The notes below the pieces were generated by a model. It saw nothing but the letters and a program-made list of their open reading frames with translations, searched no databases and had not been told where the DNA came from. A DNA stretch of 64,000 nt from Lama guanicoe (taxonomy: Eukaryota), in the NCBI GenBank assembly GCA_013239625.1, contig MU053661.1, positions 62,001-126,000 on the forward strand. The letters run 5' to 3'. Shown here one piece after another: positions 1 to 64,000 of this stretch (within the stretch, counting starts at the first letter, position 1; the number at the start of each line of letters is the position of its first letter). The position numbers and the translations under genes were made by a program.

Positions 1-2356
1 CAATTCACCCTTAAATCATATGCGTTTTCTTAGCAGCCCCCAAATTCTACTGTGAAATAAGAAGTATTTTATGTATCATAGAAATACAGATCACTGGTTC
101 ACCTGCTGAAGAGAGATAAATGAGAACAGAGCAAAGGAGGGGACGAGGCCAACTCCGGAGCAGATGCAGGGGATCATCACCACTCACTGGGCAGTCTGGC
201 ACATTCAACAAATCCCCCCAAAGATCATTCTTAACAGGACAACAACAACTGGCTCAGTCATCTGCTCCTGCCTTATCTCGGGAGCTCCCCTGGAGCAAAT
301 GCATCGTAAACCGCAGATAATAAGGAAATGGCTGATAATGATAACAACTGGGAGTGCAATGTCTCTCTGACAAAATATTTATAAAACTCATTGTGGGAAT
401 GGGAGAGGGCAGGAGGGATGTGACTGAGGAAGGCACTGCCCTGTATTCCTTGTATCTAGCACGTCTGTTCCTAGGTTTTAAAAACTCTTCAATGTTTCTC
501 AGTTAGTCTGGAGTAGTTGGAACAGGCCAGGGAGGCAAGATTAGAAGAAAGGAGGCAGGGCATGAAGCGGTGCCAGGCTGGTCCACAAAGGGAGACAGAC
601 ACAGACAGGCAGACACAGAGGGATTTAGGGATGAGGTGGAACAATGAGACGGCTGCTCAGCTGTGTCTTGTTGTTGCTGATAGTTCCCTCAACTGGCTCA
701 CTGCTGACTCGGCAGTTCTTGGTAAAACCTGTGGATTTCCTCAGCTCTGAGTTCTCTCTGAGGCTTCCGCCTCAGTCTGGAGCTGAGATGAGCTCCGTGG
801 GCTTAGCCTAGGGGGGACTCAGCTCTGAGAATAGCCTGGAGTACTGGGAAACTTCACGCAGGATCCCCCTTGGGCTGGACCAGCGCTCACAGGGCTGCTG
901 TGAGACCAGCTCCATCGTCAGAAACCTGGGCGTGGACCATTCCATGGGGAAAAGGGCTGAGCCCGATGCCAAATCAGATAAGAGGGACAAAGTGTGTTCA
1001 TTCTCATGTGACTGGGCTTTGTGGCCTGGCTCACAGATGGCAGGCTCAGAATGGTGTCTGGCAGATTAAACCCTGGCAATGGGTTGAGATATCTTGGACC
1101 CTTTTTTTTCAGCTTTTGTAATACATTCTTATCAACTATCCATCCTGAAAATACCACATTCAAAACTGAAAGAATGTTAGAAGTTGCCTGCTCCAACTTG
1201 CCAGTGGTAAACACACCCTGCTACAGTTAGACAGCAGGTCAGACAGCCTCTGCCTGGATAATTACAGTGATGGGGTGTTCATTACTTCCAAAGTTACATG
1301 TCGGCAAGAAGGTCAGGAAGAATTTTTGAACCTGAAACAGATGTCTGCCTCCTAGTCCTTGCTGAAAGGCTAGGAATAATGAGGATCCCTTCAAATGTAT
1401 TTTGTCTGATAGTTATCCCTCTCTGTCAAAAACACCCCAATTCTTAACATCAATTTTTCAAAATTCAGCTTTGATTTCTTTTTATCAAAGTTATACCATA
1501 CCTCATTAAAGAGTCAAACAGTTCTCGAACACCGATTGTAAAAAGGAGCAGTTCCCAGCAACCGCCCCATTTCCTGGCCAGAAGCAACCACGTTCAGCTC
1601 CTACTGCTGACTCCTGGAATAATTACTCCCTATCTCTGACTAATATCCTTGTAACACAGCCTACTGACTTTTTCAGCTTTATGTATCACCTATTTAATTA
1701 TCTGTTTTGGAAAATGAGGATTAAGCTCCGTTTCAAATCCCATCTATTCTACACACCCAAACCTTCATTCTTCCAACCTTTTGATACAATCACATTATAA
1801 TTTTGATCAGCTCAGTAGCCTTGCTTTACATTATTAGCTCTCTGTACAGACTGTTCACAGCTGTAGCAATTTGGCTGCCAGGCTTACTTTTTTCTTCCCT
1901 ACTTTGTTTTTCCTGGCGTTAATAATTGTCCTGGTGGTTCATGGCTCGGATTTCTGTGCACTTAACAATTCAACCCCAGACCTTCTGCTAATGAATAACT
2001 TTCTCAATACTTTCCAATACATTGTCTACAAATTTCATCTCCTTGAATAAACCTCTTTAGATCTCCTTTAACCTGGATTAAGGACAGGCTAGTCTTGTCA
2101 CAGAGCTCAAGGGGCCACTAGTGGGAAGCAACAAAGGGAACACATGGACCAGGGGCAGGGAGCAGATCAACATATTTTCCTTAGCATAACATATTTAAAA
2201 TAGTGAGAAAATTGTTTTCTTTACAAACACACACACAAATCCCAAAAGCCCATAAAGAATGATTAAAGAGCTATCAAACCCATTTCCCTGCCATCAAATG
2301 CTGTTTAATAAAATAAAAACAACAGAAGGAAAATATCTTATAAATATGAATCTCAA

Positions 2357-2455
2357 GGGGGATGGGGTACACTCAGTGGCAGTGTGTGTGCTCAGCGTGC
2401 ATAAGGTCCTAGATTCGGTCTTCAGTACCTCCATTAGAAAAAAATATTTAAAAAG
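2357..2455 (+). mobile_element. tRNA-derived SINE (camelid vic-1-like)
   Basis: Degenerate A/B boxes (ctcagtggcag; gattcggtc) and A-rich tail. Confidence 0.75.
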
Positions 2456-4206
2456 AAAAGTAAAATGTATCAAATTTAAATATTTACATATGTACAAACA
2501 TCCTCTTTTAAAACTGTGTTCTACAGGATAACCCGGTTTAAGGAGAAAGTGCCTCTTCATGACTGTGATCCTACTGATAATTGAGGGAGGAAATTAGAGT
2601 ATGATCACATGAAATAAAATCCCTTATGAAATAATGATCCCAGGTGACAATCATTATTGGCTGCTGTCATCACAAAAAAGAGAGTCAACTGGATATTATG
2701 TACCTTATGGTAGGAGTACAAAACTTCACATAACAATTATTCTTGAACAAAGTTGACACTCAATCAGTTCAAGCTTTTGGGGGAGGATCAAATCACTTAG
2801 CTAAAGTCAATATATAGGATGGAGAAACAAGTCTAACACCACAGGGGAGAATGAAATCTACCAATCAGGAAATAGAGAAACCCCTTAGCAATTTCAAGGA
2901 AAATGAGAAAAAGGAAAATTATAGATTAGAACCCAATTGAGAGATATGCTAGCTGCAATGTCTGAACCTAGTCTGGATCCTGATTTCAACCCCAAAACTA
3001 CTTAAAAGTGTATTTTTGTGACAATCAGGGAATTACTTTGTAACCATAAATAAAAAAGGAATATTCCAATTGTATTTGAAAGAGACCTTGTCATTTTACT
3101 AATGAAAAGTTAAACTGTGTAGGATTGTCTTCAAAATGATCCCGTAGTGGGAGAGGGGTGGAGGTGGAGATGAAAGATGCAACAACAGTGACTCTGAGAT
3201 TATAATTCTGGAGCTGGGTGACTGATACAGGCAGGCTGGCTGTGCTGTTCTCTCTACTTCTGTACAAGTTTGAATTTTCCATAAAATGTGAAACAAACAC
3301 AAAGACTTCCGTGTTTTAAAACCCTCACTTTGAAGGTTAAGAGGTTTGCCCAAGTAGGTGAGCACCTGCATGGGGCACTTAGATGAGAAAGAACATGCAC
3401 CTGGCCCCTGGCAGACCTCGGGCTACCTTGAACCTCCTCTTCTCCTCACCATCCACAGACAGCCCATAACTGCATCCTGTCAGCTCCACTCCCCAAACGC
3501 ATTCCTCCCTGGCTCCCAGCATCTCTCATCTGTCCCAATCCAACAGCCTCCTACCAGGCCTCCCTGCTTCCTGGGTCCCTGCCATTCATTCTCCACATTA
3601 TATTTGCAAAATGTGAGCTAGAGAAAATTACCTTAGTGCTTAAACTATCATGACTGCTTCTAACTGTGCTTATAGTCTACACTCCTTTCCGTGCTCCTGA
3701 TGCCCTTCTAAACCTCGCGTATCATCACTCTCACCAGCGCTGGCTCCAGTATCTCCTCACACCTGTTGAGCACATTTGTGCCTCGGGGCCAATGGACAAG
3801 CTGCGTCTATTTCTGGGGTGGCTTTTCCCAGATCCTCAAATCCAGCCTCCTTATCACCATCTCAGCTCACATGTAACCTATGAAAAGATAGCTTTCTTGA
3901 CTCACTTCCCCCCAAGTCTCCCATCTCAACACTGGGTTATTTCCTTCATTTCAATCTGACATTGTTTCCTTATTCGCCCGATTATTTTTGTTTGCTCGGT
4001 TGTCCTTGACCTCCCTCCCCCCAGTAGCCTTGCCCAAACAGCATAAGCTCCTGGGGAGCTGCCGGCACTGGGGCTCTAAGAAGACACATGCTGAGCGCGA
4101 CATTACAGTCACGTTGTGTAGTGAAACGGTGTCGAACAGCAGATACAGCAAAGCAGTGAGAATTTCTCTTATTTTATAATTTAAGTGAAATCTAACATTT
4201 ACTCCT

Positions 4207-4600
4207 GTTTAATGAAGAATTTGGGAGGTCTTTGTTCACAGTTTCTGGTCCGCAACCCCTAAAGCCTTGAAATTTCCCAAGATAGGGTTGCCTTTGCTAT
4301 TCATTGTGGACCCTTGGATGGCTTGGGTTCATGAGATGACTCAGGATGGGGACTGGCCAGCCAGAGACATCAAACATGTGATTAGAGGAGTGGGGCTTTA
4401 AGCTTTGTGACAAGTGATTGACCACCAGGGGAGGAAGGGGCTCAGCGGTTAGGGCTAAGTAAAGGTTTGGGTTACAGTTAGGGTTTGGGTTAGCCATGTA
4501 GGTAGTGACCCAATAAATCATGTCTTTGTTATAAAGCCTCCAGTAAAATCTTGGGGCAACAAAGCTCAGAGCTGTCAGCTTCCTGGTTGGTAACACTCTT
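4207..4600. mobile_element. Old LTR, MER21-like
   Basis: gactcaggatggggactggcc..aaacatgtgattagagg motif recalled as typical of MER21-family LTRs; boundaries approximate. Confidence 0.55.
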
Positions 4601-4676
4601 GGAGGACTGTCACCCTCAGATGCCATGAGGGCAATCCTGAGCCCTTCCCAATGGAGTGCTCTCCACAACAGCTCAC

Positions 4677-4791
4677 CTGATGAGATCTAAGGGCTACTTC
4701 TTGTCTATGCTTTGAGGAGGCGCCCATTCCCTGTACAGATGGCCCTGTTCGCTGGGGCAGCTGAGGTCCTCTGACGGAGGCTGAAGTTGCA
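4677..4791 (-). pseudogene. ANO6: ANO6-derived pseudo-exon (~exon 7)
   Basis: ttctcag|CNFS/PSEDLSCPSEQGHLYREWAPPQSIDKK*PLDLI|gtgagc (ANO6: CKFRRQSEDPSCPNERYLLYREWAHPRSIYKKQPLDLIR). 1-nt deletion and a TAG. Confidence 0.9.
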
Positions 4792-6349
4792 CTGAGAAGC
4801 AGAAGCAAACAGGTGAGCATCACTGTCACCACATGTTCACATGTTCTGTTGATAAAATGTGGTGCTAACACTTCGTGGTCATTTGTAAATAAGGGGTCCT
4901 CACTTGCCAGAAGGGATGGAGGGACCATATAATTTTTGATAATTCTCACCCAGGATTAATATTAACCCCTTGAGGGTCATTTGCAAACGTGGGTGGAAAG
5001 GAATGCTTGGATGTCGCAGTCCTGGGGCCACCGTGGGTACCTGGGGAGAGCCTTGCAGATGCTTAATGTCCTACAACCGAGCCAGTCTTCCACAGCAAAA
5101 AAACTAGGCCACCCAAGTGCCCAAACTGCTTCAGTGGAGGGACACCTGACAGTCCCGCCCCCACCTTGGACACCCAGAGGAACCTGGACTCTGGCAGGTT
5201 AGGGGCAGAGTCAATTCTAAAACCCAGGCATTTTTGTCCCCACAATTCAGTAGTTATTTGGTGACAGCACACGGAATATAAACAACAAAGAAACTTGACA
5301 TGATTTTATATATTTAGCTTACTCAAGAAACAAAATTTAAATCCAGTCATTCTCCTTCCCACCTGACCTACTTCCCTTCCTCCTGTACTAGAACCAGATT
5401 ATTACCCACCCAGCCTTAACATGGGTCCTGACTCCACTTACCTCCCACCCAAACACCACATGAGATGATTCCTAAGCCTGGATGTGGGGCCAGCAATTAC
5501 AACAGGCTTTAGTGAAAAAGTACTGGTTGTGCGCAGATGCCAAATAAACACTCTAGAATTCTGTTGTCTGACATTAGTAATCATGACAGCTGTTTGCAAG
5601 TGTCCCCAAAGTTCATTTCAGACTCTCACTGCTAATTTTCCTGGGACATAAATATAAAACATGTGGACTGCTGGGCTGGACTGCTATGCTGGGTCTCTGA
5701 TCCAGGAGGCTCAGTGTCTGCTCCCTGCACCCAGCTCCCTTTTCTGTTCATGCATGTGCATCAAGCAGCTGTTTAGTGTCCATTTTAATATCTTAAACAG
5801 TGCATTTCAGTATTGTCGTCATCCACAATTACGTGTACCACAGAGTAGTAATGATCAATCTCAGTCTCTGCTTTCTTTGGTCTTAGAGAGTCAGATAAAT
5901 GGATAGCAAAGATAACAAAGTCATAGAGCACTGTAATATAGTATTTCCTTTATTTCAATGACAGGATTCATTTAAAGAGCTTAGATAGAACATCCTTGCA
6001 TTTATGGCATCATTAAGCGTCTGAGGCTGTTACATTATAAAAACTTCATTTCATGCGAGATGTTATCAGATAGAGAATTGGTCCTGAATTTGAGGGGTTG
6101 CTGTCATCTCAGATGGAGTCTCTAAAAAATGTCAACTCTGCAGTATTGTCATCATTGCAAGAACCCAGACAGATGAAATTTGGAAAGCCCTGTGGCTTCC
6201 TAGTGCACAGAAAGAAAATGGTATTTCAGAGGGAAAAAGCCTGAATTACAGAAAATGATACATGAAATGGTCTAACATGCATTTCCCTTACAAAGAGCTA
6301 CTACTTTTTTGGTTGATAATAACATCTGTCAGTAATTATGAAAAGAGCT

Positions 6350-6560
6350 GACAGATGCATAGTACTTAATATTATGCAGGGCTGTTCTAACATTGACACA
6401 GATTCATTAATCCCCATATCAACTCTACGAGGTGGGTACTATTATTATCCCCATTTTATTGATGAGGAACTTGATAAACACAGAGGCTAAATGACTTTTC
6501 CAAGGTCAACAGTGAGAAACCAGCAGAGGTGTTCCAGCCTGACCCTACGCTCTTCGCCAT
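6350..6560. mobile_element. MIR SINE
   Basis: Core attattatccccattttattgatgaggaac...ccaaggtca. Confidence 0.7.
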
Positions 6561-6567
6561 TTCTCTC

Positions 6568-6733
6568 TCTTTTTTTTTTTTTTTGGTGGCTGGGAGATAA
6601 TAAGGTAATTCTGGTGGGGGGGTGGGGAGGTAATTAGGGTTATTTGTCTATTTTAGAGGAGGTGTTGGGGGCTGAACCTAGGACCTTATGCGTGCTAAGC
6701 ATGCGCCCCATCACTTGAGTTGTACCCTCCCCT
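6568..6733 (-). mobile_element. tRNA-derived SINE (vic-1-like) adjacent to a MIR
   Basis: Reverse complement ggggagggtacaactcaagtgatgg...gcttagcacgcataaggtcctaggttcagcccc with poly-T on +. Confidence 0.8.
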
Positions 6734-7015
6734 CTCGAGTCTATGCCCTTAGCTGCTAATCCACATTTCCCCACATGGTAACTTTGGGGGAACTGTAGTT
6801 CAATCATTCACTCAGTCGTTAAACTCAGCCTTCCCGATGCCTGGGATTCCGCAGTGAACAAGACAACATGGTTCCTGCCATAAATGAGCTTCTCACCTCC
6901 TGATATATTATCTTCATTTTACCCAGGAAGATACAAGGTGAAGAAGATTAGCCTTTTCCTGTTAACACCTGAGGAAACATGAGGTGCTTTATTTCATTTC
7001 TACCATTTGACTAAC

Positions 7016-7131
7016 ACCATGGGGAGGGAAAGCTGCCTTGCAGATCCTGGAGCTCACAAGCCTGTTAAGCCCGAATTTTTTTTAACACTGTTCCTTACTT
7101 GATACGTCATCTGAGAAAGGATGAAGTAAAC
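7016..7131 (-). pseudogene. ANO6: ANO6-derived pseudo-exon (~exon 6)
   Basis: tttttag|VYFILSQMTYQVRNSVKK/FGLNRLVSSRICKAAFPPHG|gt (ANO6: VYFILSRVKYQVINNVSKFGINRLVNSGIYKAAFPLHD). An A8 run causes a +2 frameshift. Confidence 0.9.
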
Positions 7132-7355
7132 CTAAAAAGATTCTAAGAGAGCGTGTGGTTTATACAAGGTAACTAACCAGCCACTGTTTACTATCCTAAC
7201 AGGAATCTGTAGGCATATTTCTTTTCTTTGTCTTTTTTCCTTTTTATGGGCAGCTTTTAAAAACCAAACCAAACCAACCCAACCAAATCATTGATAATTC
7301 AACAGCAGGTTCCATATCACCCCCAAGACAGCAGCTAAACTCGGTTTAGACTTAC

Positions 7356-7640
7356 CTTGTGGCTTCTGGTGGTTGGATTGAAGAATGTATCTTTATCCTG
7401 AATAGAAGTCATTCACGCAGCTCCTCTCAAATACGGCAATGAAAAACTCTTGCTCCGGTAGATGACACTTTCATCCACTTGGTGGACTTTCATAAAATAG
7501 CTGAAATTATCAAAGGTTGAGGACCGGGTTTTCAGATCATTGGGCTTCAGAAGTAATTTTATGTGCAGTATCTCAGCGTATGTACAGAGCACATCCCACA
7601 GGGTGTGCACTTCGGCAAATACAAGGTTGTCATCCAAAAC
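7356..7640 (-). pseudogene. ANO6: ANO6-derived pseudo-exon (~exon 5)
   Basis: AG/GTAAG-bounded 285-nt exon: VLDDNLVFAEVHTLWDVLCTYAEILHIKLLLKPNDLKTRSS...PEQEFF...NDFY..QDKDTFFNPTTRSH. Two small deletions (-1, -2) with a TGA in the shifted frame. Confidence 0.93.
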
Positions 7641-8516
7641 CTATATTGGGAGAATTAAAACATAAACCAGGAAACTATTTTCACATTTTTAGTACACAGA
7701 TTTTTCTTACGTTGCTGGTAGTTAAAGCACTTGTGCAAACACACACACATATGACACTGGTAAAAGTGAAGATATAATAAAAATAGATTTGCAAACCATC
7801 ATACATTTTTGCCTTAAAGATAATTTCTTTGTTGAAATTACTGAAAAGTTATTTAAAATCCTTACAGTTCCTTCATAAAATAGACAATGTTTTAGATGAA
7901 GAAAAGCAAACTTGTTAATTTTTAGTCCAAATTAGTAACTAAAAATAGAAACACCAAAATATTCTTTGCAGTCGTATTGTAATGACAATTTTTTAAATTT
8001 CTGAAACCTAGGACTATTTACATATCTGTTCAATATAGTGTTAAACAGCCATTAAAAGGAATTTAAAAGAATTATTTTTATTAATATGGAATATATAATA
8101 AATGGAGAAAGCAAAAAATGTGAAATAATAATTTTCCTTTTTGGAAGGGAAAAATATCTTCATTTGAACAAAAAAATGTTTAGAAGTATTTTATGTTTCC
8201 TTATGTATAATTGAAGTACAGATGATTTTTAATTCCATTGTTCTTTCATTTTCAATTTTTGGGGGTAACTTTTTATAATAAAAAAAGCTTTAAAAAGTTT
8301 CTTGCATAAATACATTAATAGATATATTTATGACTACATTCTCTGGCTATTAAAATAGATCTCCTAGCTGTGGATTTGAAACATACATTCCATAATGCAG
8401 ATTCTGACTGACTCGCCTCCCAGTCCACAGTGAAGGCACGGCTAGTGTGACATGTTTCAAATAGCATTCCAAGGAACATGCAGGCTCCCAGCCAATGGCT
8501 GCAAGGGGACTGACAC

Positions 8517-8582
8517 TGATCTGGTTGCTCCCAGCTGCAGACCATCACAGATGAGGTTAGATTCACAGGCTCATGTTTGCTT
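8517..8582 (-). pseudogene. ANO6: ANO6-derived pseudo-exon (~exon 4)
   Basis: Translates ..*ACESNLICDGLQLGATRS (ANO6: RKRQAYESNLICHGLQLEATRS). In-frame TGA; acceptor AG appears mutated (ttttgacaa); GT at 8516-8515. Confidence 0.85.
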
Positions 8583-9309
8583 TGTCAAAAGAAATCAGAA
8601 AATGTTAGGCTTTTACTTTCACCAGGGAACAAGAAGTTGTTTTTTTATGCAAAAAAATAACAACAAACCAATTTGAACCTGATGAAAAGACATTTACTCA
8701 AAACAGCACAGTAGCAATGAAGGTGCTCTGGCTGGCAGGGACTTGTTGGATTCCTGTGAGTGCTGGACTCCTCACATGGAATTCCCTTAGCACTCCAGAA
8801 AGCCTGTGGTTTTCCTCATGGGTTTGTGGCCATAAGTGGCGCACAAAAGTCTCTGGATTTGCCACAATTTCAAAGCGTTTTTGGCTTATGAAAGGTTTTG
8901 CCCTCAAATGGAGTTTCCTTGAGTCCAGTCACTGATGTCATTTACTAGAGTTACAGTCCAGATCTAACATTCTAGACTCTTAAAATCTTGCAGACATTCA
9001 AATGGTTCAGATTTGGATGTGTATTCACCTCTGCAGGCCTGGACCAAGTCCGATAAAGACACCCGGACAAGTTCAGCAAAATAAAAAGAAATTTTCCTCT
9101 CTGCAAGACTGAAATGTCTGTGAAGCTATAAAAGCTTCTGCATCTACAAAAATAGGGAACCAACTCATCAATAACATATCTATCCATAATGCATGGACAT
9201 TTAAAATAAATACTGTATTTACTCCTATTAAATTCTAGCTGGCTTTTGCCAAACTGTGTCCTAAAATCTGTAAGGAAAGTATGTAAATGTAGAGAATTTT
9301 TTACCTTTT

Positions 9310-10105
9310 AAGAGAAAAAGGAACCCTCCTACTCGGTTGGTGGGAATGTAAATTGATGCAGCCACTATGGAGGACAGAAGAGAGGTTCCATAAAAAAATG
9401 AAAATACACTTCCGTGTGATCCAGCAATCCCATGCATGGGTATATGTTTGGAGAAAAATATAATTCAAAAAGACACATGCACCCCGATGTTCAGCAGCAG
9501 CACTATTTAAAATAGCCAAGGCACTGAAACAACCCAAATGTTCACTGACAGATGACTGGATAAAGAAGGTGTGGTATATTGCATATATATATGTATATAT
9601 ACATGTATACATATATATATACACACACATATATACACATGAACACACACACAAATGGAATACTGCTCAGCCATTAAAAAATAAAATAATGCCATTTGCA
9701 ATAACATGGATGGACCTACAGGTTATTATGCTAAGTGAAATAAGTCAGAGAAAGAAAAACAAATATTCCAAAATATTCCATAACTTATATGTATATCTAA
9801 AAAATAAAACAAATTAATGACTATAATAAAACAGAAATAGACACACAGGTACACAGAACAGACTGGTGGTTACCAATGGGGAGAAGGAGAAGAGGGGAGG
9901 CAGGAAGGGGTTAGGAGATTGAGAGGTAAAAATTACTACGTATAAAATGAATAGGTTGCATGGCTGTATCATACAGCACAGGGAAATATAGCCATTATTT
10001 TATGGTGACTTTAAATGGAATATAATCTATAAAAATGTTGAGCCTCTGTGTTGTACACCTGAAACTAATATGATGTAAATCAACTACTCAATTACAAAAT
10101 TTTTA
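9310..10105 (+). mobile_element. LINE-1 3' end (ORF2 end and 3'UTR)
   Basis: ggtgggaatgtaaattg..cagccactatgg; gcaataacatggatggaccta; L1-type 3'UTR. Confidence 0.9.
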
Positions 10106-10233
10106 ATCAAAGTTTTCTTTTCATATTATTTGCAATAAGTTAGAAGCCAGCACTGTCAATAGAAACATAGTGCAAGTCACAATTTTCCAGTAATTCCATT
10201 TAGAAAATAAAAAGGAACAAGTGAAATTAATTC

Positions 10234-10418
10234 NNNNNNNNNNNNNNNNNNNNNNNNNNNNNNNNNNNNNNNNNNNNNNNNNNNNNNNNNNNNNNNNNNN
10301 NNNNNNNNNNNNNNNNNNNNNNNNNNNNNNNNNNNNNNNNNNNNNNNNNNNNNNNNNNNNNNNNNNNNNNNNNNNNNNNNNNNNNNNNNNNNNNNNNNNN
10401 NNNNNNNNNNNNNNNNNN
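10234..10418. other. Assembly gap
   Basis: Run of N between the ANO6 and KLHL2 fragments. Confidence 1.
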
Positions 10419-10515
10419 CAAACAAAGCACCTTGACTGGTGGGGAGTATCTTCATTATAAAGTGAAAAATAAAGGTAAGAGAGCCATGCTAACATGTATG
10501 TTAATGTAACAATAC

Positions 10516-10641
10516 CTTCTTAATTCATTCAGGACTTTACAATCTTTTTTCATATGCCAAGGATTCACTATCACTGTGCAATGTTTTTCACTACTATCAT
10601 CTTTGGGATTGAGACGCTTCTGATGACCCTGCTTTGTGCAT
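10516..10641 (-). pseudogene. KLHL2: Orphan KLHL2 (kelch-like 2/Mayven) exon 2 copy
   Basis: 126-nt AG/GT-bounded exon reading CTKQGHQKRLNPKDDSSEKHCTVIVNPWHMKKDCKVLNELR (KLHL2: CTKQGHQKPLDSKDDNTEKHCPVTVNPWHMKKAFKVMNELR). Frame is open but carries many substitutions; no other KLHL2 exon found. Confidence 0.88.
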
Positions 10642-10700
10642 CTGTACATAAAAGAAAATAACAAAACAGAGAAAAAAACCTTATTAAAGATAATTTAGCA

Positions 10701-10860
10701 GGGAGGGTATAGCTCAAGTTAAAGATCATGTTCTTAGCATGCACAAGGGCCTGGGTTCAATCCCCAGTACTTTTTCTAAAAATAAAATAAATAAATAAAA
10801 ACCTAATTACCAACCCCCCAGCAAAAAATTAATTTATTACTTTAATTAAAAGTTAAAAAA
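10701..10860 (+). mobile_element. tRNA-derived SINE (vic-1-like) with target-site duplication
   Basis: gggagggtatagctcaag...ggttcaatccccagtac, A-rich tail, flanking direct repeat gataatttag. Confidence 0.85.
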
Positions 10861-11789
10861 TGATAATTTAGTGCAGGCTTATCAGTCTACAAGAGCTACA
10901 ATGAATGCCCCCGTATTAATTTAGAAGAAGTCTCACAGTATTTCCCAACATAAAGGCTAAATTATAATTGAAAACACTTCCTGATGGTCAGCATCATTTT
11001 AACAAAAATGTACATAATTACGTCCCTGGTGTCAAATTTCTGTCAGAGTTAGGCATAGAAAATTTAGTAAAAGTGATTTTGCAGCTATCTTTGAAAGAAA
11101 TGGTGAGAAATGATCTTTTCTCTTGGAAATTAGCCTGCTTTTATATTCTGCAGTAGGCATAAGTGTTTACAAACCAGGCAGGAACTGGATCATATTTTAC
11201 ATATACTACAGAAACTGATTTGAATTTTGCCCTCTACCTGCAAGGCTATTTCTTAGGTAATAACATAAGCAGGCCACTATACTAAATTTTGTTTCCCTGT
11301 TTGCTTAATCCTCACAACAACTCTGTAAGCTGCTATTATTACCCCCATATAACAGATAAAGAGCTTGAGGCAGAAAATAATTTGGGTAACTTCGTAACTG
11401 GTGGAGCTGGGTAAGACTGCAGCCAGTCTGACATTCGAGTCCATTCTTCTCACCAATGTCTGATATTGTTACCTACATTCAGCAATGACAGCTAATTTCA
11501 TGTTTAAGTGTGTCATTTCTAAAGGTGCAAAGCTATATTAGTACTGCTGTGTAAATTATACTTTTGAGATGTGATTGCCAAAAAATAAATAAATAACTAA
11601 AATCAGGATGCCACTGAGGGGAGGGCGAACTGCATATGGACGGACACAAGGGGACTTTGTGAGATTATAATGTGTTTATGGCCTGTAAATTACACCTTAA
11701 TACAGCTGTTATATTAAGATACTGGGATATCAAATTAAGACTAAAACACATATATATATCACACAAAGAACCACAGGCAAATATAATAT

Positions 11790-12800
11790 CATACTTTTAA
11801 TTTATTTAGCAAATAATTTTTGACTGCCTACTATGTACCCAGGACTAGTCTAGGCACTTGGAATAGATCAATAAACAAAACAAAAGTCCTGTCCTCACGG
11901 AGCTTGGTTGGAGTCTAGCTGGGTTGGGGGGTGGAGATGACAATTCACACAACAGAGCAGCAGAGGAGGTGGCATGTTAGGAAAGAGGAACTATGGAAAA
12001 ATGAAAAAGGGGCAAGGTAAAGAGAGTTGAGGGTACGGGATGAGGGTGATGTTGTATTAAATACCAGAGCAGGCCACAATGAGGACTGAGGTTAGAAGTA
12101 GGACTAGGAGGTGAGAAGTCCCAGGTGGACGGAATAACCATCACCAAGGCCAGCATGCACCTCGCATGTTCCAGAATGGGGGCACGGCTGGGGCTGCGGA
12201 GAAGGGTCAGTGCAGATCCTGTACGGCCTTGGAGGACATTGTGAGGACTGTGGCTTTTACCCGGAGTGAAATGGGGAGGCACTGCAGAAGGACGACACAA
12301 TCTAACTTAGGTTTTCGAGACTCACTTGACTGCCAGGTGAGAATAGTTGAAACGGGTCAGAGATGAAAGGAGGGAAGCCACTGAGAAGGGCTGTGCAGAA
12401 GGAGGGGACAGTGGCTCAGGGCAGGGAAGCAGCAGTGGAGGCAGGAGCCATGGTGAGAAGTGGCTGGGCTCTGGATATGTTTTAAAGGCAGTGTTAAACC
12501 AGATCTATTGACAGAATTCACATGGTATGTCAGAGAAAGTCAGAATAACTCCAAGTTTTATGACCCAAGCAGCTGGGAGAATTAAGTTTCCACTAGCTGA
12601 ATGGGGGAGGCTGCACGAAGAACCAGTTTGGGGGATAGAAGGACCAAGAGCTCAGTTTTTACACATGTTGCTTTTAAGATATCAGAGTTTCAAGTGAAGA
12701 TGTCAAATCAGCAGAAGATTGTAAGAGTCCAGAGTTGGAGAGAAAAAGTCTAGCGGGAGACAGAAATGTGGGAATCATGGGTCACAGAGGTGGCACAGGA
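11790..12800 (-). mobile_element. LINE-2 fragment
   Basis: Antisense L2 3' end (atttagcaaataattttgactgcctactatgtacccagg) followed by purine-rich L2 body. Confidence 0.65.
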
Positions 12801-15800
12801 AGACATGAAACCCAGGTACTCAAAAATTAAAATAACCTGGCATTAACCATAGAAGTTGTCCTTGAGGGCCTGCCTATTAGGTGTGGATATCAGTCCTATT
12901 TCCCGAACACTCGAGTTTTAAAAAGGAACTTACAAATGAATTCGTGCAAGACACTGCCTCCAAGGGGTGGGTCCAGAGCTGGAGTGGGAGAATGGAATGG
13001 TGCACGCTACTTCCTATGGCAGAATGTGTGTCTGTGTGTGTGTACGCATGTGTGTGCGCGCAGGGGGATGAGATACACCTGGCTTAAGAAAAAGAGCTAG
13101 TAATTCTAGAAGCTGAAAGATGAAAGAATATCCAGATCTGGTAGAGGGAACAGGGGAAACACTGTGTACTGTAAGACATATCCCCATACTGCCATTTCCC
13201 ACCATCATTTCACCAGGAACAGAGTTGGAAAGGGGGGAATTATGTACATATCTGTGATGCTCACAAACTTTCTGACTATGTAACACTGAATATCTACATA
13301 TGTAGCAAGTTAATGATATTTATATCTGCTTCAAGTTTAATAACAAGTTCACAACAGAGGGAAAATAAAATATTGAGGCCTGGTAGGAGTACCACAGAAG
13401 ACATTTCAATGCTCAGAATGGAAGCAAAAGCAGCTTCACCCCACATAGAATGTCATTAAGAGTCAAGAATGTTTATATTTGCTTAAGAAATTGAGAGTTA
13501 CAACTTCCTGCTTTAAAGAATTAACTTTAATGCAGATACCACACTATAAGCAACGTCTATACAGGTGCTTTCTTACAGCTATTTGTAGTTCCTGCTTGTT
13601 CTGATGTACTCCAGAACCTCTGCAAAGAAAATCTTCTATTCAAAGGCTTAAAGGAATAAAAAAAAGAAATAATACTGCATTCTTTTCAGTGTTCTCTGTA
13701 CTGAAAGTCACTTGCAAATGCAGCACCCTGCCACAGGTCTACATTTTTAACAATAAAGTCCTTTGTGCAATATTTCAATTGCTATGTGACTTTGTGTCAG
13801 TCTCTCACTAAGAAGCAGAATGGAGTACCAGAAAATGACACATCAGGTCTAAAACTACAGATGTGGAAGATGAACCTCCACCACACCAGGAAAAAGTGGG
13901 AGTGTAAGGTTTACCTTTTAAGTTACCATAAGTGCAGTTACACCTGCTCCCTGCTTCCCCTGTGAAGTGAAGAGCTAGTCTTTTCCAGAAAAGCTCTCAT
14001 TCTATTCTGTGTCTTCTTTAAAATATTCGGAGATTCTCTTTTAAGGTTCTTGCACTTTTAAGCCTTTCCCCAACTCTACATCCTATAACAAGTGTAAAAA
14101 TTATCCTATAGCCTATTGTTACAGAACATACTCTACAAAAGCTGAGGTTTCCCAGGGTTTGGATCCCAGAACTCTGCTACCAGATAATCCTAAAGCTTTC
14201 CTTCCATAACAGACTCTTCCGCCAATTCCCAGCTGTGGGCAAATTCGGCTTCTCAGATCAGGTAACTTTCTAACTCTGCCTACGAACACTCTGCTGCCAG
14301 TAAAGGAACTCTCAGACAGAAAGCACACAATGCCCCTAGTGAGGGTTGCCTCCTTCAATCAATCAAGATGCCATTACCAAGCAAATATTTAAACCCACTG
14401 CAAAACCTCTAAAGACATCTTACAAACAATATAGTTTCTATAGAGGCATACTATTTTCCCTGAAATAGTGATTTCCAATGGAGGGAAAAAGGACCCCATG
14501 ATCCAAGCAATTTTTTAAAACTGCACATAACCATCCCTCTTCACGTGAGGATTCAGGCAAGCCAGTCTCACAGGCCAAGGTGTAACAGAATGACAGCACC
14601 TCTAGGAGTAGGGTGAAAACCGGCGAGGTAGACTTTTAGTGAAAGGGGGTGATGTAATAGGGCCCATCGCCCACTTACCTCCCACCAAAGGACAATCATC
14701 TCAGATCGAGAACAAACAATTTGGGAAACAGAGGTTGTTTATGTTTTTATGGTGTTCTGGTGGAAATAATGCCCTGAGTCATGTGAAGTTGTGGCTGCAA
14801 AATTGAAAAGAGGACCAGACATTTTCACATTCAGGACACAAATAGCCCTCGGGTGGTCACCATATCTGCTCTCCCCATTGCCTGTTCACTCCAAGAGCTA
14901 CAGGACTCTCCTGCTTGTAATGGCACCCACCACTTCTCACAAATTCCTGCCAGGTTCACGTCAGCAGCTGTTGGTGTCAAAGTCAACATTTGTACTGCTC
15001 TGAAGTCCCTCCATTACTTTATTTCCCTTCTATTTTCTCTGTTGTCTTCCTAGCTACACTTGCATTCAGGAGCTGGTTACCGCACTAACATTGCCTCTGT
15101 AATCACTCCAGGATATAGGAAGTAGAGATTCAAGTGTAACCTGTCCCAGAATACTTATTATGTCACTCTAATGTCCTAACAAAATACTCTGGCATCCCTC
15201 ATCTCACCCAAAGAACCACCTCATTACTTAGAGGTTGTAAAATTGGGGGGCTTTCTCTACTGTAAAACACTGTGGCTTGTGGTAGAGTTGTGATTTCAGT
15301 TTTTGTAACTAGTTACAGGCAAAAAGACATGTTCCACAAATTTTCTTCAAGCGTTTGGAATTTAAACTTTTATTAGATACAGAGCCGATGGACTAACTGT
15401 AATCTATGAACATATGGTCATATTGCCGAATAATGTTCATGCCTGCCTTACAGACATGTAAGAACTTGAAATACACCTGCAGCCTGTAGGCCTTTAGAAT
15501 TGGATGTGAAGCATCCTGTGAGATAAAAAACCTCCTATCCAGTCACAGAACACCTTACAGACAACATCACATTAATGCCACTGAATATATTAGTAGAGTC
15601 CATGTATGGTTAAGTTACATCTCCAATTTCTCAGAGCTGGAAAGGAGAAGTCTAGAAAATCTGGAAAAGCCCAATTACCAAAACAGCTCACAAGTTGAAG
15701 CTGACTCCTGAACCTCCCAAAGCGGAGGGTGGAGGGGGCATTGCCCACCACCCTTTCCTCCCCCAGGATGTGGCACGTGGGGAAGCAGGCAGGAGAGGGT

Positions 15801-17529
15801 GGCTGGGACTTGGAGGTGGAGAGGTGATGAAAGCAAGAGTGGAACTACTCTGGTCCTAGAACAACAGAGCTGTAAAAGCTCGGCTTCAGTTCAACCCGCT
15901 CCCTCTCCCACTTTCCCTCCCACCTACATGACAAACAGAGCACAGCCAGGCACATTCTGCCCATGATGGTGACTACTAGCAGGAAAGGGACCAGGGTAAA
16001 ATCATGTCCTATAAAAGATCAGTCTGATTTTAAAGGCTATGTTATAAACAATGAACAGCCCTGTCAGTGTGGGACACCTGTGAGGCGCTCAAAGGGGGGG
16101 AGGAGGAGGCTGAGGATCCATTTCCAGCACTTCCATGTCTTTTATCACTCCTATTTCTGACCTTTCCTTTGCCACTTTTTGTAGCACTGCCATCACTGGC
16201 AGGTAAAGGGGCAGCAATGTGACTTGGCCATTTGGCCGATGGGGCTACATTTCCCAGCACTGGAATGAAAAGGCACTGGAAGAGGATCAGCTGGAAGATG
16301 TGAACCGCCGTCCTGGCCTGTGCCAAACACTAACCAGGTGACCCTGGGTTAGGCTCTTAGTATCTCTGGGCTTCCGGCTGTTTACTTATAAATGAAGGTT
16401 TTGTCATTCCACAAATATATCCAATATGAAATGTAACGTGAAAGTCAAGCATAATGACATCTCACCTGCTTGCCTCAGGGAACTGTACAAGCACTGAACA
16501 CTATGTGAATGTAAACACAGAGTTAAGAAAACTGTTGAGGTAAAGCGCTAAAGTGAACATGGAGATAAAGTTTTATGGATTTTCTTGGCTTTCTTTTTTA
16601 ATTGCAACACTGAATTAATAATTATTAGCTATACTCCACACCACCACCCCTGCAAATAAATAAAGTAGTTAAGCACTGCCTGGATGCCTGCTATTGCCCC
16701 ATGCTAAGCAGGGTGAGGGGTATAAAGGAGGCTGAACAAGGGAGTCTTCTCTAGTTACGAGCTAAGTGAGGAGACACATTGGAAACCACCCAGGAATGAT
16801 ACCAAGCCAGTACTCAAAGCAAGATAACAGGCTACTGATCATAAACAGTGTAGGAATACAAAGAGGAGCTAGAACTATTTGGAGTAAATAGGGCAGACTC
16901 TATGAAGGGGATGGGGCTCCAACTAGTTCTCAGGGCAATTCTAAGCTGTTTTAACTGAGGATTGGATAGGAAAATTCTGGTGACTCCCAGTTTTTAATAA
17001 GGCACATGTTACCCTAGGAGGCTAAGCCACATAATGATTGGAACACATAAGATAAGGCCAAAGTGATGGAGGGTCGAGACTACCTGGCTGAGATCTGCTT
17101 GTGGTAAGTCTTTTACACGACTCTAGATGTTGGAGGGTCAAAACTGTAGGTTGACTGAAAGGGGGGGAGAGAATATCCAAGAATTCAACAGAAGGAAAAA
17201 TTCATATATCAGGTATGAAAGCTCTTCATCAGAGTATCAGCAATCAAAATAGACACTTGAAACCAAAGATATACAGTACCAGAAGCTGAGAAAATGTGGG
17301 GGGTGGTGAGAGAAAGATGAATCAAAGTCCATTCGAAGCGTTTGGGTATTGAAGACCGGAAGAATGATTATCCCACTGAATATGTGGAGACACTGCAAGA
17401 AAAAGATTATGAAATCAGCTTTAGACATGTTGAATCTGACATATGAGCTAAGAGTAGGTGTTCTCTAAGAAGCTCAAAATTCAAAAGTGAAGCACAGATC
17501 TAGAGTACAGGCTTAAGATGCAGATAGAC

Positions 17530-18483
17530 AAGACATGATAAATCTCCTAAAAGAAAACATAGGCAAAACTTTATCTCACATAAATCTTAGCAATGTTCTC
17601 CTAGGGCAATCTACCCAGGCAATGGAAATAAGAGAAAAAAATAAACAAATGGGACGTAATTAAACTCATAATTTTCCTCACAGCAAAGGCAACCATAAGT
17701 AAAACAAAACATCAAACTATGAATGGGAGAAAATATTTGCAAATGATACGACTAATAAAGGCTTAATTTTCAGAATATATAAACAGCTCATAGAACTTAA
17801 TAACAAAGAAACAAGCAACTAAATCCAAAAATAGGCAGAAGACTTAAACAAGCATTTCTCCAATGAAGACACAAATGGCCAATAGACACATGAAAAAATG
17901 TTCAGTATCACTAATAAACCAAGAAATGCAAATCAAAACTACAATGAGGAATCAGCTCACACGAGTCAGAATGACCATCACTCAGAATTTCATGAATGAT
18001 AAATGGTAGAGAGGCTGAAGAGGGAAGGGTACCCTTTTACACTGCTGGTGGGAATCCTGTTTGGTGTAGTCATTAAGGAAAGAATGGAAATCCCTCAAAG
18101 AAGTTGTGGTATATTTATACACTAGAATAATGCTCGACCATGAAAAGGACAAAATAAAACCATTTGCAGCAACATGGATGGAGCTAGAGATCGTCATTCT
18201 AAGTGAAAGCAGCCAGACACAGAAAAATACCAAATGATACAACTCATATGTGCAATCTAAAAAAAGAGAGAAAAAGACACTGTGAACTCATCTACAAAAC
18301 AGAAACAGACTTGCAGACTTAGTAAACAATCTTAAGGTTACCAGGGAAAGGGGATGGGAAGGGATATACCTGGGAGATTTACAAATGTTAACCACTATAT
18401 ATAAAAATAGATTTTAAATAGAGTTTCTTCTGTATAGCACAGAAGCCTATGTTCATTATCCAGCTATAACCTGTAATGAAAAA
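17530..18483 (+). mobile_element. LINE-1 3' fragment with internal deletion
   Basis: agaaaacataggcaaaac..., gaaatgcaaatcaaaactacaatgagg, gcagcaacatggatggagctagag. Confidence 0.9.
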
Positions 18484-18589
18484 GCCGATACAGCCACCAA
18501 CTGAGGAAGCAAGAGAAGAAAGGAGAGTTAGTTATGCTGGGCTAGAGCCCACTTCTAAAATCCTTGTCAGCCACTGAGACTGCCCCGAG

Positions 18590-19420
18590 GACACTGAGCC
18601 TTCCTCCCAGGGACAGGCTGACATGACATGCGTCCTGCAAACCTGGGGCAGCAAAGGCCGTCCCCAGGTCTGGCCCTAGGGGAGATGGGAGCAAGTCCAT
18701 CTGCTCCCCCTGGGGCAGCACCCTTCCCCGCAGACCCCACCTCCTGACTGCACCGCGCCTGCATCTCAGGAACCCACTGACTTGAAAACAAGTGATCCAC
18801 GAACCTGGGTCAGCGGCAGGGAGATGCGCAGCGACCTGGCAAGCTGGTCGATTTGCCCCCATCTCCCTCACAGCCTGTCCAGAGCTCGGCATCTGTTCCT
18901 CCAGGCATGGTACCCAGGTCAGCCTGCTCCTGAGTGGAGGGCGCGGTGTGGTCGAAGGCAGTGGCTGGTTATGTGGTCTGCCCATGGGTGCCTGTGGATT
19001 TCCTTCAAACTCCCCAGAGCATGGCCTGAGATTGGCCTCTGCTGCCCCAGGTTCGTGGAACTCAGGTTACAGGTCAGCCTGCTCCTGGAAGGCGGGTGAT
19101 GTGCTGTCAGGGAACCGCGGCGGCTGCGATGGCGGGATTGGGGCTGCCTTGTGAGAGCGCAGGGGTTGCAACAATTTCCCGCTGCTGTTGCAGCCATCCT
19201 AGCACACTGATCGCACCGCGCCCACCTACCAGGAGCAGCCTGACCTGTAACCTGAGTCAGGAACACCTGGGGATTTAGAGGCTGCCCCCAAGGTCAGGCC
19301 ACAGGGAAGATGGGATCAAATCCAGGGGCTCTCATGGGGCAGCCCCCATTCCATCCGAGGCCCCGCGACCGCACCGCACCCGCCTCCCAGGAGCAGGCCA
19401 TGGTCTGAGGGCCAGTCAGA
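18590..19420. repeat. Second cluster of the same ~160-bp GC-rich repeat, in mixed orientation
   Basis: CAGGTCAGCCTGCTCCTG on + at 18915 and 19070; reverse-complement copies near 18603-18620, 19229-19248 and 19383-19400. Confidence 0.8.
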
Positions 19421-19459
19421 GATGCTCCGGAGCCGTCCGGCACCCTCCCAACTCCCGGG

Positions 19460-20030
19460 GCTGTACCTGCTTTCCTAAACCCGGGTATAAGTGTCGGCAA
19501 AAATGGGGGGCTCAGGAACTACTAATAGCGGGATTACCACGAACTACAGCGGCGGCTGGGACCCGTCTCAGGGCCCTAACGGGACGCGCGGCCGGGATCT
19601 CACCTCCGCACCCTTCACTGGGCGCCTCCCCAGCCGCACAGCTCAGGCGTCGCCCGCCGGCTCCCCGAGCAGTGCGCCCCCACCAGCGCCCCCTGAACTG
19701 CCCGGCAGCGGCAGCCGAGCCGCGGGCAAGCGGCGGCCCAGACCCCAGGCCGTGTTCCTCTTCCAGGAGCTGGTCCAGGAACAACAGTCACCTCCAAGCT
19801 TCCACGCGTTCCTGGCGGATTCCAGCGTCCGCGCGTCTGTCCGTTTGCGTGTGCGCGCCCCTCCTCCTCCCGCCCGCAGCGCAAACTGCTCGGGTGGGTC
19901 TTCTGCTTTACCGGCCCTGGCCACTGGTGCCGGGAGGAGCCAGGTGGGGCCCCTCCTGCTCGTCCCGCCAGGTCTCCATCCCCAGAGCCTTCACCCCACC
20001 ACCGACTGGGTCCTGGCACTGAACTAGAAC
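19460..20030. promoter_or_regulatory. CpG island of unidentified origin, possible non-coding first exon on minus strand
   Basis: Very high CpG density; minus-strand donor GAG|GTGAGA (GT at 19603-19602); no recognisable coding sequence. Confidence 0.6.
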
Positions 20031-21193
20031 CACGACTGCCTTGGGCCAGGCCACAGCCCGCCAGCCCCAATTGCCTTGCTCACCTTCCCCTCCCTGTTAC
20101 TACCCTCCCACCTATGGCCAGGCCCAGTCTCCCACCAGACCTTGAAGACAGGGCTCCTTCTCCTCACACAGAGGTCCCTGCCCTGAAATTCCATCCTGCT
20201 AGGTCCTAACCTGTGGTCCCTACACCCACAAGCTTACCCCTCATGCCTCAGCATAGGACCCCCAACATCCAGAAATTGTCCCCCTCACCTCTCAACCAGG
20301 TCAGTTCCACTCTGAGCGGGCCCCACACCCCTCAACCTGTACCCCCTCACCATGGGATCCTCTTCACTCTGAGTGCACCCCTACCCTGAGCTGACTCCCT
20401 CACCCCTCACCCTGTGGTTGGGGTGGGGAAATCCAGGCTCCAGTAATGATGACTACTGCCACCAGCGGGGACCCAGCCTAGTATGCGCCTTCATAGTTAA
20501 TGTCTGAGGCTACAGGGCGAGGCAGGCAGGGCTGAAGGCGGTTCCAATTCCCGCCTTGGCACCCTCATCTCCGCACCCTGTGCCTCAATGACTCGATGGG
20601 TCAGGTTGATCCCAGGCTGCCAGCCACTGGCCTTGGGTCTTGGGTGGTTGATTGTCCTGATGGTGATCTGGACCCCTAGGGCAGAGGCACTGGGCACGCG
20701 GACCTTTGGGGTGCGGGAGTTCAGAGGGTGCACTTGAGCCCAGGGGTAGACAGCAGATGGTGGGCTGTGTGCATGGGGCTGTGTGCGTGTCCTGGGCTCA
20801 GCCCAGGTGGGTGCAGGGTATTTGTTCATTCACACCAGGCCAGAGGGAAGAGGGACAGGAGCTTTTAAAGCGTCAAAGTGAGGAATCCAAGGCTTTAGAG
20901 CAAAGTAGGAAGGTGCACTGGCCAGGCCACCATAGATCTCGCCGCGCCGCTGATCCCTTGCATCAGGGGAGACTGGCAGTTGACTGGCCAATGAGACATC
21001 CCCTGCTGTGGTATAGTTTCCAGGCAATTGAAGGGATTTTGAAAGGTAATTTTAATCCAATCATTGTCACTTTCTCTACGGGAGATCAGGTCCAAAGTCA
21101 TGGTGAATCTGGTAGGGATCCTGCCTGAACTCCAGCCTGGAACAGTAGAGGACCTACCCAGGAATCATCCCCTTAGCTCTCACCAAATGGCAC

Positions 21194-21610
21194 TGTAATA
21201 GAGAAGAACAAATCTGACTCCATATTGGATCTGTTCCTTTTTCTTTAACCCTCTGCCGTGTTTTCCAGTCTTAGTCTTGATAGCTCTGCTCCTTTTGTAA
21301 AACAATGTTGCCTTTAGTCTGAAATAAACAGGAGAGCCTATTCTCTTTAAGGATATTAACACTTTTGCACTCCTATAAAGATAACAAGTTACAGAATAGA
21401 AAAAGTTTGTTTTGTTGCAGGTTTTACAGGAACACCATGATCTGACCCACGTGAACAGCTGCAAAGGATTCCAAGAACAAAGAAATCCTACACCAAGAAG
21501 TTTGCAACAACCAACCACAGCCCCTCCCCTGTTTACTAGAAAAGGAGCATGAAGTCTGACTTGGGGAAGATGGTTCTCCAAGATATTAGTCCACCATTAT
21601 CTTGGTCTGC
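21194..21610 (+). mobile_element. ERV LTR fragment
   Basis: Begins TGTAATAGAGAAGAACAAATCTGACTCCAT, an LTR-type TG start; a homologous inverted copy follows. Orientation inferred from the TG start. Confidence 0.6.
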
Positions 21611-21640
21611 CTCTGTCTAGGTAGACCAGGTCATAGTGCC

Positions 21641-21893
21641 TCTGTAAAACCTCTAACAAAACAAAACTTATTTTCTATTCTGCAACTTGTTGTCTCTACA
21701 TAAGTGCAAAAGTGTTACTACTCTTAAAGACCAGAGCCTTTAAAATAGGATCTCCTGTATATTTCAGGATAAAGGCAACATTGTTTTACAAACGGTGCAG
21801 AGCTAGTAAAACTAAGCCTAGAAATGAGGGCAAAGGGTTAAAGCCAAAAAGACAGATCTTCTATGGAGTCAGGTTTTTTTCTTTTCTATTATA
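21641..21893 (-). mobile_element. ERV LTR fragment, inverted copy of 21194-21440
   Basis: Reverse complement matches, e.g. tgtaaaacaatgttgccttta vs taaaggcaacattgttttaca. Confidence 0.65.
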
Positions 21894-21919
21894 CTATATT
21901 CTATATTTGTTTTAAGTTT

Positions 21920-22900
21920 ATAAGAATAAAGTTTAGCCTTTTCCCATTTTAAATTGTGCAATTTTAAGGAGCATTAAGTGCATTCACAATGCTGTGAGAC
22001 CAACACCACTGGTTTAGACAATTGCCTTCCTCAAACTAAAAGCTTGTATACAAAGCGCACCACACATCCTACCTCCCAAGCCCATGAGAAGCCCTAATCC
22101 CCTTTCTCTCTCTATGTCTTTACCTATCCTTGAGGTTCCCTAGCAATGAAATCATATGAAAGTTGGCTTTTTTTTTCTCTCTGCCCACGTATCTTAAGCA
22201 GGGACGGGTGAATTTTTTGTTTGTTTGTTTTCACGTGAATTAGCATTTTTGTATTTTGAGAGGAAAATCCAGATGGATTAAAGATGAGACGTACCAAGTG
22301 AAGCCCTTTTAGTAACTCTGTGCATAATCTCCTGGTAGGCACTGCTGTTCTAAGTGTGAAACCAGAGCCAGAAGGGAGATGCTTAGCTCTTCTTGTGGCA
22401 AAATAAAACCAAGCTAAAGCAGAAAACAAAGGCCAAGAAAGACAGCTGGAAAGACAAACCACAGCCTGGAGAAAGCTTTCCTCATGACCCAAGGTCAGAG
22501 AAAAGCTTCACATCACTGTGGTCCAAAAACCACTTGAAGCCCTGTGTTCTGAAAAGAAACAAAACACACACAGGCAGTTCCAATGAGAGGCAGTGCAGGT
22601 GGCCAGTGTGTGCTAGAGATGCTCGACCTGTAAGGTGAGGACATAGGCAGACGGACAGACTGCAGAGACAGCATTGGCCACCATCACACTGGCAGGTCTT
22701 TAGCCCGGTGAAAACCAGCCCTGGTGACAACGTGAGCAGGCAGATGCCCCAGGAGGTCCCCTGGAGGGAAGAGCAAATGGACACTCCTCCCAGCAGAACA
22801 AGGTGCAGGATACATCAAAATGCCACAGGTGCATCCCTTCCCTAGCAGTGCTGATCCTTAGAGAAGATCCCACCAAAGTGCTTGCACAATTCTCAAAGAT
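21920..22900 (+). repeat. ~1-kb diverged direct repeat, copy A
   Basis: Collinear with 25562-26555, sharing e.g. gaagcccttttagtaactctgtgcataatctc and ggcagttccaatgagaggca; starts at AATAAA followed by an old antisense L1 3' fragment. Confidence 0.88.
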
Positions 22901-24038
22901 AATTTTTCTTCAGTAACATGAATTCAAAATAATCAATGTGTCATCAAGGGATTTTCAGAAGTGACCTGCCATGGGCACGAACAATACACACACATAAATA
23001 CACACATATACACATAATTATATACACACATACATACAGGAAAAGAGACAGACTGAAACACAGAGAAGCAGGGGAGACAGAGATACAGAGAGAGAGACAA
23101 AACAGAGAGAGAGGCACTGAGAGACAGAGACAGAGAGAAGGAACACTGGAGCTGGCAATGAGTGGAACTCACGCACATTTTCACAAGTCAGTCTACATGT
23201 CAGAACCCGGTCTCAAAGTCCATCCACCATCCAGGGGAGGGTGTGGGGATCACACAAGGGCGTGGGAACAGAAGGCAAAAAATAGGAAGCCATTGTGCGG
23301 CAGCCCACCACAGAGGCCGAGATGGAACATAGGGCCTGTATGTCAAGATGACAGAATGACCTAGGAGGTTGTATGCCAGAGCGGACGATGTCAGAATTGT
23401 ATTTAATTTCAGTCTCACGACTGGGAGCTGGGAAGCAAGCAGCAAGGAACGTGACTTTCTTCAGACCCCAGGGCAGACCCCGGCCTGTGTGGCATTTGCT
23501 TTGCGCTCCGCCAGCCCACTGTGGGGTCCTTCCACTTTGCTGAGCTGTGCACGAGCTCCCTGTGATGCCAGCCCGTGGGGGTGACAGATGCAATAGGTGT
23601 TTCTAGGTCTAGAGACAGGATGGCTTCTCTAGGAAGCAGGGTCCAGAATGATCCCCACTGTGCCATTGGGGGATTGGGGAGACCCTGAAAGGCACATGGC
23701 TTGTCCAGGGTGATAGCACTGCTGAGTAGGGGGAGCCATGTCTGAAGCCAGCTGTGACTTCAGAGCTGCGACACTGGCTACATCCTGGCCTCCCCAGGGC
23801 TATGGTGTGACTGAGTTTGTCATTATGTGTGGACATGGCATGGGGTGAGAAATGAGAAATCGGCAGCCCAGAAAGGCCCTTGAGGAGCTTTGTGTCAGGA
23901 GGAAGCTTGGAGAAGTGGACCCCAGGAAGTGACTTCACTTCCCTGGCAATGGAGCCCAACAGAACTTGGAACCGAAGTCACCAGGCACCCACTCTGTAGA
24001 GAAGTCCCTACTCAGCTCACCTGGTTGGAGACAGAGGC

Positions 24039-25503
24039 ATGTTCTGCTGCATCCCAATATCCCAAGGCCGCAGCCCACAGAAGGCCCGCAGCGAAGGGCT
24101 GTACCAACGCTGCCGGCGCTGGGTCAGGTCTCACCCAAGGTGCCTCTGGCCTTTTGGCCAGAGAGACACAAAGGTAAAACAGGGAGGACCAGGGCAGGAA
24201 CGGCCAGGCCGGGCCACCACTCAGATCCCACCCAGGTAGCCCCACGGCCCCGTCCTGGGCTGGTGGAGGTGGAGCAGTCATGTTGGTGATGGGTTTCTGC
24301 CTCAAGAAAGAGCAGGTCAGAGGCCTGAGGGGCCGGTCACATAGACAGCCCATGTCAAAGCTGGCTGGCTGGGATGTGGAGAGCCGGGGAAGAGTCCTGC
24401 TGCCCGAGGTGGAGCCCATGCTCTCTGTGTATGTATTTTCCCTCCCAGATGTCTGAGCTGAACAAGGTCCCGGTCTTATCTAGCAGCAGAGGGTCTAGTG
24501 GACAGAATCAGGAGTGTTCCTGGCCGGGCAGGGCTCTGAGAATTCCAGGCCTGGTCAGCTGCTGGTCATTATCATTTCAGAGCCAGATACCACATATTGA
24601 ACAGAAGCTGATGAATAAGAACACCAACTCCCCCTCCCCAATTGAAGGGCTGATGTGCCACTCTTCTGAGGGCCAGCGCAGGGTCCAGGTGGGTCTGGAT
24701 AAGGAGGGGTCCCCACCACCATGGCCCACAAATCAGGGGGGCAGGCCTCCGAACCAGACCTCACCCAGGGCTCTCCCCAGGGAGCAGCCCGGGGCTGACG
24801 GGTAGCTCACAACAGCCGGCTCTGACCTGGAGCACCGTGCCCACCTCGCTGCAAGTCAGGTGGAGGACCAGGAGCCCCTGAAGCAGAGACCGAAGGTCAG
24901 AAAGGCAGGTCTGGTGTATGTGTGTAGGTGAGGGTGGGGCGAGGGCTGGGCCACACAGGGAGGTGTCCCTAGAGGCTACTGTTGGGACCAGAGAAAAGAA
25001 TGGCCTCAGACCACCTGTCTGGAAAAATTCAGTCACAGAACACATCCTGTGGGCACTTTCTGGGTGGGAGATGTCTGGAAAGCTCTGGGAAGGTTTCGGT
25101 CCTTGTAGAGGCACATGGAAAGGGAGGCAGGTGCGTAAATTTTTCCTCTCTCACAGCATGAGCTCTTCCACGAGGCTTAAAACTCTCTCCACATCCAATA
25201 GTTACAGAGGAGGCAGGGGCAAGGGAAGATGTCAGAGACCAAAAATGGGACGAACTGGATCCAGCAGGAGACCCCGAGCTCCCTCCTGCCGCTCCTGCAG
25301 CTCCTCCTGAACCTGCATCTGCAGCTGGGCTGCTGGGGCAAGGAGAACCAGTTCAGGCATCACCACCCCCTGGGGTAGAGCCCCCTCTGCACCCACCCAC
25401 ACCTTCTTCTCCAAAATGTTCTCCAAAATCCCATCATCAGTCCCCTCTCCCTCTCAAACTTCACGTCACTTCCGCTGGAGATGTTTTTCTTTCATTTTCT
25501 TAA
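24039..25503 (+). pseudogene. Truncated Ral guanine nucleotide dissociation stimulator-like (RalGDS/RGL4-type) gene, probably a pseudogene, lacking the CDC25 GEF domain
   Basis: Exons 24039-24173 (MFCCIPISQGRSPQKARSEGLYQRCRRWVRSHPRCLWPFGQRDTK|gtaaaa, resembling the N-terminus of mammalian RalGDS-like expansions), 24581-24688, 24781-24895 (contains GSDLEHRAHLAASQVEDQEP.EAETE, cf. RALGDS GSDLERRAHLLLAQLEHSEPIEAEPE) and 25157-25503 (Pro/Ala-rich linker). TGA at 24796 and 25159; AATAAA at 25567. Confidence 0.8.
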
Positions 25504-25561
25504 GATTCCTGTGCTTGTTTCACATCACTTATGACATCCTTTATTTTTCTTTTCAGAGTTT

Positions 25562-26555
25562 CATCTAATAAAATATAGGCTTTTCCCCTATTAAATTGTG
25601 CAATTCAGGAGCATTAGGGGCATTCACAATGTTGTGCGACAATCACTACCATCTAGTTTCACACTATTTCTTTCCTCAAAGTGAAACCTTGGATCCAGAG
25701 CACGCACTCCCCTCCCTCCTCACCCAGCCCCTGACAATCCCAAGTCCTCTTTCTCTTGGCGTGTCTTTATTTCTACTGGGTGTTCCCTGCCAATGAAATT
25801 TTAAAAAAGGGTTTTTTCCTCCCTGCCCACATGTTTTAAGCTGGGGCTGAGGATTTTTGTTTGTTTTCACTTGAAACAGCATTTTTATTATTTTCAGGGG
25901 ATATCCAGGGGGATTAAAGATGTGATGCACAAAATGAAGCCCTTTTAGTAACTCTGTGCATAATCTCAGGGTAGACACTGCTGTTCCCCCTGTGACACCA
26001 CAGCCAGAAGACACAAAGGAGATGCTTAGCTCTTCCTGTGGCAAAAACCAAACCAAACAAATCAAAAAAAATTAATAAAAGCCCAGAAAAATTGCTTGAA
26101 ATACAAACCACAACCTGGAAAATGCATTCCTCATAACCCAAGGTTGGAGAAATGTTTCCCATCCCTGTAGTCCAAAATCCTTTTGAAACCCAGTGTTCTA
26201 AACAGAAACAGAACAGGCATGGGCAGTTCCAATGAGAGGCAATGCAGGTGGCCAGTGTGTGTTAGAGATGCTTGACCTCTCAGGTGAGAACAGAGGCAGA
26301 GAGAAACACTGCAGAGACAGCACCGGTCACCATCACACTGGCGGGTCTTTAGTCAGGTGACAACCAGCTCTGGTGACAATGTAAGCAGGCAGAGTCTCCA
26401 GCAGATCCCCCGGAGTGAAGAGTGAAGGGACGCTCGTCTTCAGGAGAACAGGGTGCAGGACACATCAAAGGGCCACAGTTGCATTTCTTCCCCAGAAGTT
26501 CTGATCCTTACAGTTCATCCCATTAAAACCCTTTCACACCTATTCAAAGATGCCT
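25562..26555 (+). repeat. ~1-kb diverged direct repeat, copy B (3' flank of the RalGDS-like unit)
   Basis: Collinear with 21920-22900. Confidence 0.88.
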
Positions 26556-27169
26556 TTTCAAGGGTGTTCATCACAGCACTGGTTGAAATAGTCGGAATTA
26601 AAGCAACACTAATGTTGATTGAGAGGGGATGGGGTCCATTCGTCCTGGTTCATGTGGATGAATGAATGCTGTGCAGTTGGAAAAGTGGGTGTCTGTTCTC
26701 AACCCAATGTCAAGGGAGGCCTCAGGGTGGAAGTATGCAGATCCAGTCTCTGCATCCAGGGTCCCATCTGGACGACCACATATGTGTGAAATCAATATAG
26801 ATGGAAATTGTTCTGATTATGAGTGTGTGAGAGACAGAGATGGAGAGAGACATACTGAGAGACACAGAGACTGAGACATAAGCACCAAATCATTCATGAC
26901 AGTCACCGCTGTGGGTGGGAATTACAAATCTCTTCTCTTTTAGGCAATATTTCAATTTTTTGTAATGTGTCTGTATTACTATCCTAATTCTAAAAGAATT
27001 AAAATCCTATGTTAAAGTGACCCATTCATTACTCATCTATGGAGTAATTAAAGTACATTAATCCTATTTTTAAAAGACTTTAAAGCCTTCTCAGGACTCA
27101 GTTCCATGTCAGCTCCGAGGCAGCAGAGGTTCTCCAGGAGGTCGTGTCTCTTCTGAATCAGCATCCAAT

Positions 27170-27465
27170 ACAAGTGTGGAAGAAGTACCAGACTTGGACA
27201 CTGAAGACTACAATAGATCAGAGAGTCTCTTGAGAGAAATTAAGACCTACATTCACAGAGAATAATCCCATATTCATGGAGAAGATGGCTTCATTCTTCT
27301 AAGATGACAATAGTCCACGAATAGATCTAAAGATTCAAAGAATGCCTACCCAAATCCCAGGTGGTGTTTTGCAGGAATTGACAATCTATCTAAAATTCAC
27401 GTGGAAAATCCAGGGGGTCAGAATACATGAGTGAATCTTGAAAAAGAAGAACAAAGTTCGAGGAA
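27170..27465 (+). mobile_element. Old LINE-1 ORF2 fragment
   Basis: cccatattcatggag..aagatgacaat..caaatcccag..ttgaaaaagaagaacaaagtt. Confidence 0.7.
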
Positions 27466-28649
27466 TGGAAAGTCAGATGGAACCCACGGTTAATACAAAA
27501 GCTCTTTAAGCTGAAGAAAACTGAGATTCAAAAGATGTAGAAGAAAACCTGTCATGGAAGCCAATTCTCTCCTCTCCCTTTGCCCTATTTAGTTAGGTTG
27601 ATAACAAAGCCTTTAACTTTCACCATTTAACATGGTAGGTACTTTTCTGGTTGGCTCCTGCGTGTGTATAAATAAACCGTTTCTCTCGTTCATCTCCTCT
27701 TTACTTCTGTGGGCTCTTTGGGAGGGACTCTGGATTATGGGGACCTGCTCTTTTCTCACCTTCTTTAGTGACATCTTTTGTCCATCGTGAAGTGCTTAAA
27801 AAAAAGAAAAGGCTCATTGGTTTGGGGTCAGATTTGGAACATGTATACCTTTGGAGACCCCCTGGAGGAACAAGGGGGTTCAATACTGCTGGGAGAACTT
27901 ACTTGTCAAAATGCCTAACAAGACTCTATTTGCAAGGTTTTTTTTAAAGATTCTTACCCTAAAACAAATCCCCTATCTAAACCTCTTGGATGATCAAATA
28001 GAAAGAAAAAAGGAGAATCATGTCTGGCCCAAGAACACTTGCTTAACAAAATGGAAGGACAGAATCAGTTTCGGAGCAAAAATTAAAATGCATTTATACC
28101 ATCAACCCTCCCACCCTTTTGTACACTGTCCTCATGTAATCTGCCAGATGGCCCCCTGGAGAAGGCCCTTTGCCCGGAACTCGTGCTCATTTTCAGAGCT
28201 CGGCCAAGCGGGAGGTTGGTCCCCAGGGCCTGAGAGGGGCTATGTGTGAAATCTTCTCTGCTGAGACCCAGTGGGCTGAAGGGAACTGTGTTCTCTGAGG
28301 GAGAGAGAGCACACCGAGCCTCTGTGGAGGCATCTCTGAGATCCTCCCAAAGGCACACAGCTCTAAATCTGGACACGGGAATTTTTGATTGGCATCTTAG
28401 TTGGAAATCTCCTCCTGGATAGAAAGAAGCAGATTCAAGATGTTGCAATTGGATGGGCAGGTCGTCCTCTCGAATTAGTCGATGAGGAGGACACCCAATT
28501 CTCTTCAGAAGTAGGAACACCCATCCCTGCTCTGCTGACTTCATCTACAGAGACGCGACTCTAGGGAGAATTCAACACCCACCAACCCTTCTTACCGACG
28601 TCAACATCCCCACTTTATTCTCCTGTCAGGTCTCTGCACAAAAACTGTG

Positions 28650-29375
28650 GCTCATCCCCAAATATCACATACCCATCACCCTGTACCACTCTGTGTCTGT
28701 GTCCAACTCGAGCATTAAGGCCTGTGACCGTTACTGTTAATTCGTGTCCCCCTTTCTGCCCGTCTCCCGCCATCATCCCAGTCCAACCTCGGTGTCTCTC
28801 TCCAGGTCAGCAGTACTCTTCCCACTGGCTTCCCATCAGCTTACCTTGCCCTGCTTCCATTGCTTATTCCCCATACGTTACCCACAACGGTCTTATTAAA
28901 GTATGAATCAGATCAAGTTGTTCCGCTTTGCAAAATACTTTCGTGATTTTCCATTGTATTCAGAAGGATATCCAGAGTCCCTACCAAGGCCCCATGTGAT
29001 CCGGGCCCTAATCCGTCTCTGCAGACTCAGCTCTCACCGTTCTGCTCCAGCCCATCTTCACCGCCCCGATGGTCCCCACCAGGACAGCTGTGTTTGTAAC
29101 TCCAAGTCTCGTACTTACACTTCTCCCGGACTGGGAGGCTTTTCTTGTCTGTTACCTACGTGGCTTATTCTTTTGCTTTATTCAGGACTTTGTTCAAATT
29201 ATTTACCCTCAGAGAGGACTTATCTGACCAGATTATTTAAAATAGCATGCACATATTTCCTATTCAAACATTTTCTCTCCTAATATGCTTTATGTTTCTT
29301 TGTAGCAATTATTAGTACCTGGCAGTACATCATATATTTATTTGTTTACTGGTTTACTCTCTGTCTTTCTTACTA
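28650..29375 (+). mobile_element. LINE-2 fragment
   Basis: aatcagatcaag..., ttcaggactttgttcaaat..cctcagagagg, pyrimidine-rich; boundaries approximate. Confidence 0.55.
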
Positions 29376-29689
29376 AACCTATATTCATAGAACCACTAAC
29401 AACTGTTTTAACCAGTAACTTTCAAACCGCCTTTAAATGAATTCTTTTATAAGATGAGAATTTCAGAGGCTTCCACGGGTTGCTTAGGGGAAAAAAGAGA
29501 AAGGATTCAGGTTGAACTAATTTATTAAGGACCTGGGAGTTGATTATTTATTTTATACATAGTAGTGTGTATCTGTTAATCCCAAACTCCTAATCTAGCA
29601 AAAGACCTAGCTAACTACTAAGTTTAAAAGAATTTTTTTTCTTTTCAAACTGGGGTTGTATGAGATCTCTTTTCTTCTTTGTTATTTTT

Positions 29690-29782
29690 CTCTTTTTAAA
29701 GACTTTTTCTTATTATTTTTTTACATTGAGGTACCACAAGTTGAATCCAGCACGTACTCTATCCCTTGAACTATACCATCCC
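29690..29782 (-). mobile_element. Degenerate vic-1-like SINE
   Basis: Reverse complement gggatggtatagttcaagggatagagtacgtgctggattcaac, T-rich on +. Confidence 0.6.
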
Positions 29783-31904
29783 GTCCAAAGACAATTATTT
29801 TTATACTTTGACAATACCATATTGAATTAAGATTTTTGTTCCATTTTCCCTTCATAGAGTTTATAACTGAGGGAGAGAGTCAGAGGAAGCCCTGGGCCAA
29901 ACCTTCCTTCTCAGAGGGTCACTACACAGCAGAGGAGCTTGGCTGTCTCCAGGCCCAGCTCACCTTTCTGCTCTGAGGGCAGACTCAGGCCACTTCTCTT
30001 AAAAGTGGCATGTTAGAAGCAGCAGAAAGCCAACTAGCGAGCAACAATGACAAAACTGACCCCCCTGCAGTTGGACATCATCTGCTCTGAAACGAACCTC
30101 TTAAATCTCTTATTCCTATTAGTGGATGGTTTTCAAAAATATTCCCAAGGGGATGAATCTCACTCCATTTTTCTGGATTTCTTGGGCCTTCTATGACTTT
30201 AACTGCAGGCTTGATTTTCTGCACAACGTCTGCATTGAAGCCAGGCAGAACACGTGAACAGACCTTGCAGGCCACAGCTGAGGCCTCCGGTCAAAGCATC
30301 CTTGTTGTGCAGAGCCTACGTTCATGGGAATATTTTCATGACTTCTGTAATTAGTTCTCATCCAAGTGTCCCAACGGAAATGTTTCTAGATAGAAGGTGG
30401 CTTGACGCAGATGAGCAGTGGGGATGTTGAATGCAGATGGCAGACAGACTGGAAGGAGAAAAGGGAAATGTTTCTTCAGGCTTCAGGCTTTGGAAGATTT
30501 CTGATTTTTATATGGACATTAAACTTGGTCAGGCTGAAGCACCATTTGCTCTAAGACGGGGTGATATATACGTATCCCTACAACTTCTAAAACATATGTT
30601 GAAGCTGGACGTGACAGCCTAGGGGACAGACAGCTTTGAGTGACACCTCTGTTCCAGGATGCCTATGATCTCGGGCTCACAAAGAGGAAAAGAATGCACA
30701 TATTTTGCCTCTGTAGTTCTATGTGAAATTATTTTGACCCTTGCGGATGGTGTAAGATCAGATAGCATGTAGTCTTCCTTACATCCAAAGACGACAATTC
30801 TTTTTGATGAGTCAGCAGACTGTTTCCAATGGCCCGGGGTCTGTGCCCGACATTATCTAGCTAGACAAATACCACACAGCCCCCCATCCCTCAAGGAGAT
30901 CACAGTGTGTCGTGGAAGAGACAAATTTAAATAGATTTTCAAAACAATGTGGTAAGAGTCACATGGCATCATATATAACATATGTTCAGAAGGGCTCTTG
31001 CACTGCCTGGGGCTGGGTTCTAGAAGGTAGGGAAGGTGTCAGAGAGGAAATGCTTTCTGCACTGACATCTGATGGATTCCATCAAATCTCTAGACCAGGA
31101 GAGTGCGTGGTGGGGACGGGATTCTCCGCAGCTTATGTGTCTCGTGCAGAGGTCTGGTCGTGTCTAAGAGCACTTTGCACTTAGTGAAGGATGGTCAGTG
31201 AGGCTAGAGGCTGTGGGGAACTAACAGAAGCTGAGGCTGAAAAAAAGCAGCAACTAGGTGATGAGAAGGTGTGACGTTAAATCGGGGAGCATGGATTTCC
31301 TCACATACGCAGTGGGGAATTCTTTGGGGTTTTAAGGAGGAGAGTGACACAAATTAGTCATTAAAAGTGAGAAAAGTGGATTGTTCACTCTAAAGAACAG
31401 CACTGGGGAGACTAGCAAGGGGTGCGAATTAATGCAGTGGGGAGCGAGGGGCGGGGACTTAGTTGGGGGACATTAAGGAAGAGAATAGTAGTACTGACGG
31501 GGATGAGGAATTGGAAAAGTAAAGGAAAACTCCCAGATGTATGTCACGGAAAACAGATGGGATAGTGATGCCATTGTTTGAAGAAGTAAACCTAGTTCTG
31601 AGCGAGTGTAAATCCAAACATACAGAGCTTGAGATTTTTATGGACTAATCAAGTGGGAATGTCTACTTGTCAATTATAAGTATATTTCTGGGACTGAAAT
31701 GAAATGTCCTTGCTGGGAAAGATTTGACAGATAATCAGTGGACAGAGAGAAGTTGAAGCAACGGGAATAAATGCCACCCACTGACATTTTTATCAAAGAA
31801 AAGGGAAGAGGGCACTTCTGGTTCAGAAAATATGGCAGACCGGAAACTTGAAGACCCACTCACTAAAGACACATAAAAACGTAGGACACAATGCCGCCAA
31901 ACTT

Positions 31905-32575
31905 TTCTTGTTTTTTTTTTTTTTTATTTTACAGGCACCTTTATTGTGGTATGATTCCTGTATAGTAAATTACACATATTTCACATGTCCTATTTGATCA
32001 ATTTGATAGATGTCTACACCCAGAAAACCATCACCACAATCAAGATAGCTAACATTTCAATAACTCCCCAAGAGGGACACTTTTCCAATTCCCATATTTA
32101 TCCCTTCCCATCCCCTTCTCTCCCTGGTAACCGTAAGTTTGTTTCTGTATGCTGTGGGTCTGTTTCTCTTTTGTAGTTAAGTTCATGTGTGTCTTTTTCT
32201 AGATTCCACATATAAGTGATATCATATGGCATTTTCCTATTTTTCTGGTTTACTTCACTTAGAATGACTATCTCTACGTCCATCCATGTTGCTGCAAATG
32301 ACATTATTTGGTTCTTTTTAATGGCTGAGTNNNNNNNNNNNNNNNNNNNNNNNNNNNNNNNNNNNNNNNNNNNNNNNNNNNNNNNNNNNNNNNNNNNNNN
32401 NNNNNNNNNNNNNNNNNNNNNNNNNNNNNNNNNNNTATTATAAATTGCTGTGAGCATTGAGGTGCATGTGACTTTTTGAATTAGAGTTTCCTTCTGACAT
32501 ATGCCCGGGAGTGGGAAGGCTGGATCATGAGTTAAGTCTATTTTCAGCTTTTAAAGGAAATTCCACACTGTCTTC
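31905..32575 (-). mobile_element. Antisense LINE-1 3' fragments spanning a gap
   Basis: tagattccacatataagtgatatcat..., ccatccatgttgctgcaaatg. Confidence 0.85.
32331..32435. other. Assembly gap
   Basis: Run of N. Confidence 1.
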
Positions 32576-32791
32576 TCTATTGAAAATGCAGCCCGTTTTG
32601 TGAAAGCAGAGCCATGCTCAGAAAATAATGGGTATTTCTAGGGGCCAGACATGAAGCACAGTGAGTGTGGCCTGTTCAAGAATCAGAGGGCAGTCTGCCA
32701 GGGCTGGGGGAGAGTAACAAGGGAAGTGTGGTACAGGTAGGATTCAGACAACGTGGGGACCTGACAGGCTGGGATAAGGAGCCTGGACTTC

Positions 32792-32938
32792 CAGTCATCC
32801 CTCGGTAACCATGAGGCACTGGTTCCAGGACTCCCCCCAACATCAACATCCATGGATGCTGACGCCTCTTGTATAAAATGGCATAAGACTTGCATGGAAA
32901 TTATGTGCACCCTCCCATGTAATTTATATATACATACT

Positions 32939-32970
<32 letters not shown>

Positions 32971-33290
32971 AATATACAAACATTTTTTATTGAGTTAGAG
33001 TCATTTTACAATATTAAATCAAATTCCAGCTTAGAGCACAATTTTTCAGCTATACATGAATATACACGTACATTCGTTGTCACATTCTCTTTTGCTGTGT
33101 CCTCCTGTGTACTTTAAGTCATCTCTAGATTACTCACAGTATCTAATACAACATGAATGCTATGTAAGTAGTTGTCAGTGTATGGCAAATTCAAGTGTTG
33201 CTTTTTGAAACTTTCTGTTTTTCCATGAATATTTTCAAACCACTGTTAGTTCAATCTGCTGGATAGGGAGCCCCTAGATATGGAGAACCC
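32792..33290. mobile_element. MER2-like (Tigger) DNA transposon interrupted by a short antisense L1 tail (~32925-33100)
   Basis: cagtcatccctcggta..ggttccaggac..aagtcatctctagattact; insertion flanked by cctcc(ca/tg)tgta(a/c)ttta. Confidence 0.75.
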
Positions 33291-33418
33291 CCAAGCTCTT
33301 CCTTTCCACCTCCTAAATTTCCACTGCAAGCACTGAAGGAGTCCAAACATAGAAGAGCGCCATCTACCTGCTGGAAACGCTGAGGAATTCCTTCAGCTTA
33401 TGTAGCGCAGGACAGAAG

Positions 33419-33538
33419 NNNNNNNNNNNNNNNNNNNNNNNNNNNNNNNNNNNNNNNNNNNNNNNNNNNNNNNNNNNNNNNNNNNNNNNNNNNNNNNNNN
33501 NNNNNNNNNNNNNNNNNNNNNNNNNNNNNNNNNNNNNN
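33419..33538. other. Assembly gap
   Basis: Run of N. Confidence 1.
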
Positions 33539-35478
33539 ATACCCTTACCTAGCTGATAGCAGTAAGGGACGCCGAGGAACTGGAGACATGTCACATGGGG
33601 GGCGATCCTGGCCACCATGTGCAGGGTTCGCATAGCTGGGACCCAGTTTGCAAGATCAAAATAACAAGGGGGGAGAGGGGCTGCCTCAGTCCCAGGATCC
33701 TGACAACAGCCACAGCGCCGTGACCCCCAGCTAATGCGGCTCCGCTAGTAAGCCAGAAAAAGGAAACTCTGAGCCAAGATATTGCAGATTCCACTGCAGC
33801 CACATGGATAACTAGATCTCTAAGCTGACAAAATGTAACCACCAGAAACAGGAATCTTTCCTTTTTTCTTCATTTGGTCCTTTGGACAGGGAGCCACACA
33901 TCTCTGAAGGGAACCGTCATTAATCCAATAGAGAGCTCACTTTTTCAGGAATAAGCATGGAGAAAACGAGTGGGGTCATGGTTTAAAGCAGAAATCAAAG
34001 CGGAAGCCCATCTGAGAAATGGTAAAAACATGCATCTCAATGAATCCGAGCTATGGCGAAAAGAAGGAGGAAGGTTATGGAAATCTCTATCCAGCAGACA
34101 AGACTAGCCAGTTACAAAAAGACAGGACTTTAAATCAAGAAAACTTTTTTGTTTTTTTGGTGATGAAAAACAATGCCATCTTTTAAAACAAGTCTTGGGC
34201 CATCAACAACACGCTGAGAGTTGTTGAGAAGGAGAATATAAAGCTGCATATAGACATGAAAGTGTTCCAAGTCCACCACTCGAAAAAACTTAGCCAATCA
34301 TGTGTCCAGTTGATTTGAAAATCCTGATAAGTAAATAACTCAAAAGTGAGAAAGACATGGTATTAAATCGTGGTAGTGAACAATGAAATCCAAGAAGTTT
34401 ATACCTATGTTTTCATTGTTAATATAACAAACTGAAAGCAACTGTCAAAAAGTAGTAACTGGAGGACACACACACACATACACACACACGCACACACACA
34501 CAATCTGGAACAGCAGAGAGGTAAATTATGCTAAATTTTTCATTATTGTGGAACAGGATCTAATAGATTATTTCATTTTTGATAGTGTTATAGGAATACT
34601 GGTCCAATTACATATAAAATTATGAACTTAGAGATGATTTATAAAAGTTTAGAGAGAATTTTCATTAATAGGCAATATAGCTTCCAAATCATTGAAGAGA
34701 AAATTAACAATAAAAAATTAATCAATCCAGCTAATATGGAGTAAAAGAGACCATATTTACCATCCTAAAATAAACCACAAAATGGATACAATAATGAAGC
34801 AATGATTTTCAAGACACGTGAAAACGATCATCCACTAGGACCCTGTCCTGCCACCCCCATAACAAGGCTGCTAGGCCTCCTACTGCCATCACCAAGAATG
34901 TCCACCAAGAGGCTACATTTCCTTCCTCTGCTCCTACTGCAGAGCCAGTCCTGAGCAGTCCTTTTCCAGGTTTTGGCAGGCAGCTCCCAGAAGTGCTCTC
35001 GTGGGCCTTGGTCCCTTTTGGCCACCAGCAAAGGGATCAAGGGTGATCAGTGAGCCTCCTTCCTCATCCAAGACCTAGGAATGTATCTGACTTCTGAGCA
35101 GGGCTTCACTCTTGTCTGTTGTCTGGTACTCTCCGCCCGGCTTCCCGAGTCCGCGGCTTGGGCAGCCTGCACGCTGGCCACAGCCCATCAGAATGTTCCC
35201 CCGCCAAGAGGCCACGTGTGATCGTGAGCAGGGCCCCAGGCCTCTGGAGCAACGTGGCTTGGACTGCGTCCTGGCCCTGGGCGCGCGAGCTCCATGCCTT
35301 TGGTTGAGTCAGTTAACATCTCTAAGCTTAGTTTCCTCATCAGCAAAATGAAGACATATCTATATGGAAAAAAAAATCAGAATCGGGTGGGTAATAAATT
35401 TCTGGTGACTGAAGATTTTTTAATTTTGAATTATACAGCGAAAGACATCATACAAATTTTACTACTTCAGAATTCTAA

Positions 35479-35825
35479 AGGACAGCTTCTACTGTTTAAA
35501 CTAATGCATGCCCGTACACACAAACACACGTGCAAGGACAGCTTCTACTGTTAAAACTAATGCATGCACGGACACACAAACACACGTGCAGACACACTGG
35601 CTTTGCTCCACATACTTCCCTACACACACACGTACATGGACTCATGTACCACACACACACATACCATACACACAACCACACACGTCCCCAGGCGCACACA
35701 CACACAGCATACACACAACCACATACATCCCCAGGCGCACGCGTGCACAGCCACACACACACTCACAGTCATGTACAACACAATTCCCCAGGTGTGTGTG
35801 TGCACACACACACGTCATACACACC
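35479..35825. repeat. ~55-bp tandem duplication followed by degenerate (CA)n-rich tract
   Basis: aaggacagcttctactgtt.aaactaatgcatgc...acaaacacacgtgc twice, then CA-rich low-complexity sequence. Confidence 0.85.
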
Positions 35826-38800
35826 TTTGGCGTTATTCTAAATCAATTTACAATTGAGGGTCTCAGTGTCCATTGTTTTATCCTCTCAGAAGATCCTGGC
35901 TTCGGAGCGTGAAGCAGGAGCCCCTCCTCTCTGGAGACGGTCTTTGCCACTTACAGTCCCATTAGAGCCAACATAACTGCTCTGGACTTTTGGAAGTGCA
36001 GTTCCAGAGCATACCTGGGAGCTCTCATCCTATATATCTAAACATTTTAAGTGCAGTATGTTAAAGTCCTATCTTTACAAATATACATTCATTATCAGGG
36101 GGAAGGCCAGGTTCAAAATTAGAATTCCCAGATTCAGGGGAGTCCTTCAAAGAAAGTGAGCATGCGGGGAGAGCTGATTCCCAGTCTCTGACCACTAGCC
36201 TGACCCTTTTTTTCCCAATGTTGGATCCATCCCTTGCCACAAGGGGCCTTGGATGTGCACAGGGGGACACTCAGTCCTCATGTCCGGGCTCTGCTCATAC
36301 CCTCCATGTATAAGCTGCCCTTTGGCCTTTCTGTGAGTCCTGGGAATCTGAACTTCTGGGAGAGCAGGTGCAGGCACTAGGAATGGGTCAGGGGCTGCTG
36401 AGACAGGGCATTTGGGGTCCTGGGTTTCTAGAGCACGGGATGGAGCCAATGACCATGTCCCCTTGGCCCTGCTGACTCCACCCCATGGCGGGCGTGGCCA
36501 GAGGAAGTGTCAGGGCCAGAGGGACCCTCTGTAGTGCAGGACCCAGGGCAGAGGGCCCCCTTGCTGGAGTCTAAGGGCAGAAGGCCTAAGGAAATGTCTG
36601 AGGAGGCTGTAAGGTATCATCATTCCCATTCATTAAACAAAAATAAAAGCATACCACAGGCGTGAGTGGAAAGGGTTTTGTTAGAACAAGGGAAGGCACT
36701 TGCCAAGGTCTGGCCATAGAGGGCTGGTGGGTTTGCCAGGTTGATGAGGAACCAAGAGGCCGTTAGTCCCCTCTGGGTCTAAACACCTCCTGAATTCCTC
36801 CGGGTGACACTGAAATGCAGTGAGGCACTGAACTCTCTTAAGTTGTTAAAATATTCATGGTGAGACATTCAACTCTCTCCTCATTCTTGGCTATGAAAGC
36901 ACGATAAACACAAGTGGGAATCACATCAGCCTGTTGGTTGGTTCACTGTCCATCTGGCGCCCCCTCTTGTAGGAGCCTTTATCACATCACTCATGGCTGA
37001 TCCACCCCAGGATTACAGCTGATTTTCTGCAGGTGTCATCATTTGCTGGTGACACGAAGGAGGCATGTTAGCCACCTCCCAAACACTGAGGCTTCTCCTG
37101 GGAGGAGCCTGCAGACCCCCAGTTCAGCCTCTGCACAATGATGCTCCTCAGTGTCACTCCTGGCTTGCTGCCCTGGCCAGAACCTCACTAGATTGTCAAT
37201 AAGTGTCACCCATATACCACATCTAAGCTTGGGGTCCAGATGTGACCATGGTTCTTATTTTCTTCCCATCGATGGATTGTTTGATCTTCGTGTAATCGTG
37301 TTGGCAGGATGGCCAGTACTACCCTCTTGGGGCCTCCCCGAGCCACCTCTGTCTATAACTGTCCTAGCACCCCAGGGGATCGGGTCTGAAGCCTTGCACT
37401 CAGACACGAGGATGACAGCTGGAGAGACAGGAATCCACTCCTGCTGTGGCTTCTGCTGAGTCTCGATGTGGCCATACAAACGGATCCCACAGGCCCTGAA
37501 TTCACTTGACTCGCTGCAGGGATGCTCCCACACTGCCCCATTCCCCCCAGAGACCGAGGGCTTTCTGCTTGTTTCCGAAGGCCCTACCCCCGAGGGGGAA
37601 CTGGGTCCAGTGGAGCATCCAACTTGCTTCCCCACCAGCCCTTAGGGCTTTCTTGGGGCCTGGAACATCAACTACCCTCCCCTTAGGGGCCCGTTTGTCC
37701 TTTCCAGCCAACAGACCTAGGTCATAAGCACTTTAATTCACCTGAGGGTGTTTTCCTCACTTCGGGGGCAGTGAGGACTGGGTTTCTTCACACTCCAAGT
37801 GCCCCCGGTCTGGATGCAGACAGTCTGGCTCTCCCCCCAGTACTGCAGGTCCCGGCCACACCTGCTGCTGGTCACTGAGTCTGTGCTGTGTTCTCTTCCA
37901 GGACAAGAGGTGCACTCTGCCCCCTGCCTCGTCCCCACCAGCGGTGGCAGAGTCAACGGACACCCAGGTGAGCTGGAGCCTGAGACCGTGCCCGCAAATC
38001 AGTGCCCCAGAGGCCGCTGGTGACTAGAGGGACCACGGGGCAGAAGCCAGCATGAGAAGGGAGGAGGAGGAGGGTTCAGGATAAGAAGATGAAAGGGGGA
38101 ACGGAAAGCACCGTGAGGACCACGACCATGAAAGGGAAGAGAAAAGAGTGACAGCTGGAGCGGTGTCAGCATTAAAAGCTGTGGGCTTTTTTAAAAAATT
38201 TTATTAATTACCAAAATATTGACAGATTTCTTACTTTATTAAAGATTATGTGCCATGTCATATAACAGGATATAGTATGATATTATTTATTAAATAATAC
38301 ATAATAGAAGATATACTAGCATATTATGTTCTGTTTATTTATTAGCAGATAGTATATAATATATATGTAGGTGTTTTTATACATAATATATAATTAATAC
38401 ACCTATATAACATATAACCCATAACAAATAATGTAAGATTATGATTAATGTATAATATAACAAGATTACATGACAATAATGATGTAATTTATCCATTGTA
38501 TGTCTTGGTTCATGAAACATTCTCATCGTAGGTGCCTGTCAGAGGTATTTATGTATTAAAATTAGTATTATAAGACACAGCTATGAACTTATCACCCAGC
38601 ATCATAACAGGAATATTGACAGTGACATACTGTGTCCTCTTTCCCTATCCTGCTCTTGGCCTCCTCTCACAGGAAGTAACCAGCATCCTGAATCCTGGCT
38701 TACCATTCTCTTGTGTTATTTTCACACATACAATATTTAAGATCAGTTAAAACAAATGAACTGCAGGTACATGCAACGAAATGGATGAATCACACACTCT

Positions 38801-41795
38801 ATGTTAAATTGAAAAAGTAAGCCCTAGAATGTAGCCTATAGTGTGCTATGCTTTTAACTGTGTATATATATGTCAACTAAACTCACTAAATTAAGAACAA
38901 CTACAGCTAGAGTCCAGGTGGGAGAGAGACAGATAAAAGGTGAGGTGAGCAGATTTGCTGCAGGTGAGCGAGTTCCTTTCCAGTAACATGTCATTCTCTC
39001 TGAAGCAGGAGGCAAGGCCATCTGCTGGGAGTCAGGGAAGAGACAGAGGGAAGCTTAGAGGTGTGCAGAGAGCAGAGAATGTTGACACCACTGAGTGATA
39101 AGCGGGGAAATGTGCTCACTAGAGAAATCCTGGAGGATTGCCTGGCAGTGGCAACATGGTGGGCATTGATTTGTAGTCTTAGAAATCTGTGCTGGGAGAG
39201 CCTGCTGCCTGCAGGCTCAGAACAAATAGAGCTGGGTGAACCGAGATGGAAGTCGTCCTGGTGAGGAACTGAAAAGATCAAGGGTCAAGGGGGTTTTGTT
39301 TGTCATAAAGAGAGTGCTGACTGGATGCAGAGCTGGAAGGTGGGGAAGTGGAAGTAAGACGAACGTGGACAGGCAGGAAAGCAGAGGAGTCAGTGCTTGA
39401 TGCCCCAGTGAGGGTGAAGGACGGCCAGGGAGGCTGGTGGAGAAGCAGCCGGTCGGCTAGAGGTGGGCACTTCAAGGAGAGAGGCTTGACCTGGGGTGGA
39501 GACACGCCCAGGTATGAGCCCGGGGTTAGGGTGAATTTGGGGTGGCTGGCTCAGGCTGACGGAGAAGAAGACACTACAATGACCATACTGGGTGGTGGAG
39601 GGAGAATCAACTTTGATTTCTTGATGGTAGGAGGTGAGGCAATACAGAGCTGGTGGTCCAGCTGCTCCTGACTGAGGCAGATGAGCAGGGAGGCCAGGGT
39701 GGCAGGCACTGCTAGGAAAGGATCAGGGTTTTCCAGGTGCTCCCAAGAGAGGAGGAGCAATGATCTGAAGCTGGAAAGTGAGCACAAGGAGGTCAATCCA
39801 GGCTCCTTATCAAACGGGGGTGTGTGAGGGGGCAGAGCGTCAACTCCAGAGATGGTTGCCCAGGAAGCAGGGACCACGGGTGAAGTGAGGGGACACTCAG
39901 AGAAGAGAGGGAGGAAAGTCTTCTGGGTGTAGGGGGAAGAGAGGCCCCAGGACAAAGGAGCACAGAGGCACAGTGATGAGGATGGACTGGCTCTGTTGTG
40001 ACACTGCAGGGGTGGCTGGATTTTTTTCCTGAGGGCTTAGTTTGGGGGGACTACTGGCCTCATGAGGATTCCCCTCTCAGCTGCCTTCACAGAGGCTCTC
40101 GCTCCTGAGAGCTGTGTGGCCACCACTGTTCCTGGAGGGGCTCTGCCTCCATCTTCTCTTATGAGACTTTCCTGCCCAGCACCTGACTGCCAGGAAGGGA
40201 GCCTGGGCCTCGCAGCTGCTTCCTGTGGAGCGACACAGGCTCCTCGGAGAAGCAGGGTGATCTTACTTTTCTCTGTAACCCACGGCCTAGCAAAGCGCCA
40301 GCCAATGTGTGGGACATGTAGGGGCTCTGATACTTACCGATCTAACTGAAAGCAGTAGAATAGCAGAGCTGGAGGAAGTGGCCACTGAGCTCACAGAGTT
40401 CACTGCCCACACCCCCATTCTACAGATGAGGAAACAGAGACCAAGCGTTGAAGCAGCCTTGGCCAAGGTCACGCTGCTCTTAAATGCTGGCCTGTGTCGG
40501 GCATGCCAAGTGATGAGCTGCAGTGAAGGGGCTGAGAGGGGGCTCTGGGGCTAGACAGCTTGGGTTCAAGTCCCAGCTCTGCCATTTATTAGCCGTGTGA
40601 TTAATGAATGTCCTTACCTTTAAAGTGGAACTCATAGTGGTGCCTACTCATTGGATGGTCATGAACACAGCGTTCCTGGAACAGCAGGACAGAGTTCTGT
40701 AAAGGTTTGCTGTTGCTTTGGTTGCTATTATTATCACCAAGAACCTTGAAATGAAGAACAAAGGCAGCAAGAATTTTTATTTTAAAGGGTTTTAAAATCC
40801 TCTGATGAATGGTTCATTTCATCTATTCAAGTTTGCATTTGACCCTTATTAACAACTACACAATGGATGACTTTTGAGGCAATCTTGCTTCATGTCTTTT
40901 ATTCTCACTTTCGACACAGGCTACTTAACAGGCAGCAGTTCCTTTTCCAGGAAGAGGGACAAAAAGTTAAAAATGACTCAGTGCCTCTCGGTCCCCAGTG
41001 AGTTGGTTGTGACCTGTCAACCCAGCTTTGGGGAAGTGCCCGATCCCCCTGGGCTCACTGAGCTGCCCTGCAGCCTCCAAGGGGAGCCGTACCCCCACAC
41101 GAATCCAGTCTCTTGGTTCCTATCTTTGCTTCAGATCCCTCAACGACTGCCCATGCTCCAGGGCCCCATCTGCCCCGCCAGTCTCGCCTGCTGGACTCCA
41201 GGACACTATCCTGGGTCTCAACCATCATCTGTTCCTATGACCGCCCCACTACTCTACATTTTGCCCTTCAAGTGTGGGCTCCTGTGGCTCGCCACACAGC
41301 AGGGGTCTCCCTGTCCTCCACCTTGGGTTACTGCATTGTCCTACACTGTGCCTAGAGAAACCGTGTGGAGACAGGAAGAATACAGAATAACAGGTGCTCA
41401 GAGGGGCTGCCTTTCCCACTGCAGGGGCCCTGGAGAGCTTTCTCCCAGCTTGTTATTCACAGGCGCTGAAGCTGTGGAATCTCGATCTCACCAATTTAAA
41501 GGGCATCATCGCTAATTACAAAAGCAATCATTACTTCAGTAGCAAAAGGAGAAAAGACTTTGTGTTCCCCACCTCCAACTTTTTTCCTCCACCTTCAGAT
41601 GTTTCTCATCTCTGAGCAAGGGTAGACAGCAACTCATAGAATATTATTTTTCAATGTTTTTTCCCACTCTGAAGATTGCTCTCCCAGAACCGATGAAGGC
41701 TAGAATGGTTTAGCTTTCCTGGACTGAGTTTTCAGAACCCTGGGGGGGGAGGGGAGAGGGGGAGGGGAGATAATTCAGCAATATTGAACCTAACA

Positions 41796-42639
41796 NNNNN
41801 NNNNNNNNNNNNNNNNNNNNNNNNNNNNNNNNNNNNNNNNNNNNNNNNNNNNNNNNNNNNNNNNNNNNNNNNNNNNNNNNNNNNNNNNNNNNNNNNNNNN
41901 NNNNNNNNNNNNNNNNNNNNNNNNNNNNNNNNNNNNNNNNNNNNNNNNNNNNNNNNNNNNNNNNNNNNNNNNNNNNNNNNNNNNNNNNNNNNNNNNNNNN
42001 NNNNNNNNNNNNNNNNNNNNNNNNNNNNNNNNNNNNNNNNNNNNNNNNNNNNNNNNNNNNNNNNNNNNNNNNNNNNNNNNNNNNNNNNNNNNNNNNNNNN
42101 NNNNNNNNNNNNNNNNNNNNNNNNNNNNNNNNNNNNNNNNNNNNNNNNNNNNNNNNNNNNNNNNNNNNNNNNNNNNNNNNNNNNNNNNNNNNNNNNNNNN
42201 NNNNNNNNNNNNNNNNNNNNNNNNNNNNNNNNNNNNNNNNNNNNNNNNNNNNNNNNNNNNNNNNNNNNNNNNNNNNNNNNNNNNNNNNNNNNNNNNNNNN
42301 NNNNNNNNNNNNNNNNNNNNNNNNNNNNNNNNNNNNNNNNNNNNNNNNNNNNNNNNNNNNNNNNNNNNNNNNNNNNNNNNNNNNNNNNNNNNNNNNNNNN
42401 NNNNNNNNNNNNNNNNNNNNNNNNNNNNNNNNNNNNNNNNNNNNNNNNNNNNNNNNNNNNNNNNNNNNNNNNNNNNNNNNNNNNNNNNNNNNNNNNNNNN
42501 NNNNNNNNNNNNNNNNNNNNNNNNNNNNNNNNNNNNNNNNNNNNNNNNNNNNNNNNNNNNNNNNNNNNNNNNNNNNNNNNNNNNNNNNNNNNNNNNNNNN
42601 NNNNNNNNNNNNNNNNNNNNNNNNNNNNNNNNNNNNNNN
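41796..42639. other. Assembly gap
   Basis: Run of N. Confidence 1.
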
Positions 42640-43276
42640 AAAAAAAAAAAAACTTATCACCTAATCCAGCAATCCCACTCCTGGGCATATATACAGAGGG
42701 TACCTTAATTCCAAAAGATACCTGCACCTCAAAGTTCACAGGAGCACTGTTTAAAATGGCCAAGACATAAAAGCAACCTAAACGTCCACTGACAGATGAC
42801 TGGATAAAGTTGTGGTATTTAGATATAACAAATTATTACTCAGTCGTAACAAAGAAGGAAATAAGGCCATTTACAGCAACTTGGATGGAACTGGAGATTA
42901 TCTCACTAAGAAATAAGTCAGACAAAGACAAGTATAATATGATATCATTTATATGTGGAATTTTAAAAAAAGATACAAATGAACTTATTTATAAAACAAA
43001 AACAGACTCACAGACTTATAAAGCAAACTTAGAAGTTTGGGATTAACAGATACAAATTAGTATATGTAAAACAGACAAACGACAAGGATTCACTGTAGAA
43101 CACAGGGAACAATATTCAGTATCTTGCAACCTATAATGGAAAAGAACCTGAAAATGAATAGACTATGTATATGTACAACTGAATCACTCTGCTGTATACC
43201 TGAAACTAACAAAACAGCTGTACATCTGAAACTAATAAAACATTGTAAATCAACCACATTTCAATTTAAAAAAAAA
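42640..43276 (+). mobile_element. LINE-1 3' end
   Basis: atccagcaatcccactcctgggcatata..., ends aaatcaaccacatttcaatttaaaaaaaa. Confidence 0.9.
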
Positions 43277-43744
43277 TTGATAAGCTCTAAATACCTTTAC
43301 TCAAAGAAAATCTTGAAGCCTTCCCTCTTACAAAACTTAAAATGTGTAGCTTGAGCAGGACCAAATTATACTGCATGGGCAGCTACATACCTTCTCCAGC
43401 ACGTGGCCCATGCTACACACACATCGTGTTTTCCTACAGGTAAGAACAGCCCTGAGTGCACAGGGAGCGGGTCCTTCTGGGACAAGGCCTCTGTGGCAGT
43501 GGCCACCAGGTCACCACTCCATCTCACCAGGAGTCCAGGGTTTTCAGACGTGAGGGGACATAGAGCTCATACACTTCAAATTGATTTCCCGAAAAAACTA
43601 TGGAAAAACCAAATTCACCTGCAGTGTGGGAAATATGAGCAAGGCCTCTAAGCAGACTGACAAGCCCAAAGTAAGATGGCCCGATGTTCAGATCGGAACC
43701 AGAACAACGACCACCTGGCCCCAGTTAAATGACCACCGCCTCAC

Positions 43745-43995
43745 CTGCAATGAACTGCTCGTACTCAATGTCAGGGATGTTTCTGTTGAGACTTGGGAGG
43801 TCAAAGGAGTCGGACCAGGGAATCCAGACCTGGTTGATGTCGGGGCTCTGCCAGTGGTAGAGGTGGCCCCAAGGGGATAGCACCAGTACCGGCTTCTCCA
43901 TCCTCAGCAGGGTCTTCAGGATGAAGGCAATGTGGATGCAGATGTTCCTACGGAGGCTGAAGCCCTCTGGAAGGTTGAAGTCACACAGAAGGTAC
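43745..43995 (-). pseudogene. POFUT2: POFUT2 exon 2 copy
   Basis: 251-nt exon, ccag|...|gtgagg: [83 protein letters not shown], matching POFUT2 [83 protein letters not shown] with many substitutions. Confidence 0.93.
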
Positions 43996-44259
43996 CTGGC
44001 AGGGAGCAAAGGTGAGCGGGTCTTCAGGGCCAGGCCTCTGCACAGGAATCCCGGCTTAGAACCGATACAACGGGAATCCCTGCACAGCCCATGGCCTAGA
44101 CTCCAGACACATTCAGCAGCTTCTGGTTTGTAAAGTGGAGGCACTGCCCACCCATCTCCATGTGGCCAATTACTTCAAGTCCGGGAGCAGTTGTGGAAGA
44201 CATCTTGGCGTCTGTCTAACTCCACTAAGCACCTGACTAGCACCTGAGCACCCGTTCTC

Positions 44260-44730
44260 CAGGGGCTCTCAAACTCTTGTTCTACAGAACCCTATACACT
44301 CTTAACAATTACTGAGAACCCCAAAAGTCTGCTATTTATGTGAGTTAAATCTATCAATATTTCCTGTGTTAGAAGTTGAATAAGAAGTTAGAAAAAGTGC
44401 ATGAATTCACTTAAAAATATTAACAATCTGCTGTATGTTACCATTAATACTGTTAAACAAAATATAATTCTATTTTCCAAAACAAAAATCATTAGTGAGA
44501 AGAGTAGCAGTGATTTTAATTTCTGCAAATCTCTTCCGGACTGGTGAGAGCTGAATTCTCCTATCTGCCTCTGCACTCCCTGTTTTTTGATATCACAGGC
44601 CAGGTTTTCCCTGGAAAACCCCACAGGAACTCGGGAGAGCAAGAGTGTGCAAAAGGCAGGTGACATCCCGGCATTTCTATGAAAATGGTCTTGCACCTCA
44701 GGGGCCTTGGATACACTTTGAAAACTGCTG
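44260..44730. mobile_element. hAT-family DNA transposon fossil in POFUT2 intron 1
   Basis: Imperfect terminal inverted repeats caggggctctcaaa / tttgaaaactgctg. Confidence 0.6.
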
Positions 44731-45381
44731 CCCTAACCTAGGTGAGACTCTTCTACACTAGAGCCAGGCAAGGGTCCTGGATTCTGTAATGAGTTACCAC
44801 CACCACACCCCTCCCTTCTCTGTTTCTCACAACCTCCATTACTGCAGATGAGGATGTAATCCTTAGCCAGGGCCTCTAACCCTATAAGACTGCTAACTTC
44901 AAGAGAGAGGGTCCCATCTACCATCCCTACACCCAGCATTGTTTATTTTGATTTAAGCCCTAGGTAACTGCTTATCGGCCCTGACCCATGTGTCTTATTC
45001 CTGAGGTTGACTGAACGAACCAATATCTGGAATGAACAGAAATTTCCCTGCAGATAAACAAGGCTGATAAACCACCCCATTCCAACATCTGATTCTGGGG
45101 CTCTTCAAAACCCGGGTAAGGCCCCGCTTCATCTAAGATGGGTTCTCCGCCTGCCCTTCCCGGGGGGTTCTGGGAGGCTGCGGCCACCAAGGGAGACCCA
45201 GACTCGCGGCCCCAGCCCCAGGGCCTGAGGGGGAGGAAAGCTTGAGTCTGTGCCCAAGCCCTGCCCCACCCCGCCCCAAAACGCTCCCCGGCACCATAGC
45301 CCTCCCCGGCCACCACCCCAACCCAGATCCCACCACGGTTCATGTCCACCGGCCCCGCCGACGGAGCGGAAGTACGTTTAC

Positions 45382-45487
45382 CGTCTGTGGGACGCCGCCC
45401 CAGACAGGATATCTGCCGCCTACTGACCAGGCCAGAACTAGTCGCCCGGCCAAGCAAGCCGCCAACCCCAGCAGCAAGCACCGCCAT
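45382..45487 (-). pseudogene. POFUT2: POFUT2 exon 1 copy (disrupted)
   Basis: ATG at 45487; 3' part reads *FWPGQ*AADILSGAASHR|gtaaac (POFUT2: EFWPGQSAADILSGAASRR). Two TAG stops (45440-45438, 45422-45420) and indels in the signal-peptide region. Confidence 0.9.
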
Positions 45488-45548
45488 GGTCCCAGGCAGC
45501 TACACACATCCGGATTCCGTTCCCCGCCCCAGAAGCGCACTCCGGCCC

Positions 45549-46442
45549 GCGTGGAGCGCGGCGCCTGTAACCATGGCAACGCCGCAGGGCCCTCCCCTAG
45601 CGCTTGCGTCGTGCGTCCTCCTGAGTCTAGATGTGCGAGGGCAGAACTTGCGGAGCCAATGGGAGCCAGGGCGCGGCCAGCACAGGGGTGGGGGGAGGCT
45701 TATGGGACAGCTGGGCGGGGCCGTGGAGGGTAGGGCTGCGCGGAGGTCCTCACCTGCAGGTGGCGCCGGCCGGAGGCTGGGGCGGTGCTGCCACCAGTGA
45801 GCGGGGCAGCGGGGCAGCGAGGCAGAGGGGCAGCGAGGCAGCGTGGCAGAGGGGCGGGGGCACCCTCACCTGTCCGTGTGTGGGGATCAGCCTGGGCTCC
45901 GCGGCCTCCCCTTGCACCGGACATGGACCCAGGCTGCCGGTGGGCAAGATAGAGGACTGAGCCCAGGCACGCACGGTTGGCCAGGTAGTGCACCATGCGT
46001 GGAGCGCGGCGCCTGCAACCATGGCAACTCCGCAGGGCCCTCCCCTAGCGCTTGCGTCGTGCGTCCTCCTGAGTCTAGATGTGCGAGGGCAGAACTTGCG
46101 GAGCCAATGGGAGCCAGGGCGCGGCCAGCACAGGGGTGGGGGGAGGCTTATGGGACAGCTGGGCGGGGCCGTGGAGGGTAGGGCTGCGCGGAGGTCCTCA
46201 CCTGCAGGTGGCGCCGGCCGGAGGCTGGGGCGGTGCTGCCACCAGTGAGCGGGGCAGCGGGGCAGCGAGGCAGAGGGGCAGCGAGGCAGCGTGGCAGAGG
46301 GGCGGGGGCACCCTCACCTGTCCGTGTGTGGGGATCAGCCTGGGCTCCGCGGCCTCCCCTTGCACCGGACATGGACCCAGGCTGCCGGTGGGCAAGATAG
46401 AGGACTGAGCCCAGGCACGCACGGTTGGCCAGGTAGTGCACC
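45549..46442. repeat. Near-perfect tandem duplication, period 448 bp (45549-45994 and 45997-46442)
   Basis: Direct comparison shows only two visible mismatches; the ORF track also repeats identical peptides 448 bp apart. Confidence 0.95.
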
Positions 46443-49400
46443 TGAAATGCAGATACCCCAGGCCCGCTGCCAGCCTTGAATATGCGCTGCTAGGCAGTTT
46501 CCATGAAGTCGGGATCTGTCATAAGAAGGGAGGTAGGGCTGGGGTGCCAGATGTCGGGATGGGTGCAGTCTCAGAGGAGAGACATGGTGAGAGGGCGCAG
46601 AGCGGCCCCTGTGTTGGCTGGGCTAAGAGTTTGGGGTATAGAGTGGGGGTGGTGTGAGCCTTGCTCTGTTGTCTCCCCAAGAACCCTCACTCCAGAGCAA
46701 GTGGCTCTCCGCCCCCCACCCCTCACTGCACTACCTGCCTTCCCCAGCACCACCAGGGGTGTGGTCATGTCAGGGCAGGGAAGGCCCAGGGAAGGGGCTC
46801 AATCAGGGGGAGGGGCCACTCTGTAGGGATGCTGGACCTGACAGCGATGCGGTGCTTCGGAACTCCCCTGGGATGTGTTTCTAACCAGTGGGATGGAAGG
46901 GCCTCTCCTTCCTGGGTTGCAGTTGGGGGAACTAGATCCATCATGAATGTAAGCCCTGAAAGTGGAGGCTGCAATACGTCCATTCCTGAAACGAAAAATC
47001 AGGCCCCTCCGGGCAAGGTGACTCAGAAAGTCATTCAGCAATGTTCGGGGTCCCCAGTTTAGGCTTTCAATTAGAGCTGAGCGGCTCAGGAGGCCAGATC
47101 CCTGTCCGTGGCTCCAGGAGTAGGCTTTCTGCTTGGGGACAGGATCCTCACAAACACCTGTGTCTTTGTGGGTCACTCCCCTCTGACAAGCTGGGAGGCA
47201 GGGTACAGTTGTGGAAAATCGTGTTTCCATGAGAAGAGGGCCACCAAGTGGTGGGGGCACAGGAGACAGTAAGAAAAAGTCCCACAGCCTTTCTGGAATC
47301 AAAAAACTGGCAAATGTGGAAAAGTGCATAATTTGTTTTATTGAACAGGCTGCTTATGTACGTTTGGAGGGCCAGTTTCAAAGACTCTGCATCCCTCCAG
47401 GACAATAGCCTCAAGAGTAGAACAGACAGAGTAGGAGGAGATGTTGGGTTTCTCCCAGGATTGAGGCAGAACAGGGATTTCTGCAGATTTGCAAGTAGAC
47501 CCCGACCACTGAGCACGGGGTTACAACCCCACGTGACCCTTGGCGTGTTTGGCTTGGGCTCTGGGTCTGGCCTGATCATGTATTCTTCCATCTGAGTTCC
47601 AGAAACTCAGAGGGTAGACTTAGAGGGGCTGCTCTTGGAACCCGGTGTGGAGACCGAGGGTCCTTTATCCTGAGTCCCCTCAGCCTAATCACTGTAGCTG
47701 AGTTCCAACACCACCCAGGCCCCCATGGTGGCCGTGGAGGGAGAGCAAGCCTGGCAGGTGACCCAGGGTTCCCACTGCTGTTCCCCTCCCTTATCTTTGT
47801 TCCCTTTCTCCCCGGAAGGTGTGATTGTCTCATGTCATGGTGACAAGCCATCTCTCTTCTCTGTCAGGTGGGGTCCCCACCCCCGCTCAGCCTTCTCTCT
47901 GCATGGATGCTGAAGGACCAGGCTCATTTGAAGTTCTGAGCTTGAGCAGTAAGTTGGAAACAAAGAAACCAATGGAAACAAAGAAACAAGTCATTGTGGC
48001 AAAGCTCCCCACCACAGAGAAGCTGTCCTGAGTGGAAGGGAGGGTGTGGGCATGCCCATTTGTTTCTTATCTCCCAGTGCTCTTAGCTTTCTTATTGCAG
48101 ACTTGCATGGTTACAACAAAATGATCTGCAAAACTGAAAATATTTCCTCTCTGGCTTTTACAGAAAAGGCTGACCAGCCTCTGGTTCCCATACCGGTCAA
48201 GTGATTGGAGAATATTTCCAGTTTGGAAACATCTGGGCAGGCCCAGGTTTACAAAATTCTTTAAGAGTAGTTACAGGGTTTTGCCTCTAAACATTTTTTA
48301 CGGCTGTATACTTCTGAGCTGAGGTTGTGCTGTGTAATTCTTAGCCGGGATTTTCTTAAACTGTTTCTCATTTCTTATACCAGACACCCCTAAATTCCAA
48401 GGGGAATGGGATGTTAAGGAAGCCATGGAGTTTAGGAAAATGATACAGATTTCATTTCCACATAAGCCTCGATGTATCTCCATCCTAGGCAGTATCAGTT
48501 CTGCGGTATTGATAGGGGAACTAAATAGCAACCAAATTTATAAAAAATAGTGGGTCATTGGGTACACAAGTACTTCTTTTCAACATTTTTGTAATGTTTA
48601 CAGTTTAAGATGACCATTCCTGAGAAACAGGCAGCCTCTTAGAATGAAATAACAGTTTCCCTGAACCATATTCAATTATTATTTTGCAGACAGCAGGAAG
48701 GGCAATCACACATCCAACACTTGGGGACCTCAAAGATAAAATGTAACTTTCTGAGAGCACACTCCCCCCCCGTCTCCCTCTGCTCTTTTCACTGTCCCAT
48801 TGTCCCTGAAGGCTCTTTCGTAACTCCTGCTCATGACTCTAGTAACTCTTCCTCCTCGTTCCTCAGCTGGTAAGTTTACTTTTCTACTTTGACCAAGCAA
48901 ACTGAAGCCAACAGAAGAGAACTTTCACCAGCAACTCCCAGCACATCCGCTAGCCTTCTGATGTCTGTGACCTCACTCTCACTGCCCCACCTCTTATTAC
49001 AGGTGACATCGAAAGCCAGATCATCCAAAAGTCGCCATGGGGGCCATCCATCCAATCTTCTCTGGGCTGTCACTCCCACATCCATCCTCTCTGTCACTAC
49101 CTCATCTATTTTGTTCTTCTGCTACTTGTCTCTTATCAGTATATAAAAGTCCATCCTCTTAATAGAAAGAAACAGCACTCCTTGACCCTAATTCCCCCCC
49201 ACCAATTGCCACCCCATGTCTTTGCAGCAAATCTTTAATGAGTAGTTTAAACTCACTGTCTGCATATTCTCTTGAGCCATCCCATTTTGCACCCACTCTG
49301 GCTGTTCCCCTGATCCCTTGCTCTATGGAAACTGCTCTGTCAAGGCTATCAGTGACCTCACGATGCTAAATATAGTGGCCAGTTTTTAGTGTTCATCATG

Positions 49401-50609
49401 CGTGGCCCTTTGGCATCATCTGACCCAGCCCTTCCATCCCTCCTCCCACGTGTTCCTGCTTTACTTGGCCTCCAGCCCATCGCTGTGCTTTCGATCCACT
49501 GGCTGGTCTTTTGCCAAAGTCTCCTCTTTTTCCAAACATTTACTGCGAATGTGTCCCGGAGTTGGGTCCTGCGAAACCTTTGGTGGAAGCAACCAGACTT
49601 GGAAATTGATATGCCATCATTTTCTAGACTTGTCCAAAACTCCCTGATTGGCCTTTTCCATTTGGAACTCTCTCCCTGATACTCATATTCTTTTTCTTTC
49701 ATTCATCTTGCTTTCACATTCATACATATGTTCTACTGTGTAAATTACTTTTCCAAATTTTGAATCAGTCCATACATATCATGTAAAATGCTCAGATCTC
49801 TATTATTTCCACTAAGATGCTTATTCTACCTTAGAACATTTCTGCATTTCTGTATTTATATTAATAAAGTAAATAGTATTTCTACAAGCCTCATAGTAAA
49901 ACAGTGTGTTTGTTTGGGGCTATTATGTAACATGAAATAATGATACATCAACATAGTCCTTTTTCATTTAATTTTATGTAACACCAAGATGAGGTTTTTG
50001 CACTGAAGACTGGCTTTATTGAAATTTTACCTACGTTATGGACAGTCAGTTTATGTGAAAGCCCTCATTTCTCCCCTTTTCTGATATATTTTCCATTTGG
50101 CCAGTATAACATATAACTTGGCATGAAATAAAATTCCAAATTCATTCACATAATAAAATTAATATATTTAAATTATATTTTTTAAAGTTAAAAAGAAAGA
50201 AAAAAACCCCAGACTCCTCTACCTATTAGGCATTTCGGTGGCAATATCTAATAGACTCCTTAACCATGACATTGAAGAACTGAGCTGAGTCTAGCCCCTT
50301 TCCACCTTCTCAGCACCATCTTGTCCCATCCCCTGTGGATGGAGAGGACATCCATCCCATTTTCCAGGTCCAGATGTTGCAACCATATTCTTTCTCTCTC
50401 TTTCTCTTAAACACACACACACAGCAAATCCAGCTTGCTAGAAAATTCTGGCTACTCTGTCTTCATTAACCACCTACTCCCTGTTCCCCACCCTCCTAGG
50501 AGCCACCTTCAGCCCCTTCTTGGACACCAAATAGCCTCCTTCTTCCATCTTTGTTTTTCTACAATTTCATCCACACAGAGTCAGAGGGAGCCTATAAAAG
50601 CATACATTG

Positions 50610-50730
50610 AGGGGGTGGGTGTAGCTCAGTGATAGAGCGCATGCTTAGCATGCATGAGATCCTGGGTTCAAACCACAGCACCTACACAAAAATAAATAAA
50701 TTACCCTCCCCCCGAAAAAAAACAAAACAA
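50610..50730 (+). mobile_element. tRNA-derived SINE (vic-1-like) with target-site duplication
   Basis: gtagctcagtgatagagcgcatgcttagcatgcatgagatcctgggttcaaacc; TSD aaagcata(c/a)attg. Confidence 0.88.
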
Positions 50731-53700
50731 AAGCATAAATTGGACATCACCCATCCCATCAAAACTCACTAAAAGAGTCACCAATTCATTAGGAGCCAAA
50801 GTCGTCCCAAAGTCTTCCAGGACCCGGCGTGCTCTGCCTCTCCGCCCACACTCTCCACCTCACTCTGGGGGCCTCTGGCTCCGGCTCTTCCTTCTTCCTC
50901 CGGATCTATGCTGCTTCAAGTTCATTACTCCGTGAGATCTGCCAGGATTGCCTTGTTCCCTCCTGTCTGCCTCGCACCCCACCGCCATCACCTGAGTTTG
51001 CTCATATCACTCTTATCTTTCCCCAAGCTCTTGCTACCCCCAACATGCTGCCTGTTTCATCTGCTAAAACTCTGAGCCCCCAGTGGTGGGGAGTCGTGTC
51101 TAATTTGTTGACTAATAAAGCCCAAGAGCCTTGGGAACAGGTCTAGTTACTAGATTCCCATATGTAGTAGGAGCTTATGCAGATTTGCTGAATGAATGCA
51201 GAGGTCCTGGTCCAATCCGATGGAGCACTTGTGTGTCCTGCTCAAAGAATAACTCTCCTTTCCCCCTGAGAGGGGGTGACCACTTCCTTGGTGATCAAAG
51301 GCAAGGTCTATTTTCTTTATGCTGTTAAACTTAGGCGGGGAGACTGGGGGATCTTCACTTATATTTTAAAATTTGATTCACTCTGCAGTGTGTCTTATGT
51401 CTATGTATTCTTTTAAGAAACCGTTTATGAGTGATCATTCTTCCATCAGATTGAACTGGAACCAGGGGGAATTACGAAGCCTGTCCCATCGGACATCCTG
51501 TGTGTCATGTCCTGTGACCCAGTGGATGCTCAGCACGTAAGTGAACCGGCAAGAGTGAGTGAAGAGATGGGAGCATCTCATTTTTGTGGTGGCTGCACTC
51601 TGTCCGATGCCTTGAGATTTGGGGGTTTACAAGTGCGGAGGGGAGAGGTCAGGTTCTCCGTGATCTTCCTGAGTGCCCTGGCCTTACCCATTCCCACAGC
51701 CCCCTCTGGGCAGCCAAGGCCAGGAGCTGGGCCACCGGCGATTGTGCTGATCAATAATCCACCTCACACAAAGTCCGGGGGTAGGAGCAGCCAGCACAAC
51801 TGGTTGTAGACTCTGGAGTCAGGTCCTTGGAGGAATTCCTCACTGGACGATGTTTTGGACCTTTTATTTTTCTCTATAGCCTCCAGCTGAAGAAACAGAT
51901 TGCCTTAGATACATGAAAGGTGAGGACACCTACTATCCCCATGGAACCCTGGTGGGGCTGGGAGTGTGCTGTTTGTACAGCCGGTGGGCTCGTGTTGCTT
52001 TGGGCATTCCTGTGCCTGAATTCCTGCAGTACACTCGGTGGTAAGGACGGGGGTGCCTGGCAGGGAGGGAAGCGGGTCGGAAGACTGCACAGCTGGGGAG
52101 ATGTTAACCTGGGGTGAGCGGGGACCTGCTGATGCATGGCATCTCGGTGTAGGGAACTCTCCACACTCAGAGGGGTTCCCACTCCCGCCGGGGCCCTTTG
52201 ATCAGGGTGCTGGGCTGTCTGCACAGCAGGGTCCCTGTGAGGATCATGGTGCCTTCAGGCAGTGGGAAGTGAGGGGTCAGTGGCACATAATGTGTTTCCT
52301 AATCTGCAAAACTGGAATGATGTTAACCATCCCGCAGGTTCGTTGATGGGCTGGGACACACTAGACAACCAGGAGCTGGAATTCCTCTGTCCCGATTGTT
52401 TTCCTTCCTTCCCACTATTTGCTCTCACAAGCTCAGTCTCTCTGTCTCTCTCTCTCTTTCACTTGTGGATTTCTCTCCTGCTCTGGTTTCATTTGATTCC
52501 CACCCTCCTCCCAATCCCCAGATGAGTGAAATTAATTTCTGTGTGTCAGTTCCAAATTCCCTGGAAAGATACACTCTCCCCTCTGGATTTGTTGTCCAAC
52601 CCATCAGTTGCAGCCAGAGGAGAGAGTCCCTCTGTGACCAGTGGAGGGGCTCTGCCCAGGCCCCAGCCACCACTGTGGGAGCACATAGCTCTCCGAGGAG
52701 GAGGTACTGGCTGTGACTTGGTGTCACTAAGTGTGAATTTATGTCTCCTCTTGCCCCACCTTCATCCTCCTAAACAAAGTTGAAAATTAAACATTCCCGA
52801 GATTTGTGTCATGGATCACTCAGGGTGGGGGCTAAGAGGGCTGGATTCCCTGCTGAGTGTAAGGGGCTACAGTGACTCCCCAACGAGAGCCTGTGAAGGG
52901 AACAGCACCGGCCCCACCGGACACTTAGGGCGCTGAGTCTGCGTGACATTGAGCCAGGCTTCTGACCACAGCTCAGGGGTCTGGTCCGACCGGTTAGTCT
53001 TTGAAACCAACCAGCTTTGGATTCTTCAATCCCGCCCTGAGGTTTTACCTGAACCACCAACTTCTGTATCTCTGAAGAGAGATGATGAGGACCCGTCACA
53101 TAAGGCATTTGCACGTAAGGCATTTGCACAGCCCTGTGCGGGAATTTGTGCTGCATGGTCTGCCCGGCGATCTGAACGAGGTTGGTATTTTACTGATCTT
53201 AGAAATAGTCTGGTTTCCTGATGCACTGTTTCACTTAACAAGCAACAGAAGCCACCTCTGGCTGATAAAAGTAAAAAAGGGACTTAAAGAAAAGATACTG
53301 GGAGGGTGCATGGAGTTGCCCGGACCAGAGCCGACCCGGGGGCCGTAGGAGATGTTGGGGAGCCCTAGGCACCAGGCTGGGCAGGGTGTCACCAGGCCCC
53401 CTGCTGCCGCAGCAGGGACCCCCCTCCTCCTGACCCTCCACCTCAGTGCAGGTTCGTGTCCTGGCAGGGCCATGTCACACTGAAGCCACCAGCCCACACC
53501 TCAGTGGGAGAGTGGGCCCGTCTCAGCTGAGGGAGTGCCTGGTGTGGGGAGAGGCCCAGTTAGAGGAAGGCGGGTCCCCTACTGTTCTGAGTTAAGGTGT
53601 AATTCAGTGCCGGTCACTCAGGAGAGCCAGGGTGGTCTGACCTCATTGTGGTGACTATGCCGTCTGAGTTCACTTATTACTTTCTAGGTTGGAAGAACCA

Positions 53701-55569
53701 AGAGGGAGAAAAAGTGGAGGTTCTCGTACTTATTTTATATTTCCCACGTACCAGGTATAATAAGCAAGCCACTTCAGACAAGGCCCAGAACAAACACATA
53801 AATAGTCCACGGAGCAAGTCGTGCGGTCAGGCCTCTGCAGCCCCGAAACCCGTGTCCTAATCAGCTCCATAGTTACCAGTGGAAGTTGTAGGGATTTATG
53901 GGACTGTGTGCTCCTGTGGGGGCTGGGATGTGTGTGTTTAAATCCAGATCTTCAGAAACTCGGCTAGAACCACAGCCCCTGATTGTCTGCATGGAGGCAG
54001 AGGAGGGGAGGCTTGCAACCTCTAGTCCAGCTTGTGAAGAGCTCAGAAGTTGCTCCTTCTGTCCTTAAAACAATACCAGAGCTGAGGGAGCTGAAAACCC
54101 ACTACTCTTCTAAGATCCATAAGGAAACTGAGGGGGAAAGCTGCCCCCAACCCAGAGAGGCAGCCGGGCAGGCTTGGAGAGTCACAGCTCCCAGGGCAGA
54201 AATATCTTTTGTAAGAACCCCGGGGGCAGGCAGATTTAACAGGTCCCTGAGGCCAGCTGGAGGCTCAGCGTGGGGAAGTCTGAGTGTGACAACACCAGGA
54301 GGCCAGTCAGAGGGGCCCCCTGCTCTTTTTCATGCATTTTACCTCCAGGACCATGTCATGTTCTCAGAATGAAGGTCAGAGGAAAACTCCTCATGTTTCC
54401 TGCCTGGAAAGGAGAAAATAACTCTATTGAAATACATCCAGAACATTCTGTTTCATTGGCGGAAGTTGTTTTGTGTTTGTTTTTTTTAATGAAAAATTAT
54501 TTTACCAGAGCCTAACCAACCTGGGAGAAGGGAAATCCCTTCTGTCTCACCCAAATTGCGGTGGGGGGAAAGAGACACACTTTTGGAGGTCACAGATCAG
54601 GGCATAGTCTCAATGAGAACTAATCACAGGACTGCAGATGCCCTGCTCTGTCCCGCTCCCCCAACATCTTACCTCCATGTCAGTAGGGCCCCTGTGTAAT
54701 AACAGGAATAAAACTAAAGAAGTAAATGTCTCAGGAGTGTCTAGGGAAAACCCAAAGACAGCAGGGAGATGAAAACAAGGACACACAGGCTGTTTTAGCC
54801 TCTCACACCAATAGCTGTAGCAAACAACACACAGCCCAGCCCCAGTAGATAAACAGACAACCTCACAGAAGAAATTATTTATTTTGGTTCTCTTACCCAG
54901 TGCATTCCATGGTGCATTCTCGCCTAGAATTGAGTGGCAGCAAGTCCATCTCAGAAGGGACATAACTGAAGAGGGATGGCTTCCCAGAATCTGGCGGGCA
55001 GAGAGAGCACCAGCCTGAGTGAGAGCATGATGAGGGGTGGGGTAGGGGGTGGGCTGCCTTCTTCCCCAAATAAGGAACCTTCCTGAGACCAGCACAGTGG
55101 AAGGGAGGGCCATGGGGTGGAAGCAGACAGACTTCTTCCTGAGAACTGATGGGATGCCTCAAAGAGACTTTTCAGCTGCCCAAACTGGGCCCTGAGGATG
55201 GGAGCCAGTCGGTCTGACTCAGAGCCCAGGACTGAGGTGGGCTCACAGCAGGCCGGTCTTACTTGGCCGGATCCATTTCACTTCTCCGAAGCCCTGTGTA
55301 AAACATGAAATGTGGACGGCCTGGTGAGCACAGCTCTGCCCTCAAGACCTGTTTCAACTCCTCTCTTCCCGGAAAACAGCATCATGAACCCATCTGGGTG
55401 ACCTCACAGAGATCACCCTAGTGGCCCAGGCTAGTGACCGGGAACATGTACCTTCCTGCAGGCAACCCCTGACGTCCACTGATGCATCATATACTGGCAA
55501 AGAGTGAGTCCCTGTGCATTGGTCTTACAGCAGAGACTCTGCCAAAGGCCCAAGAGGTGGTGTGTGGGA

Positions 55570-55745
55570 CATGCAGGGGTGCAGGATTGTAGGCAGTGCA
55601 AAAATGTAACTGGTGACAGGGGTGCAGGGGCTGTGGAGGGTGCAGGCAGTTCAGGGGATGCGGGGGTGGAGGGAAGCAGAATTGCAGAGAGTAGCAGGGG
55701 TGCAGAGGTGCAGGGAGTGTAGGGATGCAGGGAGGTGCTCAGGGA
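55570..55745 (+). repeat. Degenerate short G-rich (GTGCAGGGG-like) tandem repeat
   Basis: Repeated gtgcaggg(g)/cagggg units directly upstream of the 160-bp array. Confidence 0.75.
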
Positions 55746-55780
55746 CGTGGCCACCATTAGAAGGCAAGTACACATCCTCG

Positions 55781-57890
55781 CAGTCAGCCTGACCCCGGGA
55801 GGCTATTGCAATGGTTTGGGGTGGCGGCGGCGGCGGCGGTGGCGTTTGGGAGGCTGCCCAGGCAAGCCGGTCGATTTCTTCTCTTCCCTGCAGCCTGGCC
55901 TGTGTTGGGGCTTGGCGGCCGGAGATTCGCCAGATGTTGGACTCCAGGTAAGCTTGCTCCTGGGAGGTGGGGCGGTTAGGTCAGGGGGCGGTGGCAGCGG
56001 CAGGGGGGCGGAGCGGGGCTGCCCCTGGCCAACTGGTGGAATAGCTGCCTTTTCCCGGCTGCCGGGCCTGGGAGCGGCCTCTGCTTCCTCAGGTCGCCGG
56101 ACACGCCTGTCCCACTCAGCTTGCTGAGTGGGGAGTGGGTGCGGTGCCGTTAAGGTGCAGGGCCCACGGGGGGAGGGGAGCTGCCGTGGGGAAGCCGGTC
56201 AATCCGCTCCGCTCTCCCCGGCGGTGGAGCCAGGAGCGGCTTCTGCTGCCCTAGAGGCGGGACGCGGGTCTCCAGATGAGCTTGCTCCTGGGAGGCGGCG
56301 GCGGAGGCGGCAGGGGCAGGGGATGTGTTCCAGGGAGTTGCTCCATTTCTTCTCTCCCCCACGGCCTGGCTTGGGGGCGACGTCTGCCGCCGGATCCGAC
56401 TCCAGGTAAGCTTGCTCCTGGGAGATGGGTGCGGTGCGGTCAGGGGGCTGGTAAGGTGGTGGCTGCAGGCATAGGGAGGCTGCCCCGGAGGAGCTTGTGG
56501 ATTAGCTCCATGTCTTCACCGCGTGGCCTGAAGGCGGCCTCTGCTGCGCCAGGTCCCGGGACACCCCTGCCCCACTTTGCCTGCTGGGGGCGGGAGGCAG
56601 GGTAGTTAGGGTGCAGGGGTGGCGGTGGTCGGCGGCCTGCAGAGGGGGAGCGGGCCCACTTGCTCCCATCTTCCCAGCGGCTTGTCCTGGGGGCGGTCGC
56701 TGTTGCCCTGGGTTACGAGACATGTGTATCCTAGTTGGCCTGACCCCGGGAGGAGGACTTGGTACGTTGGGGGTGGTGGCAGCAGCAGCAGGTTTTCCCG
56801 TGGATCTTGACCATTTGTTCCCACTTTCCCCCATGGTTTGCCCTGGGGGCGGTCCCTGTTGTCCCAAGTTCGCCGGACGTCCATATCCAAGTCAGCCTGC
56901 TCCCTAAAGGAGGCCACCGTGAGGTCAGGGGGCAAGAGTGGTGGCTGCTGCGGGGGTAGGGGGCTGCCTTGTGGGGCTGGTGGATTGGCTCCCGTCTCCC
57001 CAGTGGCCTGGTGTGGGAGTGGCCTCTCCTGCCCCAGATCACCAGACACACCTGTCCCATTCAGCCTGCTGGGAGAGGGGCGCCCTGGGCGGTGCCTTTA
57101 AGGTGCGGGGGTGGCGATGGCGGGGGTAGAGGATCTGCAGCGCGGAGCCTGTCAATTTGCTCCCCTCTTCTCCGCGGCCAATCCTGGGGGCGTCCTCTGC
57201 TGCCCAAGAAGCCGGATGCCCGTCTCCAGGTCAGCTTGCTCCTGGGAGGCGGGCGCGATGCGGTCGAGGGGCAGAGGCAGCTGCGACGGCCGGCTGCCCC
57301 GCCAAATGGGGCCACTTCTTCTCCTCTCCCCTGACCTGGCCTGGGGACGGCCTCTCCCGCCCAAGATTCGCCTGACACCCCACACCCGGTCAGGTTGCTC
57401 CTGGGAGGTGTGCGCGGTGAGATCAAGGGTTGGAGAGGAGAGGGGGCTGCCCCTGGCGAGCTGGAGGATAAGCTGCCATCTCCCTGGAGGCCTGACGTGG
57501 GGGCGGCCTCTACTGCCCCTCGTTCCCAGGTAAACCTTCTGAGGGTCATATTGCCCCGAGGGTGAGGTAGGGTGCGGGGATGGCGGGGTTTCGCGGGGGT
57601 ATGGAGCCTGCCGCTTGGGATCTGGTGGTTTAGCTCCCATCTCTTCCGCAGCTTGGCCTGGGGGCAGCCTCTGTTGCCCCAGGTCGCAAAGCACAGTTTC
57701 CCTGACAGCTTAGCCACCGCAGGTGGGCAGGATGTGCTGAGGGGGCGGAGGCAGCCGCCAAGGCAGCGACGGAGGGGGCTGTCCCTGGCCAGCTGGTCAA
57801 TTTGTTGCCATCTCAACTTTTGCTGCCCCAGTTTCGCAGGACGCCCTACTCCAGTTTATCCTTCTCCTGGGTGGTGGCCGCAGTGCATGC
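55781..57890 (+). repeat. Diverged GC-rich tandem array, ~14 monomers of ~160 bp
   Basis: Anchor motif CAGGT(A/C)AGC(C/T)TGCTCCTGGGAGG or variants at 55781, 55945, 56113, 56273, 56403, 56573, 56732, 56888, 57058, 57227, 57387, 57543, 57702, 57852; GGCCTCTGCTGCCC-like motif precedes most anchors. Confidence 0.85.
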
Positions 57891-59684
57891 AGCCCAAGGT
57901 CTGGGCTCTCACCTGGGGAGGGGCAGAACTCTCTTGTTCTCCTTTGTCTTTATTCTTCAGCGAAGTGGTTACTGGACCCAATTCTTAATTCTGAGAAAAT
58001 GTAGCCTGTGTTACGGAAGAGCTGCTGGACAGTGAGGATCCTGGGTGGGTTTTCACATCTGCTGATGCCCCAGGCAGGCAGGAAAGGTATTACTCAGAGC
58101 TTCTTAGTCTGGTGTTGGGGGATGGCCGCGCCATCTTCACCATGCTTTTTAAAAATGTGTTACTCCCCTCTTTTTCCTAGGTGACATTTTAGGTTATTGG
58201 GTCACAGATTGCTGGCACATTCAACCCTGTTCTCAAACATCTTTTACACTTGGGTGAAGTGATAAGTAAGGAAGATGATTTACTGAAAGATAAGAATACT
58301 TAAATTTGCATTAAAGCTACATTCTGTCAATCTTTCTCAAATGATTTTTCTCTGATTCTAAATCCACGACCTAGTGAATGTTGTACTCTTATGTAAATCA
58401 TTGATCTTCACATCACATTTGTTGAGTGGTAAATGAGATTTGTTAAGTAGATTATTCCTGAAAGGAAAAGCTCAGGCTTTTGAGAATTCCTAGTCTGATG
58501 TCACCCAGGCAGTCACAGTTGAAGACAGAACTGATATAAAAATCCCTCAGCTGCCTGAACTGCAAAGCTTCTGGAATTATTGATCCCTGAAATGCAGGTG
58601 ACTCTTGATGATAATCTGGGGGATGGTTTATATGATCAGATTCTTCCAGTCCTGTAAATGGGTTCCGTGGCCCCAGCCCCGAGAGAACTGGTCATAAGGG
58701 CCATATCGTGTAGGGTGGGATGGAAAGGCAAGGTGTAAGAGCTGGAATCACTGAGATTCCACACTCGCTACACACAGACTCCAGAGCCTAATTGTTGTCA
58801 GATTCTGTTCTGTACTTGAGAGTGTGTTCAGACATGATTCTTGCCCTTCTGGAGTCACTGCCTGGGTGGAAGTAACCTTTACATAAATCTGGGAAGGATG
58901 GCAATTAAGTAGATGGGCTTTTATGGTTCTCAGTGTGCCCAGGCTCGCTCTTCCAGGCACTCGTGGGACTAAGGAGAGTCATGTTATTCACTCATTCACT
59001 GATTTATTACCCTTGAATTGATAATTTTTCCCACAGTAAGTGAAACAAGGGATCAGGAACCTGAGTTTTATCCCCTCTCCTATCACTGATTGTATCTGTC
59101 AGTCGGGAGCCCTGCGTATGCATTGTGAAATGGTGGTATTTCTTGCCCAATGGGGCTGCACTGTGAGTTCTGAGAATCAGGGGAGACACGTGGGTAGGAC
59201 AGCACCCTGACACACATGGCCCCCCACCCCGTGAGACTGCATTGTCGATGCTCATGTGACCCGATGCATACGGCGGTGCTACACCTGAGCATGTTTAGTG
59301 ATCTTGGTGGCTATGAAAATACAGACTACCGGTCCCTACCTCTTGAGACTCTGAGGGTGTGCACCCCAGAATTCTGCATTTTAAGAAGCACTTTAACTAA
59401 TTCTGATGAAGATGATCTGAGTGTCCCACTGAGAAACACTGGTGTGCGAGGAACCAATATTGAGGATTCTCAGGGAGCAATTTCATTTCAGGATTGTCCA
59501 AGGGCCCTCACTTGTGACTTTTGCATTGGGTTTAATTGTATGTGTTCAGAGTGATGTCTCTCACTTCCAGTGCTTGTCAGCATGCTCTGTGCAGGGATTT
59601 GTTCTCACTAGCTATCAAAAACTGTGATTCTTCAGGTCACCAAGCTAGAGTGTGAGCGATCTTTTATTTTGGTTTTCTTTATTG

Positions 59685-60170
59685 CAATGCAGAGTCTCCC
59701 GAGAAGAGATTCAGACTGAACAGCTTTGTGTCAGAATTTGGAAGACCGCTGGTGCCCAAGGTGTTGTGTGGCAGGGCAATGACGAATCTAGGTCCCTCTT
59801 TCACTGCTACATCAGTGAAGTGGACCACTTGGACAAGGCCAAAGCTGGTATCTCAACCATTGCCCTTGACAATGATATTCGGCTCCAGGAAGCCATCAGA
59901 TGCATCAGGTGGCCAGAGGAGGAGCCAAACAAGCTCATGAAATGTGACATCCCCAACTTCATCAACACGGACCAGAACTCTTCCTCTGGGGAAGATGATC
60001 TCCTGATTTTGGAACCACCGATTGTTCTAGAAAATAAGGCAGTTGCCCAGACCTCACACAAAGACTTGAATAGAGAAACGTGCTTTGTCAAGTGTCTTTC
60101 TGAAGATGTGAAGTCTGTCTTTGTATGGCAGGAATTCCTCTTTCACAAAGTTGTATGTGTTTTTGTCTGA
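59685..60170 (+). pseudogene. MRAP2: Orphan MRAP2 last coding exon copy (cytoplasmic tail only)
   Basis: NAESPEKRFRLNSFVSEFGRPL then, after a frameshift, QGNDESRSLFHCYISEVDHLDKAK...DIPNFINTDQNSSSGEDDLLILEPPIVLENKAVAQTSHKDLN, matching the MRAP2 C-terminus. Original acceptor now reads TG; no in-frame stop at the expected position; TM-encoding exon not found. Confidence 0.9.
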
Positions 60171-61904
60171 GAGAGAGAAATGGAGACACACAGAAAGACG
60201 AAGAGACATAAGAGAGCCCCCTCAGAAGAGAGCTGGTTAAGGTGAGTTTTTGTGCCTTTAAATAACATTCGGGGTTTTGGGGGGAACAAATAATTTACAC
60301 TATCTCATTCTCCTTGTTGGAAACCTTGGTCCCGTCCTCAGTGTCAGCATCCTTGAATGGGGGTTGGCACGGTGCATTTCATCAGGCGCTGCCATTTCCA
60401 CGCTCTGCCTTTAGCACGTTGCTTTGTCTGTCAGGGCTGCCACCCTTTTAACTGTAAGGAGTGGAGTCTGGAGTAGATGATCCATCCAAGCTCTGCTGTT
60501 TTGCAAATTTCTGATTTCGTATTCGGATGAGGCTGTGATACACCCAGAGCAGTATAAACCAGGCCCTATCTCCTGCCTATTGCTGGGGAACCCCTCAGTT
60601 CTGTGCCTTCTACTCAAAACTTTACTGAGCCCAGCTTTTCTCAGGAGCCCAAATGACTACCGGAATGACAGGAGGCTTGTCTCTAGTGGTCACGGTGGCC
60701 GACATTTCTATTGGTTGTGCTGAAACAGCTGTTCTGAGATCCCATGGCCATCCTTGCTCAAACCTGAGGACAGCCCTACTCTTCCTTTCCTAGGAGGGGG
60801 ATCTATCCATGGTGCATTTTATGACAATCCTGTCCCCAGGAATGCACAGAAGTTTATCAGCTGAGTGAGGGGAGGTGCCTCTGTGTCCCTGTGTCCCTGT
60901 ATCTCGGTCTGCTCACAGTGCCCTGCCACCGGCTACTGAAAAAGAAAAGTGCTATTCACCATGCTGTGTGTGTTGCAGATGTGTAGGTGATGGTCTTGTG
61001 GCTCTTGTGTTGGCTTTGACCTGGGATGGTGAAGGGCTTATAAATACCTCATCAACATGTATTTGAGGTGGCCTGGTGCCACACATACTTGATTCATAAA
61101 GGCATCAAGCCTGCACACTGGTTTGGAAACAACTTGGTTTTGATCAGTCACACTGCATGCATGACTCGCTGCTAATATCTGGGTGATTTTTTCATTTTAG
61201 ATCTATTCACCCCGTGTCTTGCTTAAGCTGAAAAATACATTTATTTCACCAGAATATTCTCTGATTCTTTGTTTTCACACATCCAGTTTTTTAATTCCTT
61301 TAAAAATGATTGTGTTTATAATGCCTCCTAATTTTTATAATCTCTAGGTTCCCAGTGGCCTGAGCCATGCACCAGATTTGACGTAGGAACTGTTCCACCA
61401 AAAGAAATCCCTTCACCATAATATCTTTTGAGGATAATATTATCCTTTAAGACTCTAACAGTAAATCATAGAACAAAGCATGGAACATTTCTTGTAGTTA
61501 ATACATGTTCATGCAAAAAGAAATGATATTTTCATTAAACAATGTTGATTTTAATAACTTTTACAAATGTGGATATTATTATTCATAATTTAAGTAACCA
61601 GATAAAACCAGTTATTTATTATGAAGATTGAAAATTATTTACACGGTCTCTTAATCACAAGTAGCTTTATTAGAAGACTGAAGGATATTTAGAAGATGGA
61701 AAAATACCCATGATGACACCATCAGTTTTATTAACTAAATATCAAGAACTCTGCAGGGTTAAGATTTAACCCTCTGCAAGCTGCCAAGTTAGCATGAGGT
61801 AGTTTGTGGATGCTGCCAGAGGACAGGACACTCCCCCAGGATCAGAGACAAAGGACTCCCTGCCAGCACAGCAGGCAGCCTGTGGTTCAAGTTCATATTG
61901 GTTC

Positions 61905-62190
61905 CTGAGTTCCTTTCCTATTGCTGTTGTAACAAAGGACCACAGACTCAGTGGCTTAAAGCAATACACATTCATCTTCTCACTGTTCTAGGGTGCAGAA
62001 GTGCAAAGTCAATGTCACTGGGCTAAAGCCAACGTGTGGCCAAGGCTACGTTCCACACCGAGGCTCTAGGGTGGGATTCGTCTTCCTACCTTTCCCCTCT
62101 TGCAGAGGTGCTCACACTCCTTGGCACAGGGCCCTGTGTCACTGTGACCTCTGCTGCCACTTTACATCTCTGTCTCTGACTATATAGATA
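61905..62190. mobile_element. MaLR (MLT1-type) LTR fragment
   Basis: ttcctattgctgttgtaacaaaggaccacagactcagtggcttaaagcaa. Confidence 0.75.
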
Positions 62191-62869
62191 TAGAGGAAGA
62201 GTCTTCTACATCTGGTATGGACCCTTTTTCCTAAATGGACATTGTATCCCTATTTATGTGCAGATGAAAACCCCTTCCCTCCAGGGTGCGGTGGCATCAG
62301 CTCACAAGATGACCACTCTGGGCTTTAAGTGTCCTCTTTGTATTGTCATCAGGGAACTTCTCTCTCCATAGTTAGCTCTGTGTTACTTTGTTGTTATATT
62401 TTACCCAGAATTACTGAAAGTTTTACTTAAAAGGGATCCTAATTAGCTCTGTTTACCTGTTTCCAGAGCTGAAAGCTTCAGTTCTAGAGTATCAGTTTGA
62501 TTTTTCCTAAAAATACATTCCAGTATATTTCTCTGGTGAAAGTCTCTACCCTGTTATCTATTCTCCCATCATTTCCTTATTTTCTTGAATATATTAAAAG
62601 TGTTTTATAGCCTTTATTGGTAACTCTAATGCCTAAATTACCTGGGGGTTTGCATCCTTTGTCTAATGCTTTTATTCTCATATTGTCTGTCATATAGTCT
62701 GGACATGTTGCATGTCTAGAAATTCTTTATTACATGGCAGACATTGCAAATGAAAAATCCATATGTTATCTTCTGTGAGAGGTTTTCCACCTTCCCGTTA
62801 GGGAGACAGTGTGAGGGACTGATCATGTCACTCCAATCAGGCGCTGAGGTGGATCAGGATTAAAGTGCC

Positions 62870-64000
62870 TTTTTTCTTAAAACAGCTTTGAGGTATACTT
62901 GGCAAAATAATTTTCACACGTTTAAATCGTACAGCTTAATATGTTTTGATGTAAGTATATCCCCAAGAAACCATAACCACACTTAAGAAAGTGAACATAC
63001 CCATCACCCACAAAGCTTCTCTCCTGCATTTTGTTGTCCCTCCCTCCCTCCCCATCTATTCCCCTGGAAACAATTGATCTGCTTTCCATCAGAACATATT
63101 GGTTTGCATTTTCAAGATCCTTCTATGAATGGATCCATGCAGTATCTAATCTTTGTTGTCTGACTACTTTCATTCAGTGTAATTATTTTGAGAGTCATCT
63201 GTGTTGCTGTATTAATAGCTTATTTATCTTATAGCAGAGTATTGTTTAGTGCTGAGTTATTGCTGAATAGTTTATTGTAAGCAGTGTTTGGATAGACCAT
63301 CATTTCTTTCTGCATTTACTTCTTGATGGATGCATGGGTTATTTACAACTTGAGCTATTATAAAAAAAAAATTGCAGTGAATATTTGGTTACAAGTCTTT
63401 GTATGGACATATGCTTTTCTTTTCTAAAGCACCAGATGAGGAATGTCTGGGTTATATGTTACATAGGTGTTTACCTTTTTTAAAGAAACTGTTAAAGACT
63501 TTTCCAAAAAGGGTTGTACTATTGTAAATTCCTCGTGGCGTGTATCAGTTCTGGTTGCTCTACTTTCTTGCCAGCACCTTGTAAGGTCAGTCTTTCTAAT
63601 CATATTCATTCTAGTATGTATGTGAACTAGTATCTCACTGTGGTTTTTAAAAGTATTTCTCTAATGACATCTTTAATCAGCATCTTTTCATATGCTTATT
63701 ATCCATCTAAATATCTTTACTGAAGTGTGTTTTCTGGCCTCATTCATTCATTCAGGTGTTTGCATTATTATTGAATTTTGAGATCTCTTTTTTCTGGATC
63801 AGATACAAAGAGAGACCTTTATCAGATATATGATCTGCAAATAGCTTCTGTCTACGGTTTGTCTTTTCACTTGCTTAGCAGTGTTTAGAAGAGCTTTGAA
63901 GAGTCTTCATGTTGATAAAGTTCACTCTATCAGTTTCTTTTTAAAATAGATGATAATTTTGGTGTCATATCAAAGAAATATTTGCCAAACCCAAGGACAT
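62870..64000 (-). mobile_element. Old LINE-1 (L1M-type) 3' region, antisense
   Basis: aacagctttgaggtatac..., cttgccagcacctt, ctcactgtggtttt. Confidence 0.85.

Follow-up and report, generated by a model that had tools for sequence, protein, structure and literature searches.

A mosaic of gene pieces in Lama guanicoe as a probable decayed copy of an amplified camelid cassette

We analysed a window of 64,000 nucleotides on one contig of Lama guanicoe. With a probability of about 0.8, the window was one decayed copy of a cassette that arose a single time on the camelid stem and was later multiplied as one block, rather than a local hub. The preliminary description had proposed a hub that received five gene pieces at this locus. 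That proposal was not supported as worded. Copies elsewhere, on different contigs and in different species, had the lesions and joins in common with the window, so that a copy of a pre-built cassette was the most likely reading. A camelid genome had also been proposed, and every best named match was to Vicugna or Camelus. Four of the five pieces were recovered: four exons of ANO6, a single KLHL2 exon, two exons of POFUT2 and the last exon of MRAP2. The "RalGDS-like" label of the fifth was not confirmed. The human genes lie on chromosomes 12 (ANO6), 4 (KLHL2), 21 (POFUT2) and 6 (MRAP2).

The ANO6 piece consisted of four exon copies on the minus strand. The copy at 4677..4791 corresponded to rodent ANO6 residues about 273-310 and carried an in-frame TAG. 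The copies at 7018..7131 (residues about 234-270) and 7356..7640 (residues about 138-234, with Pfam Anoct_dimer) each had a frameshift, and the copy at 8517..8585 (residues about 117-137, 5' edge approximate) had a stop near its start. The identity of the piece was given by a match to anoctamin-6 in the PDB (E 5e-19) and by tblastn with full-length rodent ANO6. No exon earlier than residues about 117-137 was found in the window. The claimed truncation held for the 5' end, but the 3' end probably continued beyond the left edge of the window because models of other copies carried later exons.

Within the interval holding the KLHL2/ANO6 junction lay the 3' end of an element that we take to be L1-like (9386..10090, plus strand), which matched three other copies in the window. 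It was followed by assembly gap 1 (10234..10418, 185 N) and the KLHL2 exon copy (10516..10641, minus strand, 126 nt) with intact AG/GT sites. This exon was about 70-76% identical to KLHL2-type proteins, and homology to another mammal's intron (read-through, P0057) extended from it to the edge of gap 1. The KLHL2-ANO6 join across the gap was found again in gene models of alpaca (P0046/76/77/83), C. ferus (P0045/49/78/87) and dromedary (P0081). A CpG island (19351..20000, minus strand) contained an upstream exon that was spliced to the KLHL2 exon in models of the same three species. The C. ferus model P0056 started at 25360, passed this island and KLHL2, and reached ANO6. Six profile matches to a GC-rich repeat of about 160 bp lay at 18583..19398 in mixed orientation and were partly self-inverted.

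A tandem-array remnant (21925..26559, plus strand) showed a unit of about 3.64 kb between direct repeats of about 1 kb (21925-22908 and 25567-26559), which were 77% identical. Here lay the damaged, spliced-looking multi-exon unit that had been labelled RalGDS-like (24039..25503, plus strand), with an MFCC head and a Pro/Ala-rich tail. The label was not confirmed. The three plus frames of 24001-25502 matched no Pfam family at E up to 10, RasGEF_N and RasGEF included, a PDB search with the unit gave chance matches only, an atlas search yielded no usable match, and the accessible literature listings held nothing on a RalGDS-like expansion. A cut-down RasGEF remnant in this unit could still score below the reach of the Pfam search. 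Gap 2 (32331..32435, 105 N) lay inside one L1-like element, and its flanks matched consecutive parts of the other L1-like copies, in the same orientation on both sides. Gap 3 spanned 33419..33538 (120 N) and gap 4 41796..42639 (844 N).

The POFUT2 piece was on the minus strand. Exon 2 (43745..43995, 251 nt) kept an open frame and intact splice sites, with a match of E 1.8e-34 and Pfam O-FucT. Exon 1 (45382..45487) gave a match of E 1.6e-5, carried two in-frame TAG stops and had its ATG out of frame relative to the matched part; a CpG island was located there (45201-45850). No match to exon 3 was obtained in the three minus frames of the 1.3 kb left of gap 4. A 448-bp tandem duplication (45549..46442, plus strand) showed 2 differences in 446 nt (99.6% identical), and was either a recent duplication or a local assembly error.

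The MRAP2 last-exon copy (59685..60071, plus strand) was 78% identical to the C. ferus gene. Its acceptor read TG, a frameshift was present near 59770, and the ancestral stop was read through. The frameshift was also seen in other copies, and the lost acceptor was a lesion private to the window copy. A GC-rich array of 13 decayed units of about 160 bp lay at 55835..57905 (plus strand), with a mean unit identity of 60% (7 seed units). Three of the 13 units carried a CCAG/GT donor pointing toward the MRAP2 exon, and the alpaca models P0001 and P0007 made this join from array to exon.

Copying at the DNA level rather than by retrotransposition, as had been suggested, was confirmed by the retained splice sites and intron flanks. 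ANO6 kept four exons across 3.9 kb and POFUT2 two exons across 1.7 kb, and these introns ruled out a processed pseudogene or retrocopy origin. The pieces had all been called intron-containing. Intron flanks were indeed kept, but KLHL2 and MRAP2 were single exons rather than multi-exon pieces, and splice sites or intron flanks marked both as genomic copies. No run of at least 8 A occurred within 1.9 kb after the MRAP2 exon. The pieces were mostly disabled by lesions in ANO6, POFUT2 and MRAP2, but the KLHL2 exon had no disabling lesion. A Pfam scan of 406 stop-free frames, mostly taken from the 495 frames of at least 50 aa outside masked repeats, gave only O-FucT and Anoct_dimer above the cut-off. 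Five sub-threshold matches were dismissed as chance, as was a single metagenome locus (68.5% GC contig, without CpG depletion, with no BLAST match to the window). No sixth gene was found in the scanned frames of the window, although short exons would escape such a scan.

The expected further copies were found as an intact MRAP2 gene and nine more copy-type proteins. In the tree, window MRAP2 and the nine copy proteins formed one clade (100/100) with a stem of 0.14 and tips of 0.03-0.16, and the branch of the C. ferus gene was 0.037. The placement of this clade as sister to camel MRAP2 was weak (85/67). Nine MRAP2 substitutions were present in most copies and in 0/14 orthologue rows. In the KLHL2 exon, five substitutions were present in all five other camelid copy proteins compared and in 0/10 orthologue rows. 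The ANO6 copies shared nine substitutions relative to five non-camelid rows, but these outgroups were few and mostly rodent, and some of the shared residues may be ordinary camelid ones. One MRAP2 clade, shared substitutions and shared joins together pointed to a single seed.

The copies were spread over several contigs. In dromedary, six MRAP2-exon loci lay on 5 contigs and the intact MRAP2 on a further contig; ANO6-like models lay on 3 dromedary and 4 alpaca contigs (by size). Presence at multiple sites was thus established in these relatives, not in the Lama guanicoe genome itself. In both species, ANO6-like and MRAP2-like models shared a contig, with accession numbers that differed by 1 (dromedary) or by 4 (alpaca). 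Neighbouring accessions were taken to follow gene order on the contig, and their order suggested that the two kinds of model physically adjoin. All evidence on copies was at the protein level, from automatic gene models of MRAP2, ANO6 and KLHL2. Among the four genes, a full-length camelid reference was used for MRAP2. Protein identity was 75-91% between copies (mean 84%) and 72-81% between copy and parent. At the DNA level, copies would probably be more than 90% identical to each other, and identity to the parent may fall short of this.

Changes among the MRAP2 copies were 0.64 per invariant and 0.63 per variable column, and the other two pieces tested gave 0.56/0.57 and 0.31/0.33. These values suggested that the encoded pieces evolve neutrally, where the comparison gauges ancestral constraint only. 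Exon shuffling had been invoked for the window; chimeric gene models did result, but the pieces no longer bore any sign of the constraint acting on the parental proteins.

We propose the following mechanism. Genomic pieces of ANO6, KLHL2, POFUT2 and MRAP2 were copied as DNA together with intron flanks. Each piece was probably captured once and decayed before multiplication, which the tree shows for MRAP2 and shared substitutions show for ANO6 and KLHL2. The pieces were joined before the block reached several contigs in Old and New World camelids, as shown for the KLHL2-ANO6, unit-KLHL2 and array-MRAP2 joins; an ANO6-MRAP2 join is likely. Regions rich in repeats may have spread the block through ectopic recombination or repair with one another. 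This process may predate the divergence of camels and lamas, about 16 million years ago, and may have gone on in the alpaca lineage. In some copies, the CpG islands and splice sites that remain allow chimeric gene models to arise.

The recurrence of joins in other assemblies, with that at gap 1 seen in three species, made pure mis-scaffolding unlikely, and the mosaic is more than simple mis-scaffolding. A partial chimera, where the family is real but the scaffold merges different copies at gap 3 or 4, was considered unlikely. Four N gaps within a many-copy region and the near-identical 448-bp doublet would agree with it. In the best public DNA runs, 14 of DNA type or unlabelled and judged by word share alone, no more than 0.23-0.36 of the words sampled from 55.3-60.3 kb were present, a level that paralogue collapse and species distance would both produce. 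However, KLHL2 shared a gap-free contig with the MFCC unit, as POFUT2 did with MRAP2, the flanks of gap 2 belonged to one repeat, and accession order placed the two ends of the mosaic next to each other in two further assemblies. Another reading, that the pieces landed here singly and other copies descend from this locus, was distinctly unlikely. Some locus had to be the seed, all pieces were together in the window, and GC-rich repeats lay near two changes of origin. However, in a star-shaped tree the window MRAP2 copy was a tip like the rest, with an end branch of 0.063, and it had lesions of its own, the lost acceptor among them. The same joins also occurred in three further species, on different contigs.

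The GC-rich donor repeat of about 160 bp might also act as a "core" specific to camelids. As a mobile promoter with a first exon, placed upstream of captured exons (KLHL2-ANO6 and the MRAP2 tail), it would make chimeric transcripts and would have driven block spread, possibly with a soluble MRAP2 tail peptide; we regarded this as very improbable. If it were true, a soluble, anchor-free MRAP2 tail peptide could affect camelid melanocortin signalling. The lowest probability of all was given to a selected chimeric gene family, in which the repeat and CpG island serve as portable first exons and useful transcripts or peptides drove amplification. The repeat donors pointed at the captured exon and were used in two models from alpaca, the shared frameshift returned the spliced form to the MRAP2 tail frame, and one C. 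ferus locus carried isoforms X1-X8, a labelling that usually means RNA support. However, constraint at conserved columns was absent in all three pieces, starts and exons differed between models of different copies, and the MRAP2 acceptor was gone in the window copy. Moreover, databases list open copies only, so openness is biased. Six RNA runs had a word share of 0.08-0.12 with the sampled words of 55.3-60.3 kb, judged by word share alone.

The amplified cassette resembled several known systems. Primate core-duplicon families such as NPIP and TBC1D3 have a duplicated cassette, promoter-like sequence and many chimeric models. The camelid cassette was similar in its promoter-like sequence and chimeric models, and unlike them showed no selected ORF and changed neutrally. 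In the accessible text of PMC2566985, primate pericentromeric mosaic duplications are described by seeding then swapping, as for the CHEK2 duplicon. As in the window, where the parent genes are probably unlinked, intron-bearing partial copies of unlinked genes are joined as a cassette, with a single seed by shared flanks, block spread and GC-rich repeats nearby. In contrast, the camelid family was of greater age, with 78% identity to the parent protein, and its repeat, a unit of about 160 bp with a splice donor, may differ from the CAGGG type. The available part of PMC13751797 reports pseudogene-rich repetitive blocks on alpaca chromosomes 11, 17 and 36, read as duplication then decay. These camelid blocks were alike in their multicopy fragmented gene copies amid GC-rich repeats, but involved NEK10, ATF5, FMN2, uS3m, ACTB and ABHD17A, and are reported absent from camel assemblies, whereas the window's family occurs in camels too. 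ANO6 and MRAP2 had no mention in its main text. Of 8 satellite primers tested, covering 4 of its 13 satellites, none matched the window when as many as 4 mismatches were allowed. In mouse, the chromosome 13 duplication SD13M, with core elements repeated many times, is likewise a mosaic outside the primates, made up of LINE/LTR fragments and parts of genic regions (PMC3722088, as far as accessible). It is restricted to one chromosome region, whereas the camelid family was on several large contigs. The camelid block was undescribed in the accessible portions of PMC7830431, PMC12127551 and 10.1101/2025.08.28.672513 (term search) and PMC6598621 (passages). No description of an ANO6-KLHL2-POFUT2-MRAP2 block was found in the main texts and passages searched.

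This type of duplication is already well known from primates, and the camelid case adds a further instance. It shows that mosaic duplication by seeding and spreading, as in primates, also took place in a distant lineage of mammals whose karyotype is very stable, and the duplication was old enough to be common to camels and alpaca. The decayed copies have led to false annotation, as six dromedary models were named MRAP2 and many others anoctamin-6 or anoctamin-5-like. In camelids, such copies can mislead variant calling, copy-number analysis and selection scans, and can distort expression counts for ANO6 and for MRAP2, a gene of energy balance.

Gene copies in the window were assessed using the window sequence itself and gene models from other camelid assemblies. 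The composition was mammalian and CpG-poor, and four N gaps were present (10234-10418, 32331-32435, 33419-33538 and 41796-42639). The preliminary description had claimed five gene pieces, and ANO6, KLHL2, POFUT2 and MRAP2 were matched. The RalGDS-like label of the fifth, a damaged multi-exon unit beginning at 24039 (MFCC unit) that resembles mammalian RalGDS-like models, was unconfirmed, with Pfam, PDB and atlas searches all blank. This unit was flanked by 1-kb direct repeats, 77% identical. Exon-like stretches with AG/GT edges at 37902-37967, 51440-51540 and 51881-51920 were matched to no gene and were possibly further captured pieces.

Anoctamin-6 structures were matched by a 60-residue ANO6 frame (E 5e-19), and full-length rodent ANO6 gave only four minus-strand exons in the window, residues about 120-310. 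These copies carried two frameshifts and one in-frame stop. The frameshift of the largest exon (7440-7465) gave the same shifted peptide as the Bactrian model P0040 and the dromedary model P0081, whereas this exon was in frame in most other copies. An ancient subfamily, or a single-base loss that occurred repeatedly, might explain this. The KLHL2 piece was a single 126-nt exon with AG and GT both kept, and its search matched 18 proteins, including some named KLHL2 or kelch-like 2/3. POFUT2 exon 2 was open and matched the POFUT2 structure 4ap5 (E 1.8e-34), and exon 1 had two stops (E 1.6e-5 to 4ap5). A near-palindromic motif at 45567-45580 fits an RFX X-box consensus and precedes the POFUT2 start by 80 bases; one base of the motif differs in the second copy of a 448-bp doublet. 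The MRAP2 last exon showed 78% identity to the C. ferus protein with one frameshift. It started exactly at the exon boundary, and the pyrimidine tract before it closed with TG. The full-length camel MRAP2 model found no further MRAP2 exons in the window.

The joins between the pieces were then considered. The KLHL2 exon and the MFCC unit shared a gap-free contig, as did POFUT2 and MRAP2. KLHL2 was spliced to ANO6 across gap 1 in alpaca models P0046, 76, 77 and 83, C. ferus P0045, 49, 78 and 87 and dromedary P0081, several KLHL2-ANO6 models starting in the CpG island near 19.8 kb. C. ferus P0056 was collinear with the window: starting at 25360, it passed 20691 and 19877 before reaching KLHL2 and ANO6. 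Gap 2 fell within a single L1-like element. Mis-scaffolding alone does not account for the mosaic, given the gap 1 join repeated in three species' models. A dromedary 85.4-Mb contig held KAB1271209 (ANO6-like) and KAB1271210 (MRAP2-like) as consecutive accessions, and an alpaca 113.9-Mb contig held the ANO6-like/MRAP2-like pair XP_072812638 and XP_072812642. Accession order customarily tracks genomic position, and from it we infer that the mosaic ends adjoin in both species.

A GC-rich repeat occurred at two places in the window. The profile made from seven array units found 13 units at 55835-57905, every one facing the MRAP2 exon. A further six matches, in mixed orientation, lay upstream of the KLHL2 exon (18583-19398), and the profile matched nothing in five shuffled windows. 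CCAG|GT was kept in three units, two of which appeared to be used by alpaca models P0001 and P0007, which began in or just before the array and spliced to the MRAP2 exon. Since the window MRAP2 acceptor was lost, such a splice is unlikely in the window copy. None of 8 primers for published alpaca satellites (covering 4 of 13 satellites) matched the window. A degenerate 8-base GGTGCAGG-type repeat at 55560-55760, directly ahead of the array, lay where the density of CAGGG in the window was highest (14 per kb) and was reminiscent of primate CAGGG repeats. Other repeats were a self-inverted stretch at 18922-19398 formed by divergently oriented repeat units (67% across 500 aligned columns), an inverted repeat at 21196-21891 (arms about 250 bases, 78% identical) and three copies of a ~100-bp repeat (6636-6732, 10701-10796 and 50612-50707), which resembles a camelid tRNA-derived SINE. 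By eye, 27500-28600 and 36700-37700 were possible LTR or endogenous-retrovirus remnants; Pfam was blank over both.

The preliminary description had treated the pieces as duplicates, and further copies were indeed found for MRAP2 and ANO6. In the MRAP2-exon search, 9 of 36 proteins were copy-type: six came from dromedary and two from alpaca, and one was unnamed. The dromedary had six MRAP2 copy loci over five contigs (52.1, 85.4, 1.47 twice, 0.91 and 0.27 Mb), and its intact MRAP2 gene was on a separate 81.2-Mb contig. The ANO6-exon search gave 13 short copy-type models among 19 proteins, 12 of them named and from four camelid species; these include several isoforms and do not equal a locus count. 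About nine alpaca ANO6-like loci were read from accession groups. Recent copying is indicated by one alpaca ANO6-like protein that occurs unchanged under three accessions. The case for dispersal leans on the dromedary, because the alpaca accessions were oddly close for several chromosomes.

The MRAP2 tree (33 rows, 99 columns) comprised the window and 32 of the 36 matches, with P0032 and P0034-36 excluded. The window and nine copies formed one clade (100/100, stem 0.14), whose tips were an unresolved star (0.03-0.16) with no sorting by species among alpaca and dromedary copies. It was nested in a 96/93 group with camel MRAP2, porpoise MRAP2 and one unnamed row, and its placement as sister to camel MRAP2 (branch 0.037) was weak (85/67). 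Substitutions shared among copies but seen in no orthologue row numbered 9 for MRAP2 and 5 for KLHL2; ANO6 had 9, judged against five non-camelid rows only. Each piece would have been captured once, and the block then amplified. The camel/lama split is put at about 16.3 million years in PMC12127551. By a rough estimate from protein branch lengths, amplification may have begun before or around that time, and MRAP2 capture was perhaps two to three times older than the split.

Near-identical isoforms were omitted from the constraint counts. Minimum changes per orthologue-invariant and variable column were 0.64 and 0.63 for MRAP2 copies (53 and 46 columns), 0.56 and 0.57 for ANO6 (52 and 7) and 0.31 and 0.33 for KLHL2 (32 and 9). 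This equality excluded the parents' constraint and suggested that the three sets of copies decay neutrally; it would be compatible with copies that act as RNA or have gained a new function.

Pseudogene-rich repetitive blocks have been reported in alpaca; they involve other genes and are described as absent from camels (PMC13751797). Our literature search, in which subscription journals were thinly covered, found no published account of an ANO6-KLHL2-POFUT2-MRAP2 block. What the preliminary description observed was borne out in part, and its interpretation was supported in part. The pattern agrees with the seeding-and-swapping model described for pericentromeric duplications in primates (PMC2566985). 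These results suggested, with a probability of roughly 0.8, that a genuine and old mosaic of pseudogene fragments exists in multiple copies in camelids, the window being one of them.

What the first reader, a model, noticed from the sequence alone, without database searches (positions are those of the whole stretch)
55781..57890. Unrecognised GC-rich ~160-bp tandem array with nested higher-order structure
Seen: ~14 diverged monomers (anchor spacings 130-170 bp), G-rich on +, CpG-retaining. Monomer variants recur periodically: the GCCTGACCCCGGGAGG type at 55781 and 56732 (951 bp apart), the ACAC.CCTG.CCCA type at 56113, 56573 and 57058 (trimer ~460-485 bp; hexamer ~945 bp). Several monomers carry a 5' splice-site-like CAG|GTAAG or CAG|GTCAG (55945, 56403, 57227). 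I cannot match it to any repeat family I know. Inference: a lineage-specific satellite-like or multi-promoter/first-exon array built by successive unequal crossing-over.
Basis: partly seen in the sequence, partly recalled or inferred. Interest (0 to 1): 0.75.

Follow-up and report, generated by a model that had tools for sequence, protein, structure and literature searches.

The report
Fossil repeat supplying camelid duplicon exons
An old, worn-down GC-rich tandem repeat lies inside a gene-like DNA segment that camels and alpacas have copied to many chromosomes, and predicted transcripts of those copies splice pieces of the repeat in as mix-and-match internal exons, sometimes joined to a captured fragment of the appetite gene MRAP2.

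Summary
The array is real: 13 full monomers of 130-170 bp, about 60% identical, with a clear trimer order (p about 1e-4) and a weak hexamer (p about 0.03). It is neither a live satellite nor a promoter array. It lies inside a segmental duplication of at least 11 kb. Predicted camelid proteins map collinearly across it: at least 20 Bactrian camel loci on 9 large sequences, plus dromedary, wild camel and alpaca loci; no non-camelid hit was found. All 52 models examined enter from an upstream exon, then take internal exons from monomers 1, 3/4, 7, 9 and 13. Four models end in a duplicated, frameshifted MRAP2 last exon 1.8 kb downstream. All three reading frames occur, so the products are probably non-coding or proto-genes. 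Seven more monomer pieces lie at 18.6-19.4 kb, so the repeat is older than this array; its origin is unresolved. Transcription rests on database models of paralogues, not on reads. The scan already reported a similar array elsewhere in this genome (e1-7859016).

The parts
55782..57890 (+). Decayed GC-rich tandem array: 13 full monomers of 130-170 bp plus a partial 14th, in A-B-C trimers
55894..55947 (+). Internal exon from the 3' third of monomer 1 (pyrimidine-rich CAG acceptor, CAG|GTAAG donor); in 51 of 52 models, in all three frames
56230..56405 (+). Internal exon over monomer 3 end and monomer 4: tandem acceptors at 56,230 and 56,234, dead donor CAG|AT at 56,275 read through, donor CAG|GTAAG at 56,405; 39 of 52 models reach monomer 4
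56846..56923 (+). Minor exon from monomer 7 end, ending at the monomer boundary (56,890) or at a donor inside monomer 8; 5 of 52 models
57209..57229 (+). 21-nt micro-exon (longer forms exist) at monomer 9 end, donor CAG|GTCAG; 22 of 52 models, 10 reading on into monomer 10
57709..57898 (+). Exon over monomer 13 and the partial 14th (acceptors 57,709 and 57,832, donor after 57,898); 20 of 52 models
55380..55503 (+). Non-repeat exon just upstream of the array, present in 52 of 52 models
48961..55016 (+). Further upstream exons of the family models (blocks near 48,961, 51,447, 51,880, 52,295, 54,900)
58181..58254 (+). Non-repeat downstream exon; 10 of 52 models
59685..60108 (+). Duplicated MRAP2 last exon, no transmembrane exons, frameshift near 59,772 against the parent; the acceptor used by paralogue models reads TG, not AG, in this copy
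45100..46500 (.). CpG island with a 448-bp near-perfect duplication; candidate promoter of the unit (inferred, not shown)
18568..19398 (.). Second cluster of the same monomer family: 7 pieces (3 near full length) arranged minus, plus, minus, beside a CpG island

Best explanation
The array is a fossil tandem repeat that now serves as the alternatively spliced middle of a camelid multi-copy transcript. Step 1 (periodicity shown, mechanism inferred): an old ~160-bp GC-rich monomer was multiplied head to tail, then as a trimer and perhaps a hexamer, by unequal crossing-over, and then stopped homogenising. Step 2 (shown in sequence): the monomer consensus has a CAG|GT[C/A]AG donor at the unit boundary and a pyrimidine tract with CAG about 54 nt upstream, so each unit is a potential mini-intron plus mini-exon; decay left a different subset of sites alive in each unit. 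Step 3 (shown through protein models): the array, upstream exons and a captured MRAP2 last exon were copied as a segment of at least 11 kb to many chromosomes, already before Camelus and Vicugna separated. Step 4 (inferred from database models): a promoter upstream of the array drives transcripts that pick surviving acceptor-donor pairs in many combinations. The RNAs are most likely non-coding or proto-coding, with no fixed frame and little or no selection on a protein.
For: Models map collinearly from 48,961 to 60,108. The three best boundary donors (8/9, 8/9, 7/9 with GT) are the ones models use; the CAG|AT boundary is read through in all 39 models that reach monomer 4; monomers 2, 5, 8 end without GT and their 3' halves appear in no mapped chain. 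About 16 exon combinations among 52 models (20 patterns, 4 being pattern misses). At least 20 LOC ids on 9 sequences of 25-164 Mb in C. bactrianus, 5 in C. dromedarius, 4 in C. ferus, 4 V. pacos accessions on 3 sequences. All 10 hits and all 8 (named) are camelid. 13 MRAP2-like copies lie on one side of a 100/99 branch against 11 true MRAP2. Monomer 1 exon is read in three frames. In P0106 the MRAP2 part (110/129) is no better conserved than the array exon (48/55).
Against: No RNA reads were laid; that RefSeq isoform series rest on transcript alignments is recalled practice, not seen. The models belong to paralogues and were found with a query holding monomers 1, 3 and 4, so counts for those exons are inflated by selection; 52 of 121 cluster members were examined, many near-identical. 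Some models are plainly ab initio (P0002, P0008 use other upstream pieces). This copy has a dead MRAP2 acceptor. The promoter is not located. Copy numbers come from protein records, not from DNA.
Confidence: 0.68

Rival explanations
1. The monomer is a relic of a known interspersed element (5' UTR monomers of an old LINE-1, or an LTR/ERV leader repeat), exonised by chance inside the duplicated segment. This concerns the origin and is compatible with the splicing account.
For: Monomers occur at two places in 64 kb and on both strands; cluster-2 monomers are as far from the array (59%) as array monomers are from each other (60%); GC-rich monomeric 5' UTRs are known in LINE-1 (recalled).
Against: Flanks of the array are 25-27% A against 43% in the L1-like stretch at 17.5-18.5 kb, and by eye no L1 or LTR body adjoins either cluster. 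The Pfam scan of 110 flank frames was blank but also missed the L1-like control, so it is uninformative.
Confidence: 0.3
2. The family is protein-coding and selected: a true core-duplicon gene family in which the array supplies variable N-terminal segments, some fused to the MRAP2 cytoplasmic tail.
For: Many copies keep about 100 open codons of the MRAP2 tail in the parent frame; their shared stem branch is long against the camel parent (window 72/93 to the parent, whale 83/93); models of up to 377 aa exist.
Against: Three frames are used for the same exon; G-run and GCG-run length changes shift frames between copies; only 4 of 52 models reach MRAP2; several copies stop early; no Pfam family in 11 models; no Atlas hit; open frames are over-represented because only annotated proteins are searchable.
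Confidence: 0.15
3. The splice models are annotation noise from mis-mapped reads or ab initio calls on a repeated GC-rich segment; the array is inert DNA in a duplication-rich block.
For: Pseudogene-rich duplicated blocks are described in alpaca and ascribed to genomic context, not selection (PMC13751797, sections 10 and 15 part 1); the window holds unrelated broken exons; no reads were seen here.
Against: The same junctions recur in four species and several annotation rounds, coincide with the best-scoring homologous donors and avoid the mutated ones; a 21-nt micro-exon and long isoform series are unusual for ab initio calls (inference).
Confidence: 0.12
4. The array is a multi-promoter or first-exon array, each monomer starting its own transcript.
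For: CpG retention (o/e 0.52) and repeated donors.
Against: 52 of 52 models have an upstream exon before the array exons; array exons begin at AG acceptors. Protein models cannot show extra non-coding starts, so minor internal starts are not excluded.
Confidence: 0.07

Closest known systems
Primate core duplicons, e.g. LCR16a/NPIP (PMC7419210; passages read)
   Same: A 10-20 kb multi-exon segment copied to interspersed sites and non-homologous chromosomes, lineage-restricted gene models with shifting exon structure, fusion to pieces of other duplicated genes.
   Different: No sequence relation found; no kept reading frame and no selection shown; variability comes from splice choice among decayed repeat monomers, not from a coding VNTR; camelid, not primate.
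Alpaca pseudogene-rich repetitive blocks and VpaSat satellites (PMC13751797; abstract, introduction, methods sections 6-7, results, first part of discussion, supplement cells cut at 400 nt)
   Same: Dispersed broken gene fragments in GC-rich, repeat-rich duplicated regions of camelid genomes.
   Different: Their blocks (NEK10, ATF5, FMN2, ABHD17A) are reported absent or reduced in camels, while this unit is well represented in Camelus; their 14 consensus units are 1.8-8.5 kb, none near 160 bp; MRAP2 is not named in the main text.
Human F7 intron 7 minisatellite with repeated donors (PMC1557585; abstract only)
   Same: A tandem repeat multiplies a 5' splice site.
   Different: There the 37-bp units repeat only the donor and the extra sites stay silent; here each 160-bp unit also has an acceptor, so separate internal exons are formed.
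Higher-order-repeat satellites such as alpha satellite (recalled)
   Same: Diverged monomers ordered in a multimer; same-position monomers are more alike.
   Different: Only about four trimers, 67-76% identical, 2.1 kb in all, no ongoing homogenisation.

Membership tests
Core duplicon (features as in PMC7419210) | Many interspersed copies, also on non-homologous chromosomes | tested here: met
   At least 20 C. bactrianus loci on 9 sequences of 25-164 Mb, by protein records
Core duplicon (features as in PMC7419210) | Transcriptionally active | tested here: inconclusive
   Multi-isoform database models with recurrent junctions; no reads laid
Core duplicon (features as in PMC7419210) | Encodes a lineage-specific gene family with a kept reading frame | tested here: inconclusive
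   Hits camelid only, but three frames are used for one exon
Core duplicon (features as in PMC7419210) | Flanked by other duplicated gene pieces, giving fusion transcripts | tested here: met
   MRAP2 exon joined in 4 of 52 models; anoctamin and POFUT2-like exons elsewhere in the window, their link to the unit not shown
Core duplicon (features as in PMC7419210) | Often positive selection | not testable with these tools
   No paralogue DNA; protein proxy shows no extra conservation
Satellite DNA with higher-order repeat | Head-to-tail monomers with multimer periodicity | tested here: met
   Trimer p=1e-4, hexamer p=0.03
Satellite DNA with higher-order repeat | Long, homogenised array | tested here: not met
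   2.1 kb, 60% monomer identity, 67-76% trimer identity; same order in Camelus and Vicugna models
Described camelid satellites (VpaSat01-16, SAC-SAT) | Sequence match | tested here: inconclusive
   Four monomer motifs absent from the visible first 400 nt of 14 consensus cells; rest of each unit and SAC-SAT not seen; VpaSat05 primers do not match
LINE-1 5' UTR monomer array | Adjoining A-rich ORF1/ORF2 body | tested here: inconclusive
   Flanks not A-rich; Pfam scan blank with a failed control
LINE-1 5' UTR monomer array | Match to a Dfam/Repbase family | not testable with these tools
   No repeat library available
rDNA intergenic spacer repeat | Lies beside rRNA genes | tested here: not met
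   Rfam finds only two tRNA-like hits in the 64 kb; an orphan spacer piece is not excluded
Alternative first-exon array | Each unit gives a first exon spliced to common downstream exons | tested here: not met
   52 of 52 models have an upstream exon; array exons have acceptors

The most novel reading that the evidence does not exclude
Camelids carry their own core duplicon, a transcribed segment that seeds interspersed duplications as LCR16a does in primates. Its fossil repeat works as a combinatorial exon ladder that lets the transcript join whatever gene fragment lands downstream, and some copies make soluble MRAP2-tail proteins that act on melanocortin-receptor signalling and energy balance.
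Probability: 0.08. Interest if true: 0.82.

Novelty: new member of a known kind. Interest (0 to 1): 0.44.

Why it matters
PMC7419210 (passage) contrasts the interspersed duplications of humans with the tandem clusters of most other genomes. A camelid-wide, multi-chromosome, multi-isoform unit would be a second testable case outside primates. It would also explain dozens of 'uncharacterized LOC' and 'MRAP2-like' entries in camel and alpaca annotations, which can distort gene-family and selection scans of a metabolic gene. The array itself is a natural experiment in splice-site choice: 13 homologous units with live and dead sites whose use can be predicted and checked. Without evidence of function it remains a duplication-borne proto-gene.

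Tried and rejected
TRF does not see the array. No whole genome is held, so copies could not be counted at DNA level. Rfam: nothing on the array. A 21-nt monomer motif in JGI metagenome contigs gave 11 loci, none with more than the motif itself: chance. Pfam: nothing for the downstream ORF, 11 family models or 110 flank frames, where the L1-like control also failed. Atlas: no usable hit. An ORF over the second monomer cluster has no homologue among 10 candidates. VpaSat05 primers match the array no better than shuffled primers (98 and 189 of 200). The monomer tree has no starred branch; one group of five (monomers 2, 5, 8, 11, 12) reaches 92/91. My first reading that the hexamer adds nothing was revised. 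Monomer 12 does not fit its class well. Literature searches without a description of this family: MRAP2+camel+duplication, alpaca+MRAP2 (28), camelid+segmental duplication terms, repeat-unit exonisation terms (68), VicPac4/ampliconic (78), MRAP2+pseudogene+Camelidae (81), SAC-SAT (83); for these I saw listings only, except the papers cited, and PMC8605555 (passages; no 'satellite' or 'tandem'). The library lacks most subscription papers, including the SAC-SAT paper. Earlier scan findings by sequence or nearby place: none. One search gave nothing of use.

Full report
Observation. The array is present as described. Fourteen unit starts lie between 55,782 and 57,854, spaced 130-170 bp. Repeated 7-mers at the monomer, trimer and hexamer lags (84, 150, 98) exceed the maxima of 200 dinucleotide shuffles (41, 47, 40). 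Monomers are 60% identical on average, GC is 67%, G exceeds C on +, and CpG o/e is 0.52. The trimer is firm: p=0.0008 by identity and 1e-4 by shared derived bases. The hexamer is weak: absent by raw identity, p=0.03 by shared derived bases, with alternate trimers 71-76% alike against 69-72% for neighbours. Monomer 12 fits its class poorly.

The monomer is not confined to the array. An HMM of the 13 monomers finds seven further pieces at 18,568-19,398, arranged minus, plus, minus, with E-values down to 9e-24. They are as far from the array monomers (59%) as those are from each other, and three keep the CAG|GTCAG boundary. So the monomer family and its donor are older than this array. I could not name the family: no repeat library is available, Rfam is blank, the flanks are not A-rich like LINE-1 bodies, and the Pfam scan of the flanks failed its own control.

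Surroundings. 1.8 kb downstream lies a copy of the last exon of MRAP2. It lacks the transmembrane exons and is frameshifted near 59,772 against the parent. Thirteen such copies, from dromedary, Bactrian camel, alpaca, two unnamed records and the window, fall on one side of a 100/99 branch against 11 true MRAP2 proteins. It carries its upstream pyrimidine tract, which points to DNA-level duplication, not retroposition (inference from sequence). The window also holds broken anoctamin and POFUT2-like exons (gene names beyond the Pfam family are recalled), so it is a mosaic of duplicated pieces.

What the array is part of. Two alpaca models with the MRAP2 tail begin with peptides read from the array. 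Searching with that N-terminus gave 10 proteins, all camelid; a search of 1.84 billion representatives with an array-derived model gave 8, all camelid. The listed names give at least 20 loci on 9 sequences of 25-164 Mb in Camelus bactrianus, 5 in C. dromedarius, 4 in C. ferus and 4 accessions on 3 sequences in Vicugna pacos. Forty-five models mapped by chained tblastn are collinear with the window from 48,961 to 60,108. The same monomer order in Camelus and Vicugna shows that the array was fixed before these lineages split (11-25 million years in PMC13751797, introduction) and has since been copied as a passenger.

How the array is used. I examined 52 of 121 cluster members. All 52 contain the non-repeat exon ending at 55,503. 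Then 51 take the 3' third of monomer 1, 39 run through monomers 3-4, 5 take monomer 7, 22 monomer 9, 20 monomer 13, 10 a non-repeat exon at 58,181 and 4 the MRAP2 exon, in about 16 combinations. The boundary at 56,275 reads CAG|AT and is read through in all 39 models that reach monomer 4. Monomers 2, 5 and 8 end without GT, and no mapped chain includes their 3' halves. Acceptors lie about 54 or 22 nt before a boundary. Each monomer is thus a potential mini-intron plus mini-exon, and decay chose which survive. These are internal exons, so the first-exon reading fails for the models seen. The counts are not independent: the query held monomers 1, 3 and 4, and many models are near-identical isoforms.

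Coding or not. The monomer 1 exon is read in all three frames, run-length changes shift frames between copies, no Pfam family is found, and in P0106 the MRAP2 part is no better conserved than the array exon (85% and 87% to the window). The products are most likely non-coding or proto-coding. Against this, many copies keep about 100 open codons of the MRAP2 tail, but only annotated open frames can be found by these searches. In this copy the GT and AG sites of the array exons are intact, while the MRAP2 acceptor used by paralogues reads TG, with another AG 8 nt on; this copy may not make the same fusion.

Limits. No reads were laid, so expression, tissue and start site are open; that RefSeq isoform series rest on transcript alignments is recalled. 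The CpG island at 45.1-46.5 kb is only a candidate promoter. Copy counts are from protein records. Absence outside camelids rests on protein searches, which would miss an untranslated or unannotated orthologue.

Comparison and novelty. It works like a primate core duplicon (LCR16a/NPIP; PMC7419210, passages): interspersed copies, shifting gene models, fusion to neighbouring fragments. Activity, a kept frame and selection are not shown, so I do not file it as one with certainty. It fails the long-homogeneous-array test for satellites and the first-exon test. The alpaca satellite survey (PMC13751797) lists no 160-bp unit and does not name MRAP2, but I saw only the first 400 nt of each consensus. 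Eight searches of the paper library found no description of this family. The F7 comparison came from note e1-7788522 and was checked in the abstract.

Verdict. A real fossil repeat with a trimer order, exonised within an apparently undescribed camelid multi-chromosome duplication. New member of a known kind; interest 0.44, higher if transcription and function are shown.

Noticed in passing
window 18,568-19,398: Second cluster of the same monomer in mixed orientation (minus, plus, minus), between an L1-like 3' end (17.5-18.5 kb, recognised by eye) and a CpG island (19.4-20.1 kb, o/e 0.72). An ORF across it has no homologue.
   Followed up: partly
window 25,250-25,365, minus strand: A 20-nt stretch matches the visible part of the alpaca macrosatellite consensus VpaSat05-8550 exactly and the likeness continues by eye; may be a decayed piece of that unit.
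   Followed up: partly
window 7,330-7,640, minus strand: Broken anoctamin exon (Pfam Anoct_dimer, E 5e-8) with a frameshift or stop; ANO6-like by recall.
   Followed up: partly
window 43,725-44,021, minus strand: Isolated O-fucosyltransferase exon (Pfam O-FucT, E 2e-8); POFUT2-like by recall.
   Followed up: partly
window 45,549-46,442: 448-bp tandem duplication, 99.6% identical, inside the CpG island upstream of the unit: very recent or an assembly artefact.
   Followed up: no
window 21,925-22,908 and 25,567-26,559: 1-kb direct duplication at 77% identity; also an inverted LTR-like pair at 21,196-21,891 (78%).
   Followed up: no
window 55,560-55,740: Decayed 8-bp G-rich minisatellite directly upstream of monomer 1; its motif resembles part of the monomer.
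   Followed up: no
window 56,230-56,394 and 59,685-60,011 against P0007: Alpaca model P0007 is 98% identical to the window in the array exon but 81% in the MRAP2 part, hinting at recombination or conversion between copies.
   Followed up: no
window 50,615-50,686 and 10,703-10,775: Two Rfam tRNA hits, probably tRNA-derived SINEs; a third related copy lies at 6,636-6,732 on the other strand.
   Followed up: no
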